Notes under the pieces: generated by a model | The model's database searches: none | What the model was told of the DNA's origin: nothing | The model's input: the letters and a program-made list of their open reading frames with translations, nothing else | Shown: one piece after another, positions 1 to 64,000 of the stretch | Layout of the letters: each line of letters starts with the position of its first letter | Numbering within the stretch: the first letter of the stretch is position 1 | Position numbers and translations under genes: made by a program | Virus record (IMG/VR): IMGVR_UViG_3300020183_000040 | Coordinates: 21,187 to 85,186 of that record | Strand: one strand, 5' to 3' | DNA: 64,000 bases | From: a virus

Positions 1-3000
1 TCTCAATTTGGGTATATTATTGGAGAAACGTTCAACGTCGGAGCTACAGGATTTATTGGAATATTGGATAGTGCTGTCGTTATAAAGAACAGCACAAATG
101 CTAATGACTTCTTATATGAATTCTCTGAAACTATTACTACGCTTGAGGGAGAACTAGCACAAGTAGAACAGATCAACCTGTCAGTTGGTCAAGAAATTCC
201 TATTGCTAGACTAAGATATACTACTGGCGTATCAACAACTGCTATTGAGGTAATTGCATATAATACTTCTACCCCAACTAGAGTTCCTGACAATGTATTT
301 GTAATTGGCAAATATTATCAATTTGATGCTGAGGTTTTCAAAGTAACTGCAATAGTACATGCTACAGAATATTCAACTATAACTGTACAAAGAGCTCAAC
401 TAGGAACTGCTGCGGCACAACACCAAGCAAATGCTTCCATATATGGAACAGAAATCAATGTAACGGATAAACTAACTCTATCCAAAACAGTTGGAACATA
501 TCAATCAAAACCAGGTCTATTTGATATTCAACTATATGATATTATTGTTGGAGTTCAGTCTGGTTCTGTTGGATTTGTAACAAGGTCATATGCATACACA
601 GACCCAACTACCAACTTACCAATCAATGAGGTAGTTATTTCAGAAGGATCCTCATTCTTTGGACTTCTATTCAACAGAATTACTTCCACAGAATATGCGA
701 ATGTTATTCTTGATAATATTGCAGATTCTCAAATTCAAGTAAATGATTTTGAAACTGCACTAGTATCAATCGATTCTACTTTCCCAGTAGGAGAATTTGT
801 AAACAATCATGTTGTTGTCTACAATACTGCAACTGGAACAATCCAGAACAATGAGTATATTAGAAATTATAAATTTGACTATGGTAATGATACTGGTGTG
901 TTTACTGTTGGAGAAACCGCTGAAATTCGTCAGCTTGCAATAAGAAATAGAGAAGGTGGGTATTTTACTGATGGTCAAATCATCAGAAGTGAAAATTCTA
1001 AAGCAGAAGTTCTTGGATTTGCTCCAGGTAGAAATATTGTCTATCTCGGTAAACAGGCAAGAAGTTCTTCAGCAGGAAAGGATTTCCATATCCCAACATT
1101 TTTTGGGAATGCCAAACTATCTACAGCACAGAAAAAATTCGGAGAATCATCTCTACTTCTAGATGGAAATGGAGATTATCTACAAATATCGCACCCAACA
1201 GAATTTGATCTAACAACTTATACATTTGAAGCGTGGATTTATTTACCAACCACTCCAACTACTGAGTATTCGATGATATTTGCCAATGTCGGACAAAACT
1301 CGTATTGGGGACTCCGTACTGTTGCTGGAGTTACACGTCTGACTTCATATGATGGCAGTACCATCAATGAACAAACAACTGGAACTGGTATTCCATTGAA
1401 TACTTGGACTCATGTTGCTTGGTCTAGGTCTGGTAGTACTATTAGAGCGTTTATGAATGGAGTAATCGTACACACTGGAACTAGCAACGCCACTCCAAAT
1501 GTGACTGGAATTACAATTGGTTATTCAGATAGTTATGCAAATCAATATTTCTTCAATGGATATATCGATGAAGTAAGAGTATCTAATACAAACATTTATG
1601 GACTTGCATTTACTCCTCCTTCTAATATTTTCCAAGGAGATAATAATACAAAACTACTACTTCATTTTGATGGTGCTAATAATGCAACAACCACTGATGA
1701 TTGGTCTGGTGCAGCTAACTGGGCAAATGGGCAAGAATTTGTAAATAGTGGAATTCTATTCCGTTTTTATGATGCAGCAAATCAAATAGAAGATAATATA
1801 AATTTGATTGCTGCCGAAGCAGTATATCGTACAGATGTACATTTCCCCAAACTTCATATTCCAACAACAGTTGCTATCACTTATGGTAGTCAGTTCTATG
1901 ATGTAATTCTTGCAAATCTAAACTTCATTGCTTGGGAAGCATATCAAAGAGTTTCTCCAACTCCTCCAACTGGAACAACAGCACAGGATTGTGTTGATGA
2001 TGTAAAAGATGTTCTTCGTAGTTTAGCTTATAACATCAAACATGGATTCAATTCCAAAGTTTGGGATGCAGCAAAATTGTATGTAAACTCTGGTGCTATT
2101 CAACATCTAACTGGTCAAGTTACAAACTCTGTCAATGTATTCAATCAAGCGAGAAATATTGCAAAACAAATCATCAATAACACTACAGTAACCAAGCAAG
2201 GTTCTCATACTTATACACAAACAACAAATACTTCAATTCCATATGTTATTGGTGGATATACTACTGTTGAGAGCTCTATTGATTCTCTATTCAAGATTGT
2301 TACCGATACACTTCAAAATCCAGCTGGTACAAATAACACTACATATCCATCTTCTGTTGCTGTTCTTCCGAGAACACACCCACCACATACTCAGTGTATT
2401 GCTGATGTCACCCTCACTATCACTGAAATTCTAAAAGATATTAGAAATGGTGGTAATGAATATACCTGGGACGCAGCTTCTCTCTATGTCAACACTGGGG
2501 GATCCACAGCAACACTCAATCATATTGTTGGTGAAGAAGCAGAGACTTCATATGCATATGACAGAGCAAGAGATATTTCTCTACTTGTAATGCGTGGACT
2601 TGAGGTTGGTATTACTGGAGATCATGGTTTTACACAATTCATTGATACAACCATTACGGATGATCCTGCAAATCCAGTTTGTGCTGATGTTGCCAGTACA
2701 ATCAATACTTTATTCGATATTGTAATTGATACAATTGATCTTGCATATACTTCTTCTGGAAATCATCTACTAACAGTACCTAGAACACAGGCAGCGTATG
2801 AATATGCATCTGGAATAGTAGATGCATATAGATCCGACAGTTTTACAATTCGTTCTGTAAATAACACAACTAAAGACTTTTGGACTAATGAAATTAGTCC
2901 AGATACTCAGAGTCGTTACATAGATGCTGCAGATCTCATTGAAATCAATACTGAGGCTATTATTGATGAAACTTCGGGGAGGATGCTCGCTAGATATCCC

Positions 3001-6000
3001 GTACTCCTCACTGAGATGCCCCGTAACCAGGATGGAAGCGGTGCAGGTACAAATAGATGTAAAACTGATTTGACAATCCTTCTAGGCGCTCTAGTGAAGG
3101 ACCTTAGATTTGGAGGTAATCGTTTTACTACTGAGGCAACAAAAAATTACTTAGGTGTAAATGATGAAATTAGGCATATTCGTTTACAACTTTGGGGATC
3201 TTTGTATGCACATGATCAACTTGGTGAAATGTCAAAACTTGCAATCACTGGAGATCTAGCAGCTGTTGCACAATACACAGACTCTGTAATTGTATCTGAT
3301 ATTGGCATCACTCAGGATGCTGGCGGATGTGCTAATGTCAAGACAACGATTGACAATCTGATTCAAAATATGAATGACATTCTTGCTCCTACACCAGATA
3401 GGAATAAGGATGCTGCAGATCTACTCGTTTTCAATAGGAATTACATCGCAGAAGAAGCAATTGGTCTGCTTGAAGATGAATTCTTCTATACTCTAAGTAA
3501 TGGACAAACATATCAGGCATATCAATATCCTGGTGGTAATGTTGATGGAAGAAACAAGTGTATTAGAGATGCAAAAAATATCATAGATGCAGTTGCTGCT
3601 GACCTACTAACAGGTGGAAATAATAGCATTCTTCTTGCTGTAGAAAAATATTTGACTGCTCAACTTGAAATTGATTACATTGAAGATCAACTTGGTGCAA
3701 CTCTATATTCGTGGACTAGAATTGCCTTCCTATGCAAGAAAGCAGTTGCTAACTTACTTCAGTCTGCTAATCAAATTGCACTGTCTACAAGTCATTATGT
3801 TGCTCAACATACGGATAAAGCTGCATATACAGATCCAACGATTACTCATGATATTTCTTCTCCTGGTGGAAATTACAGTTCTGCAGACTGTGTAAATATT
3901 CAAGCTGCAATTGATAACCTAATAAATGCAGCTATTGACACTCTTGCCCCTGGTGGAGATATTGCTATAAATGCATCAAGAATGATGCTTTTCAATAAAA
4001 ACTATTTTGATAAGGAAATTGGTGAAGAAGTTACTAGACAATGGGGACAAATCACAACTGCTCAAAAAACATTTATTGAAGAAGTTGCTGATAATATCAT
4101 TCATGATATTCTAATCACTAAAGAAAGTGTACTTGATAATCAGACTACAGCGCAATATTCAAATGTTCAGACTTACAGAACCCTTAGAAGTTTACTCACA
4201 CCTCTAAACACGACTAATAATCAATTGAATTTGATCCCTGCAGCTCAGGTCGAACAAATTTCTGGAGGAACATGGACAAGCACTGGAAATACTGTATCTC
4301 TAAATGCATCTTCTGGTCCAGATGGAACTCTTACCGCAGATAAATTGATTCCTGGTACAACTGGCACAGATGAACGTGCTGTAAGAAGAAACTTTGTTTT
4401 GACTGCGTATACAACCTATGATAGAGACAATGTAACGTTTGATAATGAATATGTCACTCTTGATCAGGGTGTTGACACTTCATATCAAACATATACTTGG
4501 TCTATATTCTTCAAAGAAGCTGGTTACTCTAATGCAAGAATTAGAGTTCAATGGGATGCAACTCACTTTGCATTTTTCAATATAAATCTAACAAATGGAG
4601 CACCAAGTGATGTATTTGGAACTGGAATAACAGGACTGTCTACAGGAGTTATTCCACATGGAAATGGATGGTACAGGGCATTTATTACCTTTGATGTTCC
4701 ATTTGGTGTTTCATCAGTAGATCTATTTGCATATGGAACGGTGAATGCTTCAGTTACTGCTCCTGGTAATGGAACTAGCGGTGTTCTAATTTGGGGTGCT
4801 AAATTTGCTAAGAGTGGAATTGATATTTACACATCACAAGGAGGAACTCCTTTCTACCCAGATAATGATTATAATGTGAGAAATTATATTCTGGATAGAC
4901 TTGAATTCTTTATGACTAGAGCGATTTCGGGAACACTAATAACTCCATCTCCTCTAGCTACGTTCCCATCTTATACAAATACATCTATTCAATCTGGATA
5001 TACAATTGCGGATATCAATAAATTTATTGAGATACTAATCAATCAATACCAAGAACAACTCACAAACCCATCTTATTATCTTGTTATTGGTATTCAAAAT
5101 GGACTAGTACTTCTACCAAAAACTTATGGGACCAGAATAATCCCAGTTCCTTTGGGCGGAAAAATTGAACAATCTTCGTTTATCTATGGTGTTCTGTCTG
5201 ATAGAAGTGCAGAAATTGCAGGATATATTTTGAATGAAGCACAAGTTGCAAAAACTTATGTGAGGATGAGAATAAACGATATTGAGGATGGTCCATTTGT
5301 TGTCAACGACGACGTGGTTGCCGCTGGGAATCCAGGTATAACAGGAAAAATTTATGGATTCTACTCTGATGAAAACTTCAATTATCTTGATGTAGAAGTA
5401 ACTGCTGGAACATTCAATATCAACTCTCGTATTGAAAGTGATGAGGGTGCTGAAGCTACAATTGTTGCTATTGAACCTCGCCTTCACGTCATTGGACTTC
5501 AAGGTGATTTTGCTGATGGAGTTCCATTCAAAGCATATACAAGTAACGTTACTGCAAATGTTGTAGATTTTATTAGATGTGAAGGAGCAGTTTTGAGTAA
5601 TACTGGTGGAAAACTAACTGTAGATACAGATTCTTTGACTGGTTCTTTTGAAACCAAGAGCGTTGTATTCCCACAAACATCAAGAATTTACCTAGATCTT
5701 ATTCAATATAAAGGTCTTGTATTGAATGTCGGTGATATCATTGTTGCTGATGGTTATGTAAGATTCCAAGTTGCAGTAAACAATAATTTGTCAACTTTCC
5801 AAAGAGGTGGAACCTTATACGGAATTGTCAATGGCACTAAGGACACAAGTAGGAGAGCCATTATAGTAGATCTTGATCTCAACAATAATTACATATATGC
5901 TAAAACATATCTTGGACAATTTGCTAATGGTCAATCATTTGCTTATTACGGAGAGGTTGAGGGAGATCTTCCAGTTGGTTTTGCAACTATTGTAACCAAT

Positions 6001-7332
6001 GTACCTGTTGCTGGTAATGCATCTGGTAGGATAGTAGATATCAAGCAAGTAGGAACTAAAACAAGAGTGTTCTTGTCTGATGTAAGAGGAACCTGGACTA
6101 TTAGAGAGACCGTGGCTGGTAGGGCAGGATATGGTGCTGCAGTTTTTGATACTAAGACTATCAAAGGAAGAATCAAGCGTGCATTCCGTGGATTTGATGG
6201 CGTGCAAACGGAGTTCAACCTCACAACTGCCAATGGAACTCCATACTTCCCAGATCCAGATGGGCATATGTTGATCTTTATCAACGGTATTCTACAACCT
6301 CCAGGTGCAGGCAACGCTTATAGTGCATTCTCAAATGTACTTTCGTTTAGTGAACCACCTGAAGTTGGAGATGCATTTGTTGGATTCTATCTAGGAAAAC
6401 TACGCCAATTGGATGACATTTCCTTTGAATTTGATTCTCTACGTCAATCATTCAACCTGAGACGTTCTGGAATCTTCTATTCTCTAACTCTTACCGATGG
6501 TGTACAATCTTCCGTGATTAGACCAGAAAATAATATCATTGTTTCTCTAAATGGTGTTATTCAAGAACCTGGCATTGGATTTACTCTTGTTGGTTCTCGT
6601 ATTATCTTTGGTGAAATTCCTAGAGTAGGATCTACATTCGTTGCATTCTCTTATGTTGGTTCTGAAGGTGACGTTGACTCGGAAACTGTTGTTCCACCAA
6701 TTGAACCTGGTGATCTTCTAGATATTGAAGGTGAAACTATAGATCGTGAAGTTGCAGTTATTGAATCTTCTAATTCTTTGATTACAATTGATTATCTTGG
6801 ATCTGTGTTTGGTAAAGGCGCTAGTGCAACGGGAGTAATCACTAAAGGAAGAATCAAAGAATCCAGAGTTACATCTGGAGGATCTGGTTATACGTCTAGA
6901 CCACTTGTTAGAATTGACTCTGTTACTGGTTTTGATGCCAATATCAAAGCACTAGTTGGAGTAGAAAGAATTGAAATGATAACCTATGGAAGTGGATATA
7001 AATCTCCAGTGGTTCTTGTAGAATCGACAGTTCCCGATGATTGGACTTCACCAAATATTGCTCTATATGGAGCTGATGGAGTTGCAACAATTCAAGTAAT
7101 ACCTACTACACCTACAGAACCACCTCCAAGTGCAGGCGTTCCTGACAACACTATAAGTACTAGTGGTGGATTTACTGCTGGTGGTGGCGTGGTTGGACAA
7201 ACTACAGGTGGAACTGATACAGAGGGTGGCATATTTGATGGAGAGTTGGACTTCATATGGACTCGTCCAGCAAACTCATATACAACACCTAATTTCAATG
7301 TTGCAAATATATTTGCCAGCAGCACCAGCTAA
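1..7332 (+). CDS. Giant virion structural protein, probably gp7-like baseplate wedge initiator (5'-truncated), with a LamG/ConA-like domain and Cys-containing helical repeats
   Basis: Frame is open from base 1, so the gene starts upstream of the window. LamG motifs (FEAWIY, WTHVAWSR, NGYIDEVRVS) lie at ~1100-1680. Position upstream of gp8 matches cyanomyovirus synteny. Confidence 0.7.
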   Translation, partial: SQFGYIIGETFNVGATGFIGILDSAVVIKNSTNANDFLYEFSETITTLEGELAQVEQINLSVGQEIPIARLRYTTGVSTTAIEVIAYNTSTPTRVPDNVFVIGKYYQFDAEVFKVTAIVHATEYSTITVQRAQLGTAAAQHQANASIYGTEINVTDKLTLSKTVGTYQSKPGLFDIQLYDIIVGVQSGSVGFVTRSYAYTDPTTNLPINEVVISEGSSFFGLLFNRITSTEYANVILDNIADSQIQVNDFETALVSIDSTFPVGEFVNNHVVVYNTATGTIQNNEYIRNYKFDYGNDTGVFTVGETAEIRQLAIRNREGGYFTDGQIIRSENSKAEVLGFAPGRNIVYLGKQARSSSAGKDFHIPTFFGNAKLSTAQKKFGESSLLLDGNGDYLQISHPTEFDLTTYTFEAWIYLPTTPTTEYSMIFANVGQNSYWGLRTVAGVTRLTSYDGSTINEQTTGTGIPLNTWTHVAWSRSGSTIRAFMNGVIVHTGTSNATPNVTGITIGYSDSYANQYFFNGYIDEVRVSNTNIYGLAFTPPSNIFQGDNNTKLLLHFDGANNATTTDDWSGAANWANGQEFVNSGILFRFYDAANQIEDNINLIAAEAVYRTDVHFPKLHIPTTVAITYGSQFYDVILANLNFIAWEAYQRVSPTPPTGTTAQDCVDDVKDVLRSLAYNIKHGFNSKVWDAAKLYVNSGAIQHLTGQVTNSVNVFNQARNIAKQIINNTTVTKQGSHTYTQTTNTSIPYVIGGYTTVESSIDSLFKIVTDTLQNPAGTNNTTYPSSVAVLPRTHPPHTQCIADVTLTITEILKDIRNGGNEYTWDAASLYVNTGGSTATLNHIVGEEAETSYAYDRARDISLLVMRGLEVGITGDHGFTQFIDTTITDDPANPVCADVASTINTLFDIVIDTIDLAYTSSGNHLLTVPRTQAAYEYASGIVDAYRSDSFTIRSVNNTTKDFWTNEISPDTQSRYIDAADLIEINTEAIIDETSGRMLARYPVLLTEMPRNQDGSGAGTNRCKTDLTILLGALVKDLRFGGNRFTTEATKNYLGVNDEIRHIRLQLWGSLYAHDQLGEMSKLAITGDLAAVAQYTDSVIVSDIGITQDAGGCANVKTTIDNLIQNMNDILAPTPDRNKDAADLLVFNRNYIAEEAIGLLEDEFFYTLSNGQTYQAYQYPGGNVDGRNKCIRDAKNIIDAVAADLLTGGNNSILLAVEKYLTAQLEIDYIEDQLGATLYSWTRIAFLCKKAVANLLQSANQIALSTSHYVAQHTDKAAYTDPTITHDISSPGGNYSSADCVNIQAAIDNLINAAIDTLAPGGDIAINASRMMLFNKNYFDKEIGEEVTRQWGQITTAQKTFIEEVADNIIHDILITKESVLDNQTTAQYSNVQTYRTLRSLLTPLNTTNNQLNLIPAAQVEQISGGTWTSTGNTVSLNASSGPDGTLTADKLIPGTTGTDERAVRRNFVLTAYTTYDRDNVTFDNEYVTLDQGVDTSYQTYTWSIFFKEAGYSNARIRVQWDATHFAFFNINLTNGAPSDVFGTGITGLSTGVIPHGNGWYRAFITFDVPFGVSSVDLFAYGTVNASVTAPGNGTSGVLIWGAKFAKSGIDIYTSQGGTPFYPDNDYNVRNYILDRLEFFMTRAISGTLITPSPLATFPSYTNTSIQSGYTIADINKFIEILINQYQEQLTNPSYYLVIGIQNGLVLLPKTYGTRIIPVPLGGKIEQSSFIYGVLSDRSAEIAGYILNEAQVAKTYVRMRINDIEDGPFVVNDDVVAAGNPGITGKIYGFYSDENFNYLDVEVTAGTFNINSRIESDEGAEATIVAIEPRLHVIGLQGDFADGVPFKAYTSNVTANVVDFIRCEGAVLSNTGGKLTVDTDSLTGSFETKSVVFPQTSRIYLDLIQYKGLVLNVGDIIVADGYVRFQVAVNNNLSTFQRGGTLYGIVNGTKDTSRRAIIVDLDLNNNYIYAKTYLGQFANGQSFAYYGEVEGDLPVGFATIVTNVPVAGNASGRIVDIKQVGTKTRVFLSDVRGTWTIRETVAGRAGYGAAVFDTKTIKGRIKRAFRGFDGVQTEFNLTTANGTPYFPDPDGHMLIFINGILQPPGAGNAYSAFSNVLSFSEPPEVGDAFVGFYLGKLRQLDDISFEFDSLRQSFNLRRSGIFYSLTLTDGVQSSVIRPENNIIVSLNGVIQEPGIGFTLVGSRIIFGEIPRVGSTFVAFSYVGSEGDVDSETVVPPIEPGDLLDIEGETIDREVAVIESSNSLITIDYLGSVFGKGASATGVITKGRIKESRVTSGGSGYTSRPLVRIDSVTGFDANIKALVGVERIEMITYGSGYKSPVVLVESTVPDDWTSPNIALYGADGVATIQVIPTTPTEPPPSAGVPDNTISTSGGFTAGGGVVGQTTGGTDTEGGIFDGELDFIWTRPANSYTTPNFNVANIFASSTS

Positions 7333-7355
7333 ATAATCAGGGAAATTCGATACAA

Positions 7356-8309
7356 ATGGCAATATCAACTACTACTGCACAAATATCACAGGGTGATCTG
7401 GTAATCAATACAAATGGTTTACCAGATCCAGCTTTATCTGGAAATCCTCTTGGATCTAGAAGATTTCCAGGAAATCCACCAATTGTAATTGAAGGATATG
7501 ACCTAGAGTACAGATTTACATATCGTGCAGGGCAATCTCAAGATCTTCCAAGCCCACAAGCACTAACGTTAGAGGTTCTTGGTATTGCACTAAATGGAGT
7601 AGCTATAGCTGGTCCTGCATCTCCTCCTGGACCATTACCAGGAACTACAACTAATCCTCCAACTGGATTCACATATAATAGAGTTTTCAACGAAGATCGA
7701 TTTGGAGTAGATATTTGTGGTGGTTATTGCTGCCATTTGACTCTGGAAGATGATGATACTGAATTTGAACAATATCGATATCATTCTGGATCATTTTTAG
7801 TGAACTGTTGGGGATCTAAAGTTATTGCATCAAATACATATTTCCAATCATCAAATTACCAAGGAGATTATTTTCGCCATCCAGATGGGCATTCAAAAAT
7901 TGTAGGATATTGTTTTGATGGATATCCGATATATGGACCATTTGGTTATAGAACTCCTAGTGATCCTCGAAGTGAACCTATCAAAATGCGAAGCTCTTAT
8001 AGACCATTCCCATCACCTAGGATAGGAAGAGAATCTAATTATAGTCAAATTCCTCCAGGCACGTACATTCAAGATTTTGAATATGTAGAAAATCTTGGAA
8101 CTCTAGATCAATATAATGGGAGATATACAAAAACTCCAGACTATCCAACTGGTACATATGCTTACTTCTTAGCATTAGATAAACAAAACAGACCAGTTTA
8201 TCCATATATTTTTGGTAAGGAAACTCGCAAAACCAGAGATTGTAGTTGTGTTGGTACAGATGATCATGACCATGAGCATGATGATCATGACCATGAGCAT
8301 GATGACTAA
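7356..8309 (+). CDS. YHYH-domain virion-associated protein with a His/Asp-rich C-terminal tail
   Basis: GIALNGV, YRYH, GHSKIVGY..DGYPIYGPFGY and LDQYNGRY..TPDYPTGTYAYF motifs; ends in DDHDHEHDDHDHEHDD. Confidence 0.75.
   Translation: MAISTTTAQISQGDLVINTNGLPDPALSGNPLGSRRFPGNPPIVIEGYDLEYRFTYRAGQSQDLPSPQALTLEVLGIALNGVAIAGPASPPGPLPGTTTNPPTGFTYNRVFNEDRFGVDICGGYCCHLTLEDDDTEFEQYRYHSGSFLVNCWGSKVIASNTYFQSSNYQGDYFRHPDGHSKIVGYCFDGYPIYGPFGYRTPSDPRSEPIKMRSSYRPFPSPRIGRESNYSQIPPGTYIQDFEYVENLGTLDQYNGRYTKTPDYPTGTYAYFLALDKQNRPVYPYIFGKETRKTRDCSCVGTDDHDHEHDDHDHEHDD
8259..8306 (+). repeat. 21-nt tandem repeat (gatgatcatgaccatgagcat x2 plus partial) encoding DDHDHEH
   Basis: Two exact copies at 8259-8279 and 8280-8300. 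Confidence 0.9.
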
Positions 8310-8312
8310 ACT

Positions 8313-8320
8313 TATAAATA
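8313..8320 (+). promoter_or_regulatory. T4-type late promoter TATAAATA
   Basis: Exact consensus, 17 nt before the ATG at 8338. Confidence 0.8.
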
Positions 8321-8337
8321 ACTAAAAAACAAAGATA

Positions 8338-9558
8338 ATGGCCAAGCAATCCCTGAATACTGGTTCTGTGCCTAATGATGGTACAGGCGACTCCCTGAGA
8401 GCAGGGGCAACTAAGATCAATTCCAATTTCACTGAGATATATGGTGCAATTGGCAATGGGAATAGCTTGACACTAAATGCTACTAATGCACAAATTGGTC
8501 AAGTGTTGAGGTGGAACGGCAGTTCATTTATTTCTCAGGATTATGGATCACTTACATCAACTCTAGATGTAAATAATTACAGCATCATCTCAAGTAGTAA
8601 TGGTCATATTGTTCTAGACCCAAATGGCACTGGTGATGTGCAGATGGTCTATGGGGGACAGACAACTACGTTTGATGGTTCTACTGGTCAGGCACAAGTT
8701 AGTGGGACAATTTCATACAAAAATGAATATCCTTTGATTACAAATGCTCCAACTAATTCGACACACAAAGGTTATTTTTTCACAGTAAATGGTGACAATA
8801 ACCCAAAAGTCAATATGGGAATCAGTGGAGTTGGAGACGTAACCGCTAATCTCCTAACCAATTATAGTAGTATCAATCTACTTTCAGATGTAGATACTAC
8901 AACTACAGCTCCTACTACAGGGCAAGTTCTAAAATGGAATGGAACTAACTGGACTCCTCAAGCAGACGCTGCAGGAGCTTCTACACAAAATCTTTTCCAA
9001 ACAATAGTTGCTGATACAGGATCTACCACTGCAAATACTCCAACAGATTCTTTGACAATTACTGGTGGAACAAATTGCACCTCTGTCATCACAGGAGATA
9101 CTGTTACTATCAATGTTGATGGTCAGTTTCAATTTGCATCACTGACTGATGTAAACTTTACTAATCTCTCAAGAGGACAAAGTATCACATATGATACAAC
9201 TGGAGGAGGAGCAACTGCTGCTTGGATCAATCAACCATCTCCAACACTATGGTACATTTTCTCAGTTGGATTGAATAATAACTCATATCTAGTTGAGGGT
9301 CCTGGGCAATCACAAACAGATGACCCCGAGCTTCATTTGTATAGAGGATTTACATACGTCTTCGTAAATAATGCTGGAAATAATCACCCACTAAGGATTC
9401 AAGCTTCAACTGGACTATCTGCCTCTGCATATACCATTGGTGTTTCTGGTTCTCAAACGGGAAGGCAATATTTCACTGTTCCGCATAGTGCTCCAAATAC
9501 CCTTTATTATCAATGTACAGTTCACCTAAACATGGGTGGAATTTTATACATCAAGTAA
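8338..9558 (+). CDS. Baseplate/structural protein with a gp9/gp10-like N-terminus and a C-terminal cupredoxin-like domain
   Basis: N-terminal NDGTGDSLRAGATKINSNFTEIY motif of T4 gp9/gp10-type proteins; C-terminal HP...LYYQCTVHLNMG. Confidence 0.7.
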   Translation: MAKQSLNTGSVPNDGTGDSLRAGATKINSNFTEIYGAIGNGNSLTLNATNAQIGQVLRWNGSSFISQDYGSLTSTLDVNNYSIISSSNGHIVLDPNGTGDVQMVYGGQTTTFDGSTGQAQVSGTISYKNEYPLITNAPTNSTHKGYFFTVNGDNNPKVNMGISGVGDVTANLLTNYSSINLLSDVDTTTTAPTTGQVLKWNGTNWTPQADAAGASTQNLFQTIVADTGSTTANTPTDSLTITGGTNCTSVITGDTVTINVDGQFQFASLTDVNFTNLSRGQSITYDTTGGGATAAWINQPSPTLWYIFSVGLNNNSYLVEGPGQSQTDDPELHLYRGFTYVFVNNAGNNHPLRIQASTGLSASAYTIGVSGSQTGRQYFTVPHSAPNTLYYQCTVHLNMGGILYIK

Positions 9559-9567
9559 TAATATAAT

Positions 9568-12500
9568 ATGGCAAGAGTAGTTCCTGGATCTGGTGCAGTA
9601 ATCAAACCAAACTTCAATAAAGAATTTGGTGTAGTTTCTGTTGACGTTATTTCTGGTGGGAAAAACTACTCAAGTGCGGATCCTCCCAGGCTAACAATTG
9701 ATAACTGTGGTACTCCCGAACAAGAAGCTCTTCTTTGGCCTCAGATTGATTCAAAATCTGGAAAAATTTTATACGTTAGAGTTCTAGAATCTGGCAAAGG
9801 TTATGACCCACTCAGAGTTACAATCACTCCTAAGCAAGATTCCATTACAGTTGTAAATTCATTTGATCCCAATAGAATTTGGGTATCTGCAAATACGTCT
9901 GTTACTACTGGTAGATTTTCTCAATATGACAGACTAAAAGTAAAAACAAATGGACTTCCAGATCCAGCTCCATACGATAAAGATGGAGTTTTCTCGATTC
10001 CATATGATCATACTTTTATTTTTAGGGGAGGTAAAGATGTACCGAATCTAGGATTGAGAGATACTTATAATGATCAAGCACTCGGTATTATGGCAAACGG
10101 AGTTGAACTCCATACTCCAGATTTTTACGATATTGATTCAGTAAATACAATATCCAATTATAGTTATGATGTTGTAAAAACACCATCTTTACTTAGTTTA
10201 GACCAATATGGTGGCACCACTAGTCAAGACAATGCCCTGGATGGAAAATATTTTTATACAAACTCCCGATTACTTTTAGCCTATGCAGCAGCAGGCAGCA
10301 CATATCATATTGCTCCATATTACAAAAATAGTAATTATCAAGGAGATCGTGGAAGACATCCCAATGGTCACTCAAAAATTGTTGGATATTCATATGATGG
10401 GTATCCAATCTATGGTCCATATGGATATGCGGATCCTTTGGTTAGTAGCACTGTAACTAATCTTCAACCGTCGTATAGACTAAGAAACACATCAGAAACT
10501 GCAGCTATAAGACCTGCTGTAGTTACGCCATCTACTGTCACATATACAGTTACAGTTGCTCCAGGTGTTCTTTCAGCAGGGCAACCAGGTATAAATCGTT
10601 ATTACATTACTGGGGGTGGATTTACAAATGAAGAAAAACCATTTCTAAATCTTCAAAGGGGAAGTACATATATTTTCAATCAAGATGATCCGACTAATAC
10701 TACACATCCAATATTATTTTCTCCATATGGATCTAGTGTCGCTCAAGGTTGGCATACATCAGGACAAACTGCTGGAGATGTAAATGCCCTTTGGAGACAA
10801 GGTGTAAAATATTTTATTGGAAATGCACAAGTTACATATAGTACATATGTTTCAAGTTTCAATAGTGCATCTCTACGTAGAGTTGAATTCACAGTCCCTA
10901 TAGAAGCTCCGACTATTCTATATTATTTTTGCTATAACCATACAAACATGGCAGAAAAAATTGTTGTAGATGGTTATCCAAATGGAACATTTATTCAAGA
11001 CAATATTTACATCGAAGGTCTTGGTGATTTAGATGAGTTCAATGGAAGATATTGTAAAACTCCAGAATATCCAAACGGAACTTACGCATATTTTGCAACA
11101 GTTGATGCAAACCAAAATCCAATTTATCCATATTTTATTGCAACTAAATTCTATGGTGAAGAGTATCTTCCTGGATCTACTCTACCTGAGGTATCTTTAG
11201 ATACTCCAAGTGGTGCCAGTGCCATAGCAGTTATAAATCCAGACAATACAAATGGCGAAATTCAATATATTGGAATGAAATCAAACGGTGATGGATATTT
11301 TGGAGATGCTAGAGTAGATATTCTTGGTGGTGAAGGTAGTGGAGCAACTGCAAACGCAGTAACAAGAAGTGTTACTGGACTATCACTGATTTCTGAAGGA
11401 AAAAATTATCTCAGTCCTCCAAATATATTCTTCCAAGGTGGCGGCGGGCAGGGAGCAAAAGGTGTTGCCTCTATTGATCCAGCTGGAAAACTTACTAGTG
11501 TAACAATCAATAATCCTGGTCAATATTATAATACTCCACCATACATTATTGTTGATGGGGGTGGAGGAATCGGTGCTAAAGCAGAAGCAATTATTTCCCA
11601 GGGTAAACTAACTGGTGTTGTTATTACAGATCCTGGAAGTGGGTATGTATCGCCACCAAAAATTATTTTTACAAAACTAGCCACTCTCAAGAGAAAGGTA
11701 CGTAATCGTCAGGCGTATGACTCTATAAACTTCAATCTATGCGGTCTTGCAGCTCCAGTAAATGTCAGTCAGACTTCTATCTTTGTTGATAGTACAGATG
11801 CATTTCCTGGTTCTGGAACTTTGATGATTGATAATGAAATTATTAGATATAATTCTAAATCAGCAGGTAGATTTACAGGCATTAGTAGAGCAGTAAATTT
11901 CCGATTTGACCAAAGAGTAATCCTTGATGATGATCAAAATGATCCAGTAACGGGAGACTCTACATATCAATTTGTCGTTGGAGATAGAGTAGTTAGGAGA
12001 GTTGACAATGCTTCTAATAAAATTGCAATTGTTTATGACTGGAAACCAGATACTAGAGAACTGTTTGTAAAATTTCAAGTAGATGATTTGGCGTTTATTG
12101 ATGCTGGCATTCCATCATCTGAAGAAAGAACTATTACATTTGATGCGGGAATTGCAGAATCTTCTCTTGCTGCACAATTACCACACACTACGGAAGTTAG
12201 TGATGGAGATTTTATTCGACTCTTTGTAGGCGACCCAGTTTTTGGTGCAAAAGTTACACCTCAAGTAGTTCTAACCGATACTAAATACGTAGATGACAAT
12301 GACGATGGTATACCTGATCTAATCAATACTGGCACTGCATTCGCAAACCAAATTGCTCTAGATGGTGGTAAATACAATTCACTTTATGGTATTGAAGAAA
12401 CAATCGGTGGAACTAATACGACACTGTTCCAACTTGGAGATGGCATTTCTGATGCAAGCACTCCAACAAAAATTGCAACAGTTGATGTTGCTGGAGCTCT

Positions 12501-13104
12501 TGGTGATGGAATTGAACATAATGCAGATCTTACCATTACTCTAGATTCTAGATATAATAATACTCAAACCTTCTTCTCGGGTGAGTTGATTGAAGGAGAA
12601 CAATCTGGTATTACGGCAGAAGTAGTAGAGTTCAAACCCAGTACTCGTGAACTAATTCTTACTGATGTAACTGCATTTGATACTGGAAATGTAAACCTAG
12701 GAGTCAATGGTAAATATTATACATTCTCCAGAAACTCAAGTATCATTGGTATCAAAGTAGTTCAACCAGGAACAAACTATACTTTGCCGCCAATAATTAC
12801 TATTCAATCCATGCCAACTGGTGTTTCTGCCTATGCGACAGCTGTGATGAGTCCTTCTGGAGATCAAATTGCATCTGTAACAATGACTGTTGAGGGATAT
12901 GGCTATGAGCAATATGTCGATCCTGCCACAGAAATATTATATCCTACCATCACGGTGACAAATGCTCCTGGTGATACCACTGGTACTGGAGCAGTTTTAG
13001 AGGCAATTGTTGGCGGAGAATTTATTGTTGGTAATAATGGAGCACGTTGGAGAGTTGAGAAAATTGAGTATCAAACTCTTATCAGAAATGAGTTCTCTAC
13101 ATAG
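9568..13104 (+). CDS. Structural protein with a YHYH-like domain split by a cupredoxin-like insert, plus Gly-rich (GSGY..P) repeats
   Basis: Paralogous blocks shared with 7356..8309; LYYFCYNHTNM motif; repeated NPGxxY..PP units. Confidence 0.7.
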   Translation: MARVVPGSGAVIKPNFNKEFGVVSVDVISGGKNYSSADPPRLTIDNCGTPEQEALLWPQIDSKSGKILYVRVLESGKGYDPLRVTITPKQDSITVVNSFDPNRIWVSANTSVTTGRFSQYDRLKVKTNGLPDPAPYDKDGVFSIPYDHTFIFRGGKDVPNLGLRDTYNDQALGIMANGVELHTPDFYDIDSVNTISNYSYDVVKTPSLLSLDQYGGTTSQDNALDGKYFYTNSRLLLAYAAAGSTYHIAPYYKNSNYQGDRGRHPNGHSKIVGYSYDGYPIYGPYGYADPLVSSTVTNLQPSYRLRNTSETAAIRPAVVTPSTVTYTVTVAPGVLSAGQPGINRYYITGGGFTNEEKPFLNLQRGSTYIFNQDDPTNTTHPILFSPYGSSVAQGWHTSGQTAGDVNALWRQGVKYFIGNAQVTYSTYVSSFNSASLRRVEFTVPIEAPTILYYFCYNHTNMAEKIVVDGYPNGTFIQDNIYIEGLGDLDEFNGRYCKTPEYPNGTYAYFATVDANQNPIYPYFIATKFYGEEYLPGSTLPEVSLDTPSGASAIAVINPDNTNGEIQYIGMKSNGDGYFGDARVDILGGEGSGATANAVTRSVTGLSLISEGKNYLSPPNIFFQGGGGQGAKGVASIDPAGKLTSVTINNPGQYYNTPPYIIVDGGGGIGAKAEAIISQGKLTGVVITDPGSGYVSPPKIIFTKLATLKRKVRNRQAYDSINFNLCGLAAPVNVSQTSIFVDSTDAFPGSGTLMIDNEIIRYNSKSAGRFTGISRAVNFRFDQRVILDDDQNDPVTGDSTYQFVVGDRVVRRVDNASNKIAIVYDWKPDTRELFVKFQVDDLAFIDAGIPSSEERTITFDAGIAESSLAAQLPHTTEVSDGDFIRLFVGDPVFGAKVTPQVVLTDTKYVDDNDDGIPDLINTGTAFANQIALDGGKYNSLYGIEETIGGTNTTLFQLGDGISDASTPTKIATVDVAGALGDGIEHNADLTITLDSRYNNTQTFFSGELIEGEQSGITAEVVEFKPSTRELILTDVTAFDTGNVNLGVNGKYYTFSRNSSIIGIKVVQPGTNYTLPPIITIQSMPTGVSAYATAVMSPSGDQIASVTMTVEGYGYEQYVDPATEILYPTITVTNAPGDTTGTGAVLEAIVGGEFIVGNNGARWRVEKIEYQTLIRNEFST

Positions 13105-13107
13105 TAC

Positions 13108-13115
13108 TATAAATA
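13108..13115 (+). promoter_or_regulatory. T4-type late promoter TATAAATA
   Basis: Exact consensus upstream of gp8, followed by a GAGG RBS. Confidence 0.8.
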
Positions 13116-13139
13116 GATAACGAGGAAAAAGTTTTACAC

Positions 13140-14672
13140 ATGGCAGCTCTACTTACTGATCAATTTAGGATCTTCTCTGCAAAAAAGTTTATCAAATCTC
13201 TTGAGGGACCATCAAGCACCCAATCGGATGCAGCTGCAGGTGCTAGTAGGGATCGTCTATATGTTTTTATCGGTAGACCCCAACAATGGGATAATGAAAA
13301 CTCCCCACCACAAGCTATCGATTCCTTTGATCAGTTTTCGGATTCTTACGATGATATGATTTCATTGAAAAGAGTTCTAGCATCTGATACCATTCAAGTA
13401 GTTAGAAGAATTGACTGGACTCCACCAGAGCAAACTACGGGTGGTTTGGGATTTACGTATGACATGTATAGACATGATTATTCGCCAACAAATACTGCAT
13501 CTTCTGGAGCAACTAAACTATATGATGCTGATTTTTACGTGGTAAATACAAACTACCAAGTTTATAAGTGTATTTACAACGGAACTTCTCCTTCAGATCC
13601 AAATGGAAAACCATCGACTATCGAACCAACTGGTACTTCTACTTCTATTATCACCACTGCTGATGGTTATCGTTGGAAGTATATGTATACCATCCCAGTG
13701 GCACAGGTTCTGAAATTCTTCTCAAATGAATACATGCCAGTGTTCTCTAATGAATCAGTGGTTTCTAATGCAGTTTCTGGAGAAATTGATACCGTAGTAA
13801 TTACATCTTCAGGTTCTGGATATAATAATGGAACCTATGATAATATTTCAATTGCTGGAGATGGAGTTGGTGGGAGAGTTTCAATTGTTATTGACGGCGG
13901 TAAGATCATTGCTGCTACTGTAACTTCGGGTGGTACTGGGTATACATTTGCTAAAATTAGTGTCGATACAATTTCAGGTATTGGTACTGGTAGTGCGGGT
14001 CAAATTGATATTGTAACCCCTCCTCCTGGTGGGCATGGATTTGATCCAATTTTTGAACTTGGTGCATACCGAGTAATGGTAAATGCAAAACTTTCATATG
14101 ATGAAGGTGCTGGAGACTTTCCTGTAGATAACGACTATAGGAGGGTAGGTCTTTGTGTAAATCCACTTAGATATGGAACTACTGAACTGTTGGCAGATCT
14201 AACTGTATCTGCATCAAGAGCAGTTATTTTTGCCCAAACTTTCCAGGGTAATTTTCTCCCAGATGAAATTATCAGTCAAACACGTATCGTTGGTGGTGCA
14301 TCTGTTACATCCCGTGGACGAGTAATCTCGTGGAATCCAACAACCAAGGTGCTGAAGTACTATCAAAATAGAATTGACGGTATTTACCCAGAAATCATTG
14401 GATCATTGAATGAGTTTGATGGATCTAATCCAATCGTAGGTGCTACCTCAGGTTCATCTGCAGAACCAGAAATTGTATTTCCTAGCGTACCAAATACATC
14501 TTCTCGTGTTATCAATGGCACTGAATATGATCTTGGTATGAGATTCACTTCAGGTTATGCAAAACCAGAAATTTCTTTCAACACGGGAGAGATTATTTAC
14601 CTAGATAATAGAAGATCAATTAGTCGTGCAAGCGACCAAATTGAAGATATCAAAATTGTAATCGAGTTCTAA
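13140..14672 (+). CDS. gp8: Baseplate wedge subunit gp8
   Basis: LYVFIGRPQQW, VYKCIYN, DGYRWKYMYTI and the C-terminal GEIIYLDNRRSISRASDQIEDIKIVIEF are typical of gp8. Confidence 0.9.
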   Translation: MAALLTDQFRIFSAKKFIKSLEGPSSTQSDAAAGASRDRLYVFIGRPQQWDNENSPPQAIDSFDQFSDSYDDMISLKRVLASDTIQVVRRIDWTPPEQTTGGLGFTYDMYRHDYSPTNTASSGATKLYDADFYVVNTNYQVYKCIYNGTSPSDPNGKPSTIEPTGTSTSIITTADGYRWKYMYTIPVAQVLKFFSNEYMPVFSNESVVSNAVSGEIDTVVITSSGSGYNNGTYDNISIAGDGVGGRVSIVIDGGKIIAATVTSGGTGYTFAKISVDTISGIGTGSAGQIDIVTPPPGGHGFDPIFELGAYRVMVNAKLSYDEGAGDFPVDNDYRRVGLCVNPLRYGTTELLADLTVSASRAVIFAQTFQGNFLPDEIISQTRIVGGASVTSRGRVISWNPTTKVLKYYQNRIDGIYPEIIGSLNEFDGSNPIVGATSGSSAEPEIVFPSVPNTSSRVINGTEYDLGMRFTSGYAKPEISFNTGEIIYLDNRRSISRASDQIEDIKIVIEF

Positions 14673-14676
14673 AGAG

Positions 14677-17600
14677 ATGCCTCAGAATACTAATCTAAAC
14701 GTCACGCCTTACTACGACGATTTTGACAAGAATAAGAACTTCTATAAAGTTCTGTTTAGACCTGGATTTCCAATTCAGGCTAGAGAACTTACGTCTGCAC
14801 AAAGTATTCTACAGCATCAGGTAGAGAATATTGGAACGCACCTATTCAAAGAAGGTGCAATGGTTATACCTGGTCAAGTTGGATATGATACAAGTATTGA
14901 TTGTGTTCTTCTTCAAGCAAGTTTTCTTGGATCAAATATAGAACTATATCGGGAACAAATAAACGGCATTATTATTACTGGTCTCAATAACGGTGTAAAA
15001 GCAAAGGTTTTGTATTCTATTTCAGCCGAGGAGTCTGAACGTGGATATGCAACTCTGTATGTAAAATATGTACAAAATGGTGGAACTCAATCGACAGTTA
15101 GAACATTTGAAAATAATGAGCAACTCTTCACAGATGTAGATATCACTTTTGGGACAACCCTGATCGAAGCTGGATCTCCATTTGCACAACTTCTTCCATC
15201 TTCTTCATTGTCTGTTGGATCTGCAGCATATATTGAAGATGGTGTATATTTCATACGAGGTCATTTTGTAGACGTAAAAAAAGAATATATTCTTCTAAAT
15301 CAATATGATAATAATCCTTCATACAGAATTGGTCTAAGTGTTACAGAATCTATTGTAACTTCAGAAGATGATGAATCTCTAAATGATAATGCTGCTGGTA
15401 GTTCAAACTACTCTGCCCCTGGAGCGCATAGATTCAAGATTTCCACTAGTCTTGTAAAGAAACTATTTGATGACGAATCAGATAAAAATTTTATTGAACT
15501 ACTTAGAATCAGTAACTCAAAAATTCAAAAATTTGTTACTAGAACCGCTTATAGCGAACTAGAAAAATCAATGGCTCTGAGGACATTTCAGACCAATGGT
15601 AACTATGTAACTAGGAATTTTGATATTACTGTAAGAGATCAACTCAACGATGATGCAAAAAGTGGTATCAATGGAGTTTACGCAGCTGGATCTACAACTA
15701 GATCTGGTTTGATAGCAAGTGACGATTACTATACTGCAGAAATAAGTCCTGGTGTTGCATATGTAAATGGTTTCCAAATTGAAACAATTACTCCTCAATT
15801 TATTGATTTTGAAAAACCAAGAGATACAAAGGCACTTCAAAATCAGATCGTTCCTTTTGCAGTTGGTAATGAACTGACTGTAAATTCTCTATATGGATTC
15901 CCAAATTTTACAGGTCCTAGCGTATCGTCTGCATATCAAGTTGTAGAATTGCGTGATACTCCAAGTTCAACTCCTGGAGTTGCAGCTGGTTCTGTTATTG
16001 GTTATGCAAGATGCCTAAGTTTAGAGCATACTGATCTTGGTCCCAATGGAACTTACGGGGGAGATGATGATATTTACAAAATGAATATCTTTGATATTCA
16101 AATGCTAACTATCATTCGTGTAAGTGCCAATACAACTATTTCACAGGGTTCTCAAATTATTGGTGGGACAACTGGAGCTAGATGTTTTATTGTTGCTTCA
16201 CAAACTAATGCTACACATCTTCAAACATATCAACTTGAGGGAAATTTTTCAGTAGGAGAAAAGATTTTTGTTGATGGTGTAGACAAAGGAACTATTACTC
16301 ATTTGCACACATTTGAGTTTTCTGATACTCGTACTTTTATTGGTAGAGATGAATCTAGCAGTATTATAGAATTCGGAGCAAATATTGTTCTTGATGATTA
16401 TCTGGCACTAGAAGGTGATACATTCACTGTGAGCACTGATAATGGTGGTCAAATTGTTGGTTTCAATACCAACTTTGCAAAAGATCTAAGACCTGGAGAT
16501 GTTCTATACTTCAATGGAACTGATTACCTCACTGTAGAAAAGGTAAATCCAACGGCATTGAATACACAAGGAATCTCAGTAATCTTTGATTACACTAACC
16601 AAATTGTAAGAACTGATGCAGGGGTTGGTACTATTGCTGCAGGAACATATACTAGTATTGTTAGAGCTCGTGCTCAACTTCTTGGTCAAGAAAATAATGA
16701 TCTGTTCAGTCCAATGCCAAAGAAATACGTAAAAAGTATTTCTGATGAATCAATGACTGTTAGAAGAACATATGATGCTCTAACAGTTCCTGCAGGATCT
16801 CTGACTGTTGATCTTGGTAGCAACGAACAATTTTCTTCAATTGAAGATGAAAATTATAATCTGACTGTCCTTGCATCATCAAATGCTTCTCATCCTGTGG
16901 GGAGTCAAATAAGACTTGTAACATCATCTGGACAAACTACTACTGTAGGATATGCAACATTTACTAGTAACGATAGAACAACTCTTACAATTGCTAATCT
17001 TACTAATATTACAGCAGTAAAACTTACAGCAACAATTTCAAAGAATGTTGTGAATAAGACTTTGAAAACACTATCTAAAATGTTTGTTTTGAAGGTCAAT
17101 AAAACAATTGATAATAAAGATACTCAGCAATTTGGATTGACATATTCAAATCTATACGGAACAAGAATTGAAGATAGTGATATTTCCTTGGGTATATCAG
17201 ATGCATTCCAACTACAAGCTGTCTACGAATCTCTAAACGATAATGACCCTGTAGTTCCATCACTAACAATTTCAGAATCTATATTCTTTGCCCCAGGAAC
17301 TTTCATCACTGGTAAAACATCTAATGCTAAAGGTAAAGTTATATCGTTTATAACATCAACTCTAGTAATCAATTACATTGCAGTTAGTGGATCTTTCATT
17401 CCTGGAGAACAAATTACGGGATTTGATTCTACTGGTGCTGCAGTCACTGGACTAGTAACTGATGATAGTAACTCTATCATTGCTGGTTCTAAAGTTGTAA
17501 CTGATGATTATTATATCGAACTAAATCAAACTGGATTTTTCTATAACACATCAAAATTAGTTCGTAAACCAGGAGTTCGACCTGCAGTTAGAAAACTCCT

Positions 17601-20600
17601 AGTAGTTTTTGATTGGCTAGCTCACTCATCAACAGGGGACTATTTTGCTGGTCAATCATATACTGGACTATCTTACTACGATATTCCATTTTTCAACCAA
17701 GCACTTTGTCTAACAGACTTCCTTGACTTTAGACCATCTGCGAAAAATCTATACTCTGGAACTGGTACAGTTGGATCGCCCGCGTCAGTTCAGTGTTCAA
17801 CTCTAGATTTCAGATCAAGACTATTTACTTCTGGTGCTACTATCACTGATGTACCAAAACTAGATAGTGACTTCCGTTGCGATTTTGATTTTTATCTACC
17901 AAGAGTAGATAAACTATTTTTATCTTCTGAAGGAGGATTCCAAATCATATCTGGAAAATCTGCAGAAGTTCCAGAAGTGCCTGAAGATATTCAAAACGCA
18001 ATGCTTCTTTCTACAATTAGAATGAGACCTTATGGATTTGATCCAGAGAAAGATGTCGTACTTACTAATGAGGATCATCGTCGTTACACAATGAGAGACA
18101 TTGGAAGTCTTGATCGTCGTTTGAGCACTGTAGAATACTACACATCGCTATCATTGCTAGAAGCAGATACTGCAAATACTAAGATTTTAGATGCATCTGG
18201 AAAAGATCGTCTCAAGAATGGTTTTATTGTTGATGACTTTGCTTCCCACGATAGATCTGATACCTCAAACTTTGATTACAGAGCATCTTTGGACTATGCT
18301 CAGGGACATTGTAGAGCTGTTCACTACACAACTAATGTTGCTCTAGAATATAATGCATCTGCATCCCAAAATATTCAACAAACTGGTCCTTTGCTGACTC
18401 TTCCATATACAGAAGAAGCAATTGTAAATCAACCATATGCATCAAGAGTTGTAAACGTAAACCCATTCAACGTTTTTACATTTATTGGTCGTATTGATCT
18501 ACTACCATCTACAGATGACTGGATTGATACTAAGAGAGAACCAGCAAAAGTTACTCAAATTGAAGGTAACTATGAAGCCACAAGAAAAGAAATGAATGTG
18601 GATCAAAATGGTTTTACTCCTATTCAGTGGAATTCTTGGCAAACTTCTTGGGTTGGTGAGAAAACAACTGCTACTAAGACTGTCTATCAACCAGATTGGG
18701 TTGCCTCAGACGTTGGAAAATCTCCTGCTCCATGGGTATGGGGTGGCAAGGGTCTACGTCGTATCAATGAAGTCGATACTATCCAAGTAACAACGAAATC
18801 TACTCGTTCTGGTACAAGAAGTAAAGTAGTACCAAAAATTGAAAACAAATCTCTGGGTGATTCTGTCATAGCGAGTACAGTTGTTCCGTGGATTCGTTCT
18901 AGAAATGTCCAACTATTTTGTTCTCGTCTAAAACCAAGAACTCGTTTCTATGCATTCTTTGATAATGTGAACTTTACAAATTACATGGTTCCAAAAATCA
19001 TTGAACTAGTAAAAGATACTGCTTTGGATTCAAGAAGCAATGCAACACCATTTGTTATTGGAGAAACTGTAGTTGGTCAAACATCTGGATGTAAGTTGGT
19101 TGTTGCTGCCCCAAATGATGGATATAACTTCAACCCATATTCAGATGCTGCAATGCCAACCTCTTATGCTGCAACTACAGATTTTCTGAATATCAATACA
19201 GAATTGATGGCAAAGACAATTTCTGGAAATGCATATGGAAATTTCCAAGTTGGAGAAGTTCTAATTGGATCTTCTGGCGCAAAGGCAGTTGTAAAAGATC
19301 GTCGTCTTGTATCAGATAGATCTGGAGAATTCAAATCTGCAATGTGGATTCCAAATCCAAATGTAGATACTAATCCAAGATGGGGAACTGGGAGAAGAAC
19401 TATTCGTTTGACAACTTCTATAACAGATAGTCGTCTTGAAGGTGCAGTATCATCCTCCGCACAAACTACTTATACTGCTACTGGAATCCTAAACACAATT
19501 CAGGAAAATATTCTTGCAGTGCGTAATGCTGAAATTGTTGTAGATACAGTAACGGAAGAAAAAGTAGAACTTTCTACTAGAGAAGAAACACGTCAAGTTG
19601 GTTGGTATGACCCACTTGCACAGTCATTTATTATTGATAAACCAGGTGGTTGTTTTGTAACTAGTTTTGATGTATTCTTCTTCTCAAAAGATAAGTCAGT
19701 TCCTATTTCATGTCAAATTCGTGCAATGGAAAATGGATATCCAACAAAGAGAATTCTACCATTCTCAGATGTAACCATTATTCCTTCTAAAGTTCAATTA
19801 TCAGAAAACGGATCTATCCCCACTCGGTTTACTTTCCAAGCTCCAGTCTATCTACTATCCTCTGTTGAATATTGTTTTGTTCTTCTATCTGACTCTAATG
19901 AGTACCAAGTTTGGGTATCTAGAATGGGAGATGATGATGTAACAAATAATAGAACAATTTCAGAACAACCATATGCAGGTGTTCTGTTCAAATCACAAAA
20001 CGCATCAACTTGGACAGCAGATCAATATGAAGATTTGAAATTCACTTGCTACTTAGCTAAATTCAATATTGGAGCGCAATCAAAAGCAGTCTTCAATAAT
20101 ACTCAACTTGCTCTTGGTAATAAGGGTATTCTAAATCTACGCAATAATCCAATCGTTACTCTGAAACCAGATCAAAATCTAGTCCTATCTTTGCCAAATG
20201 TTCCATATACTAATGGAGCAACTATCAGATATATTAGTGGTGGAAACATCTATCTTGGAACTGGAACAGTAAAATCAACATCGGAACTTGCTAGTGGAAC
20301 AGTTCTAACCCTAACTAATGTTACTGGTTCGTTTACTTCTGGAGCAAGACTGGCATCATCTAGAACAACAGCGACTATTACTGTTAGTGGAAATAGTGGT
20401 GCATTTACTGTAGGTAATGTAATCAAAAATGCTTCTTCAACTACTGCCGAAATTACTGCTTTCAGTGGGACAACTCTTACGGTAAATTATATCAGTCCAG
20501 GTGACAGCGGTGTTGTATTCCAAGCAAATGATGCAATTACAGAATTTGCTACAATTCAATCTACAACAGCACTCAATACAGCAACTATCAGTGCTGTAAC

Positions 20601-21948
20601 ATACACTGGAGACCAGATTCTTGCTGGTGCATTCATGCCAGTTACTGTTTCTCAGAATGGAGCTTACAGTCAAGATCAGAAGTTTGTAACTGTAAGGCAC
20701 TCAAATCACTGTATGCATGATGTGAATAACAATGTTATAATTACTGGAGTTGCATCTGAAGTAGATCCAACATATCTAACAAATGCAATCAGTGCTACAG
20801 AAACTTCAATTAGTGTTGATGATGCCACACTATTCCACAAAATTGTTGATGGCGCAACAATTAGTGCAACAAACCCAGGTTACATAAAGATTAGTACACT
20901 TATAGTTGGAGCTGGCGCCGAAATTCCAGTTGCTGATTCAAATCTATTTGCAACACAAGAAATTATTCCATATTCTGCAATTAGTGCAGATGGTAAGACA
21001 ATTACTCTTACTACTAGAACTCCAGCATCTTCTTCATTCGCAGAAGGATCAATCGTGGAATGTTATAATCTAGATGGAATTCCACTAACAAAAATCAATA
21101 AAACTCACACAGAGATTAGTTCACCAACTTTAGATACTTATAGACTAAAAGTGGATGCTGTTGCTACTAATGGTATTGTTGGTGGTGGATATGGTGCAAC
21201 TGCTACTCAAAACGTACAGTTTGATCTTCTAACACCTCAATTTGCTAAAGTGGCTTTCCCTGAGACTTCTATCAATGCTAGAGCACAAATTATTACTGGA
21301 ACATCAATTGGTAATGGAACTACAGCTGTTGATCAAGAATCTTTTGTAAATGATGGTCAATTCCTAGATCTATCTCTAGATGCTGCAAATTACTTTGACA
21401 CTCCAAGAATGGTTGCTTCTAAACTAAATGAAGATGAAGAACTTAGTGGAAATAAATCACTTAGAATGGAACTAACTCTTGATAGTACTAAACCATATTT
21501 GACTCCATATATTGACTTGGATCGGGCATCTATCATTACAACAATGAATAGAATCAATAATCCTGTCAATAAAGACATTTCATTGAAAGCAACTGGAGAT
21601 ATACACGAAGCAGTTTATATTACAAAAATTGCTACACTAGCAAATAATTCTGGTGCTATCAAAGTCTTCTTCTCAGCATTCCGCCCAGAAGACACAGAGC
21701 TTTTGGTGCTATATAGAGTACGTCCAGTGGGAAGCACGGCATCAATCCAACAAATTGATTATAGTTATTTCCCCACTAATCTTTCTTCAATTCCAGGGAC
21801 AACCAGACTTGAAAAGTACTTCGATTATTCATATGAAGTACAAGGACTAAAATTTGACCAATATCAAATCAAAGTTGTTATGAGATCACCAGTTCAATGC
21901 AAAGTACCAATTCTTTCTGATTTCAGAGCAATCGCTCTCGCAATCTAA
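14677..21948 (+). CDS. VrlC-like (DUF4815-type) large structural protein
   Basis: MPQNTNLNVTPYYDDFD..KVLFRPGFPIQARELT start; APGAHR, RLKNGFIVDDF, DPLAQSF and LFKSQNASTW motifs. Confidence 0.85.
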   Translation: MPQNTNLNVTPYYDDFDKNKNFYKVLFRPGFPIQARELTSAQSILQHQVENIGTHLFKEGAMVIPGQVGYDTSIDCVLLQASFLGSNIELYREQINGIIITGLNNGVKAKVLYSISAEESERGYATLYVKYVQNGGTQSTVRTFENNEQLFTDVDITFGTTLIEAGSPFAQLLPSSSLSVGSAAYIEDGVYFIRGHFVDVKKEYILLNQYDNNPSYRIGLSVTESIVTSEDDESLNDNAAGSSNYSAPGAHRFKISTSLVKKLFDDESDKNFIELLRISNSKIQKFVTRTAYSELEKSMALRTFQTNGNYVTRNFDITVRDQLNDDAKSGINGVYAAGSTTRSGLIASDDYYTAEISPGVAYVNGFQIETITPQFIDFEKPRDTKALQNQIVPFAVGNELTVNSLYGFPNFTGPSVSSAYQVVELRDTPSSTPGVAAGSVIGYARCLSLEHTDLGPNGTYGGDDDIYKMNIFDIQMLTIIRVSANTTISQGSQIIGGTTGARCFIVASQTNATHLQTYQLEGNFSVGEKIFVDGVDKGTITHLHTFEFSDTRTFIGRDESSSIIEFGANIVLDDYLALEGDTFTVSTDNGGQIVGFNTNFAKDLRPGDVLYFNGTDYLTVEKVNPTALNTQGISVIFDYTNQIVRTDAGVGTIAAGTYTSIVRARAQLLGQENNDLFSPMPKKYVKSISDESMTVRRTYDALTVPAGSLTVDLGSNEQFSSIEDENYNLTVLASSNASHPVGSQIRLVTSSGQTTTVGYATFTSNDRTTLTIANLTNITAVKLTATISKNVVNKTLKTLSKMFVLKVNKTIDNKDTQQFGLTYSNLYGTRIEDSDISLGISDAFQLQAVYESLNDNDPVVPSLTISESIFFAPGTFITGKTSNAKGKVISFITSTLVINYIAVSGSFIPGEQITGFDSTGAAVTGLVTDDSNSIIAGSKVVTDDYYIELNQTGFFYNTSKLVRKPGVRPAVRKLLVVFDWLAHSSTGDYFAGQSYTGLSYYDIPFFNQALCLTDFLDFRPSAKNLYSGTGTVGSPASVQCSTLDFRSRLFTSGATITDVPKLDSDFRCDFDFYLPRVDKLFLSSEGGFQIISGKSAEVPEVPEDIQNAMLLSTIRMRPYGFDPEKDVVLTNEDHRRYTMRDIGSLDRRLSTVEYYTSLSLLEADTANTKILDASGKDRLKNGFIVDDFASHDRSDTSNFDYRASLDYAQGHCRAVHYTTNVALEYNASASQNIQQTGPLLTLPYTEEAIVNQPYASRVVNVNPFNVFTFIGRIDLLPSTDDWIDTKREPAKVTQIEGNYEATRKEMNVDQNGFTPIQWNSWQTSWVGEKTTATKTVYQPDWVASDVGKSPAPWVWGGKGLRRINEVDTIQVTTKSTRSGTRSKVVPKIENKSLGDSVIASTVVPWIRSRNVQLFCSRLKPRTRFYAFFDNVNFTNYMVPKIIELVKDTALDSRSNATPFVIGETVVGQTSGCKLVVAAPNDGYNFNPYSDAAMPTSYAATTDFLNINTELMAKTISGNAYGNFQVGEVLIGSSGAKAVVKDRRLVSDRSGEFKSAMWIPNPNVDTNPRWGTGRRTIRLTTSITDSRLEGAVSSSAQTTYTATGILNTIQENILAVRNAEIVVDTVTEEKVELSTREETRQVGWYDPLAQSFIIDKPGGCFVTSFDVFFFSKDKSVPISCQIRAMENGYPTKRILPFSDVTIIPSKVQLSENGSIPTRFTFQAPVYLLSSVEYCFVLLSDSNEYQVWVSRMGDDDVTNNRTISEQPYAGVLFKSQNASTWTADQYEDLKFTCYLAKFNIGAQSKAVFNNTQLALGNKGILNLRNNPIVTLKPDQNLVLSLPNVPYTNGATIRYISGGNIYLGTGTVKSTSELASGTVLTLTNVTGSFTSGARLASSRTTATITVSGNSGAFTVGNVIKNASSTTAEITAFSGTTLTVNYISPGDSGVVFQANDAITEFATIQSTTALNTATISAVTYTGDQILAGAFMPVTVSQNGAYSQDQKFVTVRHSNHCMHDVNNNVIITGVASEVDPTYLTNAISATETSISVDDATLFHKIVDGATISATNPGYIKISTLIVGAGAEIPVADSNLFATQEIIPYSAISADGKTITLTTRTPASSSFAEGSIVECYNLDGIPLTKINKTHTEISSPTLDTYRLKVDAVATNGIVGGGYGATATQNVQFDLLTPQFAKVAFPETSINARAQIITGTSIGNGTTAVDQESFVNDGQFLDLSLDAANYFDTPRMVASKLNEDEELSGNKSLRMELTLDSTKPYLTPYIDLDRASIITTMNRINNPVNKDISLKATGDIHEAVYITKIATLANNSGAIKVFFSAFRPEDTELLVLYRVRPVGSTASIQQIDYSYFPTNLSSIPGTTRLEKYFDYSYEVQGLKFDQYQIKVVMRSPVQCKVPILSDFRAIALAI

Positions 21949-22193
21949 TGGATTGGTCAAAAGCACGGAGAGTTGAGGAGAACCACGATTTTGTTCGAGG
22001 TCCTAATGGAGAAATTGTTTTATCAAATAAAACAGTTTATGATTCTTATATGTCTGGTATACAAATGGAGAAAGATCGAGAGAAAACTATCTCTTCTTTA
22101 CAGACCGATGTTTCTATGCTAAAATCTGAATTGGGCGATATCAAGTCGCTTTTACTAACGTTAGTTCAAAACCAAAATAGTCATGACAATTGA
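21948..22193 (+). CDS. Hypothetical protein with a C-terminal coiled coil
   Basis: Start overlaps the VrlC stop (TAATG); heptad pattern LQTDVSMLKSELGDIKSLL. Confidence 0.75.
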   Translation: MDWSKARRVEENHDFVRGPNGEIVLSNKTVYDSYMSGIQMEKDREKTISSLQTDVSMLKSELGDIKSLLLTLVQNQNSHDN

Positions 22194-22407
22194 AAAAGTA
22201 ACACAAGATGAAATGCTCCGACAATTTAGAGAGCGTTTTGATACACTACAAGAGGAAAATAAGAAACTTGCTCAACAAATTCGTGATAACGAAGGAGTTG
22301 CACTAAAACTTCTGGGTGCAATTGAAGCATTATCTTATTATATTGAAGATGGTAGTGAAGAAGAATCAGAAGAAAACCCTGAAGAAAATACTTCAGAAAC
22401 TGAATAA
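22183..22407 (+). CDS. Hypothetical coiled-coil protein with an acidic tail
   Basis: Overlapping start with the previous ORF; followed by a terminator. Confidence 0.75.
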   Translation: MTIEKVTQDEMLRQFRERFDTLQEENKKLAQQIRDNEGVALKLLGAIEALSYYIEDGSEEESEENPEENTSETE

Positions 22408-22414
22408 TTCCTAC

Positions 22415-22441
22415 AAAGAGAGGAATAACCTCTCTTTTTTT
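22415..22441 (+). terminator. Rho-independent terminator
   Basis: AAAGAGAGG-AATAA-CCTCTCTTT hairpin followed by a T run. Confidence 0.8.
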
Positions 22442-22445
22442 GTAG

Positions 22446-22453
22446 TATAAATA
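22446..22453 (+). promoter_or_regulatory. T4-type late promoter TATAAATA
   Basis: Exact consensus directly after the terminator and before the fibre gene. Confidence 0.8.
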
Positions 22454-22488
22454 ATCCAGAGGTAATTATCGAGAAGTTGTGACCTGAA

Positions 22489-25400
22489 ATGGCAAATAGA
22501 ATCCAACTAAGACGTGGCGGTTCACAGGAATGGAGAAACGCTAACCCAGTGCTCGCACAGGGTGAAATTGGTATCGACCTAGACTCGGGAAGAATAAAAA
22601 TTGGTGATGGTACAACTGCATGGAACTCTCTTGCATACGAAAGACCTGTAGAGTCCGTTGCTAACACCGCTAACTCCCTAGTACAGAGAGATGCTGATGG
22701 AAACTTTGCTGCTGGTGTTGTCACAGCAACTTTGATTGGTAACGCTTCTACAGCATCTCGTCTAACAAACATTCGTCAATTTCAACTCACACAAGATGTT
22801 ATTGCCTCAGGTGTTTTTGACGGATCTGCAAACCTAAACCTTTCAGCACAACTTCAAACAATATCTACGCTTCCCCATTATGATGGGACAACTTCATCTC
22901 AAGGTACATATACAAAACTAGTTGTTGATGCTAAGGGTAGAATTATCAATGCTTCAAGTCCAACAACTATTCAAGCATATGGTTTAGATACTCAAATTGA
23001 AGGTACTGGCGCTCAACCATTTGATAATGACTTGAGGGCTGTTTCTCAACTTACTACTACTGGTATTGCAATTCGTGGTGGTGATGGTCAGTGGACTACA
23101 AGAAGTATTCTCTCAACTGCTGGTCAAATTGTAATAACCAATGGTTCTGGTACTGGTGGTAACCCACAAGTTGACCTTGCAACAACAACAGTAGTAAATG
23201 GAAATTACAATACAGAATCTCTAACATCAGTAAGTGCTGTAGGACCATTAGGAGAACCATTTGGAACTCAGACGGTAAATACGGTAAAATATACTGTCGA
23301 TAATAGAGGTAGGCTACAGTCTTCTACCAATGTCCCTATTGCAACAGCAACTGAAGGTAGTAAGTATCCTGCATACGAAGCATCTACTGTATATGCAAGA
23401 TATGACATCATCGAAACGGGCAATAATGTTTACCAAGCAATTAGGGCAATCGCTGCGGGCGGTGGTGCTCCTGCTCATACTAGTTCCAGCGATACTGGAG
23501 GGTGGAGATATCTCGCGGCTGCGGCAATCGAACAGAAAGGATTGGCCTCGTTTGCACAGGAGGATTTTGATGTAGATTCAAATGGACATGTTACAATTGC
23601 TGCACTTGGTGTAGACAATACTCAACTTCAAAATAATAGAATTTCATTTGCTGATGGAACTACAAAAGAAGATTTTGAGCTTGATCAAGAACTAACTGCA
23701 AACACGGGATACCGTGGATTCAACTACCTCAATTATGTAAAAGTAAATGATACTAGTGGTTCTCTTCTCTTTACTGCTAATAATACTGCAAATTCTGGTG
23801 CTGGCGGTGTTGACATCAATGTTGATACTAACATCAGTGGCGCCAATATCATTCTTGATCGCCCTGGTACATCTCCTCTCCAAACTATTGAGCGTACTGC
23901 AGGGGACCTCAGGATCCACCATAACGTCTCTTCTACCGTCAATAGAACTCTTGATATTATCAGCAATAATGCTGGTACTGGTGACGCCACCATCAATATC
24001 ACTGCTGACAACGATGTTGTCATTACCAGTACAACAGGGACCAACTACGTCAAAGTAGAAGATATTTGGTTTAGAGCAAATGCAATAACATCAAATAACT
24101 CTACGATTATTATTGATCCAGTAACTGAAGGCGATAACACTGGTACAGTTCAAATCAAAGGAAATCTACAAATTGATGGCATTACGACCACAGTAAATAG
24201 CACTACTGTAACTATTGATGATCCAATCATTACACTTGGTGGAGATTCTGTTCCTACTGTTGACGATAATAAAGATCGTGGTGTAGAATTTAGATATTAT
24301 GATTCACAGGCTCGTCTAGGATTCTTTGGGTGGGATGATTCTTATGCTACTCTTGCAGGTACTACTGGTGGCTATCGTTTTCTATATGATGCCACAAACG
24401 CATCGGAAGTCTTTTCTGGGACTGATGCTGGTGTCATTGCTGGTAATCTTGCTCTTACCAGTAATGTGGATTCCTCTAGTGCTACTTCTGGCACTCTTGT
24501 TGTTACTGGTGGTGTAGGAATTTCTCAACAACTGAGAGTTGGTGGAAACGCTACAATTTCTGGTAATACTTCAATTTCTGGAACTCTTACAACAACTCTT
24601 GATAGTACATTCAATAGAAGTGTAACAATTGTCGGTTCTGATACTGCAGCAACAGAACTATTCAAGATTCAAAATGGATCTGCTGTAGACAAATTTACTG
24701 TAGATTCTGCAACAGGTAATACCACGATTCAAGGCACTCTTGGTACTACTGGTGCTACAACACTTAGCTCAACCTTAGGAGTTACTGGTGCAACAACACT
24801 TACTGGTAATCTAACAACCCAATCCGCATCTACAGTCAATATCCAAAATACTGCCAATAGCAATGTCAATAGTGCTATTGCAGGTACTGCATATGCTTCT
24901 CTTGGAACTTATGGTGCTCTCAAAGTTGATGGCGGAGCTTCAATTGCAAATAGTTTAGTTGTTGGTGGTTCATTCAAAGTATATGGACAGTTCGATGTAG
25001 ATGGTGCTGTAAGCTACAGTGGCAACACCGTTTTCAAAGGTAATGTTTCTATCGACAACGATGGTGTATCACCATTCAAGTTCAATATTTCATCAAGCAC
25101 AGCAAGACTTGATAGTATTGGACAAATTGTAACTACTAATGCTACCGATTCAACAACAACTTCTACTGGTGCTGTTATTGTAACTGGTGGTGTAGGCATC
25201 GGAGCACAACTTAGAGTTGGTGGTGCAGCAACCATCACTGGTAATACTTCGATAACTGGTGCTCTTGCAGTAACTAGTAATACAACTCTTACTGGAAACT
25301 TGGTTGCTAATGGCTCTGCAACCCTAGGTGATGCAGCTGCAGATACCCTGACGGTAAACGCTACATCGACCTTCAACGCCCCTGTAACGGTCTCCTCGTC

Positions 25401-28400
25401 ACAGGCAACAAGTTTGGGTGGCACACTGACTGTAACCGAGCTTACAACCCTGAATAGGGGTCTTACACTGCAAGGTAGTACAACTGCAGCATCCGAGTTC
25501 TTCAGGATTACTGATGGAGCTGGAACTCCTGTAACTAAATTTCTGGTTGACTCTGCAACAGGTAATACTACTATCGAAGGTTCAGTTGGAATTACTGGTG
25601 CAACAACACTTTCAAGCACTCTATCTGTTACTGATAATGTAACTCTAAACAAAAACGTAACAATCGTTGGTTCTAACACTGCTGCGACAGAACTATTCAA
25701 GATTCAAAATGCATCTGCTGTAGACAAATTTACTGTAGATTCTTCCTCTGGTAATACAACTATTGCAGGTACTGCAACTATCACCAGTGCAACTCAAATC
25801 AATAGCACTCTCGGTGTGACGGGTGTTACTTCACTGACAAATACAACTGAGCAGACTCTAACTGGAGCAGCTTACACTGCTGATGGTTCTGTTAGACTTA
25901 CTGGTGGTCTTGGAGTTGCTAAAAACCTAGCGGTTGCTGGTAGTATGAGAGTCTTTGGAAACTTTGAAATCACTGGTAGTACTACACAGTCTGGTAACAC
26001 TGGATTCAGTGGTAGAGTATCCATTTCCAATACTGATGATATTACCACTTTTGGTGATACTACAGTCTCCCTATCTACGACTGGTGGATTTAGAGCAACT
26101 AGAAATGCTTATATTGGTGGTGATTTTTATGTCTGGGATAATACAAATTCTAGAGTTGCTTTTGGTGTCACTAATTCAACTGGCGCTGTATCAACACATG
26201 GTAATCTAACAGTAGGTGGAAACCTAATCGTAAATGGAACTACAACTACTGTAAACTCAACAACAATTACAGTTGATGATCCAATCATTACTTTGGGTGG
26301 AGATACTGCACCTACATCTGATGATAATAAAGATCGTGGTGTTGAATTTAGATATTTTGATTCACAGGCTCGTCTAGGATTCTTTGGATTTGATGATTCA
26401 TCCAATGAATTTATTTTCCTAACTGGTGCTACAAATACAAACGAAATTTATTCTGGAACTGACGGAACACTTCGTGCTGGTAGTATTAGAGTTACTGGAG
26501 CAAGTGGTACTACTTTTACTGTAGATAGTAACGCAACAATTACTGGTACAACAACTTCAACCAGATATATTTCAACTACTACTACACTTGCTCCGCTAAC
26601 TGTAAACTCAACAACTAAAGTTACAAACTTGAATGCAGACCTTCTCGATGGTCTAGACACATCATCTTCAGATACAACTGGAAATAGTGTTGTATCAAGA
26701 TCGTCTGGTAATTTCAGTGCTAATATTATTACAGTTGCTACTGGTACTGGTGCAGGTGCTGGTATTCAAGGTAATGCTCTTACTGCAGATACTCTCAAGA
26801 CTGCTCGTACAATTACAGTTGCTGGTGTTGTAGATGGATCTGTTTCATTCAATGGATCTTCCAATGTAACAATTACAACTACATTCAACGATGCTGATAT
26901 CACCGCTCTTGCAGCGATGGCAGGAACTGGCATTGTCACTAGAACTGCAGCAAATACATATGCTCAGCGTACAATTGTTGCTTCTCCATCTACTGGTTCT
27001 GGTATTACTGTAACCAATGGTGATGGTGTTTCTGGAAACCCAACGATCAACATCCTATCTTCCGCATCAAACTCTGCAAATAACCTGGTTCTTCGTGGTT
27101 CTAGTGGAGAATTTTCTGCTGGTGCAATTACTGCAACATCTCTCACATCCTCTGGTGCTCTTTCTGTTACTGGCATTACTACTCTCAATGGAGTACTCAA
27201 TGCTAATGGTGGTATTGCTGTTGATGGAACTAGATTTACAGTTGCAGATGCAACTGGTAATACATCGATTGCAGGAACTCTTGGTGTTACTGGTGCCACA
27301 ACACTCAGTTCAACTCTTGGAGTTACTGGTGCTACAACACTCAGTTCAACTCTAGGTGTTACTGGTGCAACCACACTCAGTTCAACCCTAGGGGTCACTG
27401 GTGTTACTACTCTCGCTGGAGTACTCAATGCTAATGGTGGTATTGCTGTTGATGGAACTGCATTTACAGTCGCAGATACAACTGGCAACACTTCTATTAC
27501 TGGTACTTTAGCAGTTACTGGAACATCTACATTTACTGGGGCGCTTACAGCAACTGGAGGAGTTGTAGGTAACTCTTCTACGGCAACTACTCTTGCAACA
27601 GCAAGAACGATTGCAATTTCTGGTGATGGCACTGGTACAGCAACATCATTCAACGGATCTGCAAATATTACAATTCCGTTTACACTAGCAACGCAAACTG
27701 GTCTTACCGCTGGAGCTTATACAAAGGTAACAGTAAGCACTAAGGGTCTTGTTACTGCAGCTACACAAGCAGTTACAACTGATATTGCTGAAGGAACTAA
27801 TCTATATTATACAAACGCTCGTGCCGATGCTCGTATTGCACTACAAACTGGTGCAAACCTAGATCTTTCACAAAAGACAACTACTAATCTAACAGAGGGG
27901 ACTAATCTATACTACACGAATGCTCGGGCAGATGCTCGTATTGCATTACAAACTGGTGCGAATCTAAACCTTGCACAAAAGACAACTACTAATCTAGCTG
28001 AAGGTACTAATCTATATTATACAAACGCTCGTGCTGATGCTCGTGTTGCACTGCAAACTGGCACAAACCTAGATCTTTCACAAAAGACAACTACTAATCT
28101 AGCTGAAGGTAATAATCTATACTATACACAAGCAAGATTTGACACTGCATTTGGTAATAAAACAACAACAAGTCTAACTGAAGGCACTAACCTATACTAT
28201 ACAGAAGCAAGAGTACAAAGTAAACTTGATGACGCATTTGCTCAATTGCAAGCAATGCTGGATAATCTAAGTACATCTACAACACTTATGCTCAATCTAT
28301 CTGGTGATCCAACTCCTGGAGTTGTACTAGCTCTCGGAGGACTCATAGATAATGGTGGTGGTGGATTTGTTTCTGCTGGCACTAATGTAGCAACAACCTC

Positions 28401-28983
28401 TAGTACTGGCACTGGTCTTACAGTAAATACTACAGTTTCTGGAGGAGTCATTACTGGTGTTGCAATCAACCAGGCAGGTTCAGGTTACTTGATTGGAGAT
28501 TTGATCACTATCCAAAATCCAAACGAAGGTGGTGTTCTTGCATTCGACTTTACAAGCTTTTCCGCAGGTAATGGATATGTAACTGCAACTGGAGTTCCAA
28601 CTACGCCTACTGGTGCATCAGCTGGTACTGGATTGACTGTAAACATTACCGCCCTAAACGGAAACGTTACTAACGTGACTATTGCTAACCCAGGCATTGG
28701 ATATGAACCAGGAGATACGATTTTGATCAATCAGGATGGATCTGATCAGGATGCAACTATTGGCATTGCAACTATAATGACAGACGCCAAATTTACACTA
28801 GCAGATATTAGAACAATGGAAATAGGTGCAACACTTACAGGAGCTACTAGTGGAACTACTGGCATTATTTCAGCACTGGGTGCCGACAACGTGCTTTTGC
28901 ATTCTGTTGATGGATTCTTCAAAATTGGAGAAACTGTTGGCGCTAATGATGTTACAACTCTAACAATCACTTCATTCTCATAA
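22489..28983 (+). CDS. Long tail fibre protein with an Mtd_N/hyaluronidase-like N-terminal domain and Thr/Gly-rich repeats
   Basis: MANRIQLRRG..NPVLAQGEIG..KIGDGTTAWNSLAY; NLNADLLDG and TLKTARTI motifs; many internal repeats. Confidence 0.85.
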   Translation: MANRIQLRRGGSQEWRNANPVLAQGEIGIDLDSGRIKIGDGTTAWNSLAYERPVESVANTANSLVQRDADGNFAAGVVTATLIGNASTASRLTNIRQFQLTQDVIASGVFDGSANLNLSAQLQTISTLPHYDGTTSSQGTYTKLVVDAKGRIINASSPTTIQAYGLDTQIEGTGAQPFDNDLRAVSQLTTTGIAIRGGDGQWTTRSILSTAGQIVITNGSGTGGNPQVDLATTTVVNGNYNTESLTSVSAVGPLGEPFGTQTVNTVKYTVDNRGRLQSSTNVPIATATEGSKYPAYEASTVYARYDIIETGNNVYQAIRAIAAGGGAPAHTSSSDTGGWRYLAAAAIEQKGLASFAQEDFDVDSNGHVTIAALGVDNTQLQNNRISFADGTTKEDFELDQELTANTGYRGFNYLNYVKVNDTSGSLLFTANNTANSGAGGVDINVDTNISGANIILDRPGTSPLQTIERTAGDLRIHHNVSSTVNRTLDIISNNAGTGDATINITADNDVVITSTTGTNYVKVEDIWFRANAITSNNSTIIIDPVTEGDNTGTVQIKGNLQIDGITTTVNSTTVTIDDPIITLGGDSVPTVDDNKDRGVEFRYYDSQARLGFFGWDDSYATLAGTTGGYRFLYDATNASEVFSGTDAGVIAGNLALTSNVDSSSATSGTLVVTGGVGISQQLRVGGNATISGNTSISGTLTTTLDSTFNRSVTIVGSDTAATELFKIQNGSAVDKFTVDSATGNTTIQGTLGTTGATTLSSTLGVTGATTLTGNLTTQSASTVNIQNTANSNVNSAIAGTAYASLGTYGALKVDGGASIANSLVVGGSFKVYGQFDVDGAVSYSGNTVFKGNVSIDNDGVSPFKFNISSSTARLDSIGQIVTTNATDSTTTSTGAVIVTGGVGIGAQLRVGGAATITGNTSITGALAVTSNTTLTGNLVANGSATLGDAAADTLTVNATSTFNAPVTVSSSQATSLGGTLTVTELTTLNRGLTLQGSTTAASEFFRITDGAGTPVTKFLVDSATGNTTIEGSVGITGATTLSSTLSVTDNVTLNKNVTIVGSNTAATELFKIQNASAVDKFTVDSSSGNTTIAGTATITSATQINSTLGVTGVTSLTNTTEQTLTGAAYTADGSVRLTGGLGVAKNLAVAGSMRVFGNFEITGSTTQSGNTGFSGRVSISNTDDITTFGDTTVSLSTTGGFRATRNAYIGGDFYVWDNTNSRVAFGVTNSTGAVSTHGNLTVGGNLIVNGTTTTVNSTTITVDDPIITLGGDTAPTSDDNKDRGVEFRYFDSQARLGFFGFDDSSNEFIFLTGATNTNEIYSGTDGTLRAGSIRVTGASGTTFTVDSNATITGTTTSTRYISTTTTLAPLTVNSTTKVTNLNADLLDGLDTSSSDTTGNSVVSRSSGNFSANIITVATGTGAGAGIQGNALTADTLKTARTITVAGVVDGSVSFNGSSNVTITTTFNDADITALAAMAGTGIVTRTAANTYAQRTIVASPSTGSGITVTNGDGVSGNPTINILSSASNSANNLVLRGSSGEFSAGAITATSLTSSGALSVTGITTLNGVLNANGGIAVDGTRFTVADATGNTSIAGTLGVTGATTLSSTLGVTGATTLSSTLGVTGATTLSSTLGVTGVTTLAGVLNANGGIAVDGTAFTVADTTGNTSITGTLAVTGTSTFTGALTATGGVVGNSSTATTLATARTIAISGDGTGTATSFNGSANITIPFTLATQTGLTAGAYTKVTVSTKGLVTAATQAVTTDIAEGTNLYYTNARADARIALQTGANLDLSQKTTTNLTEGTNLYYTNARADARIALQTGANLNLAQKTTTNLAEGTNLYYTNARADARVALQTGTNLDLSQKTTTNLAEGNNLYYTQARFDTAFGNKTTTSLTEGTNLYYTEARVQSKLDDAFAQLQAMLDNLSTSTTLMLNLSGDPTPGVVLALGGLIDNGGGGFVSAGTNVATTSSTGTGLTVNTTVSGGVITGVAINQAGSGYLIGDLITIQNPNEGGVLAFDFTSFSAGNGYVTATGVPTTPTGASAGTGLTVNITALNGNVTNVTIANPGIGYEPGDTILINQDGSDQDATIGIATIMTDAKFTLADIRTMEIGATLTGATSGTTGIISALGADNVLLHSVDGFFKIGETVGANDVTTLTITSFS
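27283..27414 (+). repeat. 36-nt tandem repeat x3.6 encoding GVTGATTLSSTL
   Basis: Units start at 27283, 27319, 27355 and 27391 (last is partial). Confidence 0.85.
27790..28215 (+). repeat. 105-nt (35-aa) tandem repeat EGTNLYYTNARADARIALQTGANLDLSQKTTTNL; three full and two shorter copies
   Basis: Units start at 27790, 27895, 28000, 28105 and 28180. Confidence 0.9.
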
Positions 28984-28987
28984 AAAA

Positions 28988-29788
28988 ATGTCCGCAACTC
29001 AACCAGCCTCTAAAGCAGAATTGAAGGCATATGCCCTAAGAAGATTGGGGTATCCTGCTATCGACATCAATGTATGTGATGAGCAACTAGATGATCTAAT
29101 TGCAGAAGCAATTAGTCAATGGCAAGAGTTTCACTACGAAGGCAATTATACTGGTCTTGTTAGAATTCAAGTTACTGAAGCAATAAAGACTGCTGCTCTT
29201 CAATCGACTACTAATGGCGCTTGGGAAGAATTAGATAATTATATTGAGATGCCCCCAAACACTTTAGGTATCAACCATGTATATACTACTCTAGGACCAA
29301 GTAGTGTAGTGCCTAATAATATTTTCAATATCAAATATCAGATTTTTCTAAATGATATTTACAATTTTACCCATGGTCAGATTCTTCATTATTTTATGAC
29401 ATCTCAATATCTTGAGACTCTAGACTGGGTAACTAGTTCTTCTCAACATCGAAGAGTGAGATGGACAGTTCATCAAAATAAATTATACCTAGATTTTGAT
29501 TGGAGAGATCTCCAAGTTGGTCAATATATTTTAGTTGAAGCTTCATTTGGAGTTGATCCTGAAGTTTATAATAATGCATATAATAACGAATGGCTGAAGG
29601 GATATACTGAGGCATTGTTCCAACAACAATGGGGGCAAAATCTTAGTAAATACGATGGTATTCAAATGATTGGCGGCGTAACACTCAACGGTCGTCAAAT
29701 TTTAGAAGATGGTAGAAATAAAAAAGAATCCCTAATTCAAGATCTTCATAGTAGATACGAATTACCACCTCTTGATCTAATCGGATGA
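28988..29788 (+). CDS. gp13: Neck protein gp13
   Basis: LRRLGYPAIDINV..QLDD and QWGQNLSKYDGIQMIGGVTLNG motifs; synteny. Confidence 0.92.
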   Translation: MSATQPASKAELKAYALRRLGYPAIDINVCDEQLDDLIAEAISQWQEFHYEGNYTGLVRIQVTEAIKTAALQSTTNGAWEELDNYIEMPPNTLGINHVYTTLGPSSVVPNNIFNIKYQIFLNDIYNFTHGQILHYFMTSQYLETLDWVTSSSQHRRVRWTVHQNKLYLDFDWRDLQVGQYILVEASFGVDPEVYNNAYNNEWLKGYTEALFQQQWGQNLSKYDGIQMIGGVTLNGRQILEDGRNKKESLIQDLHSRYELPPLDLIG

Positions 29789-30954
29789 CTTACTCAAATA
29801 CTCCACCAAAAAACTGTATTCAGTCAGATTATAACAGTACATGTAGGATCAATATAAATGGTTCTGCTCAGGAGCAGACATTTATAGAAAATCTTATAGT
29901 TGAGAGTATTGAAATTTATGGTCAAGAAATCTATTATATCCCAAGAACTAGAGTAAAAACTGATGACATTCTCAACGAAATTCAAGCAAGTAGTTTCAAT
30001 TCTGCTTACTCCTGTAGAGCCTACGTCAATAATGTTGAAGGATGGGAGGGACAAGGCGAATTACTTAGCAAATTTGGAGTACGTATCGAAGATAAAACGA
30101 CGTTTGTTATTTCCCGCAAAAAATTTACTCAAAAGGTTGACAACAATGTAGCTCTTGCTGTAGAAGGTAGACCAAATGAAGGAGACCTTATCTGGTTCCC
30201 TGTTGCAAAACATTTGTTTGAAATCAAATTTGTAGAGGCAGAAAGACCATTCTATCAACTTGGTAAAGGATATGTTTGGGAAATGCAATGTGAACTATTT
30301 GAATATTCTGATGAGAAGATTGATACTGGAGTTACTGAAATAGATTCAATTGAAACTGCATTTGCTCATACTATATCACTTATTATGGATCCTGGTGGTA
30401 TTGGTAACTTCACAGTTGGAGAAGAGATTGTTGGTGATGAGTTCCTTGCAAAAGCAACAGCAACAATTACTAGCGGCGCTGTAAGTAGCACAACACTCAG
30501 CGATGGTGGAGAACACTACAATCCAGCAATCCCACCAGCTGTTACATTCTCAGCACCTCCTTCGCCTGGTACACGAGCTACAGGAACTGCAACAGTATCT
30601 GCAAATGGTATTGTAACTGGTATTACGCTAACCAATCCTGGAAGTGGTTACACGTCTGCTCCTACAGTTACGATTGATTACTCACCAAAAGATAACAGGG
30701 CAGAAGTCAAGTCTTGGAATCCAACAACTCGTGCTCTAGAAGTCATCAATAGAACTGGTACATTCACTACTGCTGAAACAATTACTGGTCTTACATCTAA
30801 CGCAAAATGGAGTCCATATTCTTATAACACACTAAATAATACAAACAGTACTTATGATAAGAACTCTGAGTATGAAATTGCCGATGATAGTATCATCGAT
30901 TTTACAGAAACAAATCCTTTTGGAAGTGTTGGATCTACTAGCGGTACATTCTGA
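29785..30954 (+). CDS. gp14: Neck protein gp14 with an inserted Gly-rich repeat domain
   Basis: ESIEIYGQEIYYIPR, LSKFG, RPNEGDLIWFP, FYQLGK and DFTETNPFG motifs. Confidence 0.92.
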   Translation: MTYSNTPPKNCIQSDYNSTCRININGSAQEQTFIENLIVESIEIYGQEIYYIPRTRVKTDDILNEIQASSFNSAYSCRAYVNNVEGWEGQGELLSKFGVRIEDKTTFVISRKKFTQKVDNNVALAVEGRPNEGDLIWFPVAKHLFEIKFVEAERPFYQLGKGYVWEMQCELFEYSDEKIDTGVTEIDSIETAFAHTISLIMDPGGIGNFTVGEEIVGDEFLAKATATITSGAVSSTTLSDGGEHYNPAIPPAVTFSAPPSPGTRATGTATVSANGIVTGITLTNPGSGYTSAPTVTIDYSPKDNRAEVKSWNPTTRALEVINRTGTFTTAETITGLTSNAKWSPYSYNTLNNTNSTYDKNSEYEIADDSIIDFTETNPFGSVGSTSGTF

Positions 30955-31787
30955 TGTTAGGAAATTATTTTTATCATTCAATTATTCGTAAAACAGTTGT
31001 TGCTTTTGGAACACTATTCAACAACATTGAAATTCGTCGTCAAAACGAAGTTATGAAAGTGCCGCTTGCTTATGGACCTACAGATAAGTTTTTGGCAAGA
31101 TTGAATCAAAATCCAGATCCTACTAATAAAAGAGTTCAAATTACTCTGCCAAGAATTTCGTTTGAAATGACAAACATTGATTATGATCCTTCTAGAAAAG
31201 TAGCACCAACAAATAAAATAAAAATTCCAAATGCAGATGATGATTCTAAGACTGCATACATGCCAGTTCCATATAATCTAGAATTTGAATTAGGTATTAT
31301 TGCAAAATCTCAAGATGATTCTTTACAAATCATTGAACAAATTCTCCCATACTTTCAACCACATTTCAATCTCAGTATCAAATTGATTGAGGATATCAAT
31401 GAGATTCGTGATATTCCAATTACACTCAATAATATTAGTTACGAAGATAGTTATGAAGGAGAGTTTGCTACTCGCAGAGCTCTAATTTATACTCTGAAAT
31501 TTACTGCAAAGACATATCTTTATGGTCCTGTTATCGATGCTCCAACTATCAAGAAAGCAATCGTTGATAGTTACACATCTATGGAGCAAATAACTGCTCC
31601 TCGTGTCACCAGATATACAGTTACTCCAAAGGCAAAGGTTGATTATAATAACGATGGATCTATAAATGCTTCTGATGATCCATTTACAGATCCAGATGAT
31701 GATTTTGGATTCAACGAATTATTTGCAACGTTCCAAGACAATAAAAAACGTAATCCAGTGACAGGATCTGATGAGGATATCCCATGA
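30954..31787 (+). CDS. gp15: Tail sheath stabiliser/terminator gp15
   Basis: YFYHSIIRKTVVAFGTLFN, KVPLAYGP, LPRISFE and EQILPYFQP motifs. Confidence 0.93.
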   Translation: MLGNYFYHSIIRKTVVAFGTLFNNIEIRRQNEVMKVPLAYGPTDKFLARLNQNPDPTNKRVQITLPRISFEMTNIDYDPSRKVAPTNKIKIPNADDDSKTAYMPVPYNLEFELGIIAKSQDDSLQIIEQILPYFQPHFNLSIKLIEDINEIRDIPITLNNISYEDSYEGEFATRRALIYTLKFTAKTYLYGPVIDAPTIKKAIVDSYTSMEQITAPRVTRYTVTPKAKVDYNNDGSINASDDPFTDPDDDFGFNELFATFQDNKKRNPVTGSDEDIP

Positions 31788-32212
31788 CTACATTTGATGG
31801 ACTAAATGATGTGTTTGGAACAGAACCAACAGAAGTAAAAAAATATGAAGATCAAAAAATGATTGTGAAAAAAAGTGAGCATGTTGATGTTCGCCAAGAC
31901 TATGAAATCACTCGTGCTCAACTACATAATCTTGTTATGAAAGGGCAGGAGGCTGTTGATGGGATACTTGATGTAGCGCGGTCATCAGATCATCCTCGTG
32001 CTTATGAAGTTGCTGGTCAACTTATCAAAAGTGTTGGAGATGTAGCTGATAAACTTTTAGATCTTCAGAAAAAAATGAAAGATCTTGATGATGAACCAAA
32101 GAAAGGTCCAAGCAATGTAACTAATGCCCTGTTTGTCGGTAGCACTGCAGAATTGCAAAAGCTACTAAAACAGCAAAATAGAATAAATAATACAGAACAA
32201 GAAGGCGTCTAA
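31784..32212 (+). CDS. gp16: Terminase small subunit gp16
   Basis: DYEITR, HPRAYEVAGQLIK and NALFVGSTAELQKLLK motifs. Confidence 0.93.
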   Translation: MTTFDGLNDVFGTEPTEVKKYEDQKMIVKKSEHVDVRQDYEITRAQLHNLVMKGQEAVDGILDVARSSDHPRAYEVAGQLIKSVGDVADKLLDLQKKMKDLDDEPKKGPSNVTNALFVGSTAELQKLLKQQNRINNTEQEGV

Positions 32213-32214
32213 TC

Positions 32215-32490
32215 ATGTCAAGAAGAATTATTGTGCAAAATAGTGAGGTAACTCTCAGTACAGCTACTAATCTAAGTAAGGCAAGATTGGTAAGAGTGTT
32301 GAACGATACCGCTGCAAGCATTGTTCTAACGATTGATGATGCTGCACAGGCAGCTGCTAGAGAAGATTACGATACAAAAGGTTCTAGAACTATTACAGTT
32401 GGATCACTAGAAACTATCTATCTTGAGAAAGAACCATTGGAAACTATCAGTGGTTCTGGACTAAAATGTACAGCAATTGCAAGACAATGA
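32215..32490 (+). CDS. Hypothetical protein, possibly virion-associated
   Basis: Clean ORF directly after gp16; AATAAATA late-promoter-like site at ~32182. Confidence 0.7.
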   Translation: MSRRIIVQNSEVTLSTATNLSKARLVRVLNDTAASIVLTIDDAAQAAAREDYDTKGSRTITVGSLETIYLEKEPLETISGSGLKCTAIARQ

Positions 32491-33788
32491 AAACATTTTC
32501 CGAGTTTATGGCAGAGGGTAATCCTACCGCTCGTATGCTTCACAAATCAAAAACTCAAGTCACAGGGCACATCTCTGCCGATCGTGGCGATGATGAAAGT
32601 GCAAATCGTACAAAGCGCAAATCACTTGAGAAAGATCTAAAGAAGCATGGTATTGGGCATCAGAAGGGTGTAGGTGAATACAAATATTCTTCTGGTGAGG
32701 GCACTGGTAGAGAGGTTTCCTATCAAACATCTAAACCAGATAAAATGTCTAAGCGTAGATTTGGAAAGGTAATGCGTCGTCTTGGTCGTAAGCATGGTCA
32801 AGAATCTGTTATCACAAAAGATTCCAACAAACCTGCTAAACTACATTATACTGATAAAGGATCTAAATCAACATCTGACACTATTGGTCATAGTAAATCA
32901 GGTAAGCACCCAGAAGGATATGGGGAAACTTCGGGCACTAAAGTTCGTGGTTCTAAACTTCCTAAGAAAACCACTAAGTCTGCTTATCACTACGAAGAAT
33001 TTGTTGAAGAGGGATTGAGAAAAAGACTTGCTGCTGGTGCATTAGCTGCCGCAGCTGCAGTTGGATCTGGCGGTGCGGCAAAAGCAGGTCATCATCATGG
33101 TGAGGTTCATGTTCGTCATGGTTCTACTCCTGCAACTGCCACTCATCATTCTGTAGCAAGTGCAGTTGATAAGGCACTTGCAAATAAAGATAGTAGTGGT
33201 GGAAAGGAGTTTCATTCTGCATCTCATGAGAAGGGCAAAACTGGAACAACTGTTCATGGAAAGTATGAGTATTCTGCTTCTGGCGGTTCAGATAATAAAA
33301 AAGCAACAGAGGCTCCTAAACCAAAACGAGGAGAAGATTCTCGTAAACGTGGTAAGCATGATCCGTCAAGGGGGTCAGCGCCAGCAGTTCGTTCTACAAC
33401 ACATAGTCCTGAGCGAGATCGAGCTCAGCATGGTGATCGGGGCAATGGCAATGGTCATCGGAGCAATGGTAGTGGCGGTGACCGTGGCGGCGGATCAACT
33501 TACCGTATGAGCAGTTATATTCCTTCCTTTGGAGACTTCATGTCGGAAGGAGAAGCTTGGACTAGAAAGGAGGGTCAGAATAAAAATGGTGGTCTCAACG
33601 CAGCAGGTCGCGCATCTTACGAAAGAGCAAATCCTGGATCTGATCTCAAGGCACCTTCAAAGAAGGTTGGAAATCCCCGCAGGGCGTCATTCTGTGCCAG
33701 AATGAAAGGAATGCGTAAAAGACAAAAGGATAGTAACAACACTGGCGAGGACCGTCTATCGAAATCGCTTCGTGCGTGGAATTGTTGA
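32487..33788 (+). CDS. Putative internal head polyprotein: SAM-lyase-like module, His/Gly-rich module and DUF6321-like module
   Basis: Start revised to ATG 32487 (ATGA overlap). MKTFSEFMAE resembles the T4 capsid-targeting sequence; internal YEEFVEE and FGDFMSE; GxY/ExS/QESVI motifs; C-terminal RRASFCARM...RAWNC. Confidence 0.7.
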   Translation: MKTFSEFMAEGNPTARMLHKSKTQVTGHISADRGDDESANRTKRKSLEKDLKKHGIGHQKGVGEYKYSSGEGTGREVSYQTSKPDKMSKRRFGKVMRRLGRKHGQESVITKDSNKPAKLHYTDKGSKSTSDTIGHSKSGKHPEGYGETSGTKVRGSKLPKKTTKSAYHYEEFVEEGLRKRLAAGALAAAAAVGSGGAAKAGHHHGEVHVRHGSTPATATHHSVASAVDKALANKDSSGGKEFHSASHEKGKTGTTVHGKYEYSASGGSDNKKATEAPKPKRGEDSRKRGKHDPSRGSAPAVRSTTHSPERDRAQHGDRGNGNGHRSNGSGGDRGGGSTYRMSSYIPSFGDFMSEGEAWTRKEGQNKNGGLNAAGRASYERANPGSDLKAPSKKVGNPRRASFCARMKGMRKRQKDSNNTGEDRLSKSLRAWNC

Positions 33789-33897
33789 TGAGCAATATTT
33801 ATCAGTAAGTAAACACATACTTATCAAATTAGAACTTATTGTAACAATTTTTTTTGGTAAATAGTAGTATAATTTTGTAGCAACTTGATACTTCCTT

Positions 33898-34116
33898 ATG
33901 GTAACGTACTACTGCACAGTAATAACACTCATTGCGATGATCTGGCTCTGGGGTCTAGACGGCACAGAAAGATTATTCCTATATGTAGATTTTCAAATTA
34001 GATATTTTGGTCTAAAAATGAGATTGTGGAAAAGAGCGCGAAGGTTAGAAAAGGAACTTTCTATTCCACAAACATCATTTATAAAATTCTTAGAGGACTA
34101 TAATAATGGAAAATAA
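33898..34116 (+). CDS. Small hypothetical protein with an N-terminal hydrophobic helix
   Basis: ORF track; GTAAATA and TATAAT upstream; overlaps the next ORF. Confidence 0.6.
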   Translation: MVTYYCTVITLIAMIWLWGLDGTERLFLYVDFQIRYFGLKMRLWKRARRLEKELSIPQTSFIKFLEDYNNGK

Positions 34117-34357
34117 AGAACTGTCCGATCTATCAATTGATAGACAGGAATGTTTGAGATGTGGAGCAATCTGGTTGAATGGTCAGCATTATTGGTCTGG
34201 CACTGGTAAGTTGGGAGATCCTCATGATCTTGCTGGATTAGTTTGTAATATGGTCAACGATAAAAATTGTATAAATCCTTGTAAAGGATCTACAAGTGGA
34301 GTAACATGGGTAGATCGTTGGCAAAAATTGGAGAAACTTGAGTGGCCCACAGAATGA
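34106..34357 (+). CDS. Hypothetical Cys-rich protein (CxxC...C...C..C), possibly zinc-binding
   Basis: GAGG RBS; ECLRCGAIWLNGQHYWSGTG..LAGLVCN..CINPC. Confidence 0.75.
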   Translation: MENKELSDLSIDRQECLRCGAIWLNGQHYWSGTGKLGDPHDLAGLVCNMVNDKNCINPCKGSTSGVTWVDRWQKLEKLEWPTE

Positions 34358-34560
34358 ATCAAATACATCCAGAACATCATGTTACTCACAAAGAATGTCA
34401 GGAGATGATTGATGCTGCTATTAGAAAGCATAATAGAAATGCATCAATCATCTCCATGTTCGTCGGTTGGTTTGTCCTTGCTTTATTTGCTGAAGGACTC
34501 CTAAGACTTATAGGCGTTATTCCACCACTACTACCATGGCTCAACATTACCCTGAAATAA
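34354..34560 (+). CDS. Small membrane protein
   Basis: ATGA overlap start at 34354; hydrophobic IISMFVGWFVLALFAEGLL. Confidence 0.7.
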   Translation: MNQIHPEHHVTHKECQEMIDAAIRKHNRNASIISMFVGWFVLALFAEGLLRLIGVIPPLLPWLNITLK

Positions 34561-34727
34561 TTGGGGTCTCACTCTTACTAATATTTCTTGCTACAATGAC
34601 CTATCATGGGATCATGATTCACAAAGGTTTGCGTGGATATAGAAATCATGCAAGGGAAGAACACGAATCTGAGCAGATGCGTCGAAGAATCGAAGACCTA
34701 ATGAATGAAAAAATACATTCGAAATAA
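34536..34727 (+). CDS. Small membrane protein
   Basis: TM segment IIGVSLLLIFLATMTY; overlaps the previous ORF. Confidence 0.6.
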   Translation: MAQHYPEIIGVSLLLIFLATMTYHGIMIHKGLRGYRNHAREEHESEQMRRRIEDLMNEKIHSK

Positions 34728-34732
34728 ATATC

Positions 34733-34861
34733 ATGCCAAGTAATTTTCCGTGGGGTGTAATTGCTATCCTTAGTGTGGGACTGAGTTTCACTCTATATGT
34801 GATCGTATATATACTTCGTATTGCATATTTGGAGATGCAAGATGGCAAAAAGCCCAAATAA
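34733..34861 (+). CDS. 42-aa single-pass membrane microprotein (not in ORF track)
   Basis: MPSNFPWGVIAILSVGLSFTLYVIVYILRIAYLEMQDGKKPK; fills the gap between neighbouring ORFs. Confidence 0.6.
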   Translation: MPSNFPWGVIAILSVGLSFTLYVIVYILRIAYLEMQDGKKPK

Positions 34862-34958
34862 AGGTAAGAAAGGTTCTCCTGGAGGACAAAAAAATTCCAA
34901 GCAAAATCAGGGAAATGCCACAGCTAGAAAAGCAAAAAACGGTGGTAAAAAGAAATGA
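34842..34958 (+). CDS. 38-aa Lys/Gly-rich basic microprotein (not in ORF track)
   Basis: GGAG RBS at 34831; MAKSPNKGKKGSPGGQKNSKQNQGNATARKAKNGGKKK; stop overlaps the next ATG. Confidence 0.65.
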   Translation: MAKSPNKGKKGSPGGQKNSKQNQGNATARKAKNGGKKK

Positions 34959-35167
34959 AGAACCTAGCAATCATTCTGTCAGCAACAAGTCTGGCAGTTA
35001 GTGGAGCATTGTGTTATGGTGCTTACGTAACCTATCAGAAAGCACAGAAGATTCTGGACAATCCAGAGGCGTTTGTCGGTGCTGTTGTGGAGAAACAAGT
35101 CAATAAAGCATTTGAGAAACTACCTATTCCCAAACTAAATACTAAAGAGTTTAGGTTGCCTTTCTAA
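34955..35167 (+). CDS. Small protein with an N-terminal signal anchor
   Basis: MKNLAIILSATSLAVSGALCYGAYV; ATGA coupling. Confidence 0.7.
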   Translation: MKNLAIILSATSLAVSGALCYGAYVTYQKAQKILDNPEAFVGAVVEKQVNKAFEKLPIPKLNTKEFRLPF

Positions 35168-35322
35168 TGAATTATATTGCATTCTTGGTTATTGGATTGG
35201 TAGAAATCGGTCCTAATGTATGTAAAGTTGATTACATGCGTTATGTTGATGTGCAATCCTTTACGATGCCTTGCGATCATATTCAAAAAATTACAAAAGC
35301 TCCAGTGGATAGATCGATATGA
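35167..35322 (+). CDS. 51-aa hypothetical protein (not in ORF track)
   Basis: TAATG coupling upstream and ATGA coupling downstream; MNYIAFLVIGLVEIGPNVCKVDY... Confidence 0.6.
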   Translation: MNYIAFLVIGLVEIGPNVCKVDYMRYVDVQSFTMPCDHIQKITKAPVDRSI

Positions 35323-35723
35323 AAGACCCCTATATCTACAGAATCCGTTCAATTGCAAAGGTGGTAGATGGCGACACTATTGACGCTAACATTGATCTCG
35401 GTTTTGATATCTCTCTCAATAAGCGAATTCGCCTTGCGGGCATTGACACGCCTGAGAGCAGGACAAAAGACGAATACGAAAAGAAACTCGGACTCGAATC
35501 GAAAGAGTGGTTGAAGAAGCATCTGGAGGGATCTAAAGATATTCTTATCAAGACTGAACTTCCAGATAGCACAGAGAAGTATGGTCGTATCATCGGACAC
35601 TTGTATATCAACGGTGAAGAAATATCAGTCAATAATAAAATGATCAACGAAGGATACGCCTGGGAATATGACGGTGGTACAAAACAAAAAGATTTTTGGT
35701 CTCTTCTAAGTAAAAGAAAGTGA
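35319..35723 (+). CDS. Thermonuclease (staphylococcal nuclease-like)
   Basis: KVVDGDTID, RIRLAGIDTPE, EKYGRIIG and MINEGYAWEY SNase motifs. Confidence 0.9.
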   Translation: MKDPYIYRIRSIAKVVDGDTIDANIDLGFDISLNKRIRLAGIDTPESRTKDEYEKKLGLESKEWLKKHLEGSKDILIKTELPDSTEKYGRIIGHLYINGEEISVNNKMINEGYAWEYDGGTKQKDFWSLLSKRK

Positions 35724-35730
35724 AAAAATT

Positions 35731-37386
35731 ATGTCAGCAAGTGATTCGATATATCTTGGTAATCCAAATCTAAAGAGGGCAAATATTACTCAGGAATTTA
35801 CTAATGAACAAATTAGTGAATTTGCTAGGTGTTACAATGATCCTGTATATTTTATTAGAAAATATGTAAAGATTGTTTCTCTTGATGAAGGTCTTGTTCC
35901 TTTTGACATGTATGATTTCCAGCAAGAAATGGTATGGAAATTTCATAACAACAGATTCAATATTGCTAAACTTCCTAGACAGTCTGGTAAATCTACGATT
36001 GTAACATCATACCTTTTGTGGTATGTCATTTTCAATGACAACGTAAACGTTGCAATTCTTGCAAACAAAGCAGCTACTTCTCGTGAGATGTTGCAGCGTC
36101 TACAAAGATCATATGAAAATTTACCTAAGTGGTTGCAGCAGGGTATCGTTCAGTGGAACCGAGGAAGTATTGAACTAGAAAATGGTTCTAAAATCATGGC
36201 AGCATCGACCTCTAGTTCTGCTGTCCGAGGTATGTCATTCAACATCATCTTCCTAGACGAGTTTGCGTTTGTTCCAAACCACATCGCAGATGAATTCTTT
36301 AGTTCTGTATATCCTACCATTTCTTCTGGTCAGAAAACAAAAGTTATTATTATTTCTACCCCAAAGGGTATGAACATGTTCTATAAACTTTGGCATGATG
36401 CTGAACGTAATAAGAACGAATATGTAACTACAGAAGTTCATTGGACAGAAGTTCCTGGTAGAGACGCTACTTGGAAAGCACAGACTATTGCTAACACTTC
36501 AGAATCTCAATTCCGTGTTGAATTCGAGTGTGAATTTTTAGGATCTGTCGATACACTAATTTCTCCATCTAAACTTAGAACTCTAGTTTATGATGAACCG
36601 ATTACTCAAAATAAAGGGTTATCTGTATACCATGGATCACAACCAGAACATAATTATACTATTTGTGTTGACGTTGCAAGGGGTGTAGCAAATGATTACT
36701 CAGCATTTACCGTTATTGATACTACTACTATCCCATACAAATTAGTCGCAAAGTATAGGAACAATGAAATCAAACCTATTATCTTCCCAAATATTATTGT
36801 TGACGTTGCTAAAAATTACAATCATGCATACATCCTTGTTGAAGTCAATGATGTTGGCGGGCAAGTAGCAGATATTATTCAATATGATTTAGAGTACGAA
36901 AACCTCCTAATGGCATCAATGCGAGGACGAGCTGGTCAAATTGTTGGTCAGGGATTCTCTGGTAAAAAAACCCAAATGGGGGTAAAAATGTCATCTGCTG
37001 TGAAAAAAGTTGGTTGCCATAATCTTAGAGCACTGATCGAAGAAGATAAACTAATAGTAAATGACTATGATATTATTTCAGAACTTACTACATTTATTGA
37101 AAAGGGTCAGACATTTCAGGCAGAAGAAGGATGTAATGATGACCTTGCTATGTGCTTGGTAATTTTTTCTTGGTTGGCTCTACAACCTTACTTCAAAGAG
37201 ATGCATGACGATGATGTTCGTCAGAGAATTTACGAGGATCAAAGAGAAGCAATTGAAGAAGATATGGCACCGTTTGGGTTTATGGATGACGGATTGAGTT
37301 CAAATCAATTTGTTGATGCAGAGGGAGAAGTGTGGCATACCGATGAATACGGTGATAAAGCGTATATGTGGGAGTATCTTAGTTGA
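35731..37386 (+). CDS. gp17: Terminase large subunit gp17
   Basis: PRQSGKST Walker A, IIFLDEFAF Walker B, VDVARG and DDLAM nuclease motifs. Confidence 0.97.
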   Translation: MSASDSIYLGNPNLKRANITQEFTNEQISEFARCYNDPVYFIRKYVKIVSLDEGLVPFDMYDFQQEMVWKFHNNRFNIAKLPRQSGKSTIVTSYLLWYVIFNDNVNVAILANKAATSREMLQRLQRSYENLPKWLQQGIVQWNRGSIELENGSKIMAASTSSSAVRGMSFNIIFLDEFAFVPNHIADEFFSSVYPTISSGQKTKVIIISTPKGMNMFYKLWHDAERNKNEYVTTEVHWTEVPGRDATWKAQTIANTSESQFRVEFECEFLGSVDTLISPSKLRTLVYDEPITQNKGLSVYHGSQPEHNYTICVDVARGVANDYSAFTVIDTTTIPYKLVAKYRNNEIKPIIFPNIIVDVAKNYNHAYILVEVNDVGGQVADIIQYDLEYENLLMASMRGRAGQIVGQGFSGKKTQMGVKMSSAVKKVGCHNLRALIEEDKLIVNDYDIISELTTFIEKGQTFQAEEGCNDDLAMCLVIFSWLALQPYFKEMHDDDVRQRIYEDQREAIEEDMAPFGFMDDGLSSNQFVDAEGEVWHTDEYGDKAYMWEYLS

Positions 37387-37404
37387 TTTTGAAAAATTCC
37401 AATT

Positions 37405-37412
37405 TATAAATA
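37405..37412 (+). promoter_or_regulatory. T4-type late promoter TATAAATA
   Basis: Exact consensus before gp18; AGGAG RBS follows. Confidence 0.8.
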
Positions 37413-37451
37413 TTTCTAGAAACTGTAAAGATTCTTCTAGGAGTATTAGAC

Positions 37452-39734
37452 ATGCCAGCAAATTATCAACTATCTCCTGGTGTAGTTGTTCTAGAGCGCG
37501 ATCTCACCACCACGACTAATGTCCAACAGGGCAACGTTGGTGCAATCGCTGGACCATTCAGATGGGGTCCTGTAAACGCAATTGATGAAGTAAGTGATGA
37601 GAACGAGCTTGTAGATCGCTACGGAAAGCCAGATGACTATAACTACGAGACTTGGTTCTCAGGTGCCCAATTCCTCTTGTATGGAGGACTTCTGAAAGTT
37701 GTCCGTACAGACGCCGCATCACTAAAAAATGCAGTATCTGATGGTACTTCAACCCCAGTTACAGCAGTCAAAATCAGAAATATCGACGAGTACGAGCAAT
37801 CCTATGCGGATGATGCGACCCTAAACCTGTGGAATTTTGCAGTAAAATATCCTGGTACTTGGGGAAACAGCATTCGTATGTATATGACCGATGCTGGTGC
37901 TGACCAAATTCTGGAACTACCTGCGCCTGGATCTGGTAACGAGTGGAAGTTCACTTCTGGTGATGCGCTATCAACTGCTAGTGGAGCAACTGGTAAAGTT
38001 TACAACTACAGAATTCGCCTAACACTAGCATCTGGGTATGTTGGAGACTTCAAAACTGGTGCCGCAACAATTGATATCGGTGGCACCGCAACAACTGTAA
38101 CAGTTACTTCATGGAGAAAAGATACCAAGACTCTAGAGATTGAGCACGCTGGTATTACTGGCATCATTGCAGCTGGTCAAGACGTTGTTCAAGCATCCTC
38201 TGGCGCTTCAGGTGAGATTGCAACTGCTGGTGTAGCGCGTGAACTACTCACAGTAAGCACCAAAGGTTCAATTCAATTTGTTGCAACTGATGTTATTGAA
38301 GATGCTAATAATGTTGATGTTACAGTAAGTGAGGTTCGTGTCGAGTACTTTGAGCGTGAGTATCTACCCAATCAGCGTTGGGTCAACATTGCTCCTCGCC
38401 CAGGAACGACTCGTTTTGCTGATGAAAAAGGTGCTTACCGTGATGAACTTCATATCCTAGTCATGGACTATGATGGTGGAATCACTGGTACACCATACCA
38501 ACTGCTAGAGAAATTCATCGGTCTATCTAAGGGATCTGATGCTAAGAGCACTGTTGGCGAAACCAACTACTACAAAGAAGTTCTAAAACTCAATTCTAAG
38601 TATCTTTACTGGGGTGAGCATCCAGGTTCTACACAACTATTTACTGTAGGAGCTTCTGCTGCCGTTGGTAACTGGGGTCTTACACTTGCTAATCGTAATT
38701 TCAACATCATCAAAAATTCTCGTGGTAGTCTGGTAGAACCAGTAAACTCAACAGTTTATGGATCTGTAAATAACGCTACTCTTTTCTATGATTTCAAAAA
38801 TGGTGCTGACTATGCAATTAGCAATAGTGAGTATCAGTTTACTCAAGATGATCTAAACAGTGCATACGATCAATTCAGTGATCCTGATACTGAAGATGTA
38901 AACTTCATTATCAGTGGACCTGCAGGTACTAGTCAAACAGCTGGACTTGCTAAGATTGCTCACCTTGCAGCAATTGCTGAACAACGTAAGGATTGCATGG
39001 CATTCTTCTCACCAATTCGTTCATCAATTATTGGTAGAACGGATCCTGATGAAATTACTGATCAAATCACCTCATACTTTGATCAGGCAACGTCTAGTTC
39101 TTACTCTGTATTCGATAGTGGATACAAGTATATCTACGACAAGTACAATGATAAGTATCGTTACATTCCAACTAATGCTGACATTGCAGGTCTTGTCCTC
39201 AATGCAGCACTAACATCTGAGCCTTGGTTCTCACCTGCAGGTTATCAGAGAGGGAATATCCGTAACTCAATCAGACTTGCATTCTCTCCTAAGAGAGATC
39301 AACGTGACAAACTTTATTCTTCACGTATCAATCCAGTCGTAACCTTCCCTGGTCAAGGAACCGTCCTATTCGGTGACAAAACTGCTCTGGGTTATGCATC
39401 TGCATTTGATAGAATCAATGTTCGTCGCCTGTTCATTGTTATCGAAAAAGTCATCGCTGAAGCAGCAAAGACAATTCTCTTTGAGCAAAACGATGACATC
39501 ACTCGCAACTCATTTATTGGTTTGGTCGAGCCATACATGAGAGACGTTCAGGGTCGTAGAGGTGTTGTTGACTTCCTAGTCAAGTGCAACACACAAAACA
39601 ACCCACAAGATGCTGTTGATCGTGGTGAGTTTTACGCAGAAATCTTCGTAAAACCAACTCGCACCATCAATTACATCACGCTGACATTTACTGCAACGAG
39701 ATCTGGCGTTTCGTTTGCTGAAGTCGCTAATTGA
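37452..39734 (+). CDS. gp18: Tail sheath protein gp18
   Basis: SPGVVVLERDLT, FRWGP, PWFSPAG, FGDKT, DRINVRRLF and KPTRTINYITLTF motifs. Confidence 0.97.
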   Translation: MPANYQLSPGVVVLERDLTTTTNVQQGNVGAIAGPFRWGPVNAIDEVSDENELVDRYGKPDDYNYETWFSGAQFLLYGGLLKVVRTDAASLKNAVSDGTSTPVTAVKIRNIDEYEQSYADDATLNLWNFAVKYPGTWGNSIRMYMTDAGADQILELPAPGSGNEWKFTSGDALSTASGATGKVYNYRIRLTLASGYVGDFKTGAATIDIGGTATTVTVTSWRKDTKTLEIEHAGITGIIAAGQDVVQASSGASGEIATAGVARELLTVSTKGSIQFVATDVIEDANNVDVTVSEVRVEYFEREYLPNQRWVNIAPRPGTTRFADEKGAYRDELHILVMDYDGGITGTPYQLLEKFIGLSKGSDAKSTVGETNYYKEVLKLNSKYLYWGEHPGSTQLFTVGASAAVGNWGLTLANRNFNIIKNSRGSLVEPVNSTVYGSVNNATLFYDFKNGADYAISNSEYQFTQDDLNSAYDQFSDPDTEDVNFIISGPAGTSQTAGLAKIAHLAAIAEQRKDCMAFFSPIRSSIIGRTDPDEITDQITSYFDQATSSSYSVFDSGYKYIYDKYNDKYRYIPTNADIAGLVLNAALTSEPWFSPAGYQRGNIRNSIRLAFSPKRDQRDKLYSSRINPVVTFPGQGTVLFGDKTALGYASAFDRINVRRLFIVIEKVIAEAAKTILFEQNDDITRNSFIGLVEPYMRDVQGRRGVVDFLVKCNTQNNPQDAVDRGEFYAEIFVKPTRTINYITLTFTATRSGVSFAEVAN

Positions 39735-39773
39735 TATCGTCCGCAATAAATATAAAAAAAGGAGCAATCAACA

Positions 39774-40430
39774 ATGGCATCTAGTTCTATCGACGCTTTC
39801 AAAGCTAGTGTAAAGAGCGACTTCGCAAGACCCAACTTGTTTGTAGTCGATCTTGCTTTCCCTGGTGCATTGAAGCTAGGAGGAGACGGTGGAGCAACCG
39901 CTTCTTCTCAACTTACCGCACTTGGTCAATTCACCGTTCGTGCAGCAAACCTCCCATCATCTCAGATGGGAGTTATCGAAGTGCCCTACAGAGGTCGTGT
40001 TCTAAAAATTGCGGGTGACCGTACATTTGAACCATGGACTGTTACTATTATGAACGATACCAACTTCTCACTGCGTAGTGCAATGGAAGCGTGGTTCTCA
40101 GCAGTCCAAGCATATAATGAAAACTATACCTCACTTGGTACTCTCGGTGATGCATCTGACCAGACTGGTTATTTTGCAGACATGTCTGTAACACAACTAT
40201 CGCGTGATGCAACAGAAGGTGGATCTTCGTCTGCCTCAGGTACTTCCGATAAGACGCCTAAGGCGCTTAGGAAGTATAACTTCGTCAACGTATTCCCAAG
40301 CAACATTTCTGCTATCGATCTTGATTTCGGTAGCAATGACGCAATCGAAGAATTCACTGTTGAACTACAAGTTCAATACTGGACTCCTGCCGTAACTGGC
40401 AAAGATTCTGGCAACAAAACTGGTTCATAA
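39774..40430 (+). CDS. gp19: Tail tube protein gp19
   Basis: ARPNLF, VPYRGRVLKIAGDRTFEPWTVT and IEEFTVE motifs. Confidence 0.96.
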   Translation: MASSSIDAFKASVKSDFARPNLFVVDLAFPGALKLGGDGGATASSQLTALGQFTVRAANLPSSQMGVIEVPYRGRVLKIAGDRTFEPWTVTIMNDTNFSLRSAMEAWFSAVQAYNENYTSLGTLGDASDQTGYFADMSVTQLSRDATEGGSSSASGTSDKTPKALRKYNFVNVFPSNISAIDLDFGSNDAIEEFTVELQVQYWTPAVTGKDSGNKTGS

Positions 40431-40444
40431 GGTTTTTGATGTCG

Positions 40445-40452
40445 TATAAATA
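40445..40452 (+). promoter_or_regulatory. T4-type late promoter TATAAATA
   Basis: Exact consensus before the portal gene. Confidence 0.8.
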
Positions 40453-40475
40453 AAATTGGGATTTGAATTGATATA

Positions 40476-42128
40476 ATGTCTCAACTCTTTGGATTTTCTA
40501 TCGAAAGAGCAAAGAAGGTCCCCAAAGGACCTTCTTTTGTTCAGAAAGATAACCTCGATGGCACAATGCCAGTCGTAGGTGGTGGTTATTATGGTTATGC
40601 AGTTGACTTTGATGCAACTGTCACTAATGATTGGGAACTAATTTCTCGTTATAGAGAAATGATTCTTCAACCAGAATGTGATAGTGCAGTTGATGATATT
40701 GTAAATGAAACAATTTGTGGTAATTTTGATGATGTTCCTATTGAAATTGAACTGAGTAATCTCAAAGTATCAGATAAAATCAAGAAATTGATTAGAGAAG
40801 AATTTGATGAGATTATTCGTTTACTAGATTTTGAAAATAGATCATACGAAATTTTTCGTAGATGGTATGTTGATGGACGACTTTTCTTCCATAAGGTTAT
40901 TGATCCAAAAAATCCTTCTGGTGGTATTATCGAACTTAGATATGTCGATCCAAGAAAAATTAGAAAAGTAAAAGAAGTAGAAAACAAACCAGTCGAAAGA
41001 GCTGCTGGTATAGACGAAGCTCTTTCTCAAAAATCGGTTGAGTATTACATCTACCATCCGAAAGGTTTGAAAGCAATGAGTAATATCGGGCAAGGTGCTG
41101 GGCAACAGCAAGGATTGAGAATTGCTTCCGATTCTATTTGCTACGTGCATTCTGGTATCATGGATTTGAATAAAAACATGGTGCTTTCACATTTACATAA
41201 AGCAATCAAGTCTGTAAATCAACTCCGCATGATTGAAGACTCTCTTGTAATTTACCGTTTGTCTCGTGCTCCAGAAAGAAGAATTTTCTACATTGATGTG
41301 GGTAATCTACCTAAGCAAAAAGCAGAACAATATCTGCGTGAAGTTATGGGTAGATATCGTAATAAGCTGGTTTATGATGCACAAACTGGCGAAATCAGAG
41401 ATGATAAAAAGTTCATGTCGATGCTTGAAGACTTTTGGCTTCCTCGTCGTGAGGGTGGTAGAGGAACGGAAATTACTACTCTCCCTGGCGGGCAAAATCT
41501 GGGTGAATTGGAAGATGTCAAATACTTCCAAAAGAAACTCTATAAAGCATTGAATGTTCCTGAGTCAAGGATGGAAACAGAACAAACATTCAACATTGGT
41601 CGTGCTGCTGAAATCACTCGTGATGAAGTAAAATTTCAAAAATTTGTTGCAAGACTTCGTAAAAGATTCTCGGAACTTTTTACTGATATCCTGAAGACTC
41701 AACTAGTTTTGAAAGGTATTATCTCCATTGAAGAATGGGATCAAATAAAAGAGCATATTCAATATGATTATGTTGCTGACAATTACTTTACAGAACTCAA
41801 GGAAATTGAAATTACTAATGAAAGAATGAATATGGTAAACACCATGGATCCTTTTGTTGGTAAGTATTTTTCAATTGAGTATATTCGTCGTCAAGTTCTA
41901 AAACAAACTGATAGACAGATACTGGAAATTGATGAACAAATTGAATCTGAAATGCAAGATGGACTTATCCAAGATCCAAATGCAATGGATCCAACAATGA
42001 TGGGTGGGGCACCACCTGCTGATCCAGGTGCAGCAGTAGATCCATCAAACCCTGCTGGCGGAGATGAACAATCTTTATTCTCCAAAGCAGATATTGATGC
42101 AGAAGATAAGAAAATTTCTAAATTCTAA
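40476..42128 (+). CDS. gp20: Portal vertex protein gp20
   Basis: RWYVDGR, IYRLSRAPERRIFYIDVGNLPK and EDFWLPRREGGRGTEITTLPGG motifs. Confidence 0.98.
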   Translation: MSQLFGFSIERAKKVPKGPSFVQKDNLDGTMPVVGGGYYGYAVDFDATVTNDWELISRYREMILQPECDSAVDDIVNETICGNFDDVPIEIELSNLKVSDKIKKLIREEFDEIIRLLDFENRSYEIFRRWYVDGRLFFHKVIDPKNPSGGIIELRYVDPRKIRKVKEVENKPVERAAGIDEALSQKSVEYYIYHPKGLKAMSNIGQGAGQQQGLRIASDSICYVHSGIMDLNKNMVLSHLHKAIKSVNQLRMIEDSLVIYRLSRAPERRIFYIDVGNLPKQKAEQYLREVMGRYRNKLVYDAQTGEIRDDKKFMSMLEDFWLPRREGGRGTEITTLPGGQNLGELEDVKYFQKKLYKALNVPESRMETEQTFNIGRAAEITRDEVKFQKFVARLRKRFSELFTDILKTQLVLKGIISIEEWDQIKEHIQYDYVADNYFTELKEIEITNERMNMVNTMDPFVGKYFSIEYIRRQVLKQTDRQILEIDEQIESEMQDGLIQDPNAMDPTMMGGAPPADPGAAVDPSNPAGGDEQSLFSKADIDAEDKKISKF

Positions 42129-42153
42129 ATAGTATATACGGAGTGACGTAATT

Positions 42154-42465
42154 ATGTCTAAAAGTGCTAGTGAAATAGTTGATCAAATTTTTTCTGGAGA
42201 TAAAGTTTCTGCATTAGATTCAATTGATAGTGCGTTACAATCTCGGGCATATGACTTGATTCAGCAAACAAAACATGAATTTGCTAAGCAATGGGGTTTT
42301 GAACTTGATCAAACTGGTCAAGCAGTTGCTGATGAACTTGAAGATACTTTGCCTGATGGTACGGATGCTCCTCAAGATTATGAATTTGATGGTCGAATGC
42401 CCCATGAAGCCCCAGATGATGAAGTAACACCAGAAGAGGAAAACGAAAATGAAACTGATCTCTGA
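42154..42465 (+). CDS. Acidic prohead core-like protein (gp67/68 position)
   Basis: Lies between portal and protease; very acidic; GGAG RBS. Confidence 0.65.
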   Translation: MSKSASEIVDQIFSGDKVSALDSIDSALQSRAYDLIQQTKHEFAKQWGFELDQTGQAVADELEDTLPDGTDAPQDYEFDGRMPHEAPDDEVTPEEENENETDL

Positions 42466-43093
42466 GCAAATTGTAGACGTAAAATTTATTGCCGAAGAAG
42501 TAGAAGGTAAAAAAAATTACTTCATCGAAGGTATTTTTCTACAAGGAGAAATCAAGAATCGTAATGGAAGACTGTATCCAATGAGTGTTTTGGATAGAGA
42601 AGTTGCTAAATATGATGAAAACTTTATCCAGAGTGGTCGCGCCCTTGGCGAACTTGGTCACCCTGATGGTCCATCTTTGAACCTAGATAGAGTTTCACAC
42701 AAAATTATGCACCTCAAAAAAGAGGGAACCAACTATGTTGGTAGAGCAAAAATTTTGGCAACTCCCATGGGACAAATTGCAAAGAATCTTCTAGACGAAG
42801 GTATCAAACTTGGAGTTTCATCCCGTGGAATGGGCTCTCTTATCAAAAAAGATGGCTATCAAGTAGTAGCAGATGATTTCATGCTTGCTACAGCTGCAGA
42901 TATTGTAGCAGATCCTTCAGCTCCTGACGCATTTGTGAATGGAATTATGGAGGGTAAGGAATGGGTGTGGTCTAATGGCATCCTAAAGGAGTCAGAAGTA
43001 GCTTCAATCAAACATTTTATTGATGAATCAACTCTAATCAACCTACAGGAGCGCAAAATTTCCGCATTCAAATCCTTTCTAAAAAGTTTATAA
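42449..43093 (+). CDS. gp21: Prohead core scaffold protease gp21
   Basis: NRNGRLYP, GELGHP, GVSSRGMGSL and DIVADPSAPDAFV motifs. Confidence 0.97.
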   Translation: MKLISEQIVDVKFIAEEVEGKKNYFIEGIFLQGEIKNRNGRLYPMSVLDREVAKYDENFIQSGRALGELGHPDGPSLNLDRVSHKIMHLKKEGTNYVGRAKILATPMGQIAKNLLDEGIKLGVSSRGMGSLIKKDGYQVVADDFMLATAADIVADPSAPDAFVNGIMEGKEWVWSNGILKESEVASIKHFIDESTLINLQERKISAFKSFLKSL

Positions 43094-43095
43094 CG

Positions 43096-43103
43096 TATAA
43101 ATA
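43096..43103 (+). promoter_or_regulatory. T4-type late promoter TATAAATA
   Basis: Exact consensus before gp22. Confidence 0.8.
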
Positions 43104-43146
43104 ATTGATAGAAAAGCAAATGCCGACTACTAAAGGAGATACAGAA

Positions 43147-44238
43147 ATGTCTACAACCCTTGACAAAGAGTTTGAGGCGCACATGTCCGAAGAAGAAATT
43201 TCTGAGGAAGCAGCTACTGGTTATGCAGCTGTAACAAAGGGCGCTAAATCTGGTGAAAAAATTGATCGCAGTGGTGCTAAGTACACTGAGATTGGTGGAA
43301 CTCGTAATGATTCCGAAGAGGGTGCCAAGGGCACTAAAAATCTAGGTGCAGCAGCAGCAGGCGCTGTTGGTCATGAGGGAGATAAAACTCTCAAGAATAA
43401 GCCTTCCGATGCATCTAGTGCATTGCCAGGAGCACTATCTTCACAAATCTTTGACGAGGTAGAGACCGATGAAGAAGAAACAATCAGCGAAGAAGATGCA
43501 CTTGCATCCCAAGAATATGACTTTGCTGACGATGTTGACGCTCTTGTGGGGGGTGAAGACCTCTCCGAAGAATTCAAAGATCGTGCAAAAACCATCTTTG
43601 AAGCCGCAGTTACTTCTAGAGTAAAAGTAGAAGTTGCTGCAATCCAAGAAGCTTTTGAGAGCGCACTTGAAGAACAAGTTGCAGCACTCAAAGAAGAATT
43701 GACTACTCAAGTAGATGATTACCTTTCTTATGTTGCTGGTCAATGGATGAATGAAAATACAATCGCCATTGAGCACGGTATCAAGACTGAGATCGCTGAA
43801 TCATTCATGAGTGGTCTAAAAGAACTTTTCGTAGAACACAATTTCAGTGTACCCGAAGAGAAATTCAACATGCTTGACGGCATGGCTGAAGAGCTTGATG
43901 ATATGGAGCAAAAACTCAACGAGCAAATCGACACCAATGTTCAATTGAACAAACAACTTGGACTTTTTATGAAAATGGAGATTGTGAGTGAAGTCGCTGC
44001 AGGTCTCGCTGAGACTCAGAAGGAGAAGCTTGCTTCTCTGGCAGAGGGTGTTGAGTTTGAAAGTGAAGCAGATTTTCGCAAGAAAGTCGAAACTATCAAG
44101 GAATCCTACTTTACTCGCCGTGATGTAGTTGCAACTACAGACACAACCGAAGATGTAGAACCATTGGTAGAAGAGACACAGCAAAAGAATACGCCAATGA
44201 GCAGATATGTTGATGCTCTTGCACGCTGGTCTAACTAA
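43147..44238 (+). CDS. gp22: Prohead core scaffolding protein gp22
   Basis: Start revised to ATG 43147 (AAGGAG RBS); LSEEFKDRAKTIFEAAV, VDDYLSYV..WM.EN and IKESYF motifs. Confidence 0.93.
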   Translation: MSTTLDKEFEAHMSEEEISEEAATGYAAVTKGAKSGEKIDRSGAKYTEIGGTRNDSEEGAKGTKNLGAAAAGAVGHEGDKTLKNKPSDASSALPGALSSQIFDEVETDEEETISEEDALASQEYDFADDVDALVGGEDLSEEFKDRAKTIFEAAVTSRVKVEVAAIQEAFESALEEQVAALKEELTTQVDDYLSYVAGQWMNENTIAIEHGIKTEIAESFMSGLKELFVEHNFSVPEEKFNMLDGMAEELDDMEQKLNEQIDTNVQLNKQLGLFMKMEIVSEVAAGLAETQKEKLASLAEGVEFESEADFRKKVETIKESYFTRRDVVATTDTTEDVEPLVEETQQKNTPMSRYVDALARWSN

Positions 44239-44288
44239 TTTGTAATTATTTGTAAATAACCTTTTTTCCAAACGGAGTAAACCTAAAA

Positions 44289-45692
44289 ATGGCTGACCTA
44301 AGACAACTTCAGGAAAAGTGGGCACCCGTTCTCGACCATGAGTCTCTTGATCCAATCAAAGATCCTCAAAGACGTGCGGTTGTCGCTCAAATCCTAGAAA
44401 ACCAAGAAAGAGCTCTTTCTGAAGAAGCTCAAATTCTAACCGAAACAGTTCAAACTGTTGGTACAGGTGGTTTCGGTGGCGGTGCCACTGCAACTGGTCC
44501 TGTAGCTGGTTTCGATCCTGTACTGATCTCATTGATCCGTCGTTCGATGCCACAATTGATCGCCTATGATATTGCAGGCGTTCAACCAATGACTGGTCCT
44601 ACTGGACTCATCTTCGCAATGCGTACTGCATATGGCAGTGAGCGTGATGCTACCAGTGGTGATTTCCGTGAGGCATTCTTCAACGAGCCAAACGCTGGAT
44701 TCTCTGGCGGTCGTGGCACTGGACTTGCCAACTACGACCCCACCGCTTCAGGTTCCGCAGTCAACGATGCTGAAGGCACCAACCCAGGTCTCCTAAATGA
44801 CAGCCCTGCTGGCACTTATGAGTTGACTGGAGATGCTACTGGCATGTCAACATCTGACGCTGAAGGTCAGAGTGATGCTGCTGCAGGTACAGCGTTCCGC
44901 GAAATGGGCTTCTCAATCGAGAAGGTAACCGTTACCGCTAAGTCACGCGCCCTCAAGGCAGAATACTCGCTAGAACTAGCACAAGACCTCAAGGCTGTTC
45001 ATGGTCTAGATGCAGAGCAAGAACTCAGCAACATTCTTTCCACTGAGATCCTTGCCGAAATCAACCGTGAAGTTGTTCGTACCGTCTACACCAATGCTGT
45101 TGCTGGTGCTCAAAACAACACTGCTACTGCTGGTATCTTTGACCTAGACGTTGACTCCAACGGTCGTTGGTCAGTTGAGAAGTTCAAGGGACTTCTATTC
45201 CAGATTGAGCGTGATGCTAACGCTATCGGTCATCAGACTCGTCGTGGGAAGGGCAACATCATGATCTGCTCTGCAGACGTTGCTTCAGCACTTGCAATGG
45301 CAGGTGTACTTGACTATTCCAGCGGCATCTCTGGTGCAGTTGGTGGTCTAGGCACTGTAGATGATACCTCCAGCACCCTGCTAGGTACTCTAAACGGTCG
45401 TATCAAAGTCTATGTTGACCCATATTCTGCAAACGTAAGTGACAAGCACTTCTACGTTGTTGGATACAAGGGATCATCTGCTTATGATGCAGGTCTCTTC
45501 TATTGCCCATATGTTCCCCTCCAAATGGTTCGTGCAATCAACCCTAACACCTTCCAGCCCAAGATTGGCTTCAAGACTCGTTACGGCATGGTTTCCAACC
45601 CATTCGCTCAGGGTCTCACCCAAGGCAGTGGCGCTCTTACCGCCAACAGCAACAAGTACTACAGAAGAGTACAAGTCAAGAACCTCATGTGA
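44289..45692 (+). CDS. gp23: Major capsid protein gp23
   Basis: EKWAPVL, GVQPMTGPTGLIFAMR, SRALKAEYSLELAQDLKAVHG and FQPKIGFKTRYG motifs. Confidence 0.99.
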   Translation: MADLRQLQEKWAPVLDHESLDPIKDPQRRAVVAQILENQERALSEEAQILTETVQTVGTGGFGGGATATGPVAGFDPVLISLIRRSMPQLIAYDIAGVQPMTGPTGLIFAMRTAYGSERDATSGDFREAFFNEPNAGFSGGRGTGLANYDPTASGSAVNDAEGTNPGLLNDSPAGTYELTGDATGMSTSDAEGQSDAAAGTAFREMGFSIEKVTVTAKSRALKAEYSLELAQDLKAVHGLDAEQELSNILSTEILAEINREVVRTVYTNAVAGAQNNTATAGIFDLDVDSNGRWSVEKFKGLLFQIERDANAIGHQTRRGKGNIMICSADVASALAMAGVLDYSSGISGAVGGLGTVDDTSSTLLGTLNGRIKVYVDPYSANVSDKHFYVVGYKGSSAYDAGLFYCPYVPLQMVRAINPNTFQPKIGFKTRYGMVSNPFAQGLTQGSGALTANSNKYYRRVQVKNLM

Positions 45693-45714
45693 GTCACTTT
45701 GGTTCTGTTCATGG

Positions 45715-45735
45715 GGGTCCTTCGGGACCCTTTTT
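45715..45735 (+). terminator. Rho-independent terminator with a cUUCGg tetraloop
   Basis: GGGTCC-TTCG-GGACCC-TTTTT directly after gp23. Confidence 0.92.
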
Positions 45736-45772
45736 ATTTGTCCGATAAATAGTCTATACCCGAGAAATCGAT

Positions 45773-46354
45773 ATGTCTAGCTGGTACGAAAGAGAAATCA
45801 AAAATAAAAATTATTTGTCGCCAATTGGTTTCCGTTTGATCATTACCAAGGCACCAAAAACTTCTTTCTTGTGTCAAGAAGTGCAGATTCCTTCCGTTAG
45901 TTTGGGACGAGTCGATGTTCCATACAGAGGGTTTACACCGTTTCCAGTTGAAGGTAATGTGAAATACGGTGAATTTACTATGGAGTTTTTGATTGATGAA
46001 GATCTTACAAATTATCTAGAAATCCATGATTGGATACGTGGTCTAGGTACTCCATCAGGTGTTGAGGATAGAGTGAAGTACTTAGATCCTAAAAGATCCG
46101 TTACTGATTTAGCACCATCTATGAAAGCTGTAGAGCAAACATCGGATGCAACTCTAATCATACAGAATAATAATTTTGCTACAAATTTTGAAATTGTCTT
46201 TAGGGATATGTTTCCAACTGATTTGGCACCGCTGCCATTCAGTGTTGTCGGTAGTGATAATGACTATCTAACCTCACGAGTAACCTTTGCATACACTTAT
46301 TTTGATATCGTAAGATCTTATGACGGGCAGGGAATACCTCAACGCGGAGCTTGA
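45773..46354 (+). CDS. gp3: Tail completion/tube terminator gp3
   Basis: NYLSPIGFR, FLIDEDLTNYLEIHDWI and SDATLII motifs; GATAAATA late-like promoter at 45745. Confidence 0.88.
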   Translation: MSSWYEREIKNKNYLSPIGFRLIITKAPKTSFLCQEVQIPSVSLGRVDVPYRGFTPFPVEGNVKYGEFTMEFLIDEDLTNYLEIHDWIRGLGTPSGVEDRVKYLDPKRSVTDLAPSMKAVEQTSDATLIIQNNNFATNFEIVFRDMFPTDLAPLPFSVVGSDNDYLTSRVTFAYTYFDIVRSYDGQGIPQRGA

Positions 46355-46379
46355 TTTTTCCTCAAATCCATGCTAGGAT
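46351..46379 (+). promoter_or_regulatory. sigma70-type early/middle promoter
   Basis: TTGATT-17nt-TAGGAT with extended TG, upstream of the uvsY operon. Confidence 0.55.
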
Positions 46380-46401
46380 ACACAAAATTACTAAAACCAA
46401 G

Positions 46402-46581
46402 ATGAACACCTGGGCAGAAGACTACTTAGAAAAAAAACCTGGTCTATCAGCATTTCAAATTCAGTTGTTGAAAGAAGGTCCAAAAGGTCTCAGTCAAGCA
46501 TGGGCGCTTGGAGCAATGAAGAGAGACTGGGATAAACATTTCAAAACTCGGATTGTGGAGAATACCCTGGATGAATCTTGA
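46402..46581 (+). CDS. Hypothetical protein
   Basis: Start revised to ATG 46402, downstream of the promoter; MNTWAEDYLEKKPGLSAFQIQLLKEGPK. Confidence 0.7.
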   Translation: MNTWAEDYLEKKPGLSAFQIQLLKEGPKGLSQAWALGAMKRDWDKHFKTRIVENTLDES

Positions 46582-46999
46582 AAAAATACAAGAGATTTGG
46601 AAAAAAGATAGTGTGATGGACAATGATCTTCTGTGTGAGGAATCTACTAAGATTCCTCAACTTCATCAGAAGTATATGGAATTATTCAATACTTTCTTCC
46701 TAATGAAGAAAGACCTTGAGGTAAAACTCAAAGTAATCAAGAGAGATAAGTGGTTATATTATAAGGGCAGAGCGCCTGCTGAAGTGTATAAAAATATGCC
46801 ATTCGATTTGAAACTCACCACTAGAGAAGAAATTGATATGTTCATCGAAGCTGATGAAGACTATCAAAGAGCACTTCTAAAACTAGACTACATAGAACAG
46901 ACAATAACATTTTTAGATTCGGTTCTGAGACAAATAAACAACAGAACCTATCAAATAAAGAATGCTATTGAGTGGCAAAAGTTTCAGAATGGATTATGA
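46571..46999 (+). CDS. uvsY: Recombination mediator UvsY
   Basis: KIPQLHQKY, KWLYYKG and RTYQIKNAIEWQKF motifs; start revised to ATG 46571. Confidence 0.92.
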   Translation: MNLEKIQEIWKKDSVMDNDLLCEESTKIPQLHQKYMELFNTFFLMKKDLEVKLKVIKRDKWLYYKGRAPAEVYKNMPFDLKLTTREEIDMFIEADEDYQRALLKLDYIEQTITFLDSVLRQINNRTYQIKNAIEWQKFQNGL

Positions 47000-47553
47000 G
47001 ATACGGTGAACCATACGTCATCATGGAAGTTCCCCCTATTACTTGGGGGAACGTTACAAAACATCTAGATAACATTATTACTGAACAAGCAAAATTGTTT
47101 AGTAAAGATGGTTGGGAAGATAAAAGCAGTGTTAGAGATTCATTGGTTGGATGGGTCTCAGAGCCTAGTATCTTAGATTTATTCTTTGATATGGGGGAAG
47201 AAGCAAATAAAGCATGTGGATGGAATTTGAATATTCAATATTTGGAACCATTGCAATACACTGTGTACCATAAAGATGGATTTTATGATTGGCATGTGGA
47301 TCAACATTCAAAAGTTGTTGATCGTGAGGTTAGAAAAATTTCTTTTACATGCTGGGTGAACGATGAATATGAGGGAGGTGAATTTGATTTAGAAGTGGGT
47401 AATCCAAATGATGAGGTTCGCTACAAAACTTTTGTGCGTGAACCAGGAAAAGTTATTTTCTTTATGTCAGATTGGTTTCATCGTGTACGTCCAATTCGTT
47501 CTGGTGTACGTAAATCTCTAGTTGGTTGGTTTTCGGGTCCTCAATATGTCTAA
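46996..47553 (+). CDS. 2OG-Fe(II) oxygenase (prolyl-hydroxylase-like)
   Basis: YDWHVD (HxD), RKIS, YEGGEF and HRVRP..GVRKSLVGW motifs. Confidence 0.9.
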   Translation: MRYGEPYVIMEVPPITWGNVTKHLDNIITEQAKLFSKDGWEDKSSVRDSLVGWVSEPSILDLFFDMGEEANKACGWNLNIQYLEPLQYTVYHKDGFYDWHVDQHSKVVDREVRKISFTCWVNDEYEGGEFDLEVGNPNDEVRYKTFVREPGKVIFFMSDWFHRVRPIRSGVRKSLVGWFSGPQYV

Positions 47554-49009
47554 TATCAAAATTCGTAAGAAGAATGAAGTCTATCTAAAAATAGAAACAG
47601 AACCTCATATTCATTATGAGTTGTCTGAATTTTTCTGTTTTGAAGTAGAGTCTGCAAAGTTTATGCAGAGGCAGCAACGTTTCAAACGTTGGGATGGAAA
47701 GATTCGTCTATACTCACCTGGAACGGGAGAAATATATTGTGGTCTTATTGACTATCTTACTCAGTGGGCAAATGAACGTGGATACTCATATGAATTTGAG
47801 GAGTGCAAATTTTTTGGTCATCCAAAAGAAGAGAATGAATGGATCACTCCTGAGGGGACTGTAACTTTCGTAAAATCTCTGGGTCTACCACATCATGTGA
47901 GGGCGTATCAGTATAAAGCTGTATACGAGGCACTACGATATAATAGACGACTTTTATTATCACCAACAGCTTCTGGAAAGAGTCTGATGATTTATTCATT
48001 GGTTCGTTATCATGTGAATGCTTCTAGAAATGTGCTCATCGTTGTGCCTACAACTTCTCTCGTTGAGCAGATGTATAAAGACTTTGAGGAATACGGATGG
48101 ATGGCATCCAAATATTGCCACAAGATTTATGCGGGGGCAGAAAAATACACTAAACATCAGGTAGTAATTACCACTTGGCAATCTGTCTATAAGGAACCTC
48201 GTTCTTGGTTTGATAGATTTGATGTTGTAATCGGTGATGAGGCACACCTTTTCAAAGCTAAGTCTCTTACTACGCTGATGTCTAAGTTGCATGAATGTAA
48301 GTATCGTATTGGATTTACTGGAACATTAGATGGTAGCAATACAAATCAATTAGTTCTTGAAGGAGTATTCGGTAGGTGCAGTCAAGTAACTAAAACTAGT
48401 GAGTTGATGAAGTCTGGGCATGTAGCAAACTTGAAAGTGAGAGTTTTAGTTCTTCAACATAAACCACAGACATTTACAAACTATCATGAGGAGATAGACT
48501 ATTTAGTTTCTAACGTTGAAAGAAATAAATTTATTCGTCGCTTGTGTCAAGATTTAGAAGGAAACACACTACTACTCGTCAACTATGTCGAGAAGCATGG
48601 AGACCCACTTTATGAACTGATAAATAGTAGTACTGACAGACCAGTATTTTATGTACATGGTGGTGTAGATGTTGATGACCGAGAAAGAGTTCGATCAATA
48701 ACAGAAGAATCACATAATGCAATTATTGTTGCTACATACGGAACATTCTCAACAGGCATCAATATTAGAAATCTACATAATGTCATATTTGCATCTCCCT
48801 CAAAATCGAGGGTTCGCAATCTTCAATCAATCGGACGTGTTCTGAGAAAGGGCGACAATAAATTACAAGCAGTCCTCTATGACATTGCTGATGACATATC
48901 GAAAGGTAGGTCAAAAAGAAATTATACTCTAAATCATTTGATTGAACGGATCAAAGTTTATAGTGAAGAAAAATTTGATTATGAAATTTTAGAAGTAAAA
49001 CTAGAGTAA
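47546..49009 (+). CDS. uvsW: UvsW DNA/RNA-DNA helicase
   Basis: SPTASGKS, GDEAH, GFTGT and LQSIGRVLR SF2 motifs. Confidence 0.96.
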   Translation: MSNIKIRKKNEVYLKIETEPHIHYELSEFFCFEVESAKFMQRQQRFKRWDGKIRLYSPGTGEIYCGLIDYLTQWANERGYSYEFEECKFFGHPKEENEWITPEGTVTFVKSLGLPHHVRAYQYKAVYEALRYNRRLLLSPTASGKSLMIYSLVRYHVNASRNVLIVVPTTSLVEQMYKDFEEYGWMASKYCHKIYAGAEKYTKHQVVITTWQSVYKEPRSWFDRFDVVIGDEAHLFKAKSLTTLMSKLHECKYRIGFTGTLDGSNTNQLVLEGVFGRCSQVTKTSELMKSGHVANLKVRVLVLQHKPQTFTNYHEEIDYLVSNVERNKFIRRLCQDLEGNTLLLVNYVEKHGDPLYELINSSTDRPVFYVHGGVDVDDRERVRSITEESHNAIIVATYGTFSTGINIRNLHNVIFASPSKSRVRNLQSIGRVLRKGDNKLQAVLYDIADDISKGRSKRNYTLNHLIERIKVYSEEKFDYEILEVKLE

Positions 49010-49013
49010 ACGT

Positions 49014-49463
49014 ATGCTCAACTATGTAAGACAAGATGAAGAATTTTACTGCCACCTCAAGTTGGTTAGTAACGATGAAATCATGGGTAAATGTGTAGTT
49101 CATTTTGATGATGAACTACAAAAGAGAGTTGTGTTTGTACAAGAACCTGTGCAAATTACTATCTTCTTGAACGAACGCCCAGATGGTAAGACGGTTCGTG
49201 GAATAGGATTCACTAAGTGGATGCAATTTTCAGATGAAGATTTTTTCATCATCACTGAAGATCATGTTGTGAGCATGGCAAGTCTTGCCCCTGACATGAT
49301 AGAAATGTATGAGAAATTTTTGGTGTCGGAGGAAGAAGATAAAATCAAAGATGAAGATATGGATAAACTGAAGAAAAATGCTGCCAAACCCGAAAAGATG
49401 TTAGGTCACATAGGAACAATTGAAGAGGCTAGAAAGAAGTTTGAAGCTATGTTCAAGCTATAG
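49014..49463 (+). CDS. Hypothetical protein (Sm-like gene typically found between uvsW and gp55)
   Basis: LKLVSNDEIMG...KWMQFSDEDFFII pattern; synteny. Confidence 0.75.
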   Translation: MLNYVRQDEEFYCHLKLVSNDEIMGKCVVHFDDELQKRVVFVQEPVQITIFLNERPDGKTVRGIGFTKWMQFSDEDFFIITEDHVVSMASLAPDMIEMYEKFLVSEEEDKIKDEDMDKLKKNAAKPEKMLGHIGTIEEARKKFEAMFKL

Positions 49464-49491
49464 ATATTGAATTTCAACCCTTACAGTGTTG

Positions 49492-49520
49492 ATTGTACTG
49501 AAAAAAGTGACCATTGTCAA
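49492..49520 (-). promoter_or_regulatory. Antisense sigma70-type promoter
   Basis: Reverse strand reads TTGACA (49520-49515)-17nt-TACAAT (49497-49492). Confidence 0.6.
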
Positions 49521-49542
49521 GTCCTTTATTATGTGTTATACT
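49514..49542 (+). promoter_or_regulatory. sigma70-type promoter for gp55
   Basis: TTGTCA-17nt-TATACT with extended TG. Confidence 0.7.
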
Positions 49543-49564
49543 TTAGAGACTTACAAACGTAACA

Positions 49565-50158
49565 ATGATATCAACCGCAGTCACCTGGCCACCAGTGTCA
49601 AATTCAACTTGTAATAACCAGACATCAATAATGAAGAAAAGAAAAGAAAAAGAACACTACGTTGATAACAAAAAATTCCTTGAAGAGGTTATTCGTCTTC
49701 GCAATTTTTTTGCTGAGGGAAAGGACCTTGGGCACAATAACTATAAGGAAACTATCCTCTACTTTAGAAACCATAAAGATAGAAGAACCTCTGTAAAGTT
49801 TGTAAGATGTTATGAGTACTTGGGTGGAGTCTTCAAAAAAATTGCTAATCACTTATCATACAAACCAAATTTCATCAACTACATGTATAAAGATGATATG
49901 ATTTGTGATGGAATAGAAAACTGCATTCAGTACGTTCAAAATTTCAATCCCAGTAAGGGCGGTAATCCGTTTGCATATTTTACGCAAATCGTGTATTATG
50001 CTTTTCTAAGACGTATCGCCAAAGAAAAACGTCAACTTGATATCAAAGATAAGATTATTGAAAAGTCTGGATTCAATGAAATTGCCTCTGTTGACGGTGA
50101 CTCACCCTCTTCATATAATCAGATCAAATCAAAAATTGAAATGAGAATGAACTACTGA
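49565..50158 (+). CDS. gp55: Late-transcription sigma factor gp55 (start may be 49631)
   Basis: HYVDNKKF, KIANHLSYKPNFINY, DMICDGIENC and NPFAYFTQIVYYAFLRRIAKEK motifs. Confidence 0.94.
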   Translation: MISTAVTWPPVSNSTCNNQTSIMKKRKEKEHYVDNKKFLEEVIRLRNFFAEGKDLGHNNYKETILYFRNHKDRRTSVKFVRCYEYLGGVFKKIANHLSYKPNFINYMYKDDMICDGIENCIQYVQNFNPSKGGNPFAYFTQIVYYAFLRRIAKEKRQLDIKDKIIEKSGFNEIASVDGDSPSSYNQIKSKIEMRMNY

Positions 50159-51201
50159 TGAAAATTTTGCTTATTACTGATCAGCATTTTGGTGTACGTA
50201 ATGACAACCAGGCGTACATTGAGATGTATAAAAAATTCTATAGTAATCTTGTAATCCCATTCATTGACAAAACGGGAATTGATACTGTTATTTGTCTAGG
50301 TGATACATTTGATAAACGTAAGTCAATCAACTTTATGTCTCTAGAAGAGGCAAAGACTATGTGGTTTGATCGCCTACAAGAACTAGGAGTGAAGATGTAC
50401 ATGCTTGTAGGAAATCATGATATCTACTATAAAAATACCCTACGAATCAATGCCCCTACCGAATTACTTGGAGAGTACGAATACATCGATATTATTGATA
50501 CCCCTTGCACTCGGACTATTGGGGATCTGGATATACTGTTTCTTCCTTGGATTTGTGATTCAACTAGAGATCGATCCTTCAGAGAAATCCAAAATACTAC
50601 TGCTAGGGTCTGCATGGGTCATCTTGAACTTGCTGGTTTTGAGGCTCATCCTGGTTCCGTTATGGTAGGAGGTATGGATGAAACTATCTTTAGTAAGTTT
50701 GACAAAGTATTCTCTGGTCATTTTCATATGAAATCTTCAAGAGGAAATATCAACTATCTTGGAAACCCATATCAACTCTATTGGAATGACTATGGATGTA
50801 AGAGAGGATTCCATGTATTTGATACTGAAACTTTGAAGACTACTTTCTATCGTAATCCATATGATATGTTTAGAAAAATCTATTACAATGCAGATGGCAT
50901 TCGTTATGATAACGATCAACCATTGGAAGGAACGTATGTAAAATTGATTGTTGAAGATAAACAGAATCATGCTAACTTTAGTGAATTCGTAAGAACTCTT
51001 CAAGAACAATCACCAGCAGATCTCAACATCATTGAAAATTTTTGTGTAGATTTAGAAAACGGTGTTGAAGTTCTGGAAACCGAAGACACCCTAACTATGT
51101 TAGAGACCTACATAGAAGAAGCGAAAGATTCCATCAAAGGAGATACCGAGTCAATCAAAAAACTTATCAAGTCCCTTTACGTAGAAGCATGTGAAATCTG
51201 A
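50158..51201 (+). CDS. gp47: Recombination endonuclease gp47 (Mre11/SbcD-like)
   Basis: TDQHFG, LGDTFD, GNHD and FSGHFH phosphoesterase motifs. Confidence 0.95.
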   Translation: MKILLITDQHFGVRNDNQAYIEMYKKFYSNLVIPFIDKTGIDTVICLGDTFDKRKSINFMSLEEAKTMWFDRLQELGVKMYMLVGNHDIYYKNTLRINAPTELLGEYEYIDIIDTPCTRTIGDLDILFLPWICDSTRDRSFREIQNTTARVCMGHLELAGFEAHPGSVMVGGMDETIFSKFDKVFSGHFHMKSSRGNINYLGNPYQLYWNDYGCKRGFHVFDTETLKTTFYRNPYDMFRKIYYNADGIRYDNDQPLEGTYVKLIVEDKQNHANFSEFVRTLQEQSPADLNIIENFCVDLENGVEVLETEDTLTMLETYIEEAKDSIKGDTESIKKLIKSLYVEACEI

Positions 51202-51205
51202 TCAG

Positions 51206-51460
51206 ATGTACATACTAGTTGCCCCAGAGAGCGGTGGTATATATGCCGCAAGGGATATAGAACGCAAAAAGGTGGTGCAACTTTTTGTGCAGGAAGATGA
51301 TGCTATTCGGTATTGTAATATGCTTGTTGCAGAAGACTTTCGTGAAAATCTTGAAGTCGTAGAAGCCGAGGTTAGTACGGTGGTTGCAAATTGCAGGAAA
51401 TACGGTTATAATTATTGTATAATAGAGCCCAATCAACTACTAGTACCTCCTAAAGAATGA
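51206..51460 (+). CDS. Conserved hypothetical protein between gp47 and gp46
   Basis: Start revised to ATG 51206; LFVQEDDAIRY motif; ATGA overlap with gp46. Confidence 0.75.
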   Translation: MYILVAPESGGIYAARDIERKKVVQLFVQEDDAIRYCNMLVAEDFRENLEVVEAEVSTVVANCRKYGYNYCIIEPNQLLVPPKE

Positions 51461-53178
51461 TCACATTTGAAACTGTCCGTTGGAAAAATTTCCTTTCAAC
51501 AGGAAATACCTTTACAGAAATCGGATTACATGAATCTTCATCAACATTGATGATTGGTAGGAATGGTTCGGGTAAGTCTACCATCTTGGATGCGTTGTGT
51601 TTTGGTTTATTCAATAAACCATTTCGTAAAATCAATAAACCACAACTAGTAAATTCAATCAACGAAAAGGAATGTGTAGTTGAAATTGAATTTACAGCTT
51701 CTAATATCAAATATAAGATCGTGCGAGGTATCAAACCAGCTAAGTTTGAGGTGTATAAAGATGGTAAGTTACTTGATCAAGATGCAGCAACAAAAGATAC
51801 TCAAAAGTATCTTGAGCAGTCAATTCTAAAACTAAATTATAAGTCTTTCACTCAGGTAGTTATTCTTGGGAGTAGTACTTTTGTTCCCTTTATGCAACTG
51901 CCTGCTGCACATCGGAGAGAAGTTATTGAAGATCTTTTGGATATTGGAATCTTTTCTAATATGAATGTGATCCTAAAAGATCGTATCAATGTTCTCAAGC
52001 AAAAACAAATAGACTGTGAGCATATGATGAAACTTTGCTCAGAGAAAGTTGTAATGCAAAAGAAACATATTGATAGTATTGAGCAAATCAAAGAGGAGCG
52101 TCTTGGTGAAAAGGCACAAAAGATTTCTGCCAATAAAAATGAAATTCACAGGATCACTGGAGAACTTGGTAATCTCAAGCGGGATATTGAATCTAAAGCA
52201 ATCGACATCACAAAGAGAAAAGAGGTATCAGAAAAATTAGATAAACTCAAAGATGTACGTGCAAGAGTCAGTCAAAAACGTAATCTTGTTCGGAATGAAC
52301 TGAAGTTCTTTTTAGATAATGATGTTTGCCCAACATGCACCCAAAACATTACTCCAGAGTTCAAAGAACAAAAGAAAAAAAGTCTTGATGAGAAAGATAC
52401 TGAATATAAAGATGCAATAGATCAAATGGTATCTAAAGTTGATGTACTTGTAGAAGAACTTCATTCTCTTGAAGAGCAATCTAGAGAACTGCAAACTATG
52501 AGATCTATACACATTTCCCTTGAACGAGAGATCGTCAGGATGGAATTTGAGAATCTCAATATTGAAAAAGAGATTCAAGATCTACAAACTAACCAAACAA
52601 ATGTTGAAGTTGAAAAAACTGCATTGGTTGAATATTCAAAGGAACTTGAGTCAACGTCTATTGCTTGCTCTCAAGTAGATAAAGAATTTGATGAGTATCG
52701 AATTATTTCAAACCTTCTGAAAGATTCTGGAATCAAGAGTCGTATAATCAGAAAGTATATTCCAGTGTTCAATCAATTGATAAACAAGTATCTTCAAAGC
52801 ATGGATTTTTATGTGAACTTCTCTTTAGACGAGAACTTTGACGAAAAAATTATGTCTCGGTTTAGAGATGATTTTTCATACGCATCTTTTTCTGAGGGCG
52901 AAAAGCAAAAGATTGATCTGGCACTCTTGTTTACTTGGAGAGAAATTGCCAGAATGAAGAACAGTGTTTCCACAAATCTTTTGATTCTTGATGAAGTTTT
53001 TGATAGTTCTTTGGATGAGAGTGGCACACAAGAGTTGATGAAGATCTTGCGTAATCTTGGGAATGATGCTAATATATTTGTTATCTCCCACAAGGGAGAG
53101 ATTCTAGTTGATAAGTTCCTGAGGACTGCTATCTTTGAAAAAGTCAATGACTTTTCTAAAATGAAGTACGATGGATAA
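51457..53178 (+). CDS. gp46: Recombination ATPase gp46 (Rad50/SbcC-like)
   Basis: GRNGSGKST, CPTC zinc hook, FSEGEK signature, LILDEVFD and ISH motifs. Confidence 0.96.
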   Translation: MITFETVRWKNFLSTGNTFTEIGLHESSSTLMIGRNGSGKSTILDALCFGLFNKPFRKINKPQLVNSINEKECVVEIEFTASNIKYKIVRGIKPAKFEVYKDGKLLDQDAATKDTQKYLEQSILKLNYKSFTQVVILGSSTFVPFMQLPAAHRREVIEDLLDIGIFSNMNVILKDRINVLKQKQIDCEHMMKLCSEKVVMQKKHIDSIEQIKEERLGEKAQKISANKNEIHRITGELGNLKRDIESKAIDITKRKEVSEKLDKLKDVRARVSQKRNLVRNELKFFLDNDVCPTCTQNITPEFKEQKKKSLDEKDTEYKDAIDQMVSKVDVLVEELHSLEEQSRELQTMRSIHISLEREIVRMEFENLNIEKEIQDLQTNQTNVEVEKTALVEYSKELESTSIACSQVDKEFDEYRIISNLLKDSGIKSRIIRKYIPVFNQLINKYLQSMDFYVNFSLDENFDEKIMSRFRDDFSYASFSEGEKQKIDLALLFTWREIARMKNSVSTNLLILDEVFDSSLDESGTQELMKILRNLGNDANIFVISHKGEILVDKFLRTAIFEKVNDFSKMKYDG

Positions 53179-53187
53179 ATAACCCCT

Positions 53188-53275
53188 GGAGAGGTGGCCG
53201 AGTGGTTTATGGCAGCAGTCTTGAAAACTGCCGATGTGAAAGCATCCGTTGGTTCGAATCCTACCCTCTCCGCCA
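53188..53275 (+). tRNA. trnS: tRNA-Ser(TGA)
   Basis: GGAGAGG/CCTCTCC acceptor stem, GCAGT-CTTGAAA-ACTGC anticodon arm, long variable arm, GTTCGAATC, encoded CCA. Confidence 0.95.
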
Positions 53276-53349
53276 CGGAATGTAGCTCAGCTTGGTAGAG
53301 CACTCGCTTTGGGAGCGAGAAGTCGCAGGTTCGAATCCTGTCATTCCGA
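53276..53349 (+). tRNA. trnP: tRNA-Pro(TGG)
   Basis: CGGAATG/CATTCCG acceptor stem, CTCGC-TTTGGGA-GCGAG anticodon arm, GGTTCGAATCC. Confidence 0.95.
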
Positions 53350-53353
53350 CCTT

Positions 53354-53446
53354 GGGAGTGTAGCTCAATTGGCAGAGCGGAAAGCTTATACCTTTCGTAT
53401 ACGGCAGATTACCGTGCGGTTGGGGGTTCGAGTCCCTCCACTCCTA
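53354..53446 (+). tRNA. Atypical 93-nt tRNA-Ile(TAT) with an extra 17-nt arm
   Basis: GGGAGTG/CACTCCT acceptor stem, GCTC/GAGC D-stem, GAAAG-CTTATAC-CTTTC arm, extra TACGG-CAGATTA-CCGTG arm, GGGGG-TTCGAGT-CCCTC T-arm. Confidence 0.8.
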
Positions 53447-53447
53447 C

Positions 53448-53476
53448 TTGACAATCTAACATAAATACTCTATACT
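53448..53476 (+). promoter_or_regulatory. sigma70 promoter with a late-promoter-like ATAAATA in its spacer
   Basis: TTGACA-17nt-TATACT; ATAAATA at 53461-53467. Confidence 0.8.
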
Positions 53477-53499
53477 GATCAACATATATCATTTTAGTC

Positions 53500-53700
53500 A
53501 TGGCACACTACAAACCATACTCTCCTGAGTGGCATCGTTATCGGTATTTGAAAGAAGCACTAGACAAGTATCTGGATGAATATATCGACAACGAAGTAAT
53601 TCTTGAAGACATCACTGATATTTTATCTGAACGCTCTGAAAAAGCATATGAGGAATTCAGCAGGGTGAATGAATTGGAATCACTGATCAATGCTAAATAA
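53500..53700 (+). CDS. Hypothetical protein
   Basis: Directly downstream of a strong promoter; YKPYSPEWHRYRYLKEALDKYL. Confidence 0.8.
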   Translation: MAHYKPYSPEWHRYRYLKEALDKYLDEYIDNEVILEDITDILSERSEKAYEEFSRVNELESLINAK

Positions 53701-53716
53701 CCCTATTTGGAAAACT

Positions 53717-53788
53717 ATGAGATCAACTAATAGGGGATGCTGTGGGGCAGGATGTCCTGATTGCCCCTTCCGACCTAAAAATAAATAA
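53717..53788 (+). CDS. 23-aa Cys-rich microprotein (CCGxGCxxCP; not in ORF track)
   Basis: MRSTNRGCCGAGCPDCPFRPKNK; GGA 5 nt upstream; CTAAATA late-like site at ~53693. Confidence 0.5.
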   Translation: MRSTNRGCCGAGCPDCPFRPKNK

Positions 53789-53808
53789 CCTTACATCTGG
53801 AAAATCTT

Positions 53809-54135
53809 ATGCTCTCTACACAGTATCGTTTACGCTTGGAAGAAATCTGTAGAAAGATTAGTTTACATGAAAGCGTAGGGTTAGAAGATATGATTTGGGC
53901 AGAGAAGCTAGGTAAAGCAAACCGCACTGCAGGCACCATGCTACGTCAAGCAAGACGTAAAGCAGAGAATCCAGACATGCAGGAAGGTGATATGGATGAT
54001 TTTCTAAACCAATTGGACATTGGTGGAACTGGGCATGAGCGTTTTGGTCATCGTGGGTTTAGAAATATTGACGATATGACTGACTGGTGGACTGAAGGCA
54101 GAGATAAACCTGATGACTGGAGACAAAGAGATTAG
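53809..54135 (+). CDS. Conserved cyanophage hypothetical protein
   Basis: MLSTQYRLRLEEIC...DMIWAEKL...DDWRQRD; AATAAATA upstream. Confidence 0.85.
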   Translation: MLSTQYRLRLEEICRKISLHESVGLEDMIWAEKLGKANRTAGTMLRQARRKAENPDMQEGDMDDFLNQLDIGGTGHERFGHRGFRNIDDMTDWWTEGRDKPDDWRQRD

Positions 54136-54147
54136 TGGCACAACCTG

Positions 54148-54177
54148 TTGACAGCGAGGGGTAGTATGCCCTATACT
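54148..54177 (+). promoter_or_regulatory. sigma70-type early promoter
   Basis: TTGACA-18nt-TATACT, preceded by GTGGCACA. Confidence 0.7.
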
Positions 54178-54201
54178 AGTAAGGTATTCAGGAACACCGA
54201 G

Positions 54202-56295
54202 ATGCTTGTCAACACCGACGTAAAAGGAACACTTGCTAAATTACTGGCAACTGAAAACCTTCATGTTGAGCACCGTAAGATTTCTACGGCATACTTCGAT
54301 GTTCACAAACGTGTGCTTGCCCTTCCAATTTGGAAAGATGTTACAGGTGACGTGTACGACCTTCTAGTGGGTCATGAAGTGGGTCATGCCCTCTATACCC
54401 CTGAAGATGATTATAAGACCGCTCCAAAGGATTATATCAACGTTCTAGAGGATGCTAGAATTGAACGTAAGATGAAAGTTACTTACCCAGGACTTCGTAA
54501 ATCTTTTTATCGCGGATACCAAGAACTAAACAATAAGAATTTCTTTGGAACCAACGATAAAGATATTTCTAAGTATAACCTACTGGATAGGATCAATCTT
54601 CATTTCAAAGTTGGCACAGTCGATTGTATTTCAATTCCCTTTACAGAAGAAGAATTGCAATGGGTTGATCGCACAGCCAATACTGTGACTTTTGAAGACG
54701 TAGTAACACTTGCAGAAGAACTTTATGAATACTGCAAATCTACAGTAGTAGAAGAGATTACTCCTCCGCCACCACCTCCTTCAAATAACGGTGGAAATAC
54801 ACATTCTGATGAATATGATCCACAACCATCTGATGGAGAATATGATGATGAAGAAGAATGGGAGACTAAAGATGGGTTTACCAATGAAAAAACTGAAACC
54901 TCTGCATCAGATATCCAGGGTGGAGATACAAGTCAAGATATTCAAAACTCTCTGACACAACAATCACTTATTGAAAATCAAGAAACTCTTCTTGATGATA
55001 GTGCTCGTGAGTGGGTATATTTGACAATCCCTACTATAGATATGGATCATCATTTGGTTCCTTGGAGAAAAGTTGCAAATGATCTTCGCAGCTTCTATAA
55101 CGACACGTATGTTACGTGCTCAAATGTTGAAGGTAGTTTCCGTAGATATGCTCTCTATAAGCGTGGGGCACAGAAATCTGTAAATTATCTTGTCAAACAA
55201 TTTGAGATGAAGAAGTCTGCAGATCAATACGCTCGTTCTAGCATTGCAAAAACTGGAGTTCTAGATACTAACAAACTTCATAACTATCAAATCACTGAAG
55301 ATATTTTCAAAAAAATTACAGTGGTTCCTGACGGTAAAAATCATGGACTGATCTTCCAATTGGACTGGTCTGGATCTATGCAGGGAGTTATTATGGATAC
55401 TCTCAAACAACTCTATAACCTAATCTGGTTCTGTCAAAAAGTTTCCATTCCATTTGAAGTTTATGCATTTCAAAGTGGACTTCGTGACTCTCACGAATCA
55501 CCTCAGGAAAAGGATTTGCATACCATTTATATTGGTAAAGACTTCAGGTTGATTCAGTTATTCTCCTCCGAAATGAATACTCGTGTTCTTGATCAACAAA
55601 TGAAACATGTTTGGTCTCAGTGTTGGGGTATGGCGTCTCATGGTTATAGTCATGCATACGTTACAAGATATATGCTTGGTGGAACTCCTTTGGTTCAAGC
55701 AATCATTGCTACTAGGCAACTAGTTGCAAATTTCATCAAACGTGAAAAAGTGCAAAAGGTGAATGTTGTTTGTCTGACTGATGGTGAAGCAAATCCAATG
55801 AGTTATATTCTCCAGGATCGTACTGGTAACTATAGATGTTCAATGCTTTGTCATAACACAGCTAAAGTTCATATTCTCATTGACCCTATTTCTAAACGGC
55901 AACGTCGTATTTCACCTTACCCCAATCAAACTACAACTGAAATTGTTTCTTTCTACCGTAGTATTACTGATTACAACTGGATCGGATTCCGTCTCTGCTC
56001 AAAGGGTGAGATGCAGCAAAATGTTACAGCGATCAATTCTGATAGTGCTTATGTCAAAAAGGCAATCGACTGTTGGAATAAAGAACGTTATGTTGAACTT
56101 CGTAACGGTAGTGGATTTGATGTTCAATATATGATGCCAAACAAGTATATTGGTGAAGGAACTGAAGAACTCACTGTTTCTCAGAAAGGTGAGATTGCAA
56201 CCAAAACTGAACTACATCGGGCATTCAAAAAGCATATGGGATCTAAAATGGCAAACAAAACTTTTCTCAATAAATTTGTGGAGATGATTGCATGA
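54202..56295 (+). CDS. HEXXH metallopeptidase-like plus VWA-domain protein (CobT-like partner of CobS)
   Basis: HEVGH and EDARIE N-terminal motifs; acidic linker; MIDAS DWSGS, GGTPL and LTDGE; start revised to ATG 54202 (AGGA RBS). Confidence 0.85.
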   Translation: MLVNTDVKGTLAKLLATENLHVEHRKISTAYFDVHKRVLALPIWKDVTGDVYDLLVGHEVGHALYTPEDDYKTAPKDYINVLEDARIERKMKVTYPGLRKSFYRGYQELNNKNFFGTNDKDISKYNLLDRINLHFKVGTVDCISIPFTEEELQWVDRTANTVTFEDVVTLAEELYEYCKSTVVEEITPPPPPPSNNGGNTHSDEYDPQPSDGEYDDEEEWETKDGFTNEKTETSASDIQGGDTSQDIQNSLTQQSLIENQETLLDDSAREWVYLTIPTIDMDHHLVPWRKVANDLRSFYNDTYVTCSNVEGSFRRYALYKRGAQKSVNYLVKQFEMKKSADQYARSSIAKTGVLDTNKLHNYQITEDIFKKITVVPDGKNHGLIFQLDWSGSMQGVIMDTLKQLYNLIWFCQKVSIPFEVYAFQSGLRDSHESPQEKDLHTIYIGKDFRLIQLFSSEMNTRVLDQQMKHVWSQCWGMASHGYSHAYVTRYMLGGTPLVQAIIATRQLVANFIKREKVQKVNVVCLTDGEANPMSYILQDRTGNYRCSMLCHNTAKVHILIDPISKRQRRISPYPNQTTTEIVSFYRSITDYNWIGFRLCSKGEMQQNVTAINSDSAYVKKAIDCWNKERYVELRNGSGFDVQYMMPNKYIGEGTEELTVSQKGEIATKTELHRAFKKHMGSKMANKTFLNKFVEMIA

Positions 56296-56441
56296 AGTGG
56301 GAAGTTACTTACAAAATAAAAGCAACTGGTTCTAAGTACCATAAAAAAATTGTTGAAGCAACTACACAATATGAAGCAAAATCCCTTGCCCAATGTGAGA
56401 TGCCTGATGCTATACTGTGTGGAAATCCCCGACCCCTATGA
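56292..56441 (+). CDS. 49-aa hypothetical protein (not in ORF track)
   Basis: ATGA overlaps at both ends; GGAG RBS; MKWEVTYKIKATGSKYHKKIVEATTQYEAKSLAQCEMPDAILCGNPRPL. Confidence 0.7.
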   Translation: MKWEVTYKIKATGSKYHKKIVEATTQYEAKSLAQCEMPDAILCGNPRPL

Positions 56442-56947
56442 ATATTTTTGTCACTAATAAGTATCCTGCAGAATCTGCGATTGTTTTGCCAGACAAGCAT
56501 ATCGTAAAGATGCCACTCGAATGTTGTCAAATGTTATCTATTGTAGCATCCAAGTGGTATCACAACTATGGACCTCTACCAAAACTAGATGGCAAACCTT
56601 ATGCAACTGAAAAAGGTGCATTTAGAAATCATCCCTGTACTCAATGGGCTGCAAAGTCTGTACACAATGCATACTGGTTGATCAAACATGGAATGAATCT
56701 ATGTGATGAATATGCAGTACGTTACAACAAAATACACTCGTGTTATAATACTTTGCTTTCAGCATATTATCTTTTCCCCAAAGGAAAGGTTACAAAAGTA
56801 ACACCATTTGTACGTGCAATGCCAGATATATATAAATTTGACGACAGCATAGATACCTATAGTGCTTACAAAATATACATTGCATCAAAACCCTGGGTTG
56901 CTAGTAATTATATCAAACTGCCTCAACGCAAACCAGAGTGGGTTTGA
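56438..56947 (+). CDS. Pyrimidine-dimer DNA glycosylase (DenV/endonuclease V superfamily)
   Basis: MNIF..LPDKHIVKMPLECCQML, NHPCTQW, EY..RY.K.H and RAMPD motifs; start revised to 56438. Confidence 0.75.
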   Translation: MNIFVTNKYPAESAIVLPDKHIVKMPLECCQMLSIVASKWYHNYGPLPKLDGKPYATEKGAFRNHPCTQWAAKSVHNAYWLIKHGMNLCDEYAVRYNKIHSCYNTLLSAYYLFPKGKVTKVTPFVRAMPDIYKFDDSIDTYSAYKIYIASKPWVASNYIKLPQRKPEWV

Positions 56948-56975
56948 TGGTCAGTTAGCCAACTGGACTTGACTC

Positions 56976-57004
56976 TTGCCATTTACGATTCCTAGTGCTA
57001 TAAT
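56976..57004 (+). promoter_or_regulatory. sigma70-type promoter for cobS
   Basis: TTGCCA-17nt-TATAAT with extended TG; GAGG RBS downstream. Confidence 0.75.
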
Positions 57005-57030
57005 AACAAGGTACACAAAGAGGACACACG

Positions 57031-58116
57031 ATGCCTAAACCTAGCGTAAGCACCGAGCAACTGGTTCAGACTTTGACCGATAGCTTTGGTAAAACAGTAA
57101 ATGCTAAACAGGTGCAAACAGTTGCTGATCAACTTGGCATCACTTATATTACTGCGTCTAGAAAACTTGATCAGTTCAAGGAAGGTCGTGGTAAATGGAA
57201 TCTTACCACTCAAGAAGTACGGCAACAACTTGAAACAATAATTTCATCATTTGTTCCATCATCTGATAGTAACTTTGTTCCTTTCGGTAACTTCAGTGAC
57301 ATCAAAAAAATTATTCGCAGTAAACAGTTCTATCCAATTTTTATTACTGGACTATCTGGAAATGGAAAAACTGTTGGTGTTGAACAAGCATGTGCTCAAC
57401 TACAACGTGATTTGATTCGTGTAAACATTACGATTGAGACTGATGAAGATGACCTTATTGGCGGTTTCCGCCTTGTTGATGGTGCCACTGTTTGGCACAA
57501 TGGTCCAGTTATTGAAGCCCTCGAACGAGGGGCGGTCTTGTTACTTGACGAGATTGACCTTGCCTCCAACAAAATCCTTTGTCTACAATCCGTGCTAGAA
57601 GGTAAAGGAGTCTTCTTGAAGAAGATCGGTCGTTATGTTCAACCTGCGCCTGGATTCACAGTAGTTGCCACTGCTAACACCAAAGGTAAAGGTTCTGACG
57701 ATGGACGCTTCATCGGCACTAACGTGTTGAACGAAGCATTCCTTGAGAGGTTCCCAATCACACTTGAGCAGGACTATCCTACTGCTAATATCGAAACTAA
57801 AATTCTTACCAACTATGGTTGCGATACTGAGTTTGCTGATAATCTAGTGAAGTGGGCAGGCGTTATCCGCAAGACTTTCTTTGATGGTGGTGTTGATGAA
57901 GTTATTAGCACTCGTCGTCTTGTGCATATTGTTGAAGCGTACAATATCTTTGGTGATCGACTCAAAGCAATTCAAGTTTGCGTGAATCGATTTGATGAAG
58001 ATACTAAGCAATCCTTTGTCGAACTCTACACCAAGGTTGATTCTGGTGAAGATCCCGATGATGACGAATCTCCAGAAGAGATGGTGCGGCGTCATGCTAT
58101 GGAATCGATCTCTTGA
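57031..58116 (+). CDS. cobS: CobS/MoxR-like AAA+ ATPase
   Basis: GLSGNGKT Walker A, LLLDEID Walker B, ATANTKGKG, NEAFLERF and ISTRRL motifs. Confidence 0.9.
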   Translation: MPKPSVSTEQLVQTLTDSFGKTVNAKQVQTVADQLGITYITASRKLDQFKEGRGKWNLTTQEVRQQLETIISSFVPSSDSNFVPFGNFSDIKKIIRSKQFYPIFITGLSGNGKTVGVEQACAQLQRDLIRVNITIETDEDDLIGGFRLVDGATVWHNGPVIEALERGAVLLLDEIDLASNKILCLQSVLEGKGVFLKKIGRYVQPAPGFTVVATANTKGKGSDDGRFIGTNVLNEAFLERFPITLEQDYPTANIETKILTNYGCDTEFADNLVKWAGVIRKTFFDGGVDEVISTRRLVHIVEAYNIFGDRLKAIQVCVNRFDEDTKQSFVELYTKVDSGEDPDDDESPEEMVRRHAMESIS

Positions 58117-58141
58117 CATATCAAACTGAAATCTCTATAAT
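58113..58141 (+). promoter_or_regulatory. Perfect sigma70 consensus promoter
   Basis: TTGACA-17nt-TATAAT upstream of the clamp/clamp-loader operon. Confidence 0.85.
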
Positions 58142-58165
58142 AGAAGAACAACTCTATCTTTCATT

Positions 58166-58453
58166 ATGAACTTGAAGTACAACGAAGACGTAATTCTTGA
58201 CGAATTACGTCAATACATTATGAACACTTACACCCAACACTATTCTGTTGGCGATGATAAGATTCAAACTCTAGATTTGATTGAGGCATGTGGTGACGGC
58301 GAAGCTTTTTGCCGTAGTAATATCTTGAAGTATGCTTCACGATATGATAAAAAAGGTAGCGCCCGCATGGACATTATGAAAGTGCTACATTATGCAGTTC
58401 TTCTGCTAAACTTCAATGACAAAAATGCCACCCGTGACAATTACAACCAATGA
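58166..58453 (+). CDS. Conserved hypothetical protein (DUF3310-like)
   Basis: TYTQHYS, FCRSNILKYASRYDKKG and DIMKVLHYA motifs. Confidence 0.8.
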   Translation: MNLKYNEDVILDELRQYIMNTYTQHYSVGDDKIQTLDLIEACGDGEAFCRSNILKYASRYDKKGSARMDIMKVLHYAVLLLNFNDKNATRDNYNQ

Positions 58454-59106
58454 CAGTATTGACTACTACCACACATAAAATCCTCAAGAACTTTGCTTCG
58501 ATCAATAACTCTATTGTGATCAAACCTGGAAGCACTATTGGCACATTGAGTGTGAATAAAAACATTCTTGCTGTTGCAGATGTAGAAGAAAAATTTGAAA
58601 AGCAAATTTCAATCTACGATCTTAGTCAGTTCCTGCATGGATTCTCATTCTTCAATGTTCCTGAGGTTGTGACTGATAATGAAAGTTATGTAACTGTAAC
58701 TGAGCATGGAAACGATACAAAAAAAGTGCGTTTCTATTATGCAGATCCTGATATTATCGTACAACCCCCAGATAAAACGATTGTACTTCCTTCCGTAGAC
58801 GTGTCTTTCACCATCTCTGAAAGTAATCTGACAGAGTTGCGTAGGGCAGCGTATGTATTTGGTCTTCCTGATATTTGTGTGTATGGTGATAAAAAAATGA
58901 TCACTATCTGCACAACTGATAAGAAGAACGATACCTCACATACCTATACCTTTGAACTTGGACCTACAACTAAAGAGTTTTGCTACTGCCTCAAAGTTGA
59001 AAATCTTAGAATTCTAAATCAAGATTATAAGGTTAGCATCAGCAATTCGAATGTAGCATACTTTGATGGTGGCAATGTCCGTTATTGGATCGCTCTAGAA
59101 CCATGA
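58450..59106 (+). CDS. gp45: DNA polymerase sliding clamp gp45
   Basis: ILKNFASINNSI, IYDLSQFL, KVENL and YWIALE motifs. Confidence 0.93.
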   Translation: MTVLTTTTHKILKNFASINNSIVIKPGSTIGTLSVNKNILAVADVEEKFEKQISIYDLSQFLHGFSFFNVPEVVTDNESYVTVTEHGNDTKKVRFYYADPDIIVQPPDKTIVLPSVDVSFTISESNLTELRRAAYVFGLPDICVYGDKKMITICTTDKKNDTSHTYTFELGPTTKEFCYCLKVENLRILNQDYKVSISNSNVAYFDGGNVRYWIALEP

Positions 59107-59654
59107 ATAACTTTGAATTCTATGGATATGATTTCATACCAGGAATTCTAACTCCTAAAGATGCTGCAAATCTTCACCAAGATTTACAGCAACAAGAGTT
59201 CGATAAAGAACCACCAGAGTACGATCCTGGTAGAGGTCTAGTCAAGATGGTTTACAAACCAAAATGTGCTGAAGATATATTCGATCAAGTACATCATTTA
59301 CTAGAAACGTACCTGAGTACTGCTCTATATCCTACCTACTGGTTTTGTACTCAATATTACAACAAGTCTTACATGGCAGCACATAAAGATCGTGGGGCAT
59401 GTGAGGTATCCATAAGCATGAATATCTCACAAGATGGTTTACCATGGGACTTGTGTTTACGTGATAAAACTGGTAGAATTATTCGTCGCAAAACAAATCC
59501 TGGCGACGGGGTTCTATATGCTGGTACAGAAGTAACACATTGGAGAACTCCATATCAAGGGCGAATCTACACTCAACTATTCCTTCATTATGTCAAAAAA
59601 AATGGAAAATACTCAGACTTCAAATACGACGAGCTCAAGTCCTCCCCTAACTAG
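59103..59654 (+). CDS. 2OG-Fe(II) oxygenase-like protein
   Basis: LYPTYWF, HKD (HxD), CEVSIS, GDGVLY, HWR and QLFLHYV motifs. Confidence 0.8.
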   Translation: MNNFEFYGYDFIPGILTPKDAANLHQDLQQQEFDKEPPEYDPGRGLVKMVYKPKCAEDIFDQVHHLLETYLSTALYPTYWFCTQYYNKSYMAAHKDRGACEVSISMNISQDGLPWDLCLRDKTGRIIRRKTNPGDGVLYAGTEVTHWRTPYQGRIYTQLFLHYVKKNGKYSDFKYDELKSSPN

Positions 59655-60192
59655 ACCCATTGTACAGGGAGGTGTTCTTCAAACTAGTCGTGAATGTGGT
59701 ACTTGTAAAGAATGTTGTGGAGGATGGTTGTGGGGCGAAGCGCATGGCATCCCATTCTTTCCCAATCACCCATGTCATTATCTAGATCCTAATCCTGGTC
59801 GCTGTGGTGGATGTACTATTTACGAAGATCGTCCTGCAATATGTAGAGATTTTCAGTGCCTTTGGCTTCAAGATTTACAAATGCCTGGATGGATGAAACC
59901 TGAATTCTCTAAAGTTATTATGTACCAACGTACATATGAAGATGTTGAAGGTGAGGTCCATGAACCTGGTTGGAGCATCACCTGGGTCTCTATGGTAGAA
60001 TGTGGTGAAACTGTCGATCCTACAGTGTTGAATTGGGTTATTACCCAGGCACGAACACAAGAATTCAATTTGCATTACCAAGTAAAGAAGACTGATTACT
60101 ATATGGGTAGTCCAGTATTCCAAGACTTTGCACGTACTTACGGTCTGCAAAGTAAAACGACTGTTGTTGTACATGAGGAAGAACATGCATGA
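59590..60192 (+). CDS. YkgJ-like Cys-cluster (CxxCxxCC) Fe-S/zinc protein
   Basis: RECGTCKECC...C...CTIYEDRPAICRDFQCLW; start may be 59602. Confidence 0.75.
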   Translation: MSKKMENTQTSNTTSSSPPLTRPIVQGGVLQTSRECGTCKECCGGWLWGEAHGIPFFPNHPCHYLDPNPGRCGGCTIYEDRPAICRDFQCLWLQDLQMPGWMKPEFSKVIMYQRTYEDVEGEVHEPGWSITWVSMVECGETVDPTVLNWVITQARTQEFNLHYQVKKTDYYMGSPVFQDFARTYGLQSKTTVVVHEEEHA

Positions 60193-61126
60193 TTTTCTTT
60201 GGGTTGAAAAATATCGTCCACAGTCAGTTGAAGATTGTATCCTACCTGAAGAAATCAAATCTATCTTTACTGGATTCTTGAAGCAGGGAGAGATACCTAA
60301 TCTTCTTCTAGCTGGAACTGCTGGTGTTGGTAAGACTACTATTGCTAAGGCACTTTGCCAAGAACTTGATGTAGACTACATGGTCATCAACGGATCTGAT
60401 GAGGGTCGTTTTCTAGAAACTGTTAGGAATCAAGCAAAGGCATTCGCATCAACCGTCTCATTGACCTCTAGCAGTCGCCACAAGGTGCTTATCATCGATG
60501 AGGCAGATAACACTACTCATGATGTTCAACTCCTTCTGAGGGCATCTATCGAGGAGTTTCAGCGTAACTGTCGATTTATCTTTACCTGTAACTACAAAAA
60601 CAAAATTATTGATCCTCTTCATTCTCGTACTACAGTCGTTGATTTCAATGTAACTGGAAAACAGAAGGTTGATATTGCACAGCAATTTTTACTACGCTGT
60701 TGTGACATCCTTTCGCTTGAGCATGTCGAGTATGAACGTAAGGTTGTCGCTGAACTTATTATGAAGTTCTTTCCAGACTTCAGGCGTGTGCTCAATGAGT
60801 TACAAAGATATTCATCTACAGGTAAAATTGATACTGGAATCATTGCAGTATGCGGAGATGAAAGTTATGCTGCCCTCACAGATGCTTTGAAAGGTAAAAA
60901 CTTTACTCAGGTGAAGAAGTGGGTTGACCAAAATATTGATAACTCACCTACCTTGATTATGCGAGGTATTTACGAGCGACTATATACAATGCTTGATAAA
61001 AAAAGTATTGCTGCCGCAGTGCTAATTATTGCTGAGTATCAGTATAAGTCTGCATTTGTTGCTGACCAGGAAGTCAATCTTCTTGCGTTTCTTACTCAAA
61101 TTATGTTAGAGTGTGAATTCTTATGA
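60185..61126 (+). CDS. gp44: Clamp loader large subunit gp44
   Basis: WVEKYRP, GTAGVGKTT, IIDEAD, FIFTCN and FPDFRR motifs; start revised to ATG 60185. Confidence 0.96.
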   Translation: MHDFLWVEKYRPQSVEDCILPEEIKSIFTGFLKQGEIPNLLLAGTAGVGKTTIAKALCQELDVDYMVINGSDEGRFLETVRNQAKAFASTVSLTSSSRHKVLIIDEADNTTHDVQLLLRASIEEFQRNCRFIFTCNYKNKIIDPLHSRTTVVDFNVTGKQKVDIAQQFLLRCCDILSLEHVEYERKVVAELIMKFFPDFRRVLNELQRYSSTGKIDTGIIAVCGDESYAALTDALKGKNFTQVKKWVDQNIDNSPTLIMRGIYERLYTMLDKKSIAAAVLIIAEYQYKSAFVADQEVNLLAFLTQIMLECEFL

Positions 61127-62022
61127 ACCTAAAAACACCCCTCAGATATCCTGGAGGTAAATCTCGTGCTACCGTAAAACTAGCACAGTTCCTTCCAGAT
61201 ATGGAAAAGATTACTTACTATAGAGAACCATTCCTTGGAGGTGGATCTGTTGCACTTTACATGACACAGAGGTATCCACATCTACAAGTATGGGTAAACG
61301 ATCTATATTTACCCCTATGTGTTTTTTGGACGGTCCTTCGTGATAATTCAAAGGATCTTCATCGTATTCTAAAGGAGTACAAAACTCTACATGATACTCC
61401 AGAATCTGCCAGAGAACTTTTCAATCAGATGAAAGTTGCTATAGATAATCCTAAGTTAGGTGAGTTGGATATAGCTGTAGCATTTTATGTAATCAACAAG
61501 TGTAGTTTTTCTGGACTTACTGAAAGTTCCTCATTCAGTGCTCAAGCATCTAATTCAAATTTTAGTATGCGTGGAATTGATAACATACCAGAATATTCTA
61601 AAATAATTCAAAACTGGAAGATTACAAATTATAGTTATACTCGGGTAATGGGTAATGGTCAAGACATTCTAATTTATCTGGACCCACCATATGAAATCAA
61701 AGACAAGTTGTATGGCAAGTCTGGCAACATGCACTCAGGATTCAATCATGACAAATTTGCAGGTATCTGCCAAGAACATGTAGAAGCAACTAAGATGCTG
61801 GTATCATATAACTCAAGTCAATTGATTCGGGAACGATTTGCTGGCAAATGGTCTCCCTATGAATATGACCACACATATACTATGAGATCTGTTGGAGACT
61901 ACATGGCAGATCAAAAAAATCGTAAAGAACTTGCTCTTATAAATTATGACATCAGACCAGAACTACCAACTAAAGGATTATCTAAAAACAATAAATCAAA
62001 CAAAACAAAATCTGATGCGTGA
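61123..62022 (+). CDS. dam: DNA adenine methyltransferase (Dam/D12 class)
   Basis: TPLRYPGGKS, EPFLGGGSV, WVND and LDPPY motifs. Confidence 0.9.
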   Translation: MNLKTPLRYPGGKSRATVKLAQFLPDMEKITYYREPFLGGGSVALYMTQRYPHLQVWVNDLYLPLCVFWTVLRDNSKDLHRILKEYKTLHDTPESARELFNQMKVAIDNPKLGELDIAVAFYVINKCSFSGLTESSSFSAQASNSNFSMRGIDNIPEYSKIIQNWKITNYSYTRVMGNGQDILIYLDPPYEIKDKLYGKSGNMHSGFNHDKFAGICQEHVEATKMLVSYNSSQLIRERFAGKWSPYEYDHTYTMRSVGDYMADQKNRKELALINYDIRPELPTKGLSKNNKSNKTKSDA

Positions 62023-62350
62023 GGGAGATCCTCTTTGGCAAAAGAAGTATCCAGCATTTATTATCAACAAGTGTTTATCATTTCATATTGATACTGTCAT
62101 GTATGCAAATGAAATGAACCAACATAATTCCATCGACAATCAACTGCAATATGATTTTTATATAAATATTGTGAGACCAAGGGCAAGATTTGCACCTTGG
62201 GGTAAGAAGGAAAAGGTGAGCGATCTAGATTTCGTCAAGCAATATTATGGTTATAACAACCAAAAAGCATTAGACGCCCTTCGCATTTTGACTTCTACCC
62301 AACTTGAGTTTATTCGGTCAAAATTGAATACGGGTGGTAAAAATGGATGA
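61946..62350 (+). CDS. gp62: Clamp loader small subunit gp62
   Basis: LKDYLKTIN, YPAFIINKCLS, ANEMN, QYDFY and VKQYYGY motifs. Confidence 0.92.
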   Translation: MTSDQNYQLKDYLKTINQTKQNLMREGDPLWQKKYPAFIINKCLSFHIDTVMYANEMNQHNSIDNQLQYDFYINIVRPRARFAPWGKKEKVSDLDFVKQYYGYNNQKALDALRILTSTQLEFIRSKLNTGGKNG

Positions 62351-62783
62351 TATTGAAATTTTTTGGGACAAGAATAAAATGGTCGAGGTCACCCTTGGTG
62401 AACCAGATGACTTTTTGAAAGTTCGTGAAACTCTGACACGTATTGGGGTCGCGTCTAGAAGGGAACATAAACTGTACCAATCTTGCCATATCCTTCATAA
62501 AAAAGGGCAGTATTATATCGTACACTTCAAAGAACTATTTGCACTTGATGGTAAAAAAGCAAATATTACTTTGAATGATATTCAACGTAGAAATAGAATT
62601 ATTCAATTACTTTCTGATTGGGGATTGGTAACAATTGTTGATGCTACATCTATTGAAGATCTCGCACCCCTAAGTCAAATCAAAGTTATTGCACATAAAG
62701 ATAAAGAAGAATGGAATCTAGAGTCTAAGTATAATATTGGTAAACGTAAAATTCCAACATCTGAGGTTCGATCCGATAAATAG
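62343..62783 (+). CDS. regA: Translational repressor RegA
   Basis: PDDFLKVRETLTRIGVAS and LYQSCHILHKKGQYYIVHFKELFALDG motifs. Confidence 0.97.
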   Translation: MDDIEIFWDKNKMVEVTLGEPDDFLKVRETLTRIGVASRREHKLYQSCHILHKKGQYYIVHFKELFALDGKKANITLNDIQRRNRIIQLLSDWGLVTIVDATSIEDLAPLSQIKVIAHKDKEEWNLESKYNIGKRKIPTSEVRSDK

Positions 62784-62805
62784 ATCGGACTTCATCATTA
62801 CAACG

Positions 62806-63123
62806 ATGGACAAGAAAAAGGAAAATGCTATGGGACAATTGATTCGTATATGTATTTTGAGTTGGTCTGCTGCTCTTCTCACCGCTAGCTATTCAGGTAT
62901 GCTATCCAAAATGGATCCCACCTTTATTGCTACTGTGTTCACAGCATCTGCTGCTACGTTCGGTATCAATACCATGAAGAAAGGTGATGATGAAGAATCT
63001 AAAGCACCAGAAGCACGTAGAGAAGAATTTGTAGTTGCTCCTCCAGAACCACCATCACCAGAAATAACTCTTGAAGAAAGAGTTGAAGCTCTGGAAGAGG
63101 GACAAGTTCAACCAAGAACCTAA
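62806..63123 (+). CDS. Hypothetical membrane protein with two hydrophobic helices
   Basis: Start revised to ATG 62806, after GATAAATA at 62775; ICILSWSAALLTASY and DPTFIATVFTASAATFGI. Confidence 0.7.
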   Translation: MDKKKENAMGQLIRICILSWSAALLTASYSGMLSKMDPTFIATVFTASAATFGINTMKKGDDEESKAPEARREEFVVAPPEPPSPEITLEERVEALEEGQVQPRT

Positions 63124-63146
63124 GAATTGTCGGTGTATACTAATCT

Positions 63147-63177
63147 AAAGTGTGGTTCCTACTACCACACTTTTTTT
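63147..63177 (+). terminator. Rho-independent terminator
   Basis: AAAGTGTGGT-TCCTACT-ACCACACTTT followed by a T run. Confidence 0.8.
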
Positions 63178-63197
63178 GTTAGCTCTTATAATTAGTA

Positions 63198-63252
63198 GTG
63201 GATGCCGTAAGGGTCCACAAAATACAAACTCGCTTACAAAGGAGCTAACAAC
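63198..63252 (+). promoter_or_regulatory. Structured hsp20 5'UTR, candidate ROSE-like RNA thermometer
   Basis: TATAAT at 63187; GNRA hairpin at 63198-63218; CTCGCT (63229-34) can pair with the AGGAG SD (63240-44). Confidence 0.5.
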
Positions 63253-63687
63253 ATGACTAACCTAACAAGGTATACTACTGCGGATCTTCCTACATTGTTG
63301 GAGAAGATTACTCGCAACTCTATCGGAATGGATGAATATTTTGATAGATTGTTCAAAGTTCATGAATCAACTTCTAACTATCCTCCATACAATCTAGTAC
63401 AAGTCAGTAACGTAGAATCGAGACTTGAGGTTGCTCTTGCAGGATTTAGAAAGAAAGAAGTCTTTGTCTATACACAAGATGGTAAACTTTTTGTGGAAGG
63501 ACAAAAAGAGGATAAAGAAACGGATTCTAATTATCTTCACAAAGGTTTAGCACAAAGAAGTTTTACACGAACCTGGACACTCTCTGATGATACTGAAGTA
63601 AAATCGGTTGAGTTTGGGGATGGACTTTTGACCGTAGTGCTCGGTAGAGTTGTTCCAGAAACTCATAAACGAAAGGATTATCTTTGA
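63253..63687 (+). CDS. hsp20: Small heat-shock protein Hsp20
   Basis: NYPPYNLV, LEVALAGF, YLHKGLAQRSF and DGLLTV alpha-crystallin motifs. Confidence 0.95.
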   Translation: MTNLTRYTTADLPTLLEKITRNSIGMDEYFDRLFKVHESTSNYPPYNLVQVSNVESRLEVALAGFRKKEVFVYTQDGKLFVEGQKEDKETDSNYLHKGLAQRSFTRTWTLSDDTEVKSVEFGDGLLTVVLGRVVPETHKRKDYL

Positions 63688-63701
63688 TAACCTGTTCTTA
63701 G

Positions 63702-63730
63702 TTGACATATTCCCAAGTTTATGTCATACT
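63702..63730 (+). promoter_or_regulatory. sigma70-type promoter
   Basis: TTGACA-17nt-CATACT with extended TG. Confidence 0.7.
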
Positions 63731-63737
63731 ATATACA

Positions 63738-63840
63738 TTCAGGTGATGAGACCTCAATTACTCGTTGACTCACTGAACACGGAGTTTGTCGAAACTCCTT
63801 CCATCCGCAGGTATTATTCTGCGAGAAACTTAGAGGTACA
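63738..63840 (+). ncRNA. Candidate structured cis-regulatory leader RNA
   Basis: Three hairpins (63738-77, 63781-98, 63806-23) plus an anti-SD ACCTC/GAGGT complementarity. Confidence 0.45.
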
Positions 63841-63846
63841 ATTTTT

Positions 63847-64000
63847 ATGTATAAATCCGCAATCGCAGCTGTCGCAGCTGCTCCTTTCCTTGCCACCGCT
63901 GCGTTCGCTGGCCCTTATGTAGAATCGAAAACCACTGCTGGTCTTTCTGATGGCACTTACAAAGGTGCTCAAACCGAACTTCGTGTTGGTTACGAAGAGA
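63847..64000 (+). CDS. Secreted or outer-membrane beta-barrel-like protein, 3'-truncated (not in ORF track)
   Basis: MYKSAIAAVAAAPFLATAAFA|GPYVESK...ELRVGYE; signal peptide with an AFA cleavage site; GAGG RBS. Confidence 0.7.
   Translation, partial: MYKSAIAAVAAAPFLATAAFAGPYVESKTTAGLSDGTYKGAQTELRVGYEE

Follow-up and report, generated by a model that had tools for sequence, protein, structure and literature searches.

The DNA of this freshwater cyanobacterial virus contains no TTAA, and its marine relatives, which belong to the same clade of T4-like cyanomyoviruses (Kyanoviridae), are likewise almost completely free of this word, with 2 occurrences in 413,514 nt over five lineages, this one included. 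The sites have been removed by silent codon changes and in non-coding DNA alike. We speculate, with about even confidence, that viruses of this lineage carry their own small DNA-cutting enzyme without a protective methylase, and that they stay safe only because their genomes offer it nothing to cut. The gene in question was found in two relatives and lies outside the contig studied here, so that its presence in this phage, as well as its nuclease activity, is inferred.

TTAA is absent from the window and from the whole contig

A first-pass annotation of the 64,000-nt stretch analysed here (the window), made from the sequence alone, had claimed that TTAA is totally avoided in spite of the AT-rich composition. 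This observation is confirmed. We found 0 matches on both strands of the window, while 100 dinucleotide-preserving shuffles gave 439±17.5 and a second-order Markov model expects 245. The complete contig of 85,186 nt, of which the window is part, also has 0 TTAA, against 765 expected from base composition and 324 expected by the Markov model. As a codon-shuffled control had been named in advance as the test that could explain the depletion away, we shuffled synonymous codons within 71 crudely called genes 200 times, obtaining 395±12.6 TTAA (minimum 363) against 0 observed. The 3,408 nt of intergenic DNA should hold about 32 sites and hold 0.

In order to understand how the word is avoided without changing the proteins, we analyzed codon choice with respect to the following codon. 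Codons ending in TT are never used before AAx codons: in this position Phe TTT is 0 of 115 (717 of 1,053 elsewhere), Ile ATT 0 of 192, Val GTT 0 of 202 and Leu CTT 0 of 228. Leu TTA is used 0 of 630 times when the next codon starts with A and 169 of 1,316 times otherwise. Stop codons behave consistently with this, as 0 of 32 TAA stops follow a T while 10 of 33 TGA stops do. Neighbouring words are common in the window, as the annotation had stated (AATT 563, TATA 323, ATAT 518, TTGA 566, CTAA 376).

We also observed a feature that the annotation had missed, namely that CCGG is 0 (71±7.7 expected), while GGCC, AGCC, GGCT and AGCT are 2- to 5-fold depleted. Both fully absent words are short palindromes of the kind read by type II enzymes, and the depletion of longer words is explained by these 4-mer cores.

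TTAA absence follows a phage clade

The closest cultured relatives of the contig are the Ahtivirus isolates S-ShM2, S-SSM2 and S-RIM14. The marine phage S-ShM2 has 0 TTAA in 179,563 nt, and the total of 2 TTAA in 413,514 nt was obtained with the contig studied here (G000), the contigs G001 and L002, S-ShM2 and the clade member G006, which share only ~70-77% pairwise DNA identity. In a gp23 tree the clade is supported by an SH-aLRT of 96, and its sister clade has normal TTAA. In G000 alone, 6,804 single substitutions would create a TTAA, of which 1,067 are synonymous and 270 intergenic, and none is fixed in the five lineages.

The first-pass annotation had attributed the pattern to strong, long-term selection by a host system recognising TTAA (an MseI-type nuclease or an unknown defence), against which the phage Dam does not protect and which may fingerprint the host. 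This interpretation is partly supported. Strong, long-term selection by something that reads TTAA, and that is not covered by the D12 (Dam-type) methylase of the phage, agrees with our data. GATC is not avoided (404 observed against 381±12 shuffled). That the agent is a host system, and that the trait fingerprints the host, is not supported. Three other myoviruses isolated on the host of S-ShM2, Synechococcus WH8102, carry 106 (S-SSM5), 143 (S-TIM4) and 114 (S-H25) TTAA per 25 kb, and S-H25 has no beta-class methylase match; for this isolation host, as distinct from the lake host, a restriction-modification (R-M) system of this specificity does not account for the avoidance. The trait also persists from marine isolates to a lake phage, while other avoided words (RGCY, TTCGAA) relax in the lake member, and it co-occurs with a phage-encoded nuclease-like gene family. 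Nevertheless, a host origin of the pressure is not excluded.

A nuclease-like gene family co-occurs with loss of TTAA or TCGA

These observations prompted us to ask whether a phage gene could be involved. By comparing loci, we found that both clade members whose early region is known, S-ShM2 and G006, encode a solitary ~165-aa protein, gp059 in S-ShM2, with a D-x8-E-x-K motif just downstream of an early-region helicase. Among 38 helicase-region loci of at least 5 kb, a family member occurs in 2, and those 2 are the only TTAA-purged ones (Fisher p=0.0014). Of 68 deduplicated loci carrying a family member, 29 have TTAA or TCGA below 5% of expectation, against 4 of 60 gp23 control loci (p=2e-6), although related loci share ancestry and these tests overstate independence. 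The association is also found in independent genetic backgrounds: G008 (0 TTAA against 321 expected) and G007 (2 against 120) carry homologs but do not avoid CCGG, and L151 has 1 TTAA against 207.

A paralogous subfamily shows a similar association with another word. S-SSM4 has a solitary 31%-identical homolog and 0 TCGA against 85 expected, with normal TTAA, and of 13 distinct loci with a solitary distant homolog, 9 have 0 TCGA and 2 have at most 2 TTAA. In P-SSM7, the homolog is followed by two methylase genes in an R-M-like arrangement, and TTAA is normal (165 against 229). In contrast, no methylase gene lies within 3.5 kb in the S-ShM2-type and G006 loci, and the whole S-ShM2 genome has no beta-class methylase by PF01555 match, nor was a methylase remnant found there; the family thus includes both paired and solitary forms. 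The contrast predicted between these forms is however weak, as 14 of 24 solitary copies against 15 of 44 methylase-linked copies are in purged loci (p=0.07), and many methylase-linked loci are still TCGA-poor.

At the sequence level, D69, E78 and K80 are invariant in 33 of 33 aligned members, with H68, R70 and I79 nearly so, and the depositors of the S-BM3 genome annotate its 80%-identical homolog as 'restriction endonuclease'. Beyond this motif, profile searches revealed no significant match to any named nuclease family or solved structure: only sub-threshold hits were obtained, to Mrr_cat in 2 of 33 members (best E=0.027), PDDEXK_15 in 1 and YraN in 1, and a PDB profile search gave nothing significant.

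Several results do not fit a simple relationship. Close homologs with an intact motif coexist with residual TTAA in S-BM3 (13 against 109), in G010 (37 against 639) and in the loci L160-162 (about one third of expectation), which a strict unprotected TTAA cutter should not tolerate unless its specificity is narrower there. In L160-162, however, ATTAAT is 21 against 25 expected but CTTAAA is 3 against 34, a sparing that depends on flanking bases and differs between variants of the putative nuclease, and that speaks for its involvement. The TTAA-poor contigs G003 and G005 show no family member in the parts sequenced. The S-ShM2 and G006 copies are only 35% identical to each other, so the locus may have been replaced, and a shared specificity is assumed. 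Finally, the gene was found neither in the 85,186-nt contig nor in G001 or L002, which do not cover the early region. The contig begins at the equivalent of S-ShM2 ~52.7 kb, while the gene lies at 47.0-47.5 kb in S-ShM2, about 5 kb beyond the contig end, and attempts to extend the contig did not succeed.

A phage-encoded nuclease as the proposed cause

Based on these results, we consider as the most likely cause, although no more than an even proposition, a small restriction-type nuclease of the PD-(D/E)XK kind, carried by the phage itself, that would read TTAA and have no partner methylase. Such a phage could not protect its DNA by methylation, and any TTAA that arises would be cut and lost, so that synonymous codon choice and non-coding sequence would be held at zero sites, while host DNA, or the DNA of a rival phage, carries TTAA and could be cut. 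Our analysis shows the total and actively maintained absence of TTAA, its restriction to a phage clade and not to a host, the co-occurrence of this gene family with complete loss of TTAA or, in a paralogous subfamily, TCGA, the invariant motif, and the R-M-like arrangement with methylase genes in some relatives. We infer that the protein is a nuclease and that it cuts TTAA, the latter only from co-occurrence, that it is the cause of the site-free state and not merely tolerated because of it, and that the lake phage carries the gene, on the basis of two relatives only. Causality could indeed run the other way, as a genome already made site-free by host restriction can accept a solitary nuclease.

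A broader reading, which we hold as somewhat less likely than not, is that T4-like cyanophages, and some unrelated phages, carry an uncharacterised family of small restriction-type nucleases that work without a methylase, with 4-bp palindromic specificities differing between subfamilies (TTAA, TCGA and variants sensitive to flanking bases), used against host or rival-phage DNA, the carrier being immune because its own genome has been purged of the target. In this view, the site-free state, once established, would be enforced by the enzyme of the phage itself and would therefore survive host switches, including the move from sea to lake, and it would also let nuclease cassettes of the same specificity be exchanged at one locus. 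If so, the absence of a genomic word would predict the specificity of an unknown enzyme family.

Alternative explanations

Host restriction, as proposed by the first-pass annotation, remains possible but appears unlikely. In this case natural hosts of the clade would carry an MseI-type enzyme or another TTAA-reading defence, every TTAA would lower the chance of a successful infection, and the phage gene would be unrelated or acquired only because the genome was already site-free. Consistent with this, the avoided words are short palindromes (TTAA, CCGG, GGCC) or near-palindromic sets (RGCY) and the avoidance is synonymous, which are the classic marks of restriction-site avoidance. Other lineages of the same phage family avoid other palindromes, such as GATC in L017, L063, L039 and S-H25. 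The graded depletion in G005 (46 against 234) and G003 (61 against 306), without a nuclease homolog in the parts sequenced, fits variable exposure better than a lethal self-nuclease, and the differences in RGCY and TTCGAA between marine and lake members indicate that some pressures do follow habitat. Against this reading are the TTAA-containing phages of WH8102, the persistence of the zero-TTAA state across habitats and about 30% DNA divergence, and its tracking of a phage gene family also in CCGG-containing backgrounds. No TTAA-specific R-M or methylation in cyanobacteria was found in a literature search, which was incomplete and not accompanied by host genomes.

Still less likely is warfare between phages, in which the selective agent would be a TTAA nuclease carried by co-infecting relatives, and phages often sharing cells with carriers would lose TTAA whether or not they encode the enzyme. 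The family is indeed common (213 IMG/VR stretches and 747 proteins at E<=0.001) and often comes with methylase genes, as mobile R-M cassettes do, and the partial depletion in contigs without a detected copy (G003, G005) and in carriers with residual sites fits a strong but not absolute pressure. However, 0 of 36 helicase loci without the gene are purged, so exposure alone seems not to drive sites to zero, and co-occurring phages of the same host keep their TTAA.

An artefact of sequencing, base-calling or assembly at a modified motif, or chance, considered because total absence of a 4-mer is extreme, found no support and is refuted for practical purposes, since 20 freshwater or lake runs hold 94-98% of the sampled words, Logan contigs from 4 runs tile window positions 40000-59999 with 0-2 differences each, four further lineages from other samples, including an isolate genome, share the trait, the changes are cleanly synonymous and depend on the following codon, and every shuffle gave at least 363 sites.

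Relation to known systems

Avoidance of short palindromes is known in virulent phages (surveyed by Rusinov et al. 2018, PMC6286503). Staphylococcus phage K, for example, lacks GATC. As in those cases, a 4-bp palindrome is eliminated genome-wide by silent changes while related words stay common, and different lineages purge different palindromes. The usual explanation is a host R-M system, whereas here phages of the same host strain keep the site and the trait follows a phage lineage and a phage gene family. A term search of the main text of PMC6286503 found neither 'cyanophage', 'Synechococcus' nor 'TTAA'.

With orthodox type IIP R-M systems reading a 4-bp AT palindrome (MseI/Tru9I class, TTAA), the family shares the presumed target, the small size, a D-x8-E-x-K motif and, in relatives such as P-SSM7, a position directly beside methylase genes. 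It differs in the lack of an adjacent methylase in S-ShM2 and G006, and no sequence similarity to any named restriction-enzyme family was detectable. Chloroviruses encode R-M systems (for example CviJI, which reads RGCY), and T4 degrades host DNA while protecting its own by base modification. In these viruses, as proposed here, a lytic virus carries a site-specific or class-specific nuclease that can destroy host DNA while its own DNA is immune. Their protection is chemical, by methylation or hydroxymethylcytosine, while here it would be informational, because the genome contains no target at all.

Features of the window

Three further genes of the window were considered as the TTAA agent and rejected, and a gene with a weak S-adenosylmethionine-lyase-like domain may represent a separate counter-measure (Table 1).

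Table 1. Coordinates of features in the 64,000-nt window.
Position	Strand	Feature	Basis
1..64000	.	Stretch wholly free of TTAA and CCGG, part of an 85,186-nt contig with the same property; GGCC, AGCC, GGCT and AGCT depleted	Word counts, dinucleotide and synonymous-codon shuffles, context-dependent codon choice
32466..33788	+	440-aa protein with a weak S-adenosylmethionine-lyase-like domain (aa 36-143) and a DUF6321 domain; may be a counter-measure against SAM-dependent restriction, not the cause of TTAA loss	Pfam PF23780, E=3.8e-7, 30.6 bits against a cut-off of 28; PF19846, E=4.6e-21
35319..35723	+	Staphylococcal-nuclease-like protein (134 aa) upstream of the large terminase; rejected as the TTAA agent	Pfam PF00565, E=4.6e-17; homologs in the TTAA-containing phages S-SSM5, S-TIM4 and S-H25
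53188..53275	+	tRNA-Ser (anticodon tga)	ARAGORN; string check
59085..59654	+	189-aa 'ferrochelatase-like' ORF (phrog_2954); rejected as the TTAA agent	PHROG hit; placed by a protein atlas with viral 'ferrochelatase family' and 2OG-oxygenase-like clusters; no Pfam hit
59590..60192	+	g64, Cys-rich 200-aa protein of unknown function (phrog_9155) between gp45 and gp44; rejected as the TTAA agent	No Pfam hit; PHROG hit; conserved Cys pattern; homologs in the TTAA-containing phages S-IOM18 and Syn30
61123..62022	+	D12-class N6-adenine DNA methyltransferase (Dam-type, assigned from sequence), intact at 299 aa, between the clamp-loader gene gp44 and regA	Pfam PF02086, E=6e-28; syntenic with 'dam' of S-ShM2; GATC not avoided

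The first-pass annotation had also stated that the D-loop of the tRNA-Ser reads GGTTTATGGC rather than the more usual GGTTTAAGGC. The D-loop does read GGTTTATGGC, at 53204, and since neither form occurs in the 246 loci retrieved, these loci speak neither for nor against GGTTTAAGGC being the more usual one.

Total absence of TTAA and its basis in codon choice

We first asked whether the absence of TTAA claimed by the first-pass annotation could be confirmed by counting. TTAA does not occur in the 64,000-nt window on either strand, whereas dinucleotide-preserving shuffles give 439±17.5 occurrences and a second-order Markov model gives 245. The whole 85,186-nt viral contig to which the window belongs (here named G000) also has 0 TTAA, against 765 expected from base composition and 324 by Markov. 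The observation therefore held, and is indeed stronger than originally stated. We then performed the control that the first-pass annotation had asked for, a shuffling of synonymous codons within 71 genes, repeated 200 times, which gives 395±12.6 TTAA (minimum 363) against 0 observed. Genes were called crudely for this purpose (longest ORFs of at least 50 aa, chosen greedily), but the figure is conservative because the codon usage being shuffled is itself shaped by the avoidance. The 3,408 nt of intergenic DNA should hold about 32 TTAA and hold none.

The rerouting of codons is exact. Before AAx codons, Phe is encoded by TTC in 115 of 115 cases, although TTT makes up 717 of 1,053 Phe codons elsewhere, and ATT, GTT and CTT are likewise never used before AAx (0 of 192, 0 of 202 and 0 of 228, respectively). 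TTA is never followed by a codon starting with A (0 of 630, against 169 of 1,316 otherwise), and none of the 32 TAA stops follows a T, while 10 of 33 TGA stops do. The D-loop string of the tRNA-Ser is as the first-pass annotation had given it; as for its claim that another form is more usual, neither variant occurs in the 246 loci that we retrieved. Two features had escaped that annotation: CCGG is also wholly absent (71±7.7 expected), and GGCC, AGCC, GGCT and AGCT, which together make up RGCY, are 2- to 5-fold depleted.

In order to exclude an artefact, we searched public sequencing runs. Twenty runs labelled lake-water or freshwater metagenome hold 94-98% of the words sampled from a 10-kb interval of the window, and Logan contigs of four of them, one from a different year and study, tile a 20-kb interval with 0-2 differences per piece. 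This comparison showed identity across runs but no usable population variants to test whether new mutations ever create a TTAA. The clean synonymous pattern also rules out base-calling error at a modified motif. Summed contig depth is 10- to 100-fold higher over gp23, the tRNA cluster and a few conserved genes, where many variant contigs map, so that many related cyanomyoviruses coexist in these lakes alongside the near-clonal strain.

Coordinates of the features and intervals discussed in the text
Sequence	Position	Feature
Window	1-64000 (21187-85186 of the contig)	Stretch free of TTAA and CCGG
Window	35319-35723	SNase-like gene
Window	40000-49999	Interval sampled for words in public runs
Window	40000-59999	Interval tiled by Logan contigs
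Window	43900-45700 and 53200-53900	Intervals of raised summed contig depth
Window	53354-53447	tRNA-Ile (anticodon tat), 94 nt
Window	59085-59654	'Ferrochelatase-like' ORF
Window	59590-60192	g64
S-ShM2	about 52.7 to 141 kb	Interval syntenic with the contig
S-ShM2	47039-47536	SShM2_059 (gp059), ~165-aa ORF after the early-region helicase
G003 (L084-L086)	1-13089	TTAA-richer part (53 of 61 sites)
G003 (L084-L086)	13090-42133	TTAA-poorer part (8 of 61 sites)
L099 (S-IOM18)	10495-12480	g64 family beside methylase and putative nuclease genes
L100 (Syn30)	10545-12534	g64 family beside methylase and putative nuclease genes
L099 (S-IOM18)	~5000-17500 of the locus	Early-gene region of low TTAA density

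The trait belongs to a clade of T4-like cyanomyoviruses

The gene content of the contig is that of a T4-like cyanomyovirus (Kyanoviridae), with the structural genes gp23, gp25, gp6 and gp20, the replication and repair genes UvsY, UvsW, gp46/47, gp45 and gp44, a D12 (Dam-type) methylase, RegA and Hsp20. The closest cultured relatives by major capsid protein (88%) are S-ShM2, S-SSM2 and S-RIM14, genus Ahtivirus, isolated on marine Synechococcus WH8102, and the contig is syntenic with S-ShM2 over a long interval.

Among 80 IMG/VR loci around gp23, TTAA is 0 only in the two closest relatives, L001 and L002, and is near zero or reduced in a few distant ones (L022, L079, L053 and L068), while the next-closest clade has normal counts. 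On a gp23 tree the TTAA-free clade has an SH-aLRT of 96, and the TTAA-low state needs at least 3 changes. This tree comes from a quick IQ-TREE search on G000 plus 79 of the 80 loci, one locus having been dropped because its match was shorter than 400 aa. The record behind L001 (G001) has 0 TTAA in 59,324 nt, and the complete genome of S-ShM2 has 0 in 179,563 nt (together with 1 CCGG), its conspecifics S-SSM2 and S-RIM14 having 0 in 24 kb each. The further clade member G006 (71,013 nt) has 2, both in the last 240 nt. In total, G000, G001, L002, S-ShM2 and G006 comprise 413,514 nt with 2 TTAA, yet they are only 70-77% identical in DNA. In G000 alone 6,804 single substitutions would create a TTAA, of which 1,067 are synonymous and 270 intergenic; at this divergence, such changes must have arisen and been removed many times.

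The avoidance does not follow the host strain

We next tested the proposal of the first-pass annotation that the avoidance may fingerprint the host. Three other myoviruses isolated on the same strain, WH8102, carry 106 (S-SSM5), 143 (S-TIM4) and 114 (S-H25) TTAA per 25 kb, and the proposal thus fails its most direct test. S-SSM5 and S-TIM4 encode a beta-class methylase that might protect them, but none was found in S-H25. CCGG is 0 in all three, so that CCGG loss is a family-wide trait and is not specific to this clade. The clade spans marine isolates and a lake phage, and other avoided words relax in the lake member: AGCT is 162 against 296 expected in G000 and 102 against 654 in S-ShM2, while TTCGAA, which is 0 in S-ShM2 (Markov expectation 40, counting both strands) and in G001 (expectation 20), occurs 18 times over both strands in G000, an avoidance lost in the lake lineage. 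Some pressures therefore changed with habitat, while TTAA and CCGG stayed at or near zero.

Candidate agents carried by the phage

We then looked for an agent that travels with the phage, and several candidates were ruled out. The g64 gene looked lineage-specific and sits near the Dam gene, but homologs occur in 38 phage records, including the TTAA-containing S-IOM18 and Syn30. Its product is Cys-rich, and a CxxCxxCC-type pattern such as it carries marks a metal-binding family. A word-index homolog search for g64 gave only 5 proteins. The g64 family sits next to DNA methylase genes and putative nuclease genes in S-IOM18 and Syn30, and one gene away from the Dam gene in G000 and S-ShM2; ORF 032 of S-IOM18 has a weak MvaI/BcnI hit (E=0.04). 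The 'ferrochelatase-like' ORF has no nuclease features, and PDB sequence searches with this ORF and with g64 gave nothing informative. The SNase-like gene is shared with TTAA-containing phages. The HNH genes SShM2_142 and SShM2_145 occur only in the S-ShM2 species and are absent from G000 and L002 at the syntenic interval. The Syn30 'endonuclease' beside a D12-like methylase has no homolog in S-ShM2, G000 or G001. The 166-aa ORF after the beta-class methylase of S-SSM5 and S-TIM4 (T4-GC 66) is absent from S-ShM2, occurs in 141 records including Vibrio phages, and is present without a methylase in the TTAA-containing ACG-2014f (59 TTAA in 24 kb). The block SShM2_051-053 is also present in the TTAA-normal locus L140. 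Ten larger S-ShM2 genes, chosen from the gene-cluster numbers in the annotation on the assumption that these mark lineage-specific genes, have no nuclease-like Pfam or PHROG hits apart from the HNH gene. Finally, an apparently partial beta-class methylase in the TTAA-poor contig G003 proved to be full length (PF01555, E=1e-49), with no nuclease beside it; it is an orphan gene between the peptidase and cobS genes, and the D12 methylase homolog of the same contig contains an in-frame TGA.

We then compared 41 IMG/VR loci around the early-region helicase with S-ShM2. A ~165-aa ORF directly after the helicase (SShM2_059, T4-GC 685, phrog_6927, no Pfam hit) is present in S-ShM2 and in L107/G006, the two TTAA-free sets that cover the position, and in none of the TTAA-containing loci. 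With a family-wide tblastn, 2 of 38 loci of at least 5 kb carry a member, and they are the only 2 purged ones (Fisher p=0.0014). Among cultured phages the gene occurs in 24 records.

Homologs of SShM2_059 in cultured phages, with gene context and site counts (observed against expected)
Phage	Identity to SShM2_059	Gene context	Counts
Ahtivirus isolates (12 records)	98-100%	solitary	TTAA 0
S-BM3	80%; annotated 'restriction endonuclease' by its depositors	solitary	TTAA 13 against 109
P-SSM7	31%	followed by two methylase genes	TTAA 165 against 229
S-SSM4	31%	solitary	TTAA normal; TCGA 0 against 85

A family of putative nucleases associated with site loss

In an alignment of 33 members, D69, E78 and K80 are invariant within an H-D-R…E-I-K block, which we recognise as the PD-(D/E)XK nuclease signature. 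No named family or solved structure matches significantly, and the 120 best of 747 homologs carry no functional name and no Pfam domain. The family profile retrieved 80 IMG/VR loci, of which 68 remained once loci under 5 kb had been dropped and near-duplicates removed by a rough key (TTAA count, TCGA count and length bin). Of these 68 loci, 29 have TTAA or TCGA below 5% of expectation, against 4 of 60 gp23 loci (p=2e-6), although the loci are related, so that these p-values overstate independence. Homologs in genomes that do not avoid CCGG, and so lie outside the usual cyanomyovirus pattern, also coincide with TTAA loss, with 0 against 321 expected in G008 and 2 against 120 in G007; the homolog-bearing locus L151 has 1 against 207.

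A paralogous subfamily (L205, L219-L230 and L148, the last being S-SSM4) coincides with complete loss of TCGA. Of 13 distinct loci with a solitary distant homolog, counted by eye, 9 have 0 TCGA, 2 have at most 2 TTAA and 2 have neither. The contrast between solitary and methylase-linked copies is nevertheless weak (14 of 24 against 15 of 44 purged; p=0.07), and many loci with an adjacent methylase are TCGA-poor too. Here, an adjacent methylase means a tblastn hit at E<=1e-6 to one of 7 methylase queries within 3.5 kb, by which other methylase types would be missed. In lineages whose putative nuclease is 72-75% identical to that of S-ShM2 (L160-L162, L158 and G009), the surviving TTAA sites are mostly ATTAAN: ATTAAT is at a normal frequency, while CTTAAA, CTTAAC and GTTAAC are at about 10% of expectation. 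In L160-162, ATTAAT is 21 against 25 expected and CTTAAA is 3 against 34. This is the kind of neighbour-dependent sparing expected from a sequence-reading protein whose specificity drifts.

Interpretation

The first-pass annotation is partly supported in its interpretation: our data support long-term selection by a TTAA-reading agent, but not its assignment to a host or its use as a host fingerprint. With moderate confidence, we favour a methylase-free phage nuclease, with self-protection by absence of the site. The loss of TTAA, its maintenance across the clade and its association with the gene family are shown by the counts, whereas nuclease activity and cleavage at TTAA are inferred from the motif and from co-occurrence, and for this particular phage the reading is inferred from two clade relatives. 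Indeed, the gene is not on this contig, nor on G001 or L002, none of which reaches the early region; upstream of G000, one metagenome contig (L152) adds only 189 nt and is a diverged variant, and IMG/VR gave no match. The S-ShM2 and G006 copies share only 35% identity, close homologs with an intact motif coexist with 3-35% of the expected TTAA, and the TTAA-poor contigs G003 and G005 show no copy in the parts sequenced. Causality could also run either way, as a genome already site-free because of host restriction could accept a solitary nuclease, which would then lock the state in. Host restriction as the agent remains possible but doubtful, nucleases of co-infecting phages are unlikely, and an artefact is all but excluded.

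Complete loss of a 4-letter word from genomes of up to 180 kb is among the strongest sequence-level selection signals seen in viruses, and it occurs here in a cultured model cyanophage, S-ShM2, so that it can be tested at the bench. We found no paper describing TTAA or CCGG avoidance in cyanophages, in a literature search that covered few subscription journals and no supplements and included a term search in PMC6286503; the TTAA mentions in the OMEGA review (PMC13565253) concern transposon targets, and the EcoSal R-M review (PMC12707154) has no cyanophage or TTAA content. If the agent is a methylase-free phage nuclease, it would be a new way to tell self from non-self, by information content and not by chemical marking. 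It would also be a candidate answer to how cyanophages, which lack the modified cytosine of T4, destroy host DNA without harming their own, and a source of new 4-bp restriction specificities that can be read from genome statistics. The finding also warns against using word avoidance to infer hosts of uncultured phages, because here the signal follows the phage and not the host.

Other avoided words and minor observations

CCGG is 0 or nearly 0 in most T4-like cyanophage sequences examined, whatever their TTAA status, including S-SSM5, S-TIM4, S-H25, S-IOM18, Syn30, P-SSM7, S-SSM4 and most of the 80 gp23 loci. ACG-2014f (17 against 52 expected) is an exception, and no agent was identified for this family-wide purge. 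The four RGCY words are depleted together in the window and in the loci L099, L100 and L090-L093 (S-ShM2), and are almost absent in S-IOM18 and Syn30 (AGCT 5 against 89 and 3 against 88, respectively). RGCY is the site of chlorovirus CviJI, but no agent was identified here. Some cyanomyovirus lineages (L017, L039, L063, L062, L115, L116 and L096, the last being S-H25) avoid GATC instead, for example with 0 against 37 in L063, 1 against 40 in L017, 18 against 91 in S-H25 and 6 against 78 in L115.

The distribution of TTAA can also vary within a genome. G003 is mosaic, as 53 of its 61 sites lie in the first 13 kb and only 8 in the remaining 29 kb, suggesting either a recent recombinant or a chimeric assembly. 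In S-IOM18, TTAA density dips to 3-6 per 2.5 kb in the early-gene region, against 12-17 in the flanks. Finally, ARAGORN calls a tRNA-Ile in the window that is unusually long for a class-I tRNA.

Follow-up and report, generated by a model that had tools for sequence, protein, structure and literature searches.

A single open reading frame (ORF) of a T4-like cyanomyovirus may be read as the precursor of internal head proteins, one of which would be an S-adenosylmethionine (SAM) lyase injected into the host against its defenses. We lean slightly towards this reading, which draws on sequence comparison, a predicted structure, and analogy with T4. The ORF lies in the window, by which we mean the whole stretch of DNA that was analyzed (64,000 nucleotides, positions 21,187 to 85,186 of the IMG/VR virus record IMGVR_UViG_3300020183_000040). 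Because the lyase-family module stands behind the same short tag that T4 uses for loading its head, its injection together with the DNA is probable. The ORF as a whole has the appearance of a polyprotein, with three basic modules and a leader-like site before each of them:

32487..33788, + strand: 433-aa ORF of the putative polyprotein (leader, SAM-lyase module, low-complexity basic module, and DUF6321 module)
32487..32516, + strand: leader MKTFSEFMAE (residues 1-10), a capsid targeting sequence of the T4 type, predicted to be cut by gp21 after Glu10
32517..33011, + strand: SAM-lyase-family module (residues 11-175, folded core about 24-171; Pfam PF23780, AF2, Foldseek)
32991..33014, + strand: second leader-like site, YEEFVEE followed by G, with predicted cleavage after Glu175 that would free the lyase from module 2
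33012..33548, + strand: module 2 (residues 176-354), basic, of low complexity, rich in Ala, Gly, and His, and outside known families
33528..33551, + strand: third leader-like site, FGDFMSE followed by G, with predicted cleavage after Glu354
33549..33785, + strand: module 3 (residues 355-433), with DUF6321 at 364-431 (Pfam PF19846, E 4.5e-21)

The initial annotation had placed a SAM-lyase-like domain at 32517-33011, and these coordinates do correspond to residues 11-175. We prefer the start at 32487 over that at 32466 because homologs open with MKTF or MKS and because it overlaps the preceding stop in an ATGA. The immediate upstream region contains two further features:

32215..32490, + strand: 91-aa ORF directly before the putative polyprotein, its stop overlapping the start of the latter
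32182..32189, + strand: AATAAATA, a box resembling a T4 late promoter, 26 bases upstream of the 91-aa ORF, with ATAAATA at 32183-32189

Full TATAAATA boxes precede structural genes at 22489, 37452, 40476, and 43105, the consensus being that of T4 late promoters. Since the window contains no more such boxes than chance would give, the one upstream of the 91-aa ORF is a candidate only; scans of 28000-36000 for sigma-70 promoters and for terminators also remained at or below chance. The product of the 91-aa ORF is 61% identical (E 1e-33) to S-SZBM1_195, an abundant virion protein (emPAI 2.66, rank 3 in Table 1 of PMC9146016). S-SZBM1 has a separate gene, with its own leader, for each module, the DUF6321 domain being a gene of its own that opens with MKTFKQYITE. 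All three modules of the window's ORF are basic (pI 9.9-11), as are the T4 internal proteins, with a computed pI of 9.9 for module 2 (residues 175-358). Module 2 (33012-33545) has no Pfam match, and a literature search found no paper on DUF6321.

The assignment of residues 11-175 to the SAM-lyase family is supported by profile searches, the predicted fold, and conserved ligand-binding residues, and the domain proposed in the initial annotation is thereby upheld. The Pfam family PF23780 (S-AdoMet lyase) matches the whole ORF with 30.6 bits (E 3.7e-7), just 2.6 bits over its curated gathering cut-off of 28 bits, and the module alone with 33.1 bits (E 6.1e-8). Among the diverse relatives gathered in one alignment (A2, n = 57), it matches 56, with a best E of 3.1e-22. 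The profile of this alignment, run against 177,635 distinct PDB sequences (E<=10), returned exactly two matches, both of them SAM lyases: the T3 enzyme (gp0.3; PDB 7OCK, 8BB1) with E 3.3e-6 and Svi3-3 (PDB 6ZM9, 6ZNB) with E 0.0085; no SAM-AMP lyase was among them. The single sequence of the module and the profile of 30 close homologs (alignment A1) retrieved only chance-level matches from the PDB sequences, none of them to a SAM lyase, and the link to the solved enzymes emerged solely with the more diverse alignment. A PF23780 search of the contig itself gave no match, as did its controls, which marks a failure of sensitivity; the Pfam scan of the ORF was positive.

The AF2 model of the module (pLDDT 83.2, pTM 0.78) has the strand and helix order beta-alpha-beta-beta-alpha-beta, that is, a ferredoxin-like (PII-like) alpha-beta sandwich, which is also the fold of Svi3-3. 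A Foldseek comparison of residues 11-175 with SAM lyase structures had been suggested as a check, and it revealed the anticipated similarity: among 350,542 chains, ranks 1-7 are all SAM lyases. In VIA-align, the T3 SAM lyase (8bb1_E), which is the best match in structure as it is in the PDB profile search, reaches Z 13.9 (rmsd 2.7 over 126 residues, model range 24-171), with about 12-15% identity in the structural alignments. Svi3-3 is a weaker match (Z 8.5, rmsd 4.5), the best unrelated chain reaches Z 7.2, and PII proteins reach about 6. Matches of the model in BFVD are podovirus proteins annotated as SAM hydrolase. As to assembly, Svi3-3 is a trimer with active sites at the subunit interfaces, while the free T3 SAM lyase purifies as a dimer and binds MetK as a monomer (bioRxiv 2023.02.27.530186), and the oligomeric state thus varies within the family; a homotrimer prediction with three copies of residues 11-175 (A2) scored 0.00 against a mark of 0.42 in a run with no controls folded, and so speaks neither for nor against an oligomer.

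The same comparisons bear on the suggestion that the substrate of the module is not SAM itself but a messenger derived from it, such as SAM-AMP, which would make the module an injected anti-CRISPR directed at type III systems. The SAM-AMP lyase of C. botulinum and the phage AcrIIIB4 candidate share with the module the PII-like fold, a catalytic Glu, and a conserved Gln, and one phage enzyme is known to cleave SAM-AMP and not SAM (PMC12255297). In the C. botulinum enzyme, whose substrate carries AMP, the residues that bind AMP are W64, F84, T110, and Y122 (PMC12255297). However, this enzyme (9gad_E) is a weak structural match to the model (Z 5.8, as against 13.9 for the T3 SAM lyase), just the Glu and the Gln are structurally common to both enzyme types (PMC12255297), and Tyr65 together with the Gly-x-Tyr motif is a feature of SAM lyases (PMC7877911). 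As the model is closer to the T3 SAM lyase than to Svi3-3 or the SAM-AMP lyase, the messenger offered as a possible target in the initial annotation gains no specific support, and we regard it as extremely improbable. Marine picocyanobacteria, moreover, are not known to carry CRISPR systems often.

At the level of residues, HMMER family-profile alignments to the T3 SAM lyase and Svi3-3 place the SAxR, GxY, ExS, and Q[DE]S/QDC motifs in register, with SAxR, GxY, E, and Q[DE] of the T3 enzyme aligning with the module. Three short stretches carry the presumptive SAM-binding residues, all located with the HMMER alignment:

32673..32681, + strand: Gly63-Glu64-Tyr65, equivalent to Svi3-3 Gly56-Val57-Tyr58
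32712..32720, + strand: Glu76-Val77-Ser78, equivalent to Svi3-3 Glu69-x-Ser71 (T3 Glu68)
32799..32807, + strand: Gln105-Glu106-Ser107, equivalent to Svi3-3 Gln104-Glu105-Ser106 (T3 Gln94-Asp95)

The translation contains what had been read from it at the outset, namely ISADR at residues 29-33, GEY with Tyr65, TGRE with Glu76 and then VS, and GQESVIT with Gln105/Glu106. The SAM-lyase motifs and the 11-residue Tyr-to-Glu spacing named there agree both with the HMMER register and with the residues of Svi3-3 reported as conserved or ligand-binding (Gly56, Tyr58, Glu69, Ser71, Gln104, Glu105, and Ser106, with a Tyr-to-Glu spacing of 11) in Guo 2021 (PMC7877911). These seven correspond to Gly63, Tyr65, Glu76, Ser78, Gln105, Glu106, and Ser107 of the module; the sequence QESVI is common to both proteins, and the module showed no residue equivalent to Svi3-3 Ser50. 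We examined 268 relatives, 225 of which cover the module core. Gly63, Glu76, and Gln105 are each kept in every one of the 225, at identities down to 23%, and position 65 is always aromatic; Asp or Glu stands at position 106 in 222, Ser78 is kept in 211, and Ser107 in 205. The equivalents of Gly63, Glu76, and Gln105 are, according to PMC7877911, the sole strictly conserved residues in proven SAM lyases, in which they bind SAM; the turnover of Svi3-3 is 9.5 per second (PMC7877911).

Conserved SAM-binding residues are nevertheless no proof that turnover is the function, since the T3 SAM lyase also acts by binding MetK without catalysis: its catalytically dead mutant E68Q/Q94A still inhibits BREX via MetK (bioRxiv 2023.02.27.530186). 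One alternative is that the module is packaged but non-enzymatic in practice, serving either as a basic core-assembly or DNA-condensing protein like T4 IPIII or, once injected, as a blocker of a host protein such as MetK in the manner of the T3 SAM lyase, with SAM binding retained as no more than a ligand site. Its pI of 10.0 and 37 Lys+Arg in 164 residues are typical of the T4 internal proteins, which have been described as highly basic (PMC8442874); identity above 70% over the whole domain among cyanophages suggests constraint beyond the active site; and the structure closest to the model is none other than the T3 SAM lyase. Yet there would be little reason for a protein that only packs to hold its SAM-binding residues invariant (225/225) or nearly so (Asp/Glu106, 222/225), and the MetK-binding residues of the T3 enzyme are reported to be unconserved in divergent SAM lyases (bioRxiv 2023.02.27.530186). 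We consider a non-enzymatic role unlikely, though it deserves some weight, and continue to favor an active lyase.

Both the T3 SAM lyase and Svi3-3 are without a capsid leader, unlike the ORF described here. Its MKTFSEFMAE is identical in 7/10 residues to the MKTYQEFIAE of T4 IPII and IPIII (T4 record; PMC8442874), the differences including Tyr4 replaced by Phe and Ile8 by Met. In T4, targeting depends on leader residues 4 and 7 and processing on residues 8 and 10, the affinity of the leader for the prohead core is established, and its ten residues suffice for the loading of a foreign protein and its subsequent delivery into the cell (PMC9026906). The predicted gp21 site is Met8-Ala9-Glu10 followed by Gly11, and hydrophobic-x-Glu at positions 8-10 recurs in 208/216 relatives, with the leader lying at the N-terminus in 64 of these 208 and internally in 144. 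In the leaders of alignment A2, Phe or Tyr occupies position 4 in 45/57 and position 7 in 43/57. Stand-alone homologs stop, at ...HYG, a few residues before the Glu175 site. This ORF has three copies of the full aromatic-xx-aromatic-hydrophobic-x-Glu motif, which is absent from every other credible ORF of the window and the contig, and among the credible ORFs of the 85-kb contig a leader-type N-terminus is unique to it. We rejected the short gp21-site pattern as a diagnostic: hydrophobic-x-Glu-[Gly/Ala/Ser] is enriched in gp21 and gp22, but gp13 also carries such sites (1.1 per 100 residues), while gp23 shows no site when the pattern is applied this strictly. Only the longer motif appears to be specific. 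The window further encodes the two partners that a leader of this type would call for:

42449..43093, + strand: gp21-type prohead serine protease (Peptidase_S77, E 1.4e-33), the predicted cutter of all three sites
43105..44238, + strand: gp22-type scaffold (prohead core; T4_CASP, E 1.4e-81), the predicted docking partner of the leader

With a close T4 counterpart, conservation in relatives, and both gp21 and gp22 at hand, the capsid-targeting peptide of the initial annotation stands.

A leader-bearing homolog has been detected in virions. ORF6 of the T4-like cyanophage S-CREM2, annotated as "S-adenosyl methionine hydrolase (virion protein)", has the leader MKDFDSFLEE, a PF23780 domain (E 2.3e-19), and a C-terminal extension, and is 33% identical to our ORF over residues 1-169; it differs in belonging to a distant subfamily, in lying among replication/repair genes, and in having no DUF6321 module. 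In the S-CREM2 report (PMC10665884), Table 3 lists 19 unique peptides of ORF6 from CsCl-purified virions, and the authors proposed that the protein enters the host and protects the DNA from restriction, with the caveat that non-structural proteins, if abundant, may be carried along when virions are purified. A virion-carried SAM hydrolase that enters with the DNA is thus already in print and is not new in kind; of the injected SAM lyase put forward in the initial annotation, the tag and the enzyme family are borne out and the novelty of the idea is not. The passages of that report examined here mention no leader, cleavage, or polyprotein, and a leader with its cleavage site would supply a mechanism for the presence of ORF6 in the virion, which they leave unexplained. 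A search of the literature, with most subscription journals outside its reach, turned up no SAM lyase for which a capsid leader had been described; on capsid targeting in cyanophages it yielded only a T4 review and on virion SAM hydrolases of cyanophages only the S-CREM2 report, and the paper on polyvalent proteins (PMC5512222) does not mention SAMase or SAM hydrolase.

An alternative that bears on packaging itself is that the likeness of the leader is convergent or vestigial and that the enzyme, like T3 gp0.3, is expressed in the usual way and works in the cytoplasm. This would fit the absence of the closest isolate homolog, S-SZBM1_194 (domain 86% identical), from the 30 virion proteins detected in S-SZBM1, although that list is shallow (Table 1 of PMC9146016) and the domain yields few tryptic peptides of useful length (10/36). 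It would also fit the internal position of the leader in 144/208 relatives, but an internal site is still compatible with a polyprotein processed by a protease. The same holds for genomic position: relatives with the same leader are found among replication genes (S-CREM2; locus L079 of IMG/VR, by PHROGs annotation), yet the ip genes of T4 likewise lie outside the head cluster. Conservation of the leader and its Glu in 208/216 relatives and the peptides of the S-CREM2 homolog (PMC10665884) both speak against this alternative, and we hold it to be very unlikely. The late head-region position stressed in the initial annotation therefore applies to this ORF and not to the family, whose same-leader members include those among replication genes. 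When the proteins of the window were compared by tblastn with 80 IMG/VR loci of a distant subgroup (P0227), almost no common neighbors emerged: the module matches in 17/80, and gp13, gp14, and gp15 in one each.

Under the preferred reading of an injected lyase, the ten-residue leader would dock the precursor onto the scaffolding core during prohead assembly, and the gp21 prohead protease would cleave it after Glu10, Glu175, and Glu354. Three basic head proteins would result, namely an 18-kDa SAM lyase, the low-complexity protein, and the DUF6321 protein, and at infection all three would presumably exit the head together with the DNA. The lyase could then convert SAM to methylthioadenosine (MTA) and homoserine lactone before phage genes are expressed, and the loss of SAM might starve SAM-dependent defenses, for example type I restriction and BREX. 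These are the systems that the T3 SAM lyase counters. The latter, the first viral protein to be expressed on infection according to the abstract of PMC8406200, lacks a leader, whereas the SAM lyase of the window is part of a putative polyprotein and belongs to a myovirus.

The same enzyme and packaging evidence would serve equally for an active injected lyase whose purpose is metabolic take-over, halting host methylation and other SAM reactions, with early salvage of MTA. The T3 SAMase is toxic to E. coli, pointing to global effects of SAM loss (bioRxiv 2023.02.27.530186), and cyanophages are rich in metabolic genes, among which speD (SAM decarboxylase) is cyanophage-enriched (Table 2 of PMC3037559). 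The present evidence fits an anti-defense purpose just as well, however; all characterized members of the family are tied to evasion of defense (type I R-M, BREX, type III CRISPR), and a phage that itself uses SAM (speD, DNA methylases) would gain little from its lasting depletion. We thus think metabolic take-over quite improbable and retain the anti-defense reading.

An analogy may be drawn with T4 IPI, IPII, IPIII, and Alt, basic proteins from which gp21 removes an N-terminal capsid targeting sequence and which stay in the head until they leave it along with the DNA; of these, IPI acts against restriction once injected, and Alt is an enzyme delivered in the same way (PMC9026906). Beyond the leader, the mature parts of these proteins are unrelated in sequence to those of our ORF, they are encoded by single genes whereas three modules share one ORF here, and IPI binds a restriction enzyme instead of destroying a cofactor. 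Two known ideas would therefore meet in this protein, the early-expressed SAM lyases of T3-like podoviruses and the injected restriction inhibitor IPI of T4, and a cofactor-destroying enzyme carried in the head could act before any transcription. Uncultured T4-like phages could also be screened for injected cargo simply by looking for the leader and its cleavage site, which further predict that marine cyanophages keep an arsenal of injected proteins in their variable gp16-gp17 region. In Prochlorococcus and Synechococcus, intracellular resistance and host range could find part of their explanation here.

More generally, the capsid leader, instead of being an addition peculiar to this phage, may belong to the conserved core of one whole branch of the SAM lyase family, with the lyase as protease-released cargo across T4-like phages, a generalization that we find plausible, at slightly less than even odds, and advance tentatively. 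If it holds, the lyase would be made by itself or as one segment of a polyprotein that may reach about 1,100 residues, cyanomyoviruses would have in their gp16-gp17 hot spot a cassette site for such injected cargo, and the destruction of a cofactor from within the virion would be a widespread first strike ahead of phage gene expression. Cultured carriers are P-TIM40, S-WAM1, S-SZBM1, P-SSM4, and S-SSM5. Relatives occur in phages of Prochlorococcus/Synechococcus, Paraglaciecola, Alishewanella, and Campylobacter, and possibly in Lak megaphages.

It is very likely that the 433-aa polyprotein ORF at 32487-33788 (+) carries a SAM-lyase-family domain behind a T4-type capsid leader. The lyase motifs reported in the initial annotation are each present in the translation at the residues named, and 32517-33011 corresponds to residues 11-175, here module 1. 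Pfam family PF23780 (S-AdoMet_lyase) matches residues 29-136 with an E-value of 3.7e-7 and 30.6 bits, a thin margin above the curated cut-off of 28. A word-index search recovered 267 relatives, most with PF23780 already on record, and an exhaustive profile search yielded 205 at E<=0.001. From these, relatives of about 150-270 residues were hand-picked (5 from the close set, 51 from the profile search) and aligned with module 1; identity in this alignment falls to 23%, and PF23780 matches 56 of its 57 sequences (best E 3.1e-22). Run against all 177,635 distinct PDB sequences (E<=10), its profile matched only T3 SAM lyase (E 3.3e-6) and Svi3-3 (E 0.0085), with the SAxR, GxY, ExS and Q[DE]S motifs in register. 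These comparisons bear out the SAM-lyase-like character of the motifs, and on sequence grounds we consider the family link solid despite the thin margin of the target itself.

An AlphaFold2 model based on the alignment (mean pLDDT 83.2, pTM 0.78) displays a beta-alpha-beta-beta-alpha-beta core, and in a Foldseek comparison with the PDB the first seven ranks all go to chains of T3 SAM lyase or Svi3-3. VIA-align superimposes model residues 24-171 on T3 SAM lyase with a Z of 13.9 (rmsd 2.7, 126 residues) and gives 8.5 for Svi3-3; the best-scoring unrelated chain reaches 7.2. An unlikely rival reading makes the module a SAM-AMP lyase; the C. botulinum enzyme of that kind scores 5.8. In the viral structure library BFVD, cyanophage homologues match first, followed by small proteins of podoviruses, of which several carry a SAM hydrolase annotation.

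According to Guo et al., only Gly56, Glu69 and Gln104 (Svi3-3 numbering), all contacting SAM, are strictly conserved in proven SAM lyases; Tyr58 and Glu105 of Svi3-3 enclose the ligand, and its E69Q mutation lowers activity 4500-fold (PMC7877911). The T3 E68Q/Q94A mutant is reported as inactive (bioRxiv 2023.02.27.530186). All 268 relatives retrieved were aligned to an HMM built from the 57-sequence alignment, and 43 whose sequence does not span the core were set aside. Gly63, Glu76 and Gln105 are kept in all 225 that remain, as is an aromatic residue at 65, followed by Asp/Glu at 106 (222), Ser78 (211) and Ser107 (205), counts that are not independent events because many of the sequences are closely related. 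Gly63, Glu76 and Gln105 are also the sole invariant columns of the diverse alignment. We conclude that module 1 is a family member with an intact ligand site; that it turns over SAM, as we infer, is reasonably likely, the rival reading being a non-catalytic protein, either internal or MetK-binding.

The proposed capsid-targeting peptide likewise held up. With a slash at the known or predicted cleavage point, the target begins MKTFSEFMAE/G; the T4 record gives MKTYQEFIAE/A as the start of IPII and IPIII and MKTFKEF as that of IPI. Work on T4 shows that ten N-terminal residues of IPIII are enough for entry into the prohead core, with residues 4 and 7 serving targeting and residues 8 and 10 processing by gp21, and that a foreign protein given this leader is packaged and then delivered into the infected cell (PMC9026906; PMC8442874). 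The target has Phe at 4 and 7, Met at 8 and Glu at 10. Across the 57-sequence alignment Phe/Tyr occupies position 4 in 45 and position 7 in 43, a hydrophobic residue position 8 in 56, and Glu position 10 in 53; among the 216 relatives covering positions 8-10, 208 keep hydrophobic-x-Glu there. This leader is N-terminal in 64 of the 208 and internal in 144, with up to 935 residues ahead, as would be expected of protease-released cargo within a polyprotein. The target ORF holds three copies of the longer motif aromatic-xx-aromatic-hydrophobic-x-Glu-Gly/Ala/Ser; the six frames of the rest of the window add only two, both in short non-coding frames. No other credible ORF of the 85-kb contig has an N-terminus of this kind, and the same phage encodes a gp21-type protease and a gp22-type scaffold. 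Packaging and ejection of the target protein are probable.

Virion proteomes of related phages bear on this in both directions. S-CREM2 ORF6 (414 aa, leader MKDFDSFLEE) contains a PF23780 domain (E 2.3e-19), shows 33% identity with the target across residues 1-169, and was detected in CsCl-purified virions by 19 unique peptides (26% coverage; PMC10665884, Table 3). Its authors suggest that entry of ORF6 into the host might shield phage DNA from restriction, and caution that abundant proteins may co-purify. The rival view, that the protein is not packaged, draws on S-SZBM1_194, the closest isolate homologue (lyase domain 86% identical), which is missing from the 30 virion proteins in Table 1 of PMC9146016 and so counts against packaging. 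The S-CREM2 proteome, at 52 proteins, is the deeper of the two, and only 10 of 36 tryptic peptides of the lyase domain have 7-30 residues. S-SZBM1_195, 61% identical to the 91-aa ORF upstream of the target, ranks third by emPAI in the S-SZBM1 virion proteome (PMC9146016); the 91-aa product may be a small abundant head protein.

The window is taken from an IMG/VR fragment of 85 kb that belongs to a T4-like cyanomyovirus. At the DNA level the isolates closest to it are Synechococcus phages S-SZBM1 and S-WAM1 and cyanophage P-TIM40. All genes around the target lie on the + strand.

Genes and modules around the target ORF
28988, +: gp13
29785, +: gp14
30954, +: gp15
31784, +: gp16, small terminase
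32215-32490, +: 91-aa ORF without known family (PHROG 19805, unknown function)
32487-33788, +: target ORF, then several small ORFs
Residues 11-175 of the target: lyase module
33012-33548, +: module 2 (residues 176-354), basic, low-complexity, Ala/Gly/His-rich
Module 3 of the target: DUF6321 (Pfam)
35319-35723, +: staphylococcal-nuclease homologue (Pfam SNase, E 4.6e-17), just upstream of gp17, lacking a leader-like N-terminus
35731, +: gp17, large terminase
37452, +: gp18, sheath
After gp18, +, in this order: portal gp20, prohead protease gp21, scaffold gp22, capsid protein gp23

The start at 32487 is preferred over an in-frame ATG at 32466 because homologues begin MKTF or MKS and because its ATG shares ATGA with the stop of the 91-aa ORF, to which the target is apparently translationally coupled. 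The 91-aa ORF is preceded, at a distance of 26 bases, by AATAAATA, which resembles a T4 late promoter, and full TATAAATA boxes precede neighbouring structural genes, directly so at 22446, 37405, 40445 and 43096 (+), before a 2164-aa fibre-like protein, gp18, gp20 and gp22. The window holds seven such boxes, all on the + strand, a number not above chance. The consensus being that of T4 and the count no higher than chance, late expression is graded as likely only.

Two further leader-like sites, YEEFVEE/G and FGDFMSE/G, split the target into three parts, all with a pI of 9.9-11. Module 2, without a Pfam match, opens with a hydrophobic Ala/Gly run (LAAGALAAAAAVGSGGAA) and continues with a basic, His-, Gly- and Ser-rich stretch. 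The same parts are found as separate genes in other phages. Stand-alone lyase genes stop at ...HYG, just short of the second site; in S-SZBM1 the lyase domain ends a 707-aa protein, directly behind ...TYREFIAE/G, and adjoins S-SZBM1_192 and _191 (3622-4436 of locus L002), a DUF6321 gene starting MKTFKQYITE and a small gene starting MKSFKSFLSE; and one metagenomic homologue (P0002) fuses the lyase directly to DUF6321. With leader-bearing parts fused in some phages and split in others, the gp16-gp17 region, already described as a variable hot spot in cyanomyoviruses (PMC3037559), has the look of a cassette site where capsid-targeted cargo genes are placed. In several cyanophages the lyase domain forms the C-terminal end of highly basic proteins of 500-770 aa (among them S-SZBM1_194 and a 769-aa protein of P-TIM40), whose N-terminal part has a weak DUF3008 match and otherwise no family.

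A tblastn search of 50,697 phage records with the module found 33, all cyanophages or marine single-virus genomes. With a distant subgroup as the query, represented by the relative P0227, 44 records were found, including S-H34, S-N03, P-TIM68, Paraglaciecola, Alishewanella and Campylobacter (CP220) phages and Lak megaphages, and many of these alignments begin at query residue 1. The late head-assembly position emphasized by the initial annotation does not extend to the family: a 234-kb T4-like contig has its leader-bearing lyase gene among gp46/47, gp45, gp44 and a DNA methyltransferase, and that of S-CREM2 lies near gp46/47 and DNA adenine methylase. Thus, genomic position varies while the leader is kept. 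In two distant T4-like phages (L079 12242-13180; L003 3878-4768) the SAM lyase gene with its leader and a gene for a phage DNA methyltransferase, an enzyme that itself needs SAM, are no more than a few kb apart.

T4 internal proteins are present at 40 to about 370 copies per head (PMC9026906), and Svi3-3 turns over 9.5 times per second (PMC7877911); hence several hundred copies could split SAM at a rate of thousands of molecules each second, a number that by rough estimate is similar in magnitude to the total SAM content of a picocyanobacterial cell. Metabolic take-over is a rival purpose for such cleavage. For the whole chain, in which the lyase would be packaged, ejected with the DNA and cleave SAM against host defence, we put the chances slightly better than even.

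The family assignment is already implicit in Pfam precomputed matches, and a virion-borne SAM hydrolase with the same functional idea has been reported (PMC10665884). Our literature searches found no printed account of loading of a SAM lyase through a T4-type leader with its cleavage site, of the conservation of the leader across the lyase branch, of the polyprotein form, or of the cargo cluster between gp16 and gp17; as far as these searches reach, all four appear to be new. SAM-lyase-like folds are also seen within very large phage proteins at BFVD ranks 23 and 41, namely one of 1477 aa named 'ART-PolyVal-like domain-containing protein' and one of 1231 aa from a Flavobacterium phage named 'Structural protein', which hints at delivery through other virion routes.

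What the first reader, a model, noticed from the sequence alone, without database searches (positions are those of the whole stretch)
53354..53446. tRNA with two anticodon-like arms (UAU, and GAU in the extra arm; both Ile)
Seen: a class-I body (7-bp acceptor, 4-bp D-stem, A73, canonical T-arm) containing arm 1 GAAAG-CT TAT AC-CTTTC (53380-96), a GTA linker, arm 2 TACGG-CA GAT TA-CCGTG (53400-16) with the same 5-bp/7-nt geometry, then a normal 5-nt variable loop CGGTT. Established: tRNA-Ile normally has no long arm; bacteria usually read AUA with lysidine-modified CAU rather than UAU; long-arm UAU tRNAs (nematode nev-tRNA, bacterial allo-tRNAs) can be charged with other amino acids. Inference: an anticodon-arm duplication, a recoding/mischarged tRNA, a processed insert, or a decoy resistant to host anticodon nucleases. 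Arm 2 lacks U33, so it may not decode.
Basis: partly seen in the sequence, partly recalled or inferred. Interest (0 to 1): 0.8.

Follow-up and report, generated by a model that had tools for sequence, protein, structure and literature searches.

The report
Phage isoleucine tRNA with spare GAU arm
This cyanophage gene is a real transfer RNA for the rare isoleucine codon AUA that carries a second, strongly conserved hairpin showing GAU, the ordinary isoleucine anticodon, a widespread design that I found in no paper and that may be how the host's charging enzyme accepts it.

Summary
Window 53354-53446 (+) is a 93-nt tRNA, called by ARAGORN as tRNA-Ile(tat) and by Rfam tRNA at 56.5 bits. It has a canonical UAU anticodon arm, a 3-nt linker, a second 5-bp/7-nt hairpin with loop CAGATTA, then a class-I-like 5-nt variable loop.

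It is not a decaying gene. A viral-contig scan that left arm 2 free gave 46 distinct long forms. In 44 aligned sequences, four of the five arm-2 pairs show changes on both sides.

In the ARAGORN survey, 69 of 71 distinct long tRNA(tat) carry GAT at loop positions 3-5, against 6 of about 146 other long tRNAs. With the anticodon left free, all 55 well-formed viral hits read TAT. The 30 bacterial hits read TAT (27) or GAT (3), never a non-Ile anticodon.

New here: the arm-2 pair equivalent to 29-41 is C-G in 61 of 69, against 6 of 69 in arm 1. C29-G41 is a listed IleRS identity element.

Best reading, about 0.45: arm 1 decodes AUA, and arm 2 gives host IleRS the GAU it needs. Charging is untested.

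This scan noted the same design before on other DNA. Eight literature searches found no description, but two papers on lactic-acid-bacterial tRNAIle(UAU) could not be read.

The parts
53135..53162 (+). promoter-like site (TTGAAA-16-TAAAAT) 26 nt upstream of the three-tRNA cluster
   Evidence: 10 of 12 consensus matches; a consensus match only, not shown to be used
53188..53275 (+). tRNA-Ser(UGA), an ordinary class II tRNA and first gene of the cluster
   Evidence: the Ser-Pro pair is conserved in Synechococcus phages
53276..53351 (+). tRNA-Pro(UGG)
   Evidence: 70.6 bits
53354..53446 (+). 93-nt two-armed tRNA-Ile(UAU), with 7-bp acceptor, 4-bp D stem, 5-bp T stem, A73 and no encoded CCA
   Evidence: family covariation
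53380..53396 (+). arm 1, the working anticodon arm: loop CTTATAC with U33, anticodon TAT at 53387-53389, and A37
   Evidence: all 5 pairs of this helix change on both sides in the family
53397..53399 (+). GTA linker between the two arms
   Evidence: GTA is the commonest linker, 30 of 69
53400..53416 (+). arm 2: 5-bp stem TACGG/CCGTG and 7-nt loop CAGATTA, with GAT at 53407-53409; the third pair from the loop is C-G
53417..53421 (+). class-I-like 5-nt variable loop CGGTT; its last T can form the A15-U48 Levitt pair
   Evidence: CGGTT follows arm 2 in 26 of 69; the Levitt pairing is inferred

Best explanation
SHOWN: this is a functional-looking phage tRNA gene, last of a Ser-Pro-Ile cluster in a T4-like cyanophage fragment. 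It belongs to a large family found in phages and in bacterial tRNA arrays. Arm 1 has every feature of a decoding anticodon arm and reads AUA. Arm 2 is kept by selection as a hairpin that always displays G-A-U on a stem with a C-G third pair.

INFERRED mechanism: ordinary bacterial IleRS reads G34, A35 and U36 and charges a UAU anticodon poorly. Arm 2 is a built-in copy of the tRNA-Ile(GAU) anticodon arm. It offers the enzyme's anticodon-binding domains the triplet they need, so the tRNA is loaded with isoleucine without TilS, while arm 1 does the decoding on the ribosome. The A at the second loop position of arm 2 would keep that arm from decoding.

How the five-way junction presents arm 2 to the enzyme is unknown. 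Confidence that this is a real tRNA with a selected GAU arm is about 0.95. Confidence in the IleRS-handle mechanism is about 0.45, and that is the figure given.
For: - It is a real tRNA.
- Arm 2 is under selection. Four of its five pairs show double changes and 90% of cells are paired. There are 19 distinct inner stems.
- GAT stands at loop positions 3-5 in 69 of 71 distinct long tRNA(tat). One further tRNA, miscalled Stop(tta) by ARAGORN, also has it. Only 5 of about 145 other long Leu/Ser/Tyr-type tRNAs in the same 1.59 Mb do.
- The scan that found most of these placed no constraint on arm 2.
- The arm is tied to Ile anticodons. With a free anticodon, 55 of 55 well-formed viral hits are TAT. 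The 30 bacterial hits are TAT 27 and GAT 3. None of 75 tRNA(cat) or 26 tRNA-Ile(gat) genes in the loci is long.
- The 29-41 equivalent is C-G in arm 2 in 61 of 69 (16 of 19 distinct stems). It is C-G in 6 of 69 arm-1 stems (5 of 29 distinct), 8 of 42 class-I UAU tRNAs, 12 of 23 phage Ile(GAU) tRNAs and 14 of 57 CAU tRNAs.
- C29-G41, G34, A35, U36, A38 and A73 are listed bacterial Ile identity elements (passages of PMC9976931).
- E. coli IleRS gives tRNAIle2(UAU) 1.1% of the kcat/Km of the LAU form. The discriminating Trp is conserved in tilS-bearing species (passages of PMC3575796).
- IleRS1 and IleRS2 both have pockets for G34, A35 and U36 (passages of PMC13752280).
- The same loop occurs in phages of cyanobacteria, Acinetobacter and lactobacilli and in Acidobacteriota and Proteobacteria arrays. 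The partner must therefore be universal, and IleRS is.
- There is demand for the tRNA. The window is 38.5% G+C, with ATA at 7.0 per 1000 codons.
Against: - Nothing here shows charging, or any contact between arm 2 and IleRS.
- Arm 2 lacks two loop features of a true tRNA-Ile arm. Position 33 is A in 64 of 69, and position 37 is T in 46 of 69. t6A37 is reported as a strong determinant for bacterial-type IleRS.
- From textbook knowledge, class I synthetases approach a tRNA with the variable region facing solvent. An arm in the variable-arm position would not reach the anticodon-binding domain unless the junction stacks differently.
- Class-I tRNA(UAU) without the arm is about as common in the same viral scan: 50 loci against about 59. 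One such tRNA is in a phage of the same host genus (RB11-B). The arm is therefore not indispensable.
- Three bacterial members have GAT in both arms, where a handle would be redundant.
- All four carrier bacteria tested keep TilS.
- The sequences are related by descent, so counts overstate the number of independent events.
- An earlier check within this scan priced the same reading at 13-42 in 100.
Confidence: 0.45

Rival explanations
1. Arm 2 serves another universal partner or an intramolecular role. It might be a tertiary or ribosome contact that stabilises the tRNA, or it might tighten decoding so that an unmodified U34 does not read AUG as Ile. Charging would then rely on arm 1 and A73.
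For: - On E. coli ribosomes a tRNAIle(UAU) cannot tell AUA from AUG (abstract of PMC3575796), so there is a fidelity problem to solve.
- Arm 2 lacks U33 and mostly lacks A37, so it is not a perfect IleRS substrate mimic.
- Class-I UAU tRNAs exist in similar phages.
Against: - It gives no reason why exactly G-A-U, and a C-G at the 29-41 equivalent, should be kept.
- It gives no reason why the arm occurs only with Ile anticodons.
- I found no complement to the loop elsewhere in the tRNA by eye; this was not tested formally.
Confidence: 0.25
2. It is a decoy or non-translational RNA. Arm 2 would soak up a host factor that targets the tRNA-Ile(GAU) anticodon loop, such as an anticodon nuclease, or the RNA would have a regulatory role.
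For: - Phage tRNAs are known to counter anticodon nucleases (general knowledge, recalled).
- A at position 33 could make the loop uncleavable (speculation).
Against: - I know of no nuclease aimed at tRNA-Ile(GAU), and none surfaced in any search.
- The family also sits inside bacterial tRNA arrays among ordinary tRNAs.
- The whole cloverleaf, the T loop and A73 are conserved as in working tRNAs.
Confidence: 0.1
3. It is a two-codon-set decoder. The RNA can stack either arm under the D stem, so one gene reads AUA through arm 1 and AUU/AUC through arm 2.
For: - Each arm is flanked on one side as a native anticodon arm: a single nucleotide 26 before arm 1 and a class-I variable loop after arm 2.
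- A few members have a fully canonical loop CTGATAA in arm 2 (2 of 69). That is the commonest loop of phage tRNA-Ile(GAU), 15 of 23.
Against: - 64 of 69 arm-2 loops have A instead of the near-universal U33, and 46 of 69 have a pyrimidine at position 37.
- AUU and AUC are already read by abundant host tRNA.
Confidence: 0.05
4. It is a mischarged class II tRNA that inserts Leu or Ser at AUA, as reported in vitro for nematode nev-tRNAs and proposed for allo-tRNAs.
For: - It has a long extra arm and A73. A73 and a large variable region are the listed bacterial Leu determinants.
- nev-tRNAIle(UAU) is leucylated in vitro (abstracts of PMC3333845 and PMC4300185).
Against: - The body is class I, with a 4-bp D stem and a full 5-nt variable loop after the arm.
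- The discriminator is A73, not the G73 of Ser.
- The branch is 7/5, not 8/4 or 9/3.
- LeuRS and SerRS do not read arm-loop sequence (recalled), so a fixed GAU would be unexplained.
- Arm 1 is restricted to Ile anticodons.
Confidence: 0.05

Closest known systems
TilS-independent bacterial tRNA-Ile(UAU), e.g. Mycoplasma mobile tRNAIle2 (PMC3575796; abstract and passages read)
   Same: Both have a UAU anticodon that reads AUA without lysidine. Both face the same two problems: IleRS recognition of U34, and AUA/AUG discrimination.
   Different: In M. mobile the tRNA is class I and the enzyme changed (Arg865). Here the tRNA carries an extra GAU arm, and the hosts presumably keep an ordinary IleRS and TilS. 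TilS was found in 4 of 4 carrier bacteria.
Anticodon arm of the major tRNA-Ile(GAU)
   Same: Arm 2 has a 7-nt loop with G-A-U at positions 34-36, mostly A at 38, and C-G at 29-41. These match the listed Ile identity elements.
   Different: Arm 2 has A instead of U at position 33 and mostly U instead of A at 37. It sits in the variable region of another tRNA.
Class II tRNAs (Leu, Ser, Tyr), such as the neighbouring tRNA-Ser at 53188-53275
   Same: Both are about 85-93 nt long, with a paired extra arm between the anticodon arm and the T arm.
   Different: The window's tRNA-Ser has a short arm flanked by single nucleotides. The Ile tRNA has a 3-nt linker, a 7-nt loop of fixed sequence and a complete 5-nt variable loop. 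GAT at that loop place occurs in about 5 of 145 class II tRNAs.
allo-tRNAs (PMC5389517; passages read) and nematode nev-tRNAs (PMC3333845; abstract only)
   Same: These are also long-armed tRNAs, and UAU is among their commonest anticodons. allo-tRNAs are also found in Acidobacteria.
   Different: allo-tRNAs have 8/4 or 9/3 branches, tRNASec-like D arms and G73/U73. nev-tRNAs are nematode class II bodies charged with Leu in vitro. Neither is described with a GAU loop.
E. coli thrS operator, a synthetase-binding RNA with two anticodon-arm mimics (passage of PMC9976931)
   Same: An RNA hairpin copies a cognate anticodon arm in order to be bound by the matching synthetase.
   Different: That element is an mRNA leader used for translational repression. 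It is not part of a tRNA and is not charged.

Membership tests
tRNA (Rfam RF00005) | Score above the curated gathering threshold, and a cloverleaf with 7-bp acceptor, D arm, anticodon arm and T arm | tested here: met
   56.5 bits against 29. ARAGORN calls it. All helices covary in 44 relatives.
tRNA-Ile(UAU), AUA decoder | 7-nt anticodon loop with U33, U34-A35-U36 and purine 37 | tested here: met
   The loop is CTTATAC at 53385-53391.
tRNA-Ile(UAU), AUA decoder | Charged with isoleucine by IleRS | not testable with these tools
   This needs an aminoacylation assay. A73 and U12-A23 are present, but C4-G69 is not (A4-T69 in the window; C-G in 23 of 44 relatives).
tRNA-Ile(UAU), AUA decoder | Class I body with a 4-5 nt variable loop, as in the described M. 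mobile type | tested here: not met
   25 nt lie between arm 1 and the T stem.
Class II tRNA (Leu/Ser/Tyr) | Anticodon of Leu, Ser or Tyr, and for Ser a G73 discriminator | tested here: not met
   The anticodon is TAT and the discriminator is A73. A73 occurs in 45 of 46 distinct long forms.
Class II tRNA (Leu/Ser/Tyr) | Extra arm with a short loop of no fixed sequence, flanked by 1-2 nt | tested here: not met
   The loop is 7 nt with a fixed GAT, the linker is 3 nt and the tail is 5 nt. Compare the window's own tRNA-Ser.
allo-tRNA (Mukai et al., PMC5389517) | 8/4 or 9/3 acceptor/T-stem branch, with mostly G73 or U73 | tested here: not met
   The branch is 7/5 with A73. The definition was read.
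nev-tRNA (PMC3333845) | Nematode-specific class II tRNA, leucylated in vitro | tested here: not met
   This is a phage gene with a class I body. Only the paper's abstract was seen. Charging was not tested.
tRNA-Ile(GAU) anticodon arm (tested for arm 2 only) | G34-A35-U36, A38 and C29-G41 | tested here: met
   In the window the loop is CAGATTA and the third pair is C-G. In the family GAT occurs in 69 of 71, C-G in 61 of 69, and A at loop position 7 in 56 of 69.
tRNA-Ile(GAU) anticodon arm (tested for arm 2 only) | U33 and A37 (the t6A site) | tested here: not met
   The window has A at loop position 2 and T at position 6. In the family these are A in 64 of 69 and T in 46 of 69.

The most novel reading that the evidence does not exclude
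Arm 2 is a portable identity module. Host IleRS reads the GAU displayed on the extra arm instead of the true anticodon. Amino-acid identity and codon reading, which for isoleucine normally rest on the same three bases, would then be carried by two separate hairpins of one tRNA. That would be a natural way round the anticodon-based proofreading of the code. It would probably require the five-way junction to re-stack between charging and decoding.
Probability: 0.4. Interest if true: 0.9.

Novelty: new variant of a known kind. Interest (0 to 1): 0.77.

Why it matters
For isoleucine the synthetase and the ribosome read the same three bases. That is why bacteria need lysidine (TilS) to read AUA. 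A tRNA that shows one triplet to the enzyme and another to the ribosome would be a third natural solution to the AUA problem, besides lysidine or agmatidine and the altered IleRS of Mycoplasma mobile. It would be one that a phage can carry into any host.

It would also be a ready-made design for engineering tRNAs whose anticodon can be changed without losing charging.

On the practical side, annotation pipelines label these genes inconsistently. In the records seen here the gene is unannotated in DSL-LC02 and Lpa804, and lies under a predicted protein gene in the Latilactobacillus phage. Cultured phage-host pairs exist in which the idea can be tested directly.

Tried and rejected
- **Single-sequence folding**. 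The z-score is -0.90 and the minimum-energy fold draws arm 2 differently. This is uninformative alone, so I relied on covariation.

- **Origin of the body**. For 70 family members I stripped both arms and looked for the nearest class-I tRNA body. The top hits were Lys(ctt) 14, Met(cat) 12, Asn(gtt) 11, Thr(tgt) 7, and Ile(gat) only 3. This is inconclusive, and I make no claim that the body derives from tRNA-Ile(GAU).

- **Recent duplication.** The two arms of the window's tRNA share only 3 of 7 loop letters and no stem similarity (read). There is no sign of a recent duplication.

- **TilS replacement**. TIGR02432 was found above its cut-off in 4 of 4 carrier bacterial genomes. The two-armed tRNA is therefore not their only AUA decoder, and I dropped that argument.

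- **Expression**. All 13 RNA runs held only a small share of the words (0.05-0.08). I laid four of them.
  - Contigs of X2, X3 and X7, from three studies, carry the whole 93-nt gene ungapped with 2-3 other letters. No joint removes an arm.
  - These are assembled contigs from RNA libraries. They may contain DNA and come from relatives, so they do not show transcription, ends or charging.
  - X1 gave no cover of the Ile gene, which proves nothing.

- **Bacilli sample**. The pattern matched only the centre genome among 401 genomes of the class of G005. It was not found in those searched, which is a sample without names. This could not tell me whether Lactiplantibacillus plantarum's own tRNAIle(UAU) genes have the arm.

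- **Literature.** Eight searches found no description of a tRNA(UAU) with a GAU-bearing extra arm.
  - I read passages of PMC5389517, PMC7609411, PMC9976931, PMC3575796, PMC10688831, PMC11571807, PMC11938285 and PMC13752280.
  - Two directly relevant papers are not held, and I saw only their titles in reference lists. They are Tomikawa et al. 2018, J Biochem 163:233, and Uesugi et al. 2022, FEBS J 289:4888, both on tRNAIle(UAU) in lactic acid bacteria. They may show or test such an arm.
The supplementary figures of PMC5389517 on 'irregular tRNAs' of Acidobacteria could bear on priority.

- **Not attempted.** I made no structure or complex prediction, because the tools take no RNA chain.

Full report
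**What is in the window.**
The window is 64 kb of an 85,186-bp IMG/VR virus record estimated 48% complete. It is 38.5% G+C. Its tRNA-Ser/tRNA-Pro pair matches T4-like Synechococcus phages of the Kyanoviridae. The gene just upstream (51457-53178) is an SMC_N/AAA_23 ATPase.

ARAGORN finds three adjacent tRNA genes on the + strand: Ser(tga) 53188-53275, Pro(tgg) 53276-53351 and Ile(tat) 53354-53447. Rfam's tRNA model scores all three above its threshold. The third scores 56.5 bits and is aligned end to end, with a 21-nt insert in the variable region. A promoter-like site lies at 53135-53162, and a second one directly follows the cluster at 53448-53476.

It has a 7-bp acceptor stem starting with G-T and a 4-bp D stem. 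Then come arm 1 GAAAG-CTTATAC-CTTTC, linker GTA, arm 2 TACGG-CAGATTA-CCGTG, CGGTT, a canonical T arm, and A73 with no encoded CCA.

**Is it more than chance?**
On its own the sequence folds no better than shuffles. Relatives decide the matter. Two cultured Synechococcus phages, DSL-LC02 and SynMITS9220M01, have the same 93-nt gene at about 86% identity. Their arm-2 stem is TGCAC/GTGCG where the window has TACGG/CCGTG, which is three compensatory pairs around an identical loop. An Acinetobacter phage has an 88-nt version with loop CAGATAA.

I then scanned IMG/VR with a pattern that fixed only the D-stem 3' strand, the arm-1 loop and the T loop. Match lengths were bimodal: 38 nt, the ordinary class I form, in 50 loci, and 54-59 nt in about 59 loci.

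The long class gave 46 distinct full-length sequences, all with 7 of 7 acceptor pairs. Nearly all have a 3-5 bp stem and a 7-nt loop of the form Y-W-G-A-T-N-N. The exceptions are:
- L079, with loop CGGACGG
- L103, with no hairpin
- L016, with one stem mismatch

On 44 aligned sequences, 97.2% of cells pair against 70.8% in shuffles (0 of 500). Sliding the partners drops pairing to 36-48%. Arm 2 has changes on both sides in 4 of 5 pairs. Three rows were left out: L021, which is identical to the window, plus L072 and L103. RNAalifold predicts the same five helices unaided.

**Is the GAU special, and is it tied to isoleucine?**
ARAGORN run over everything then fetched (177 sources, 1.59 Mb) called 1113 tRNAs.
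- Among distinct long (84 nt or more) tRNA(tat), 69 of 71 have a hairpin with GAT at loop positions 3-5.
- Among about 146 other distinct long tRNAs (Leu, Ser, Tyr and oddities), 6 do.
- One of those 6, called 'Stop(tta)', is really a family member with arm-1 loop TTTATAC.
- None of 75 tRNA(cat) and none of 26 tRNA-Ile(gat) is long.

A second viral scan left the anticodon free but asked for Y-W-G-A-T in the insert. It gave 74 distinct cores. Of these, 55 pass a cloverleaf-plus-arm-2 filter and all 55 read TAT. The 19 that fail are 2 TAT and 17 others that are not this architecture.

A scan of one genome per bacterial species used a free anticodon and the loop CAGATTA. It gave 31 stretches, of which 30 are tRNA-like. 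Arm 1 reads TAT in 27 and GAT in 3, and never a non-Ile anticodon. These genes sit in tRNA arrays of 5 to 38 genes per 8 kb, except L185, which stands alone in its 8-kb locus. The arrays are mostly in Pyrinomonadaceae and Blastocatellia MAGs, and also in Sphingopyxis and Acidithiobacillus.

An earlier internal check in this scan had questioned the tie to UAU in bacteria. What I see is a tie to Ile anticodons, mostly UAU. This holds within patterns that require this family's D stem and T loop, so it is not a census.

**A new piece of evidence.**
The arm-2 base pair that corresponds to 29-41 of an anticodon stem, the third from the loop, was compared across tRNA sets:

| Set | C-G at 29-41 equivalent |
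|---|---|
| Arm 2, distinct family members | 61 of 69 |
| Arm 2, distinct stems | 16 of 19 |
| Arm 1, distinct family members | 6 of 69 |
| Arm 1, distinct stems | 5 of 29 |
| Class I tRNA(UAU) | 8 of 42 |
| Phage tRNA-Ile(GAU) | 12 of 23 |
| tRNA(CAU) | 14 of 57 |

The neighbouring arm-2 pairs are more varied. The 2023 identity review lists C29-G41 among the bacterial isoleucine identity elements. The others are G34, A35, U36, A37, A38, A73, C4-G69 and U12-A23.

Arm 2 therefore keeps G34, A35, U36, mostly A38 (56 of 69) and C29-G41. It does not keep U33 (A in 64 of 69) or A37 (T in 46 of 69).

**Mechanism.**
Three facts are established in print.
- E. coli IleRS charges a UAU version of tRNAIle2 at 1.1% of the efficiency of the lysidine form.
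- The Trp that stacks on base 34 is conserved in tilS-bearing bacteria. M. mobile solved the problem by changing the enzyme.
- Both IleRS types have dedicated pockets for G34, A35 and U36, and anticodon variants are poor substrates.

A phage that wants to supply an AUA reader independent of TilS therefore has a charging problem. The simplest account of a hairpin that is conserved from cyanophages to Lactobacillus phages and acidobacterial arrays is that it is offered to IleRS. That hairpin always shows G-A-U on a C-G-bearing stem and travels only with Ile anticodons. Arm 1 has U33, UAU and A37 and does the decoding. The A at position 33 of arm 2 would keep that arm from acting as an anticodon.

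The demand side fits. The phage is AT-rich, uses ATA at 7.0 per 1000 codons (10% of Ile codons), and its other two tRNAs also read A-ending codons.

I put this mechanism at about 0.45. The weaknesses are these:
- There are no charging data.
- A37 is missing from arm 2.
- An arm in the variable-region position should face away from a class I synthetase, unless the five-way junction stacks arm 2 under the D stem during charging.
- Class I UAU tRNAs are equally common in similar phages, including RB11-B on the same host genus.
- Three bacterial members have GAU in both arms.
- TilS is kept in 4 of 4 carrier bacteria.

The flanks are ambiguous in an interesting way. Arm 1 follows nucleotide 26 directly, like a native anticodon arm. 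Arm 2 is followed by a complete class-I variable loop, like a native anticodon arm too.

**Comparison with known systems.**
It works like a TilS-independent tRNA-Ile(UAU), but it fails that group's class-I anatomy. It is not a class II Leu/Ser/Tyr tRNA, because the anticodon is wrong, the discriminator is A73, and the arm has a 7-nt sequence-specific loop, a 3-nt linker and a 5-nt tail. It is not an allo-tRNA, whose branch is 8/4 or 9/3 with G73/U73, nor a nev-tRNA.

The nearest precedent for an anticodon-arm mimic that recruits its synthetase is the E. coli thrS operator, which is an mRNA element.

**Novelty.**
Eight full-text searches and passages of eight papers gave no description of this layout. 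A 2026 paper on IleRS still speaks only of 'rare cases where tRNAIle UAU is present'. Two papers on tRNAIle(UAU) in lactic acid bacteria could not be read. This matters because Lactobacillus and Latilactobacillus phages carry the two-armed form.

This scan has noted the same design on other DNA: 73 notes in at least 66 genomes. My reading before seeing those notes was the same as theirs. They are not independent evidence.

**Verdict.**
It is a real, selected, widespread variant of tRNA-Ile(UAU) with a second, GAU-displaying arm. The IleRS-handle mechanism is the best available explanation, but it is untested.

Noticed in passing
window 53448-53476: A near-consensus sigma-70-type promoter (TTGACA-17-TATACT, 11 of 12) starts two bases after the tRNA's discriminator. 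It lies 24 nt upstream of a 66-aa ORF (53500-53700) that has no Pfam match.
   Followed up: partly
L185:7859-7950, L199:1236-1331, L204:1602-1694 (Pyrinomonadaceae/Acidobacteriota MAGs): These two-armed tRNAs have GAT in arm 1 as well as arm 2. They sit in tRNA arrays, and in L204 the array also holds a tRNA-Ile(aat). They may be intermediates or revertants of the UAU form.
   Followed up: partly
L162:1202-1290 (IMG/VR contig): A tRNA-Pro(tgg) of 89 nt has a 20-nt variable region that contains CTGATAA but forms no clean hairpin of the family's type. It could be a different oddity or a degraded relative of the arm.
   Followed up: no
L147:5863-5953 and L159 (IMG/VR contigs): A 91-nt tRNA-like gene with a perfect acceptor stem and T arm. 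ARAGORN gives it a four-letter anticodon (gtag). Its anticodon stem seems to enclose a 25-nt loop holding a small hairpin and two TAGAT motifs.
   Followed up: no
L072:9815-9912 (IMG/VR contig): A 98-nt family member carries a further small GGAA-loop hairpin between arm 1 and arm 2, so the linker can accept insertions.
   Followed up: no
L003:1595-1669 and L001:1965-2039: In DSL-LC02 (two-armed form) and RB11-B (class I form), the tRNA(tat) gene is followed within a base or two by a tRNA(cat) gene. I did not test whether that is a Met tRNA or a TilS-dependent Ile2 tRNA.
   Followed up: no
L208:395-485 (Latilactobacillus phage TMW 1.1393 P1) and L209:397-487 (Lactobacillus phage Lpa804): The two-armed tRNA is unannotated in both records, and in L208 it is overlapped by a predicted 'hypothetical protein' CDS. 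ARAGORN also calls a truncated-looking 68-nt tRNA-Ile(gat) right after it in L208.
   Followed up: partly
L079:524-612 (IMG/VR contig): This is the one family member whose arm-2 loop reads GAC instead of GAT (loop CGGACGG), with the stem intact.
   Followed up: no
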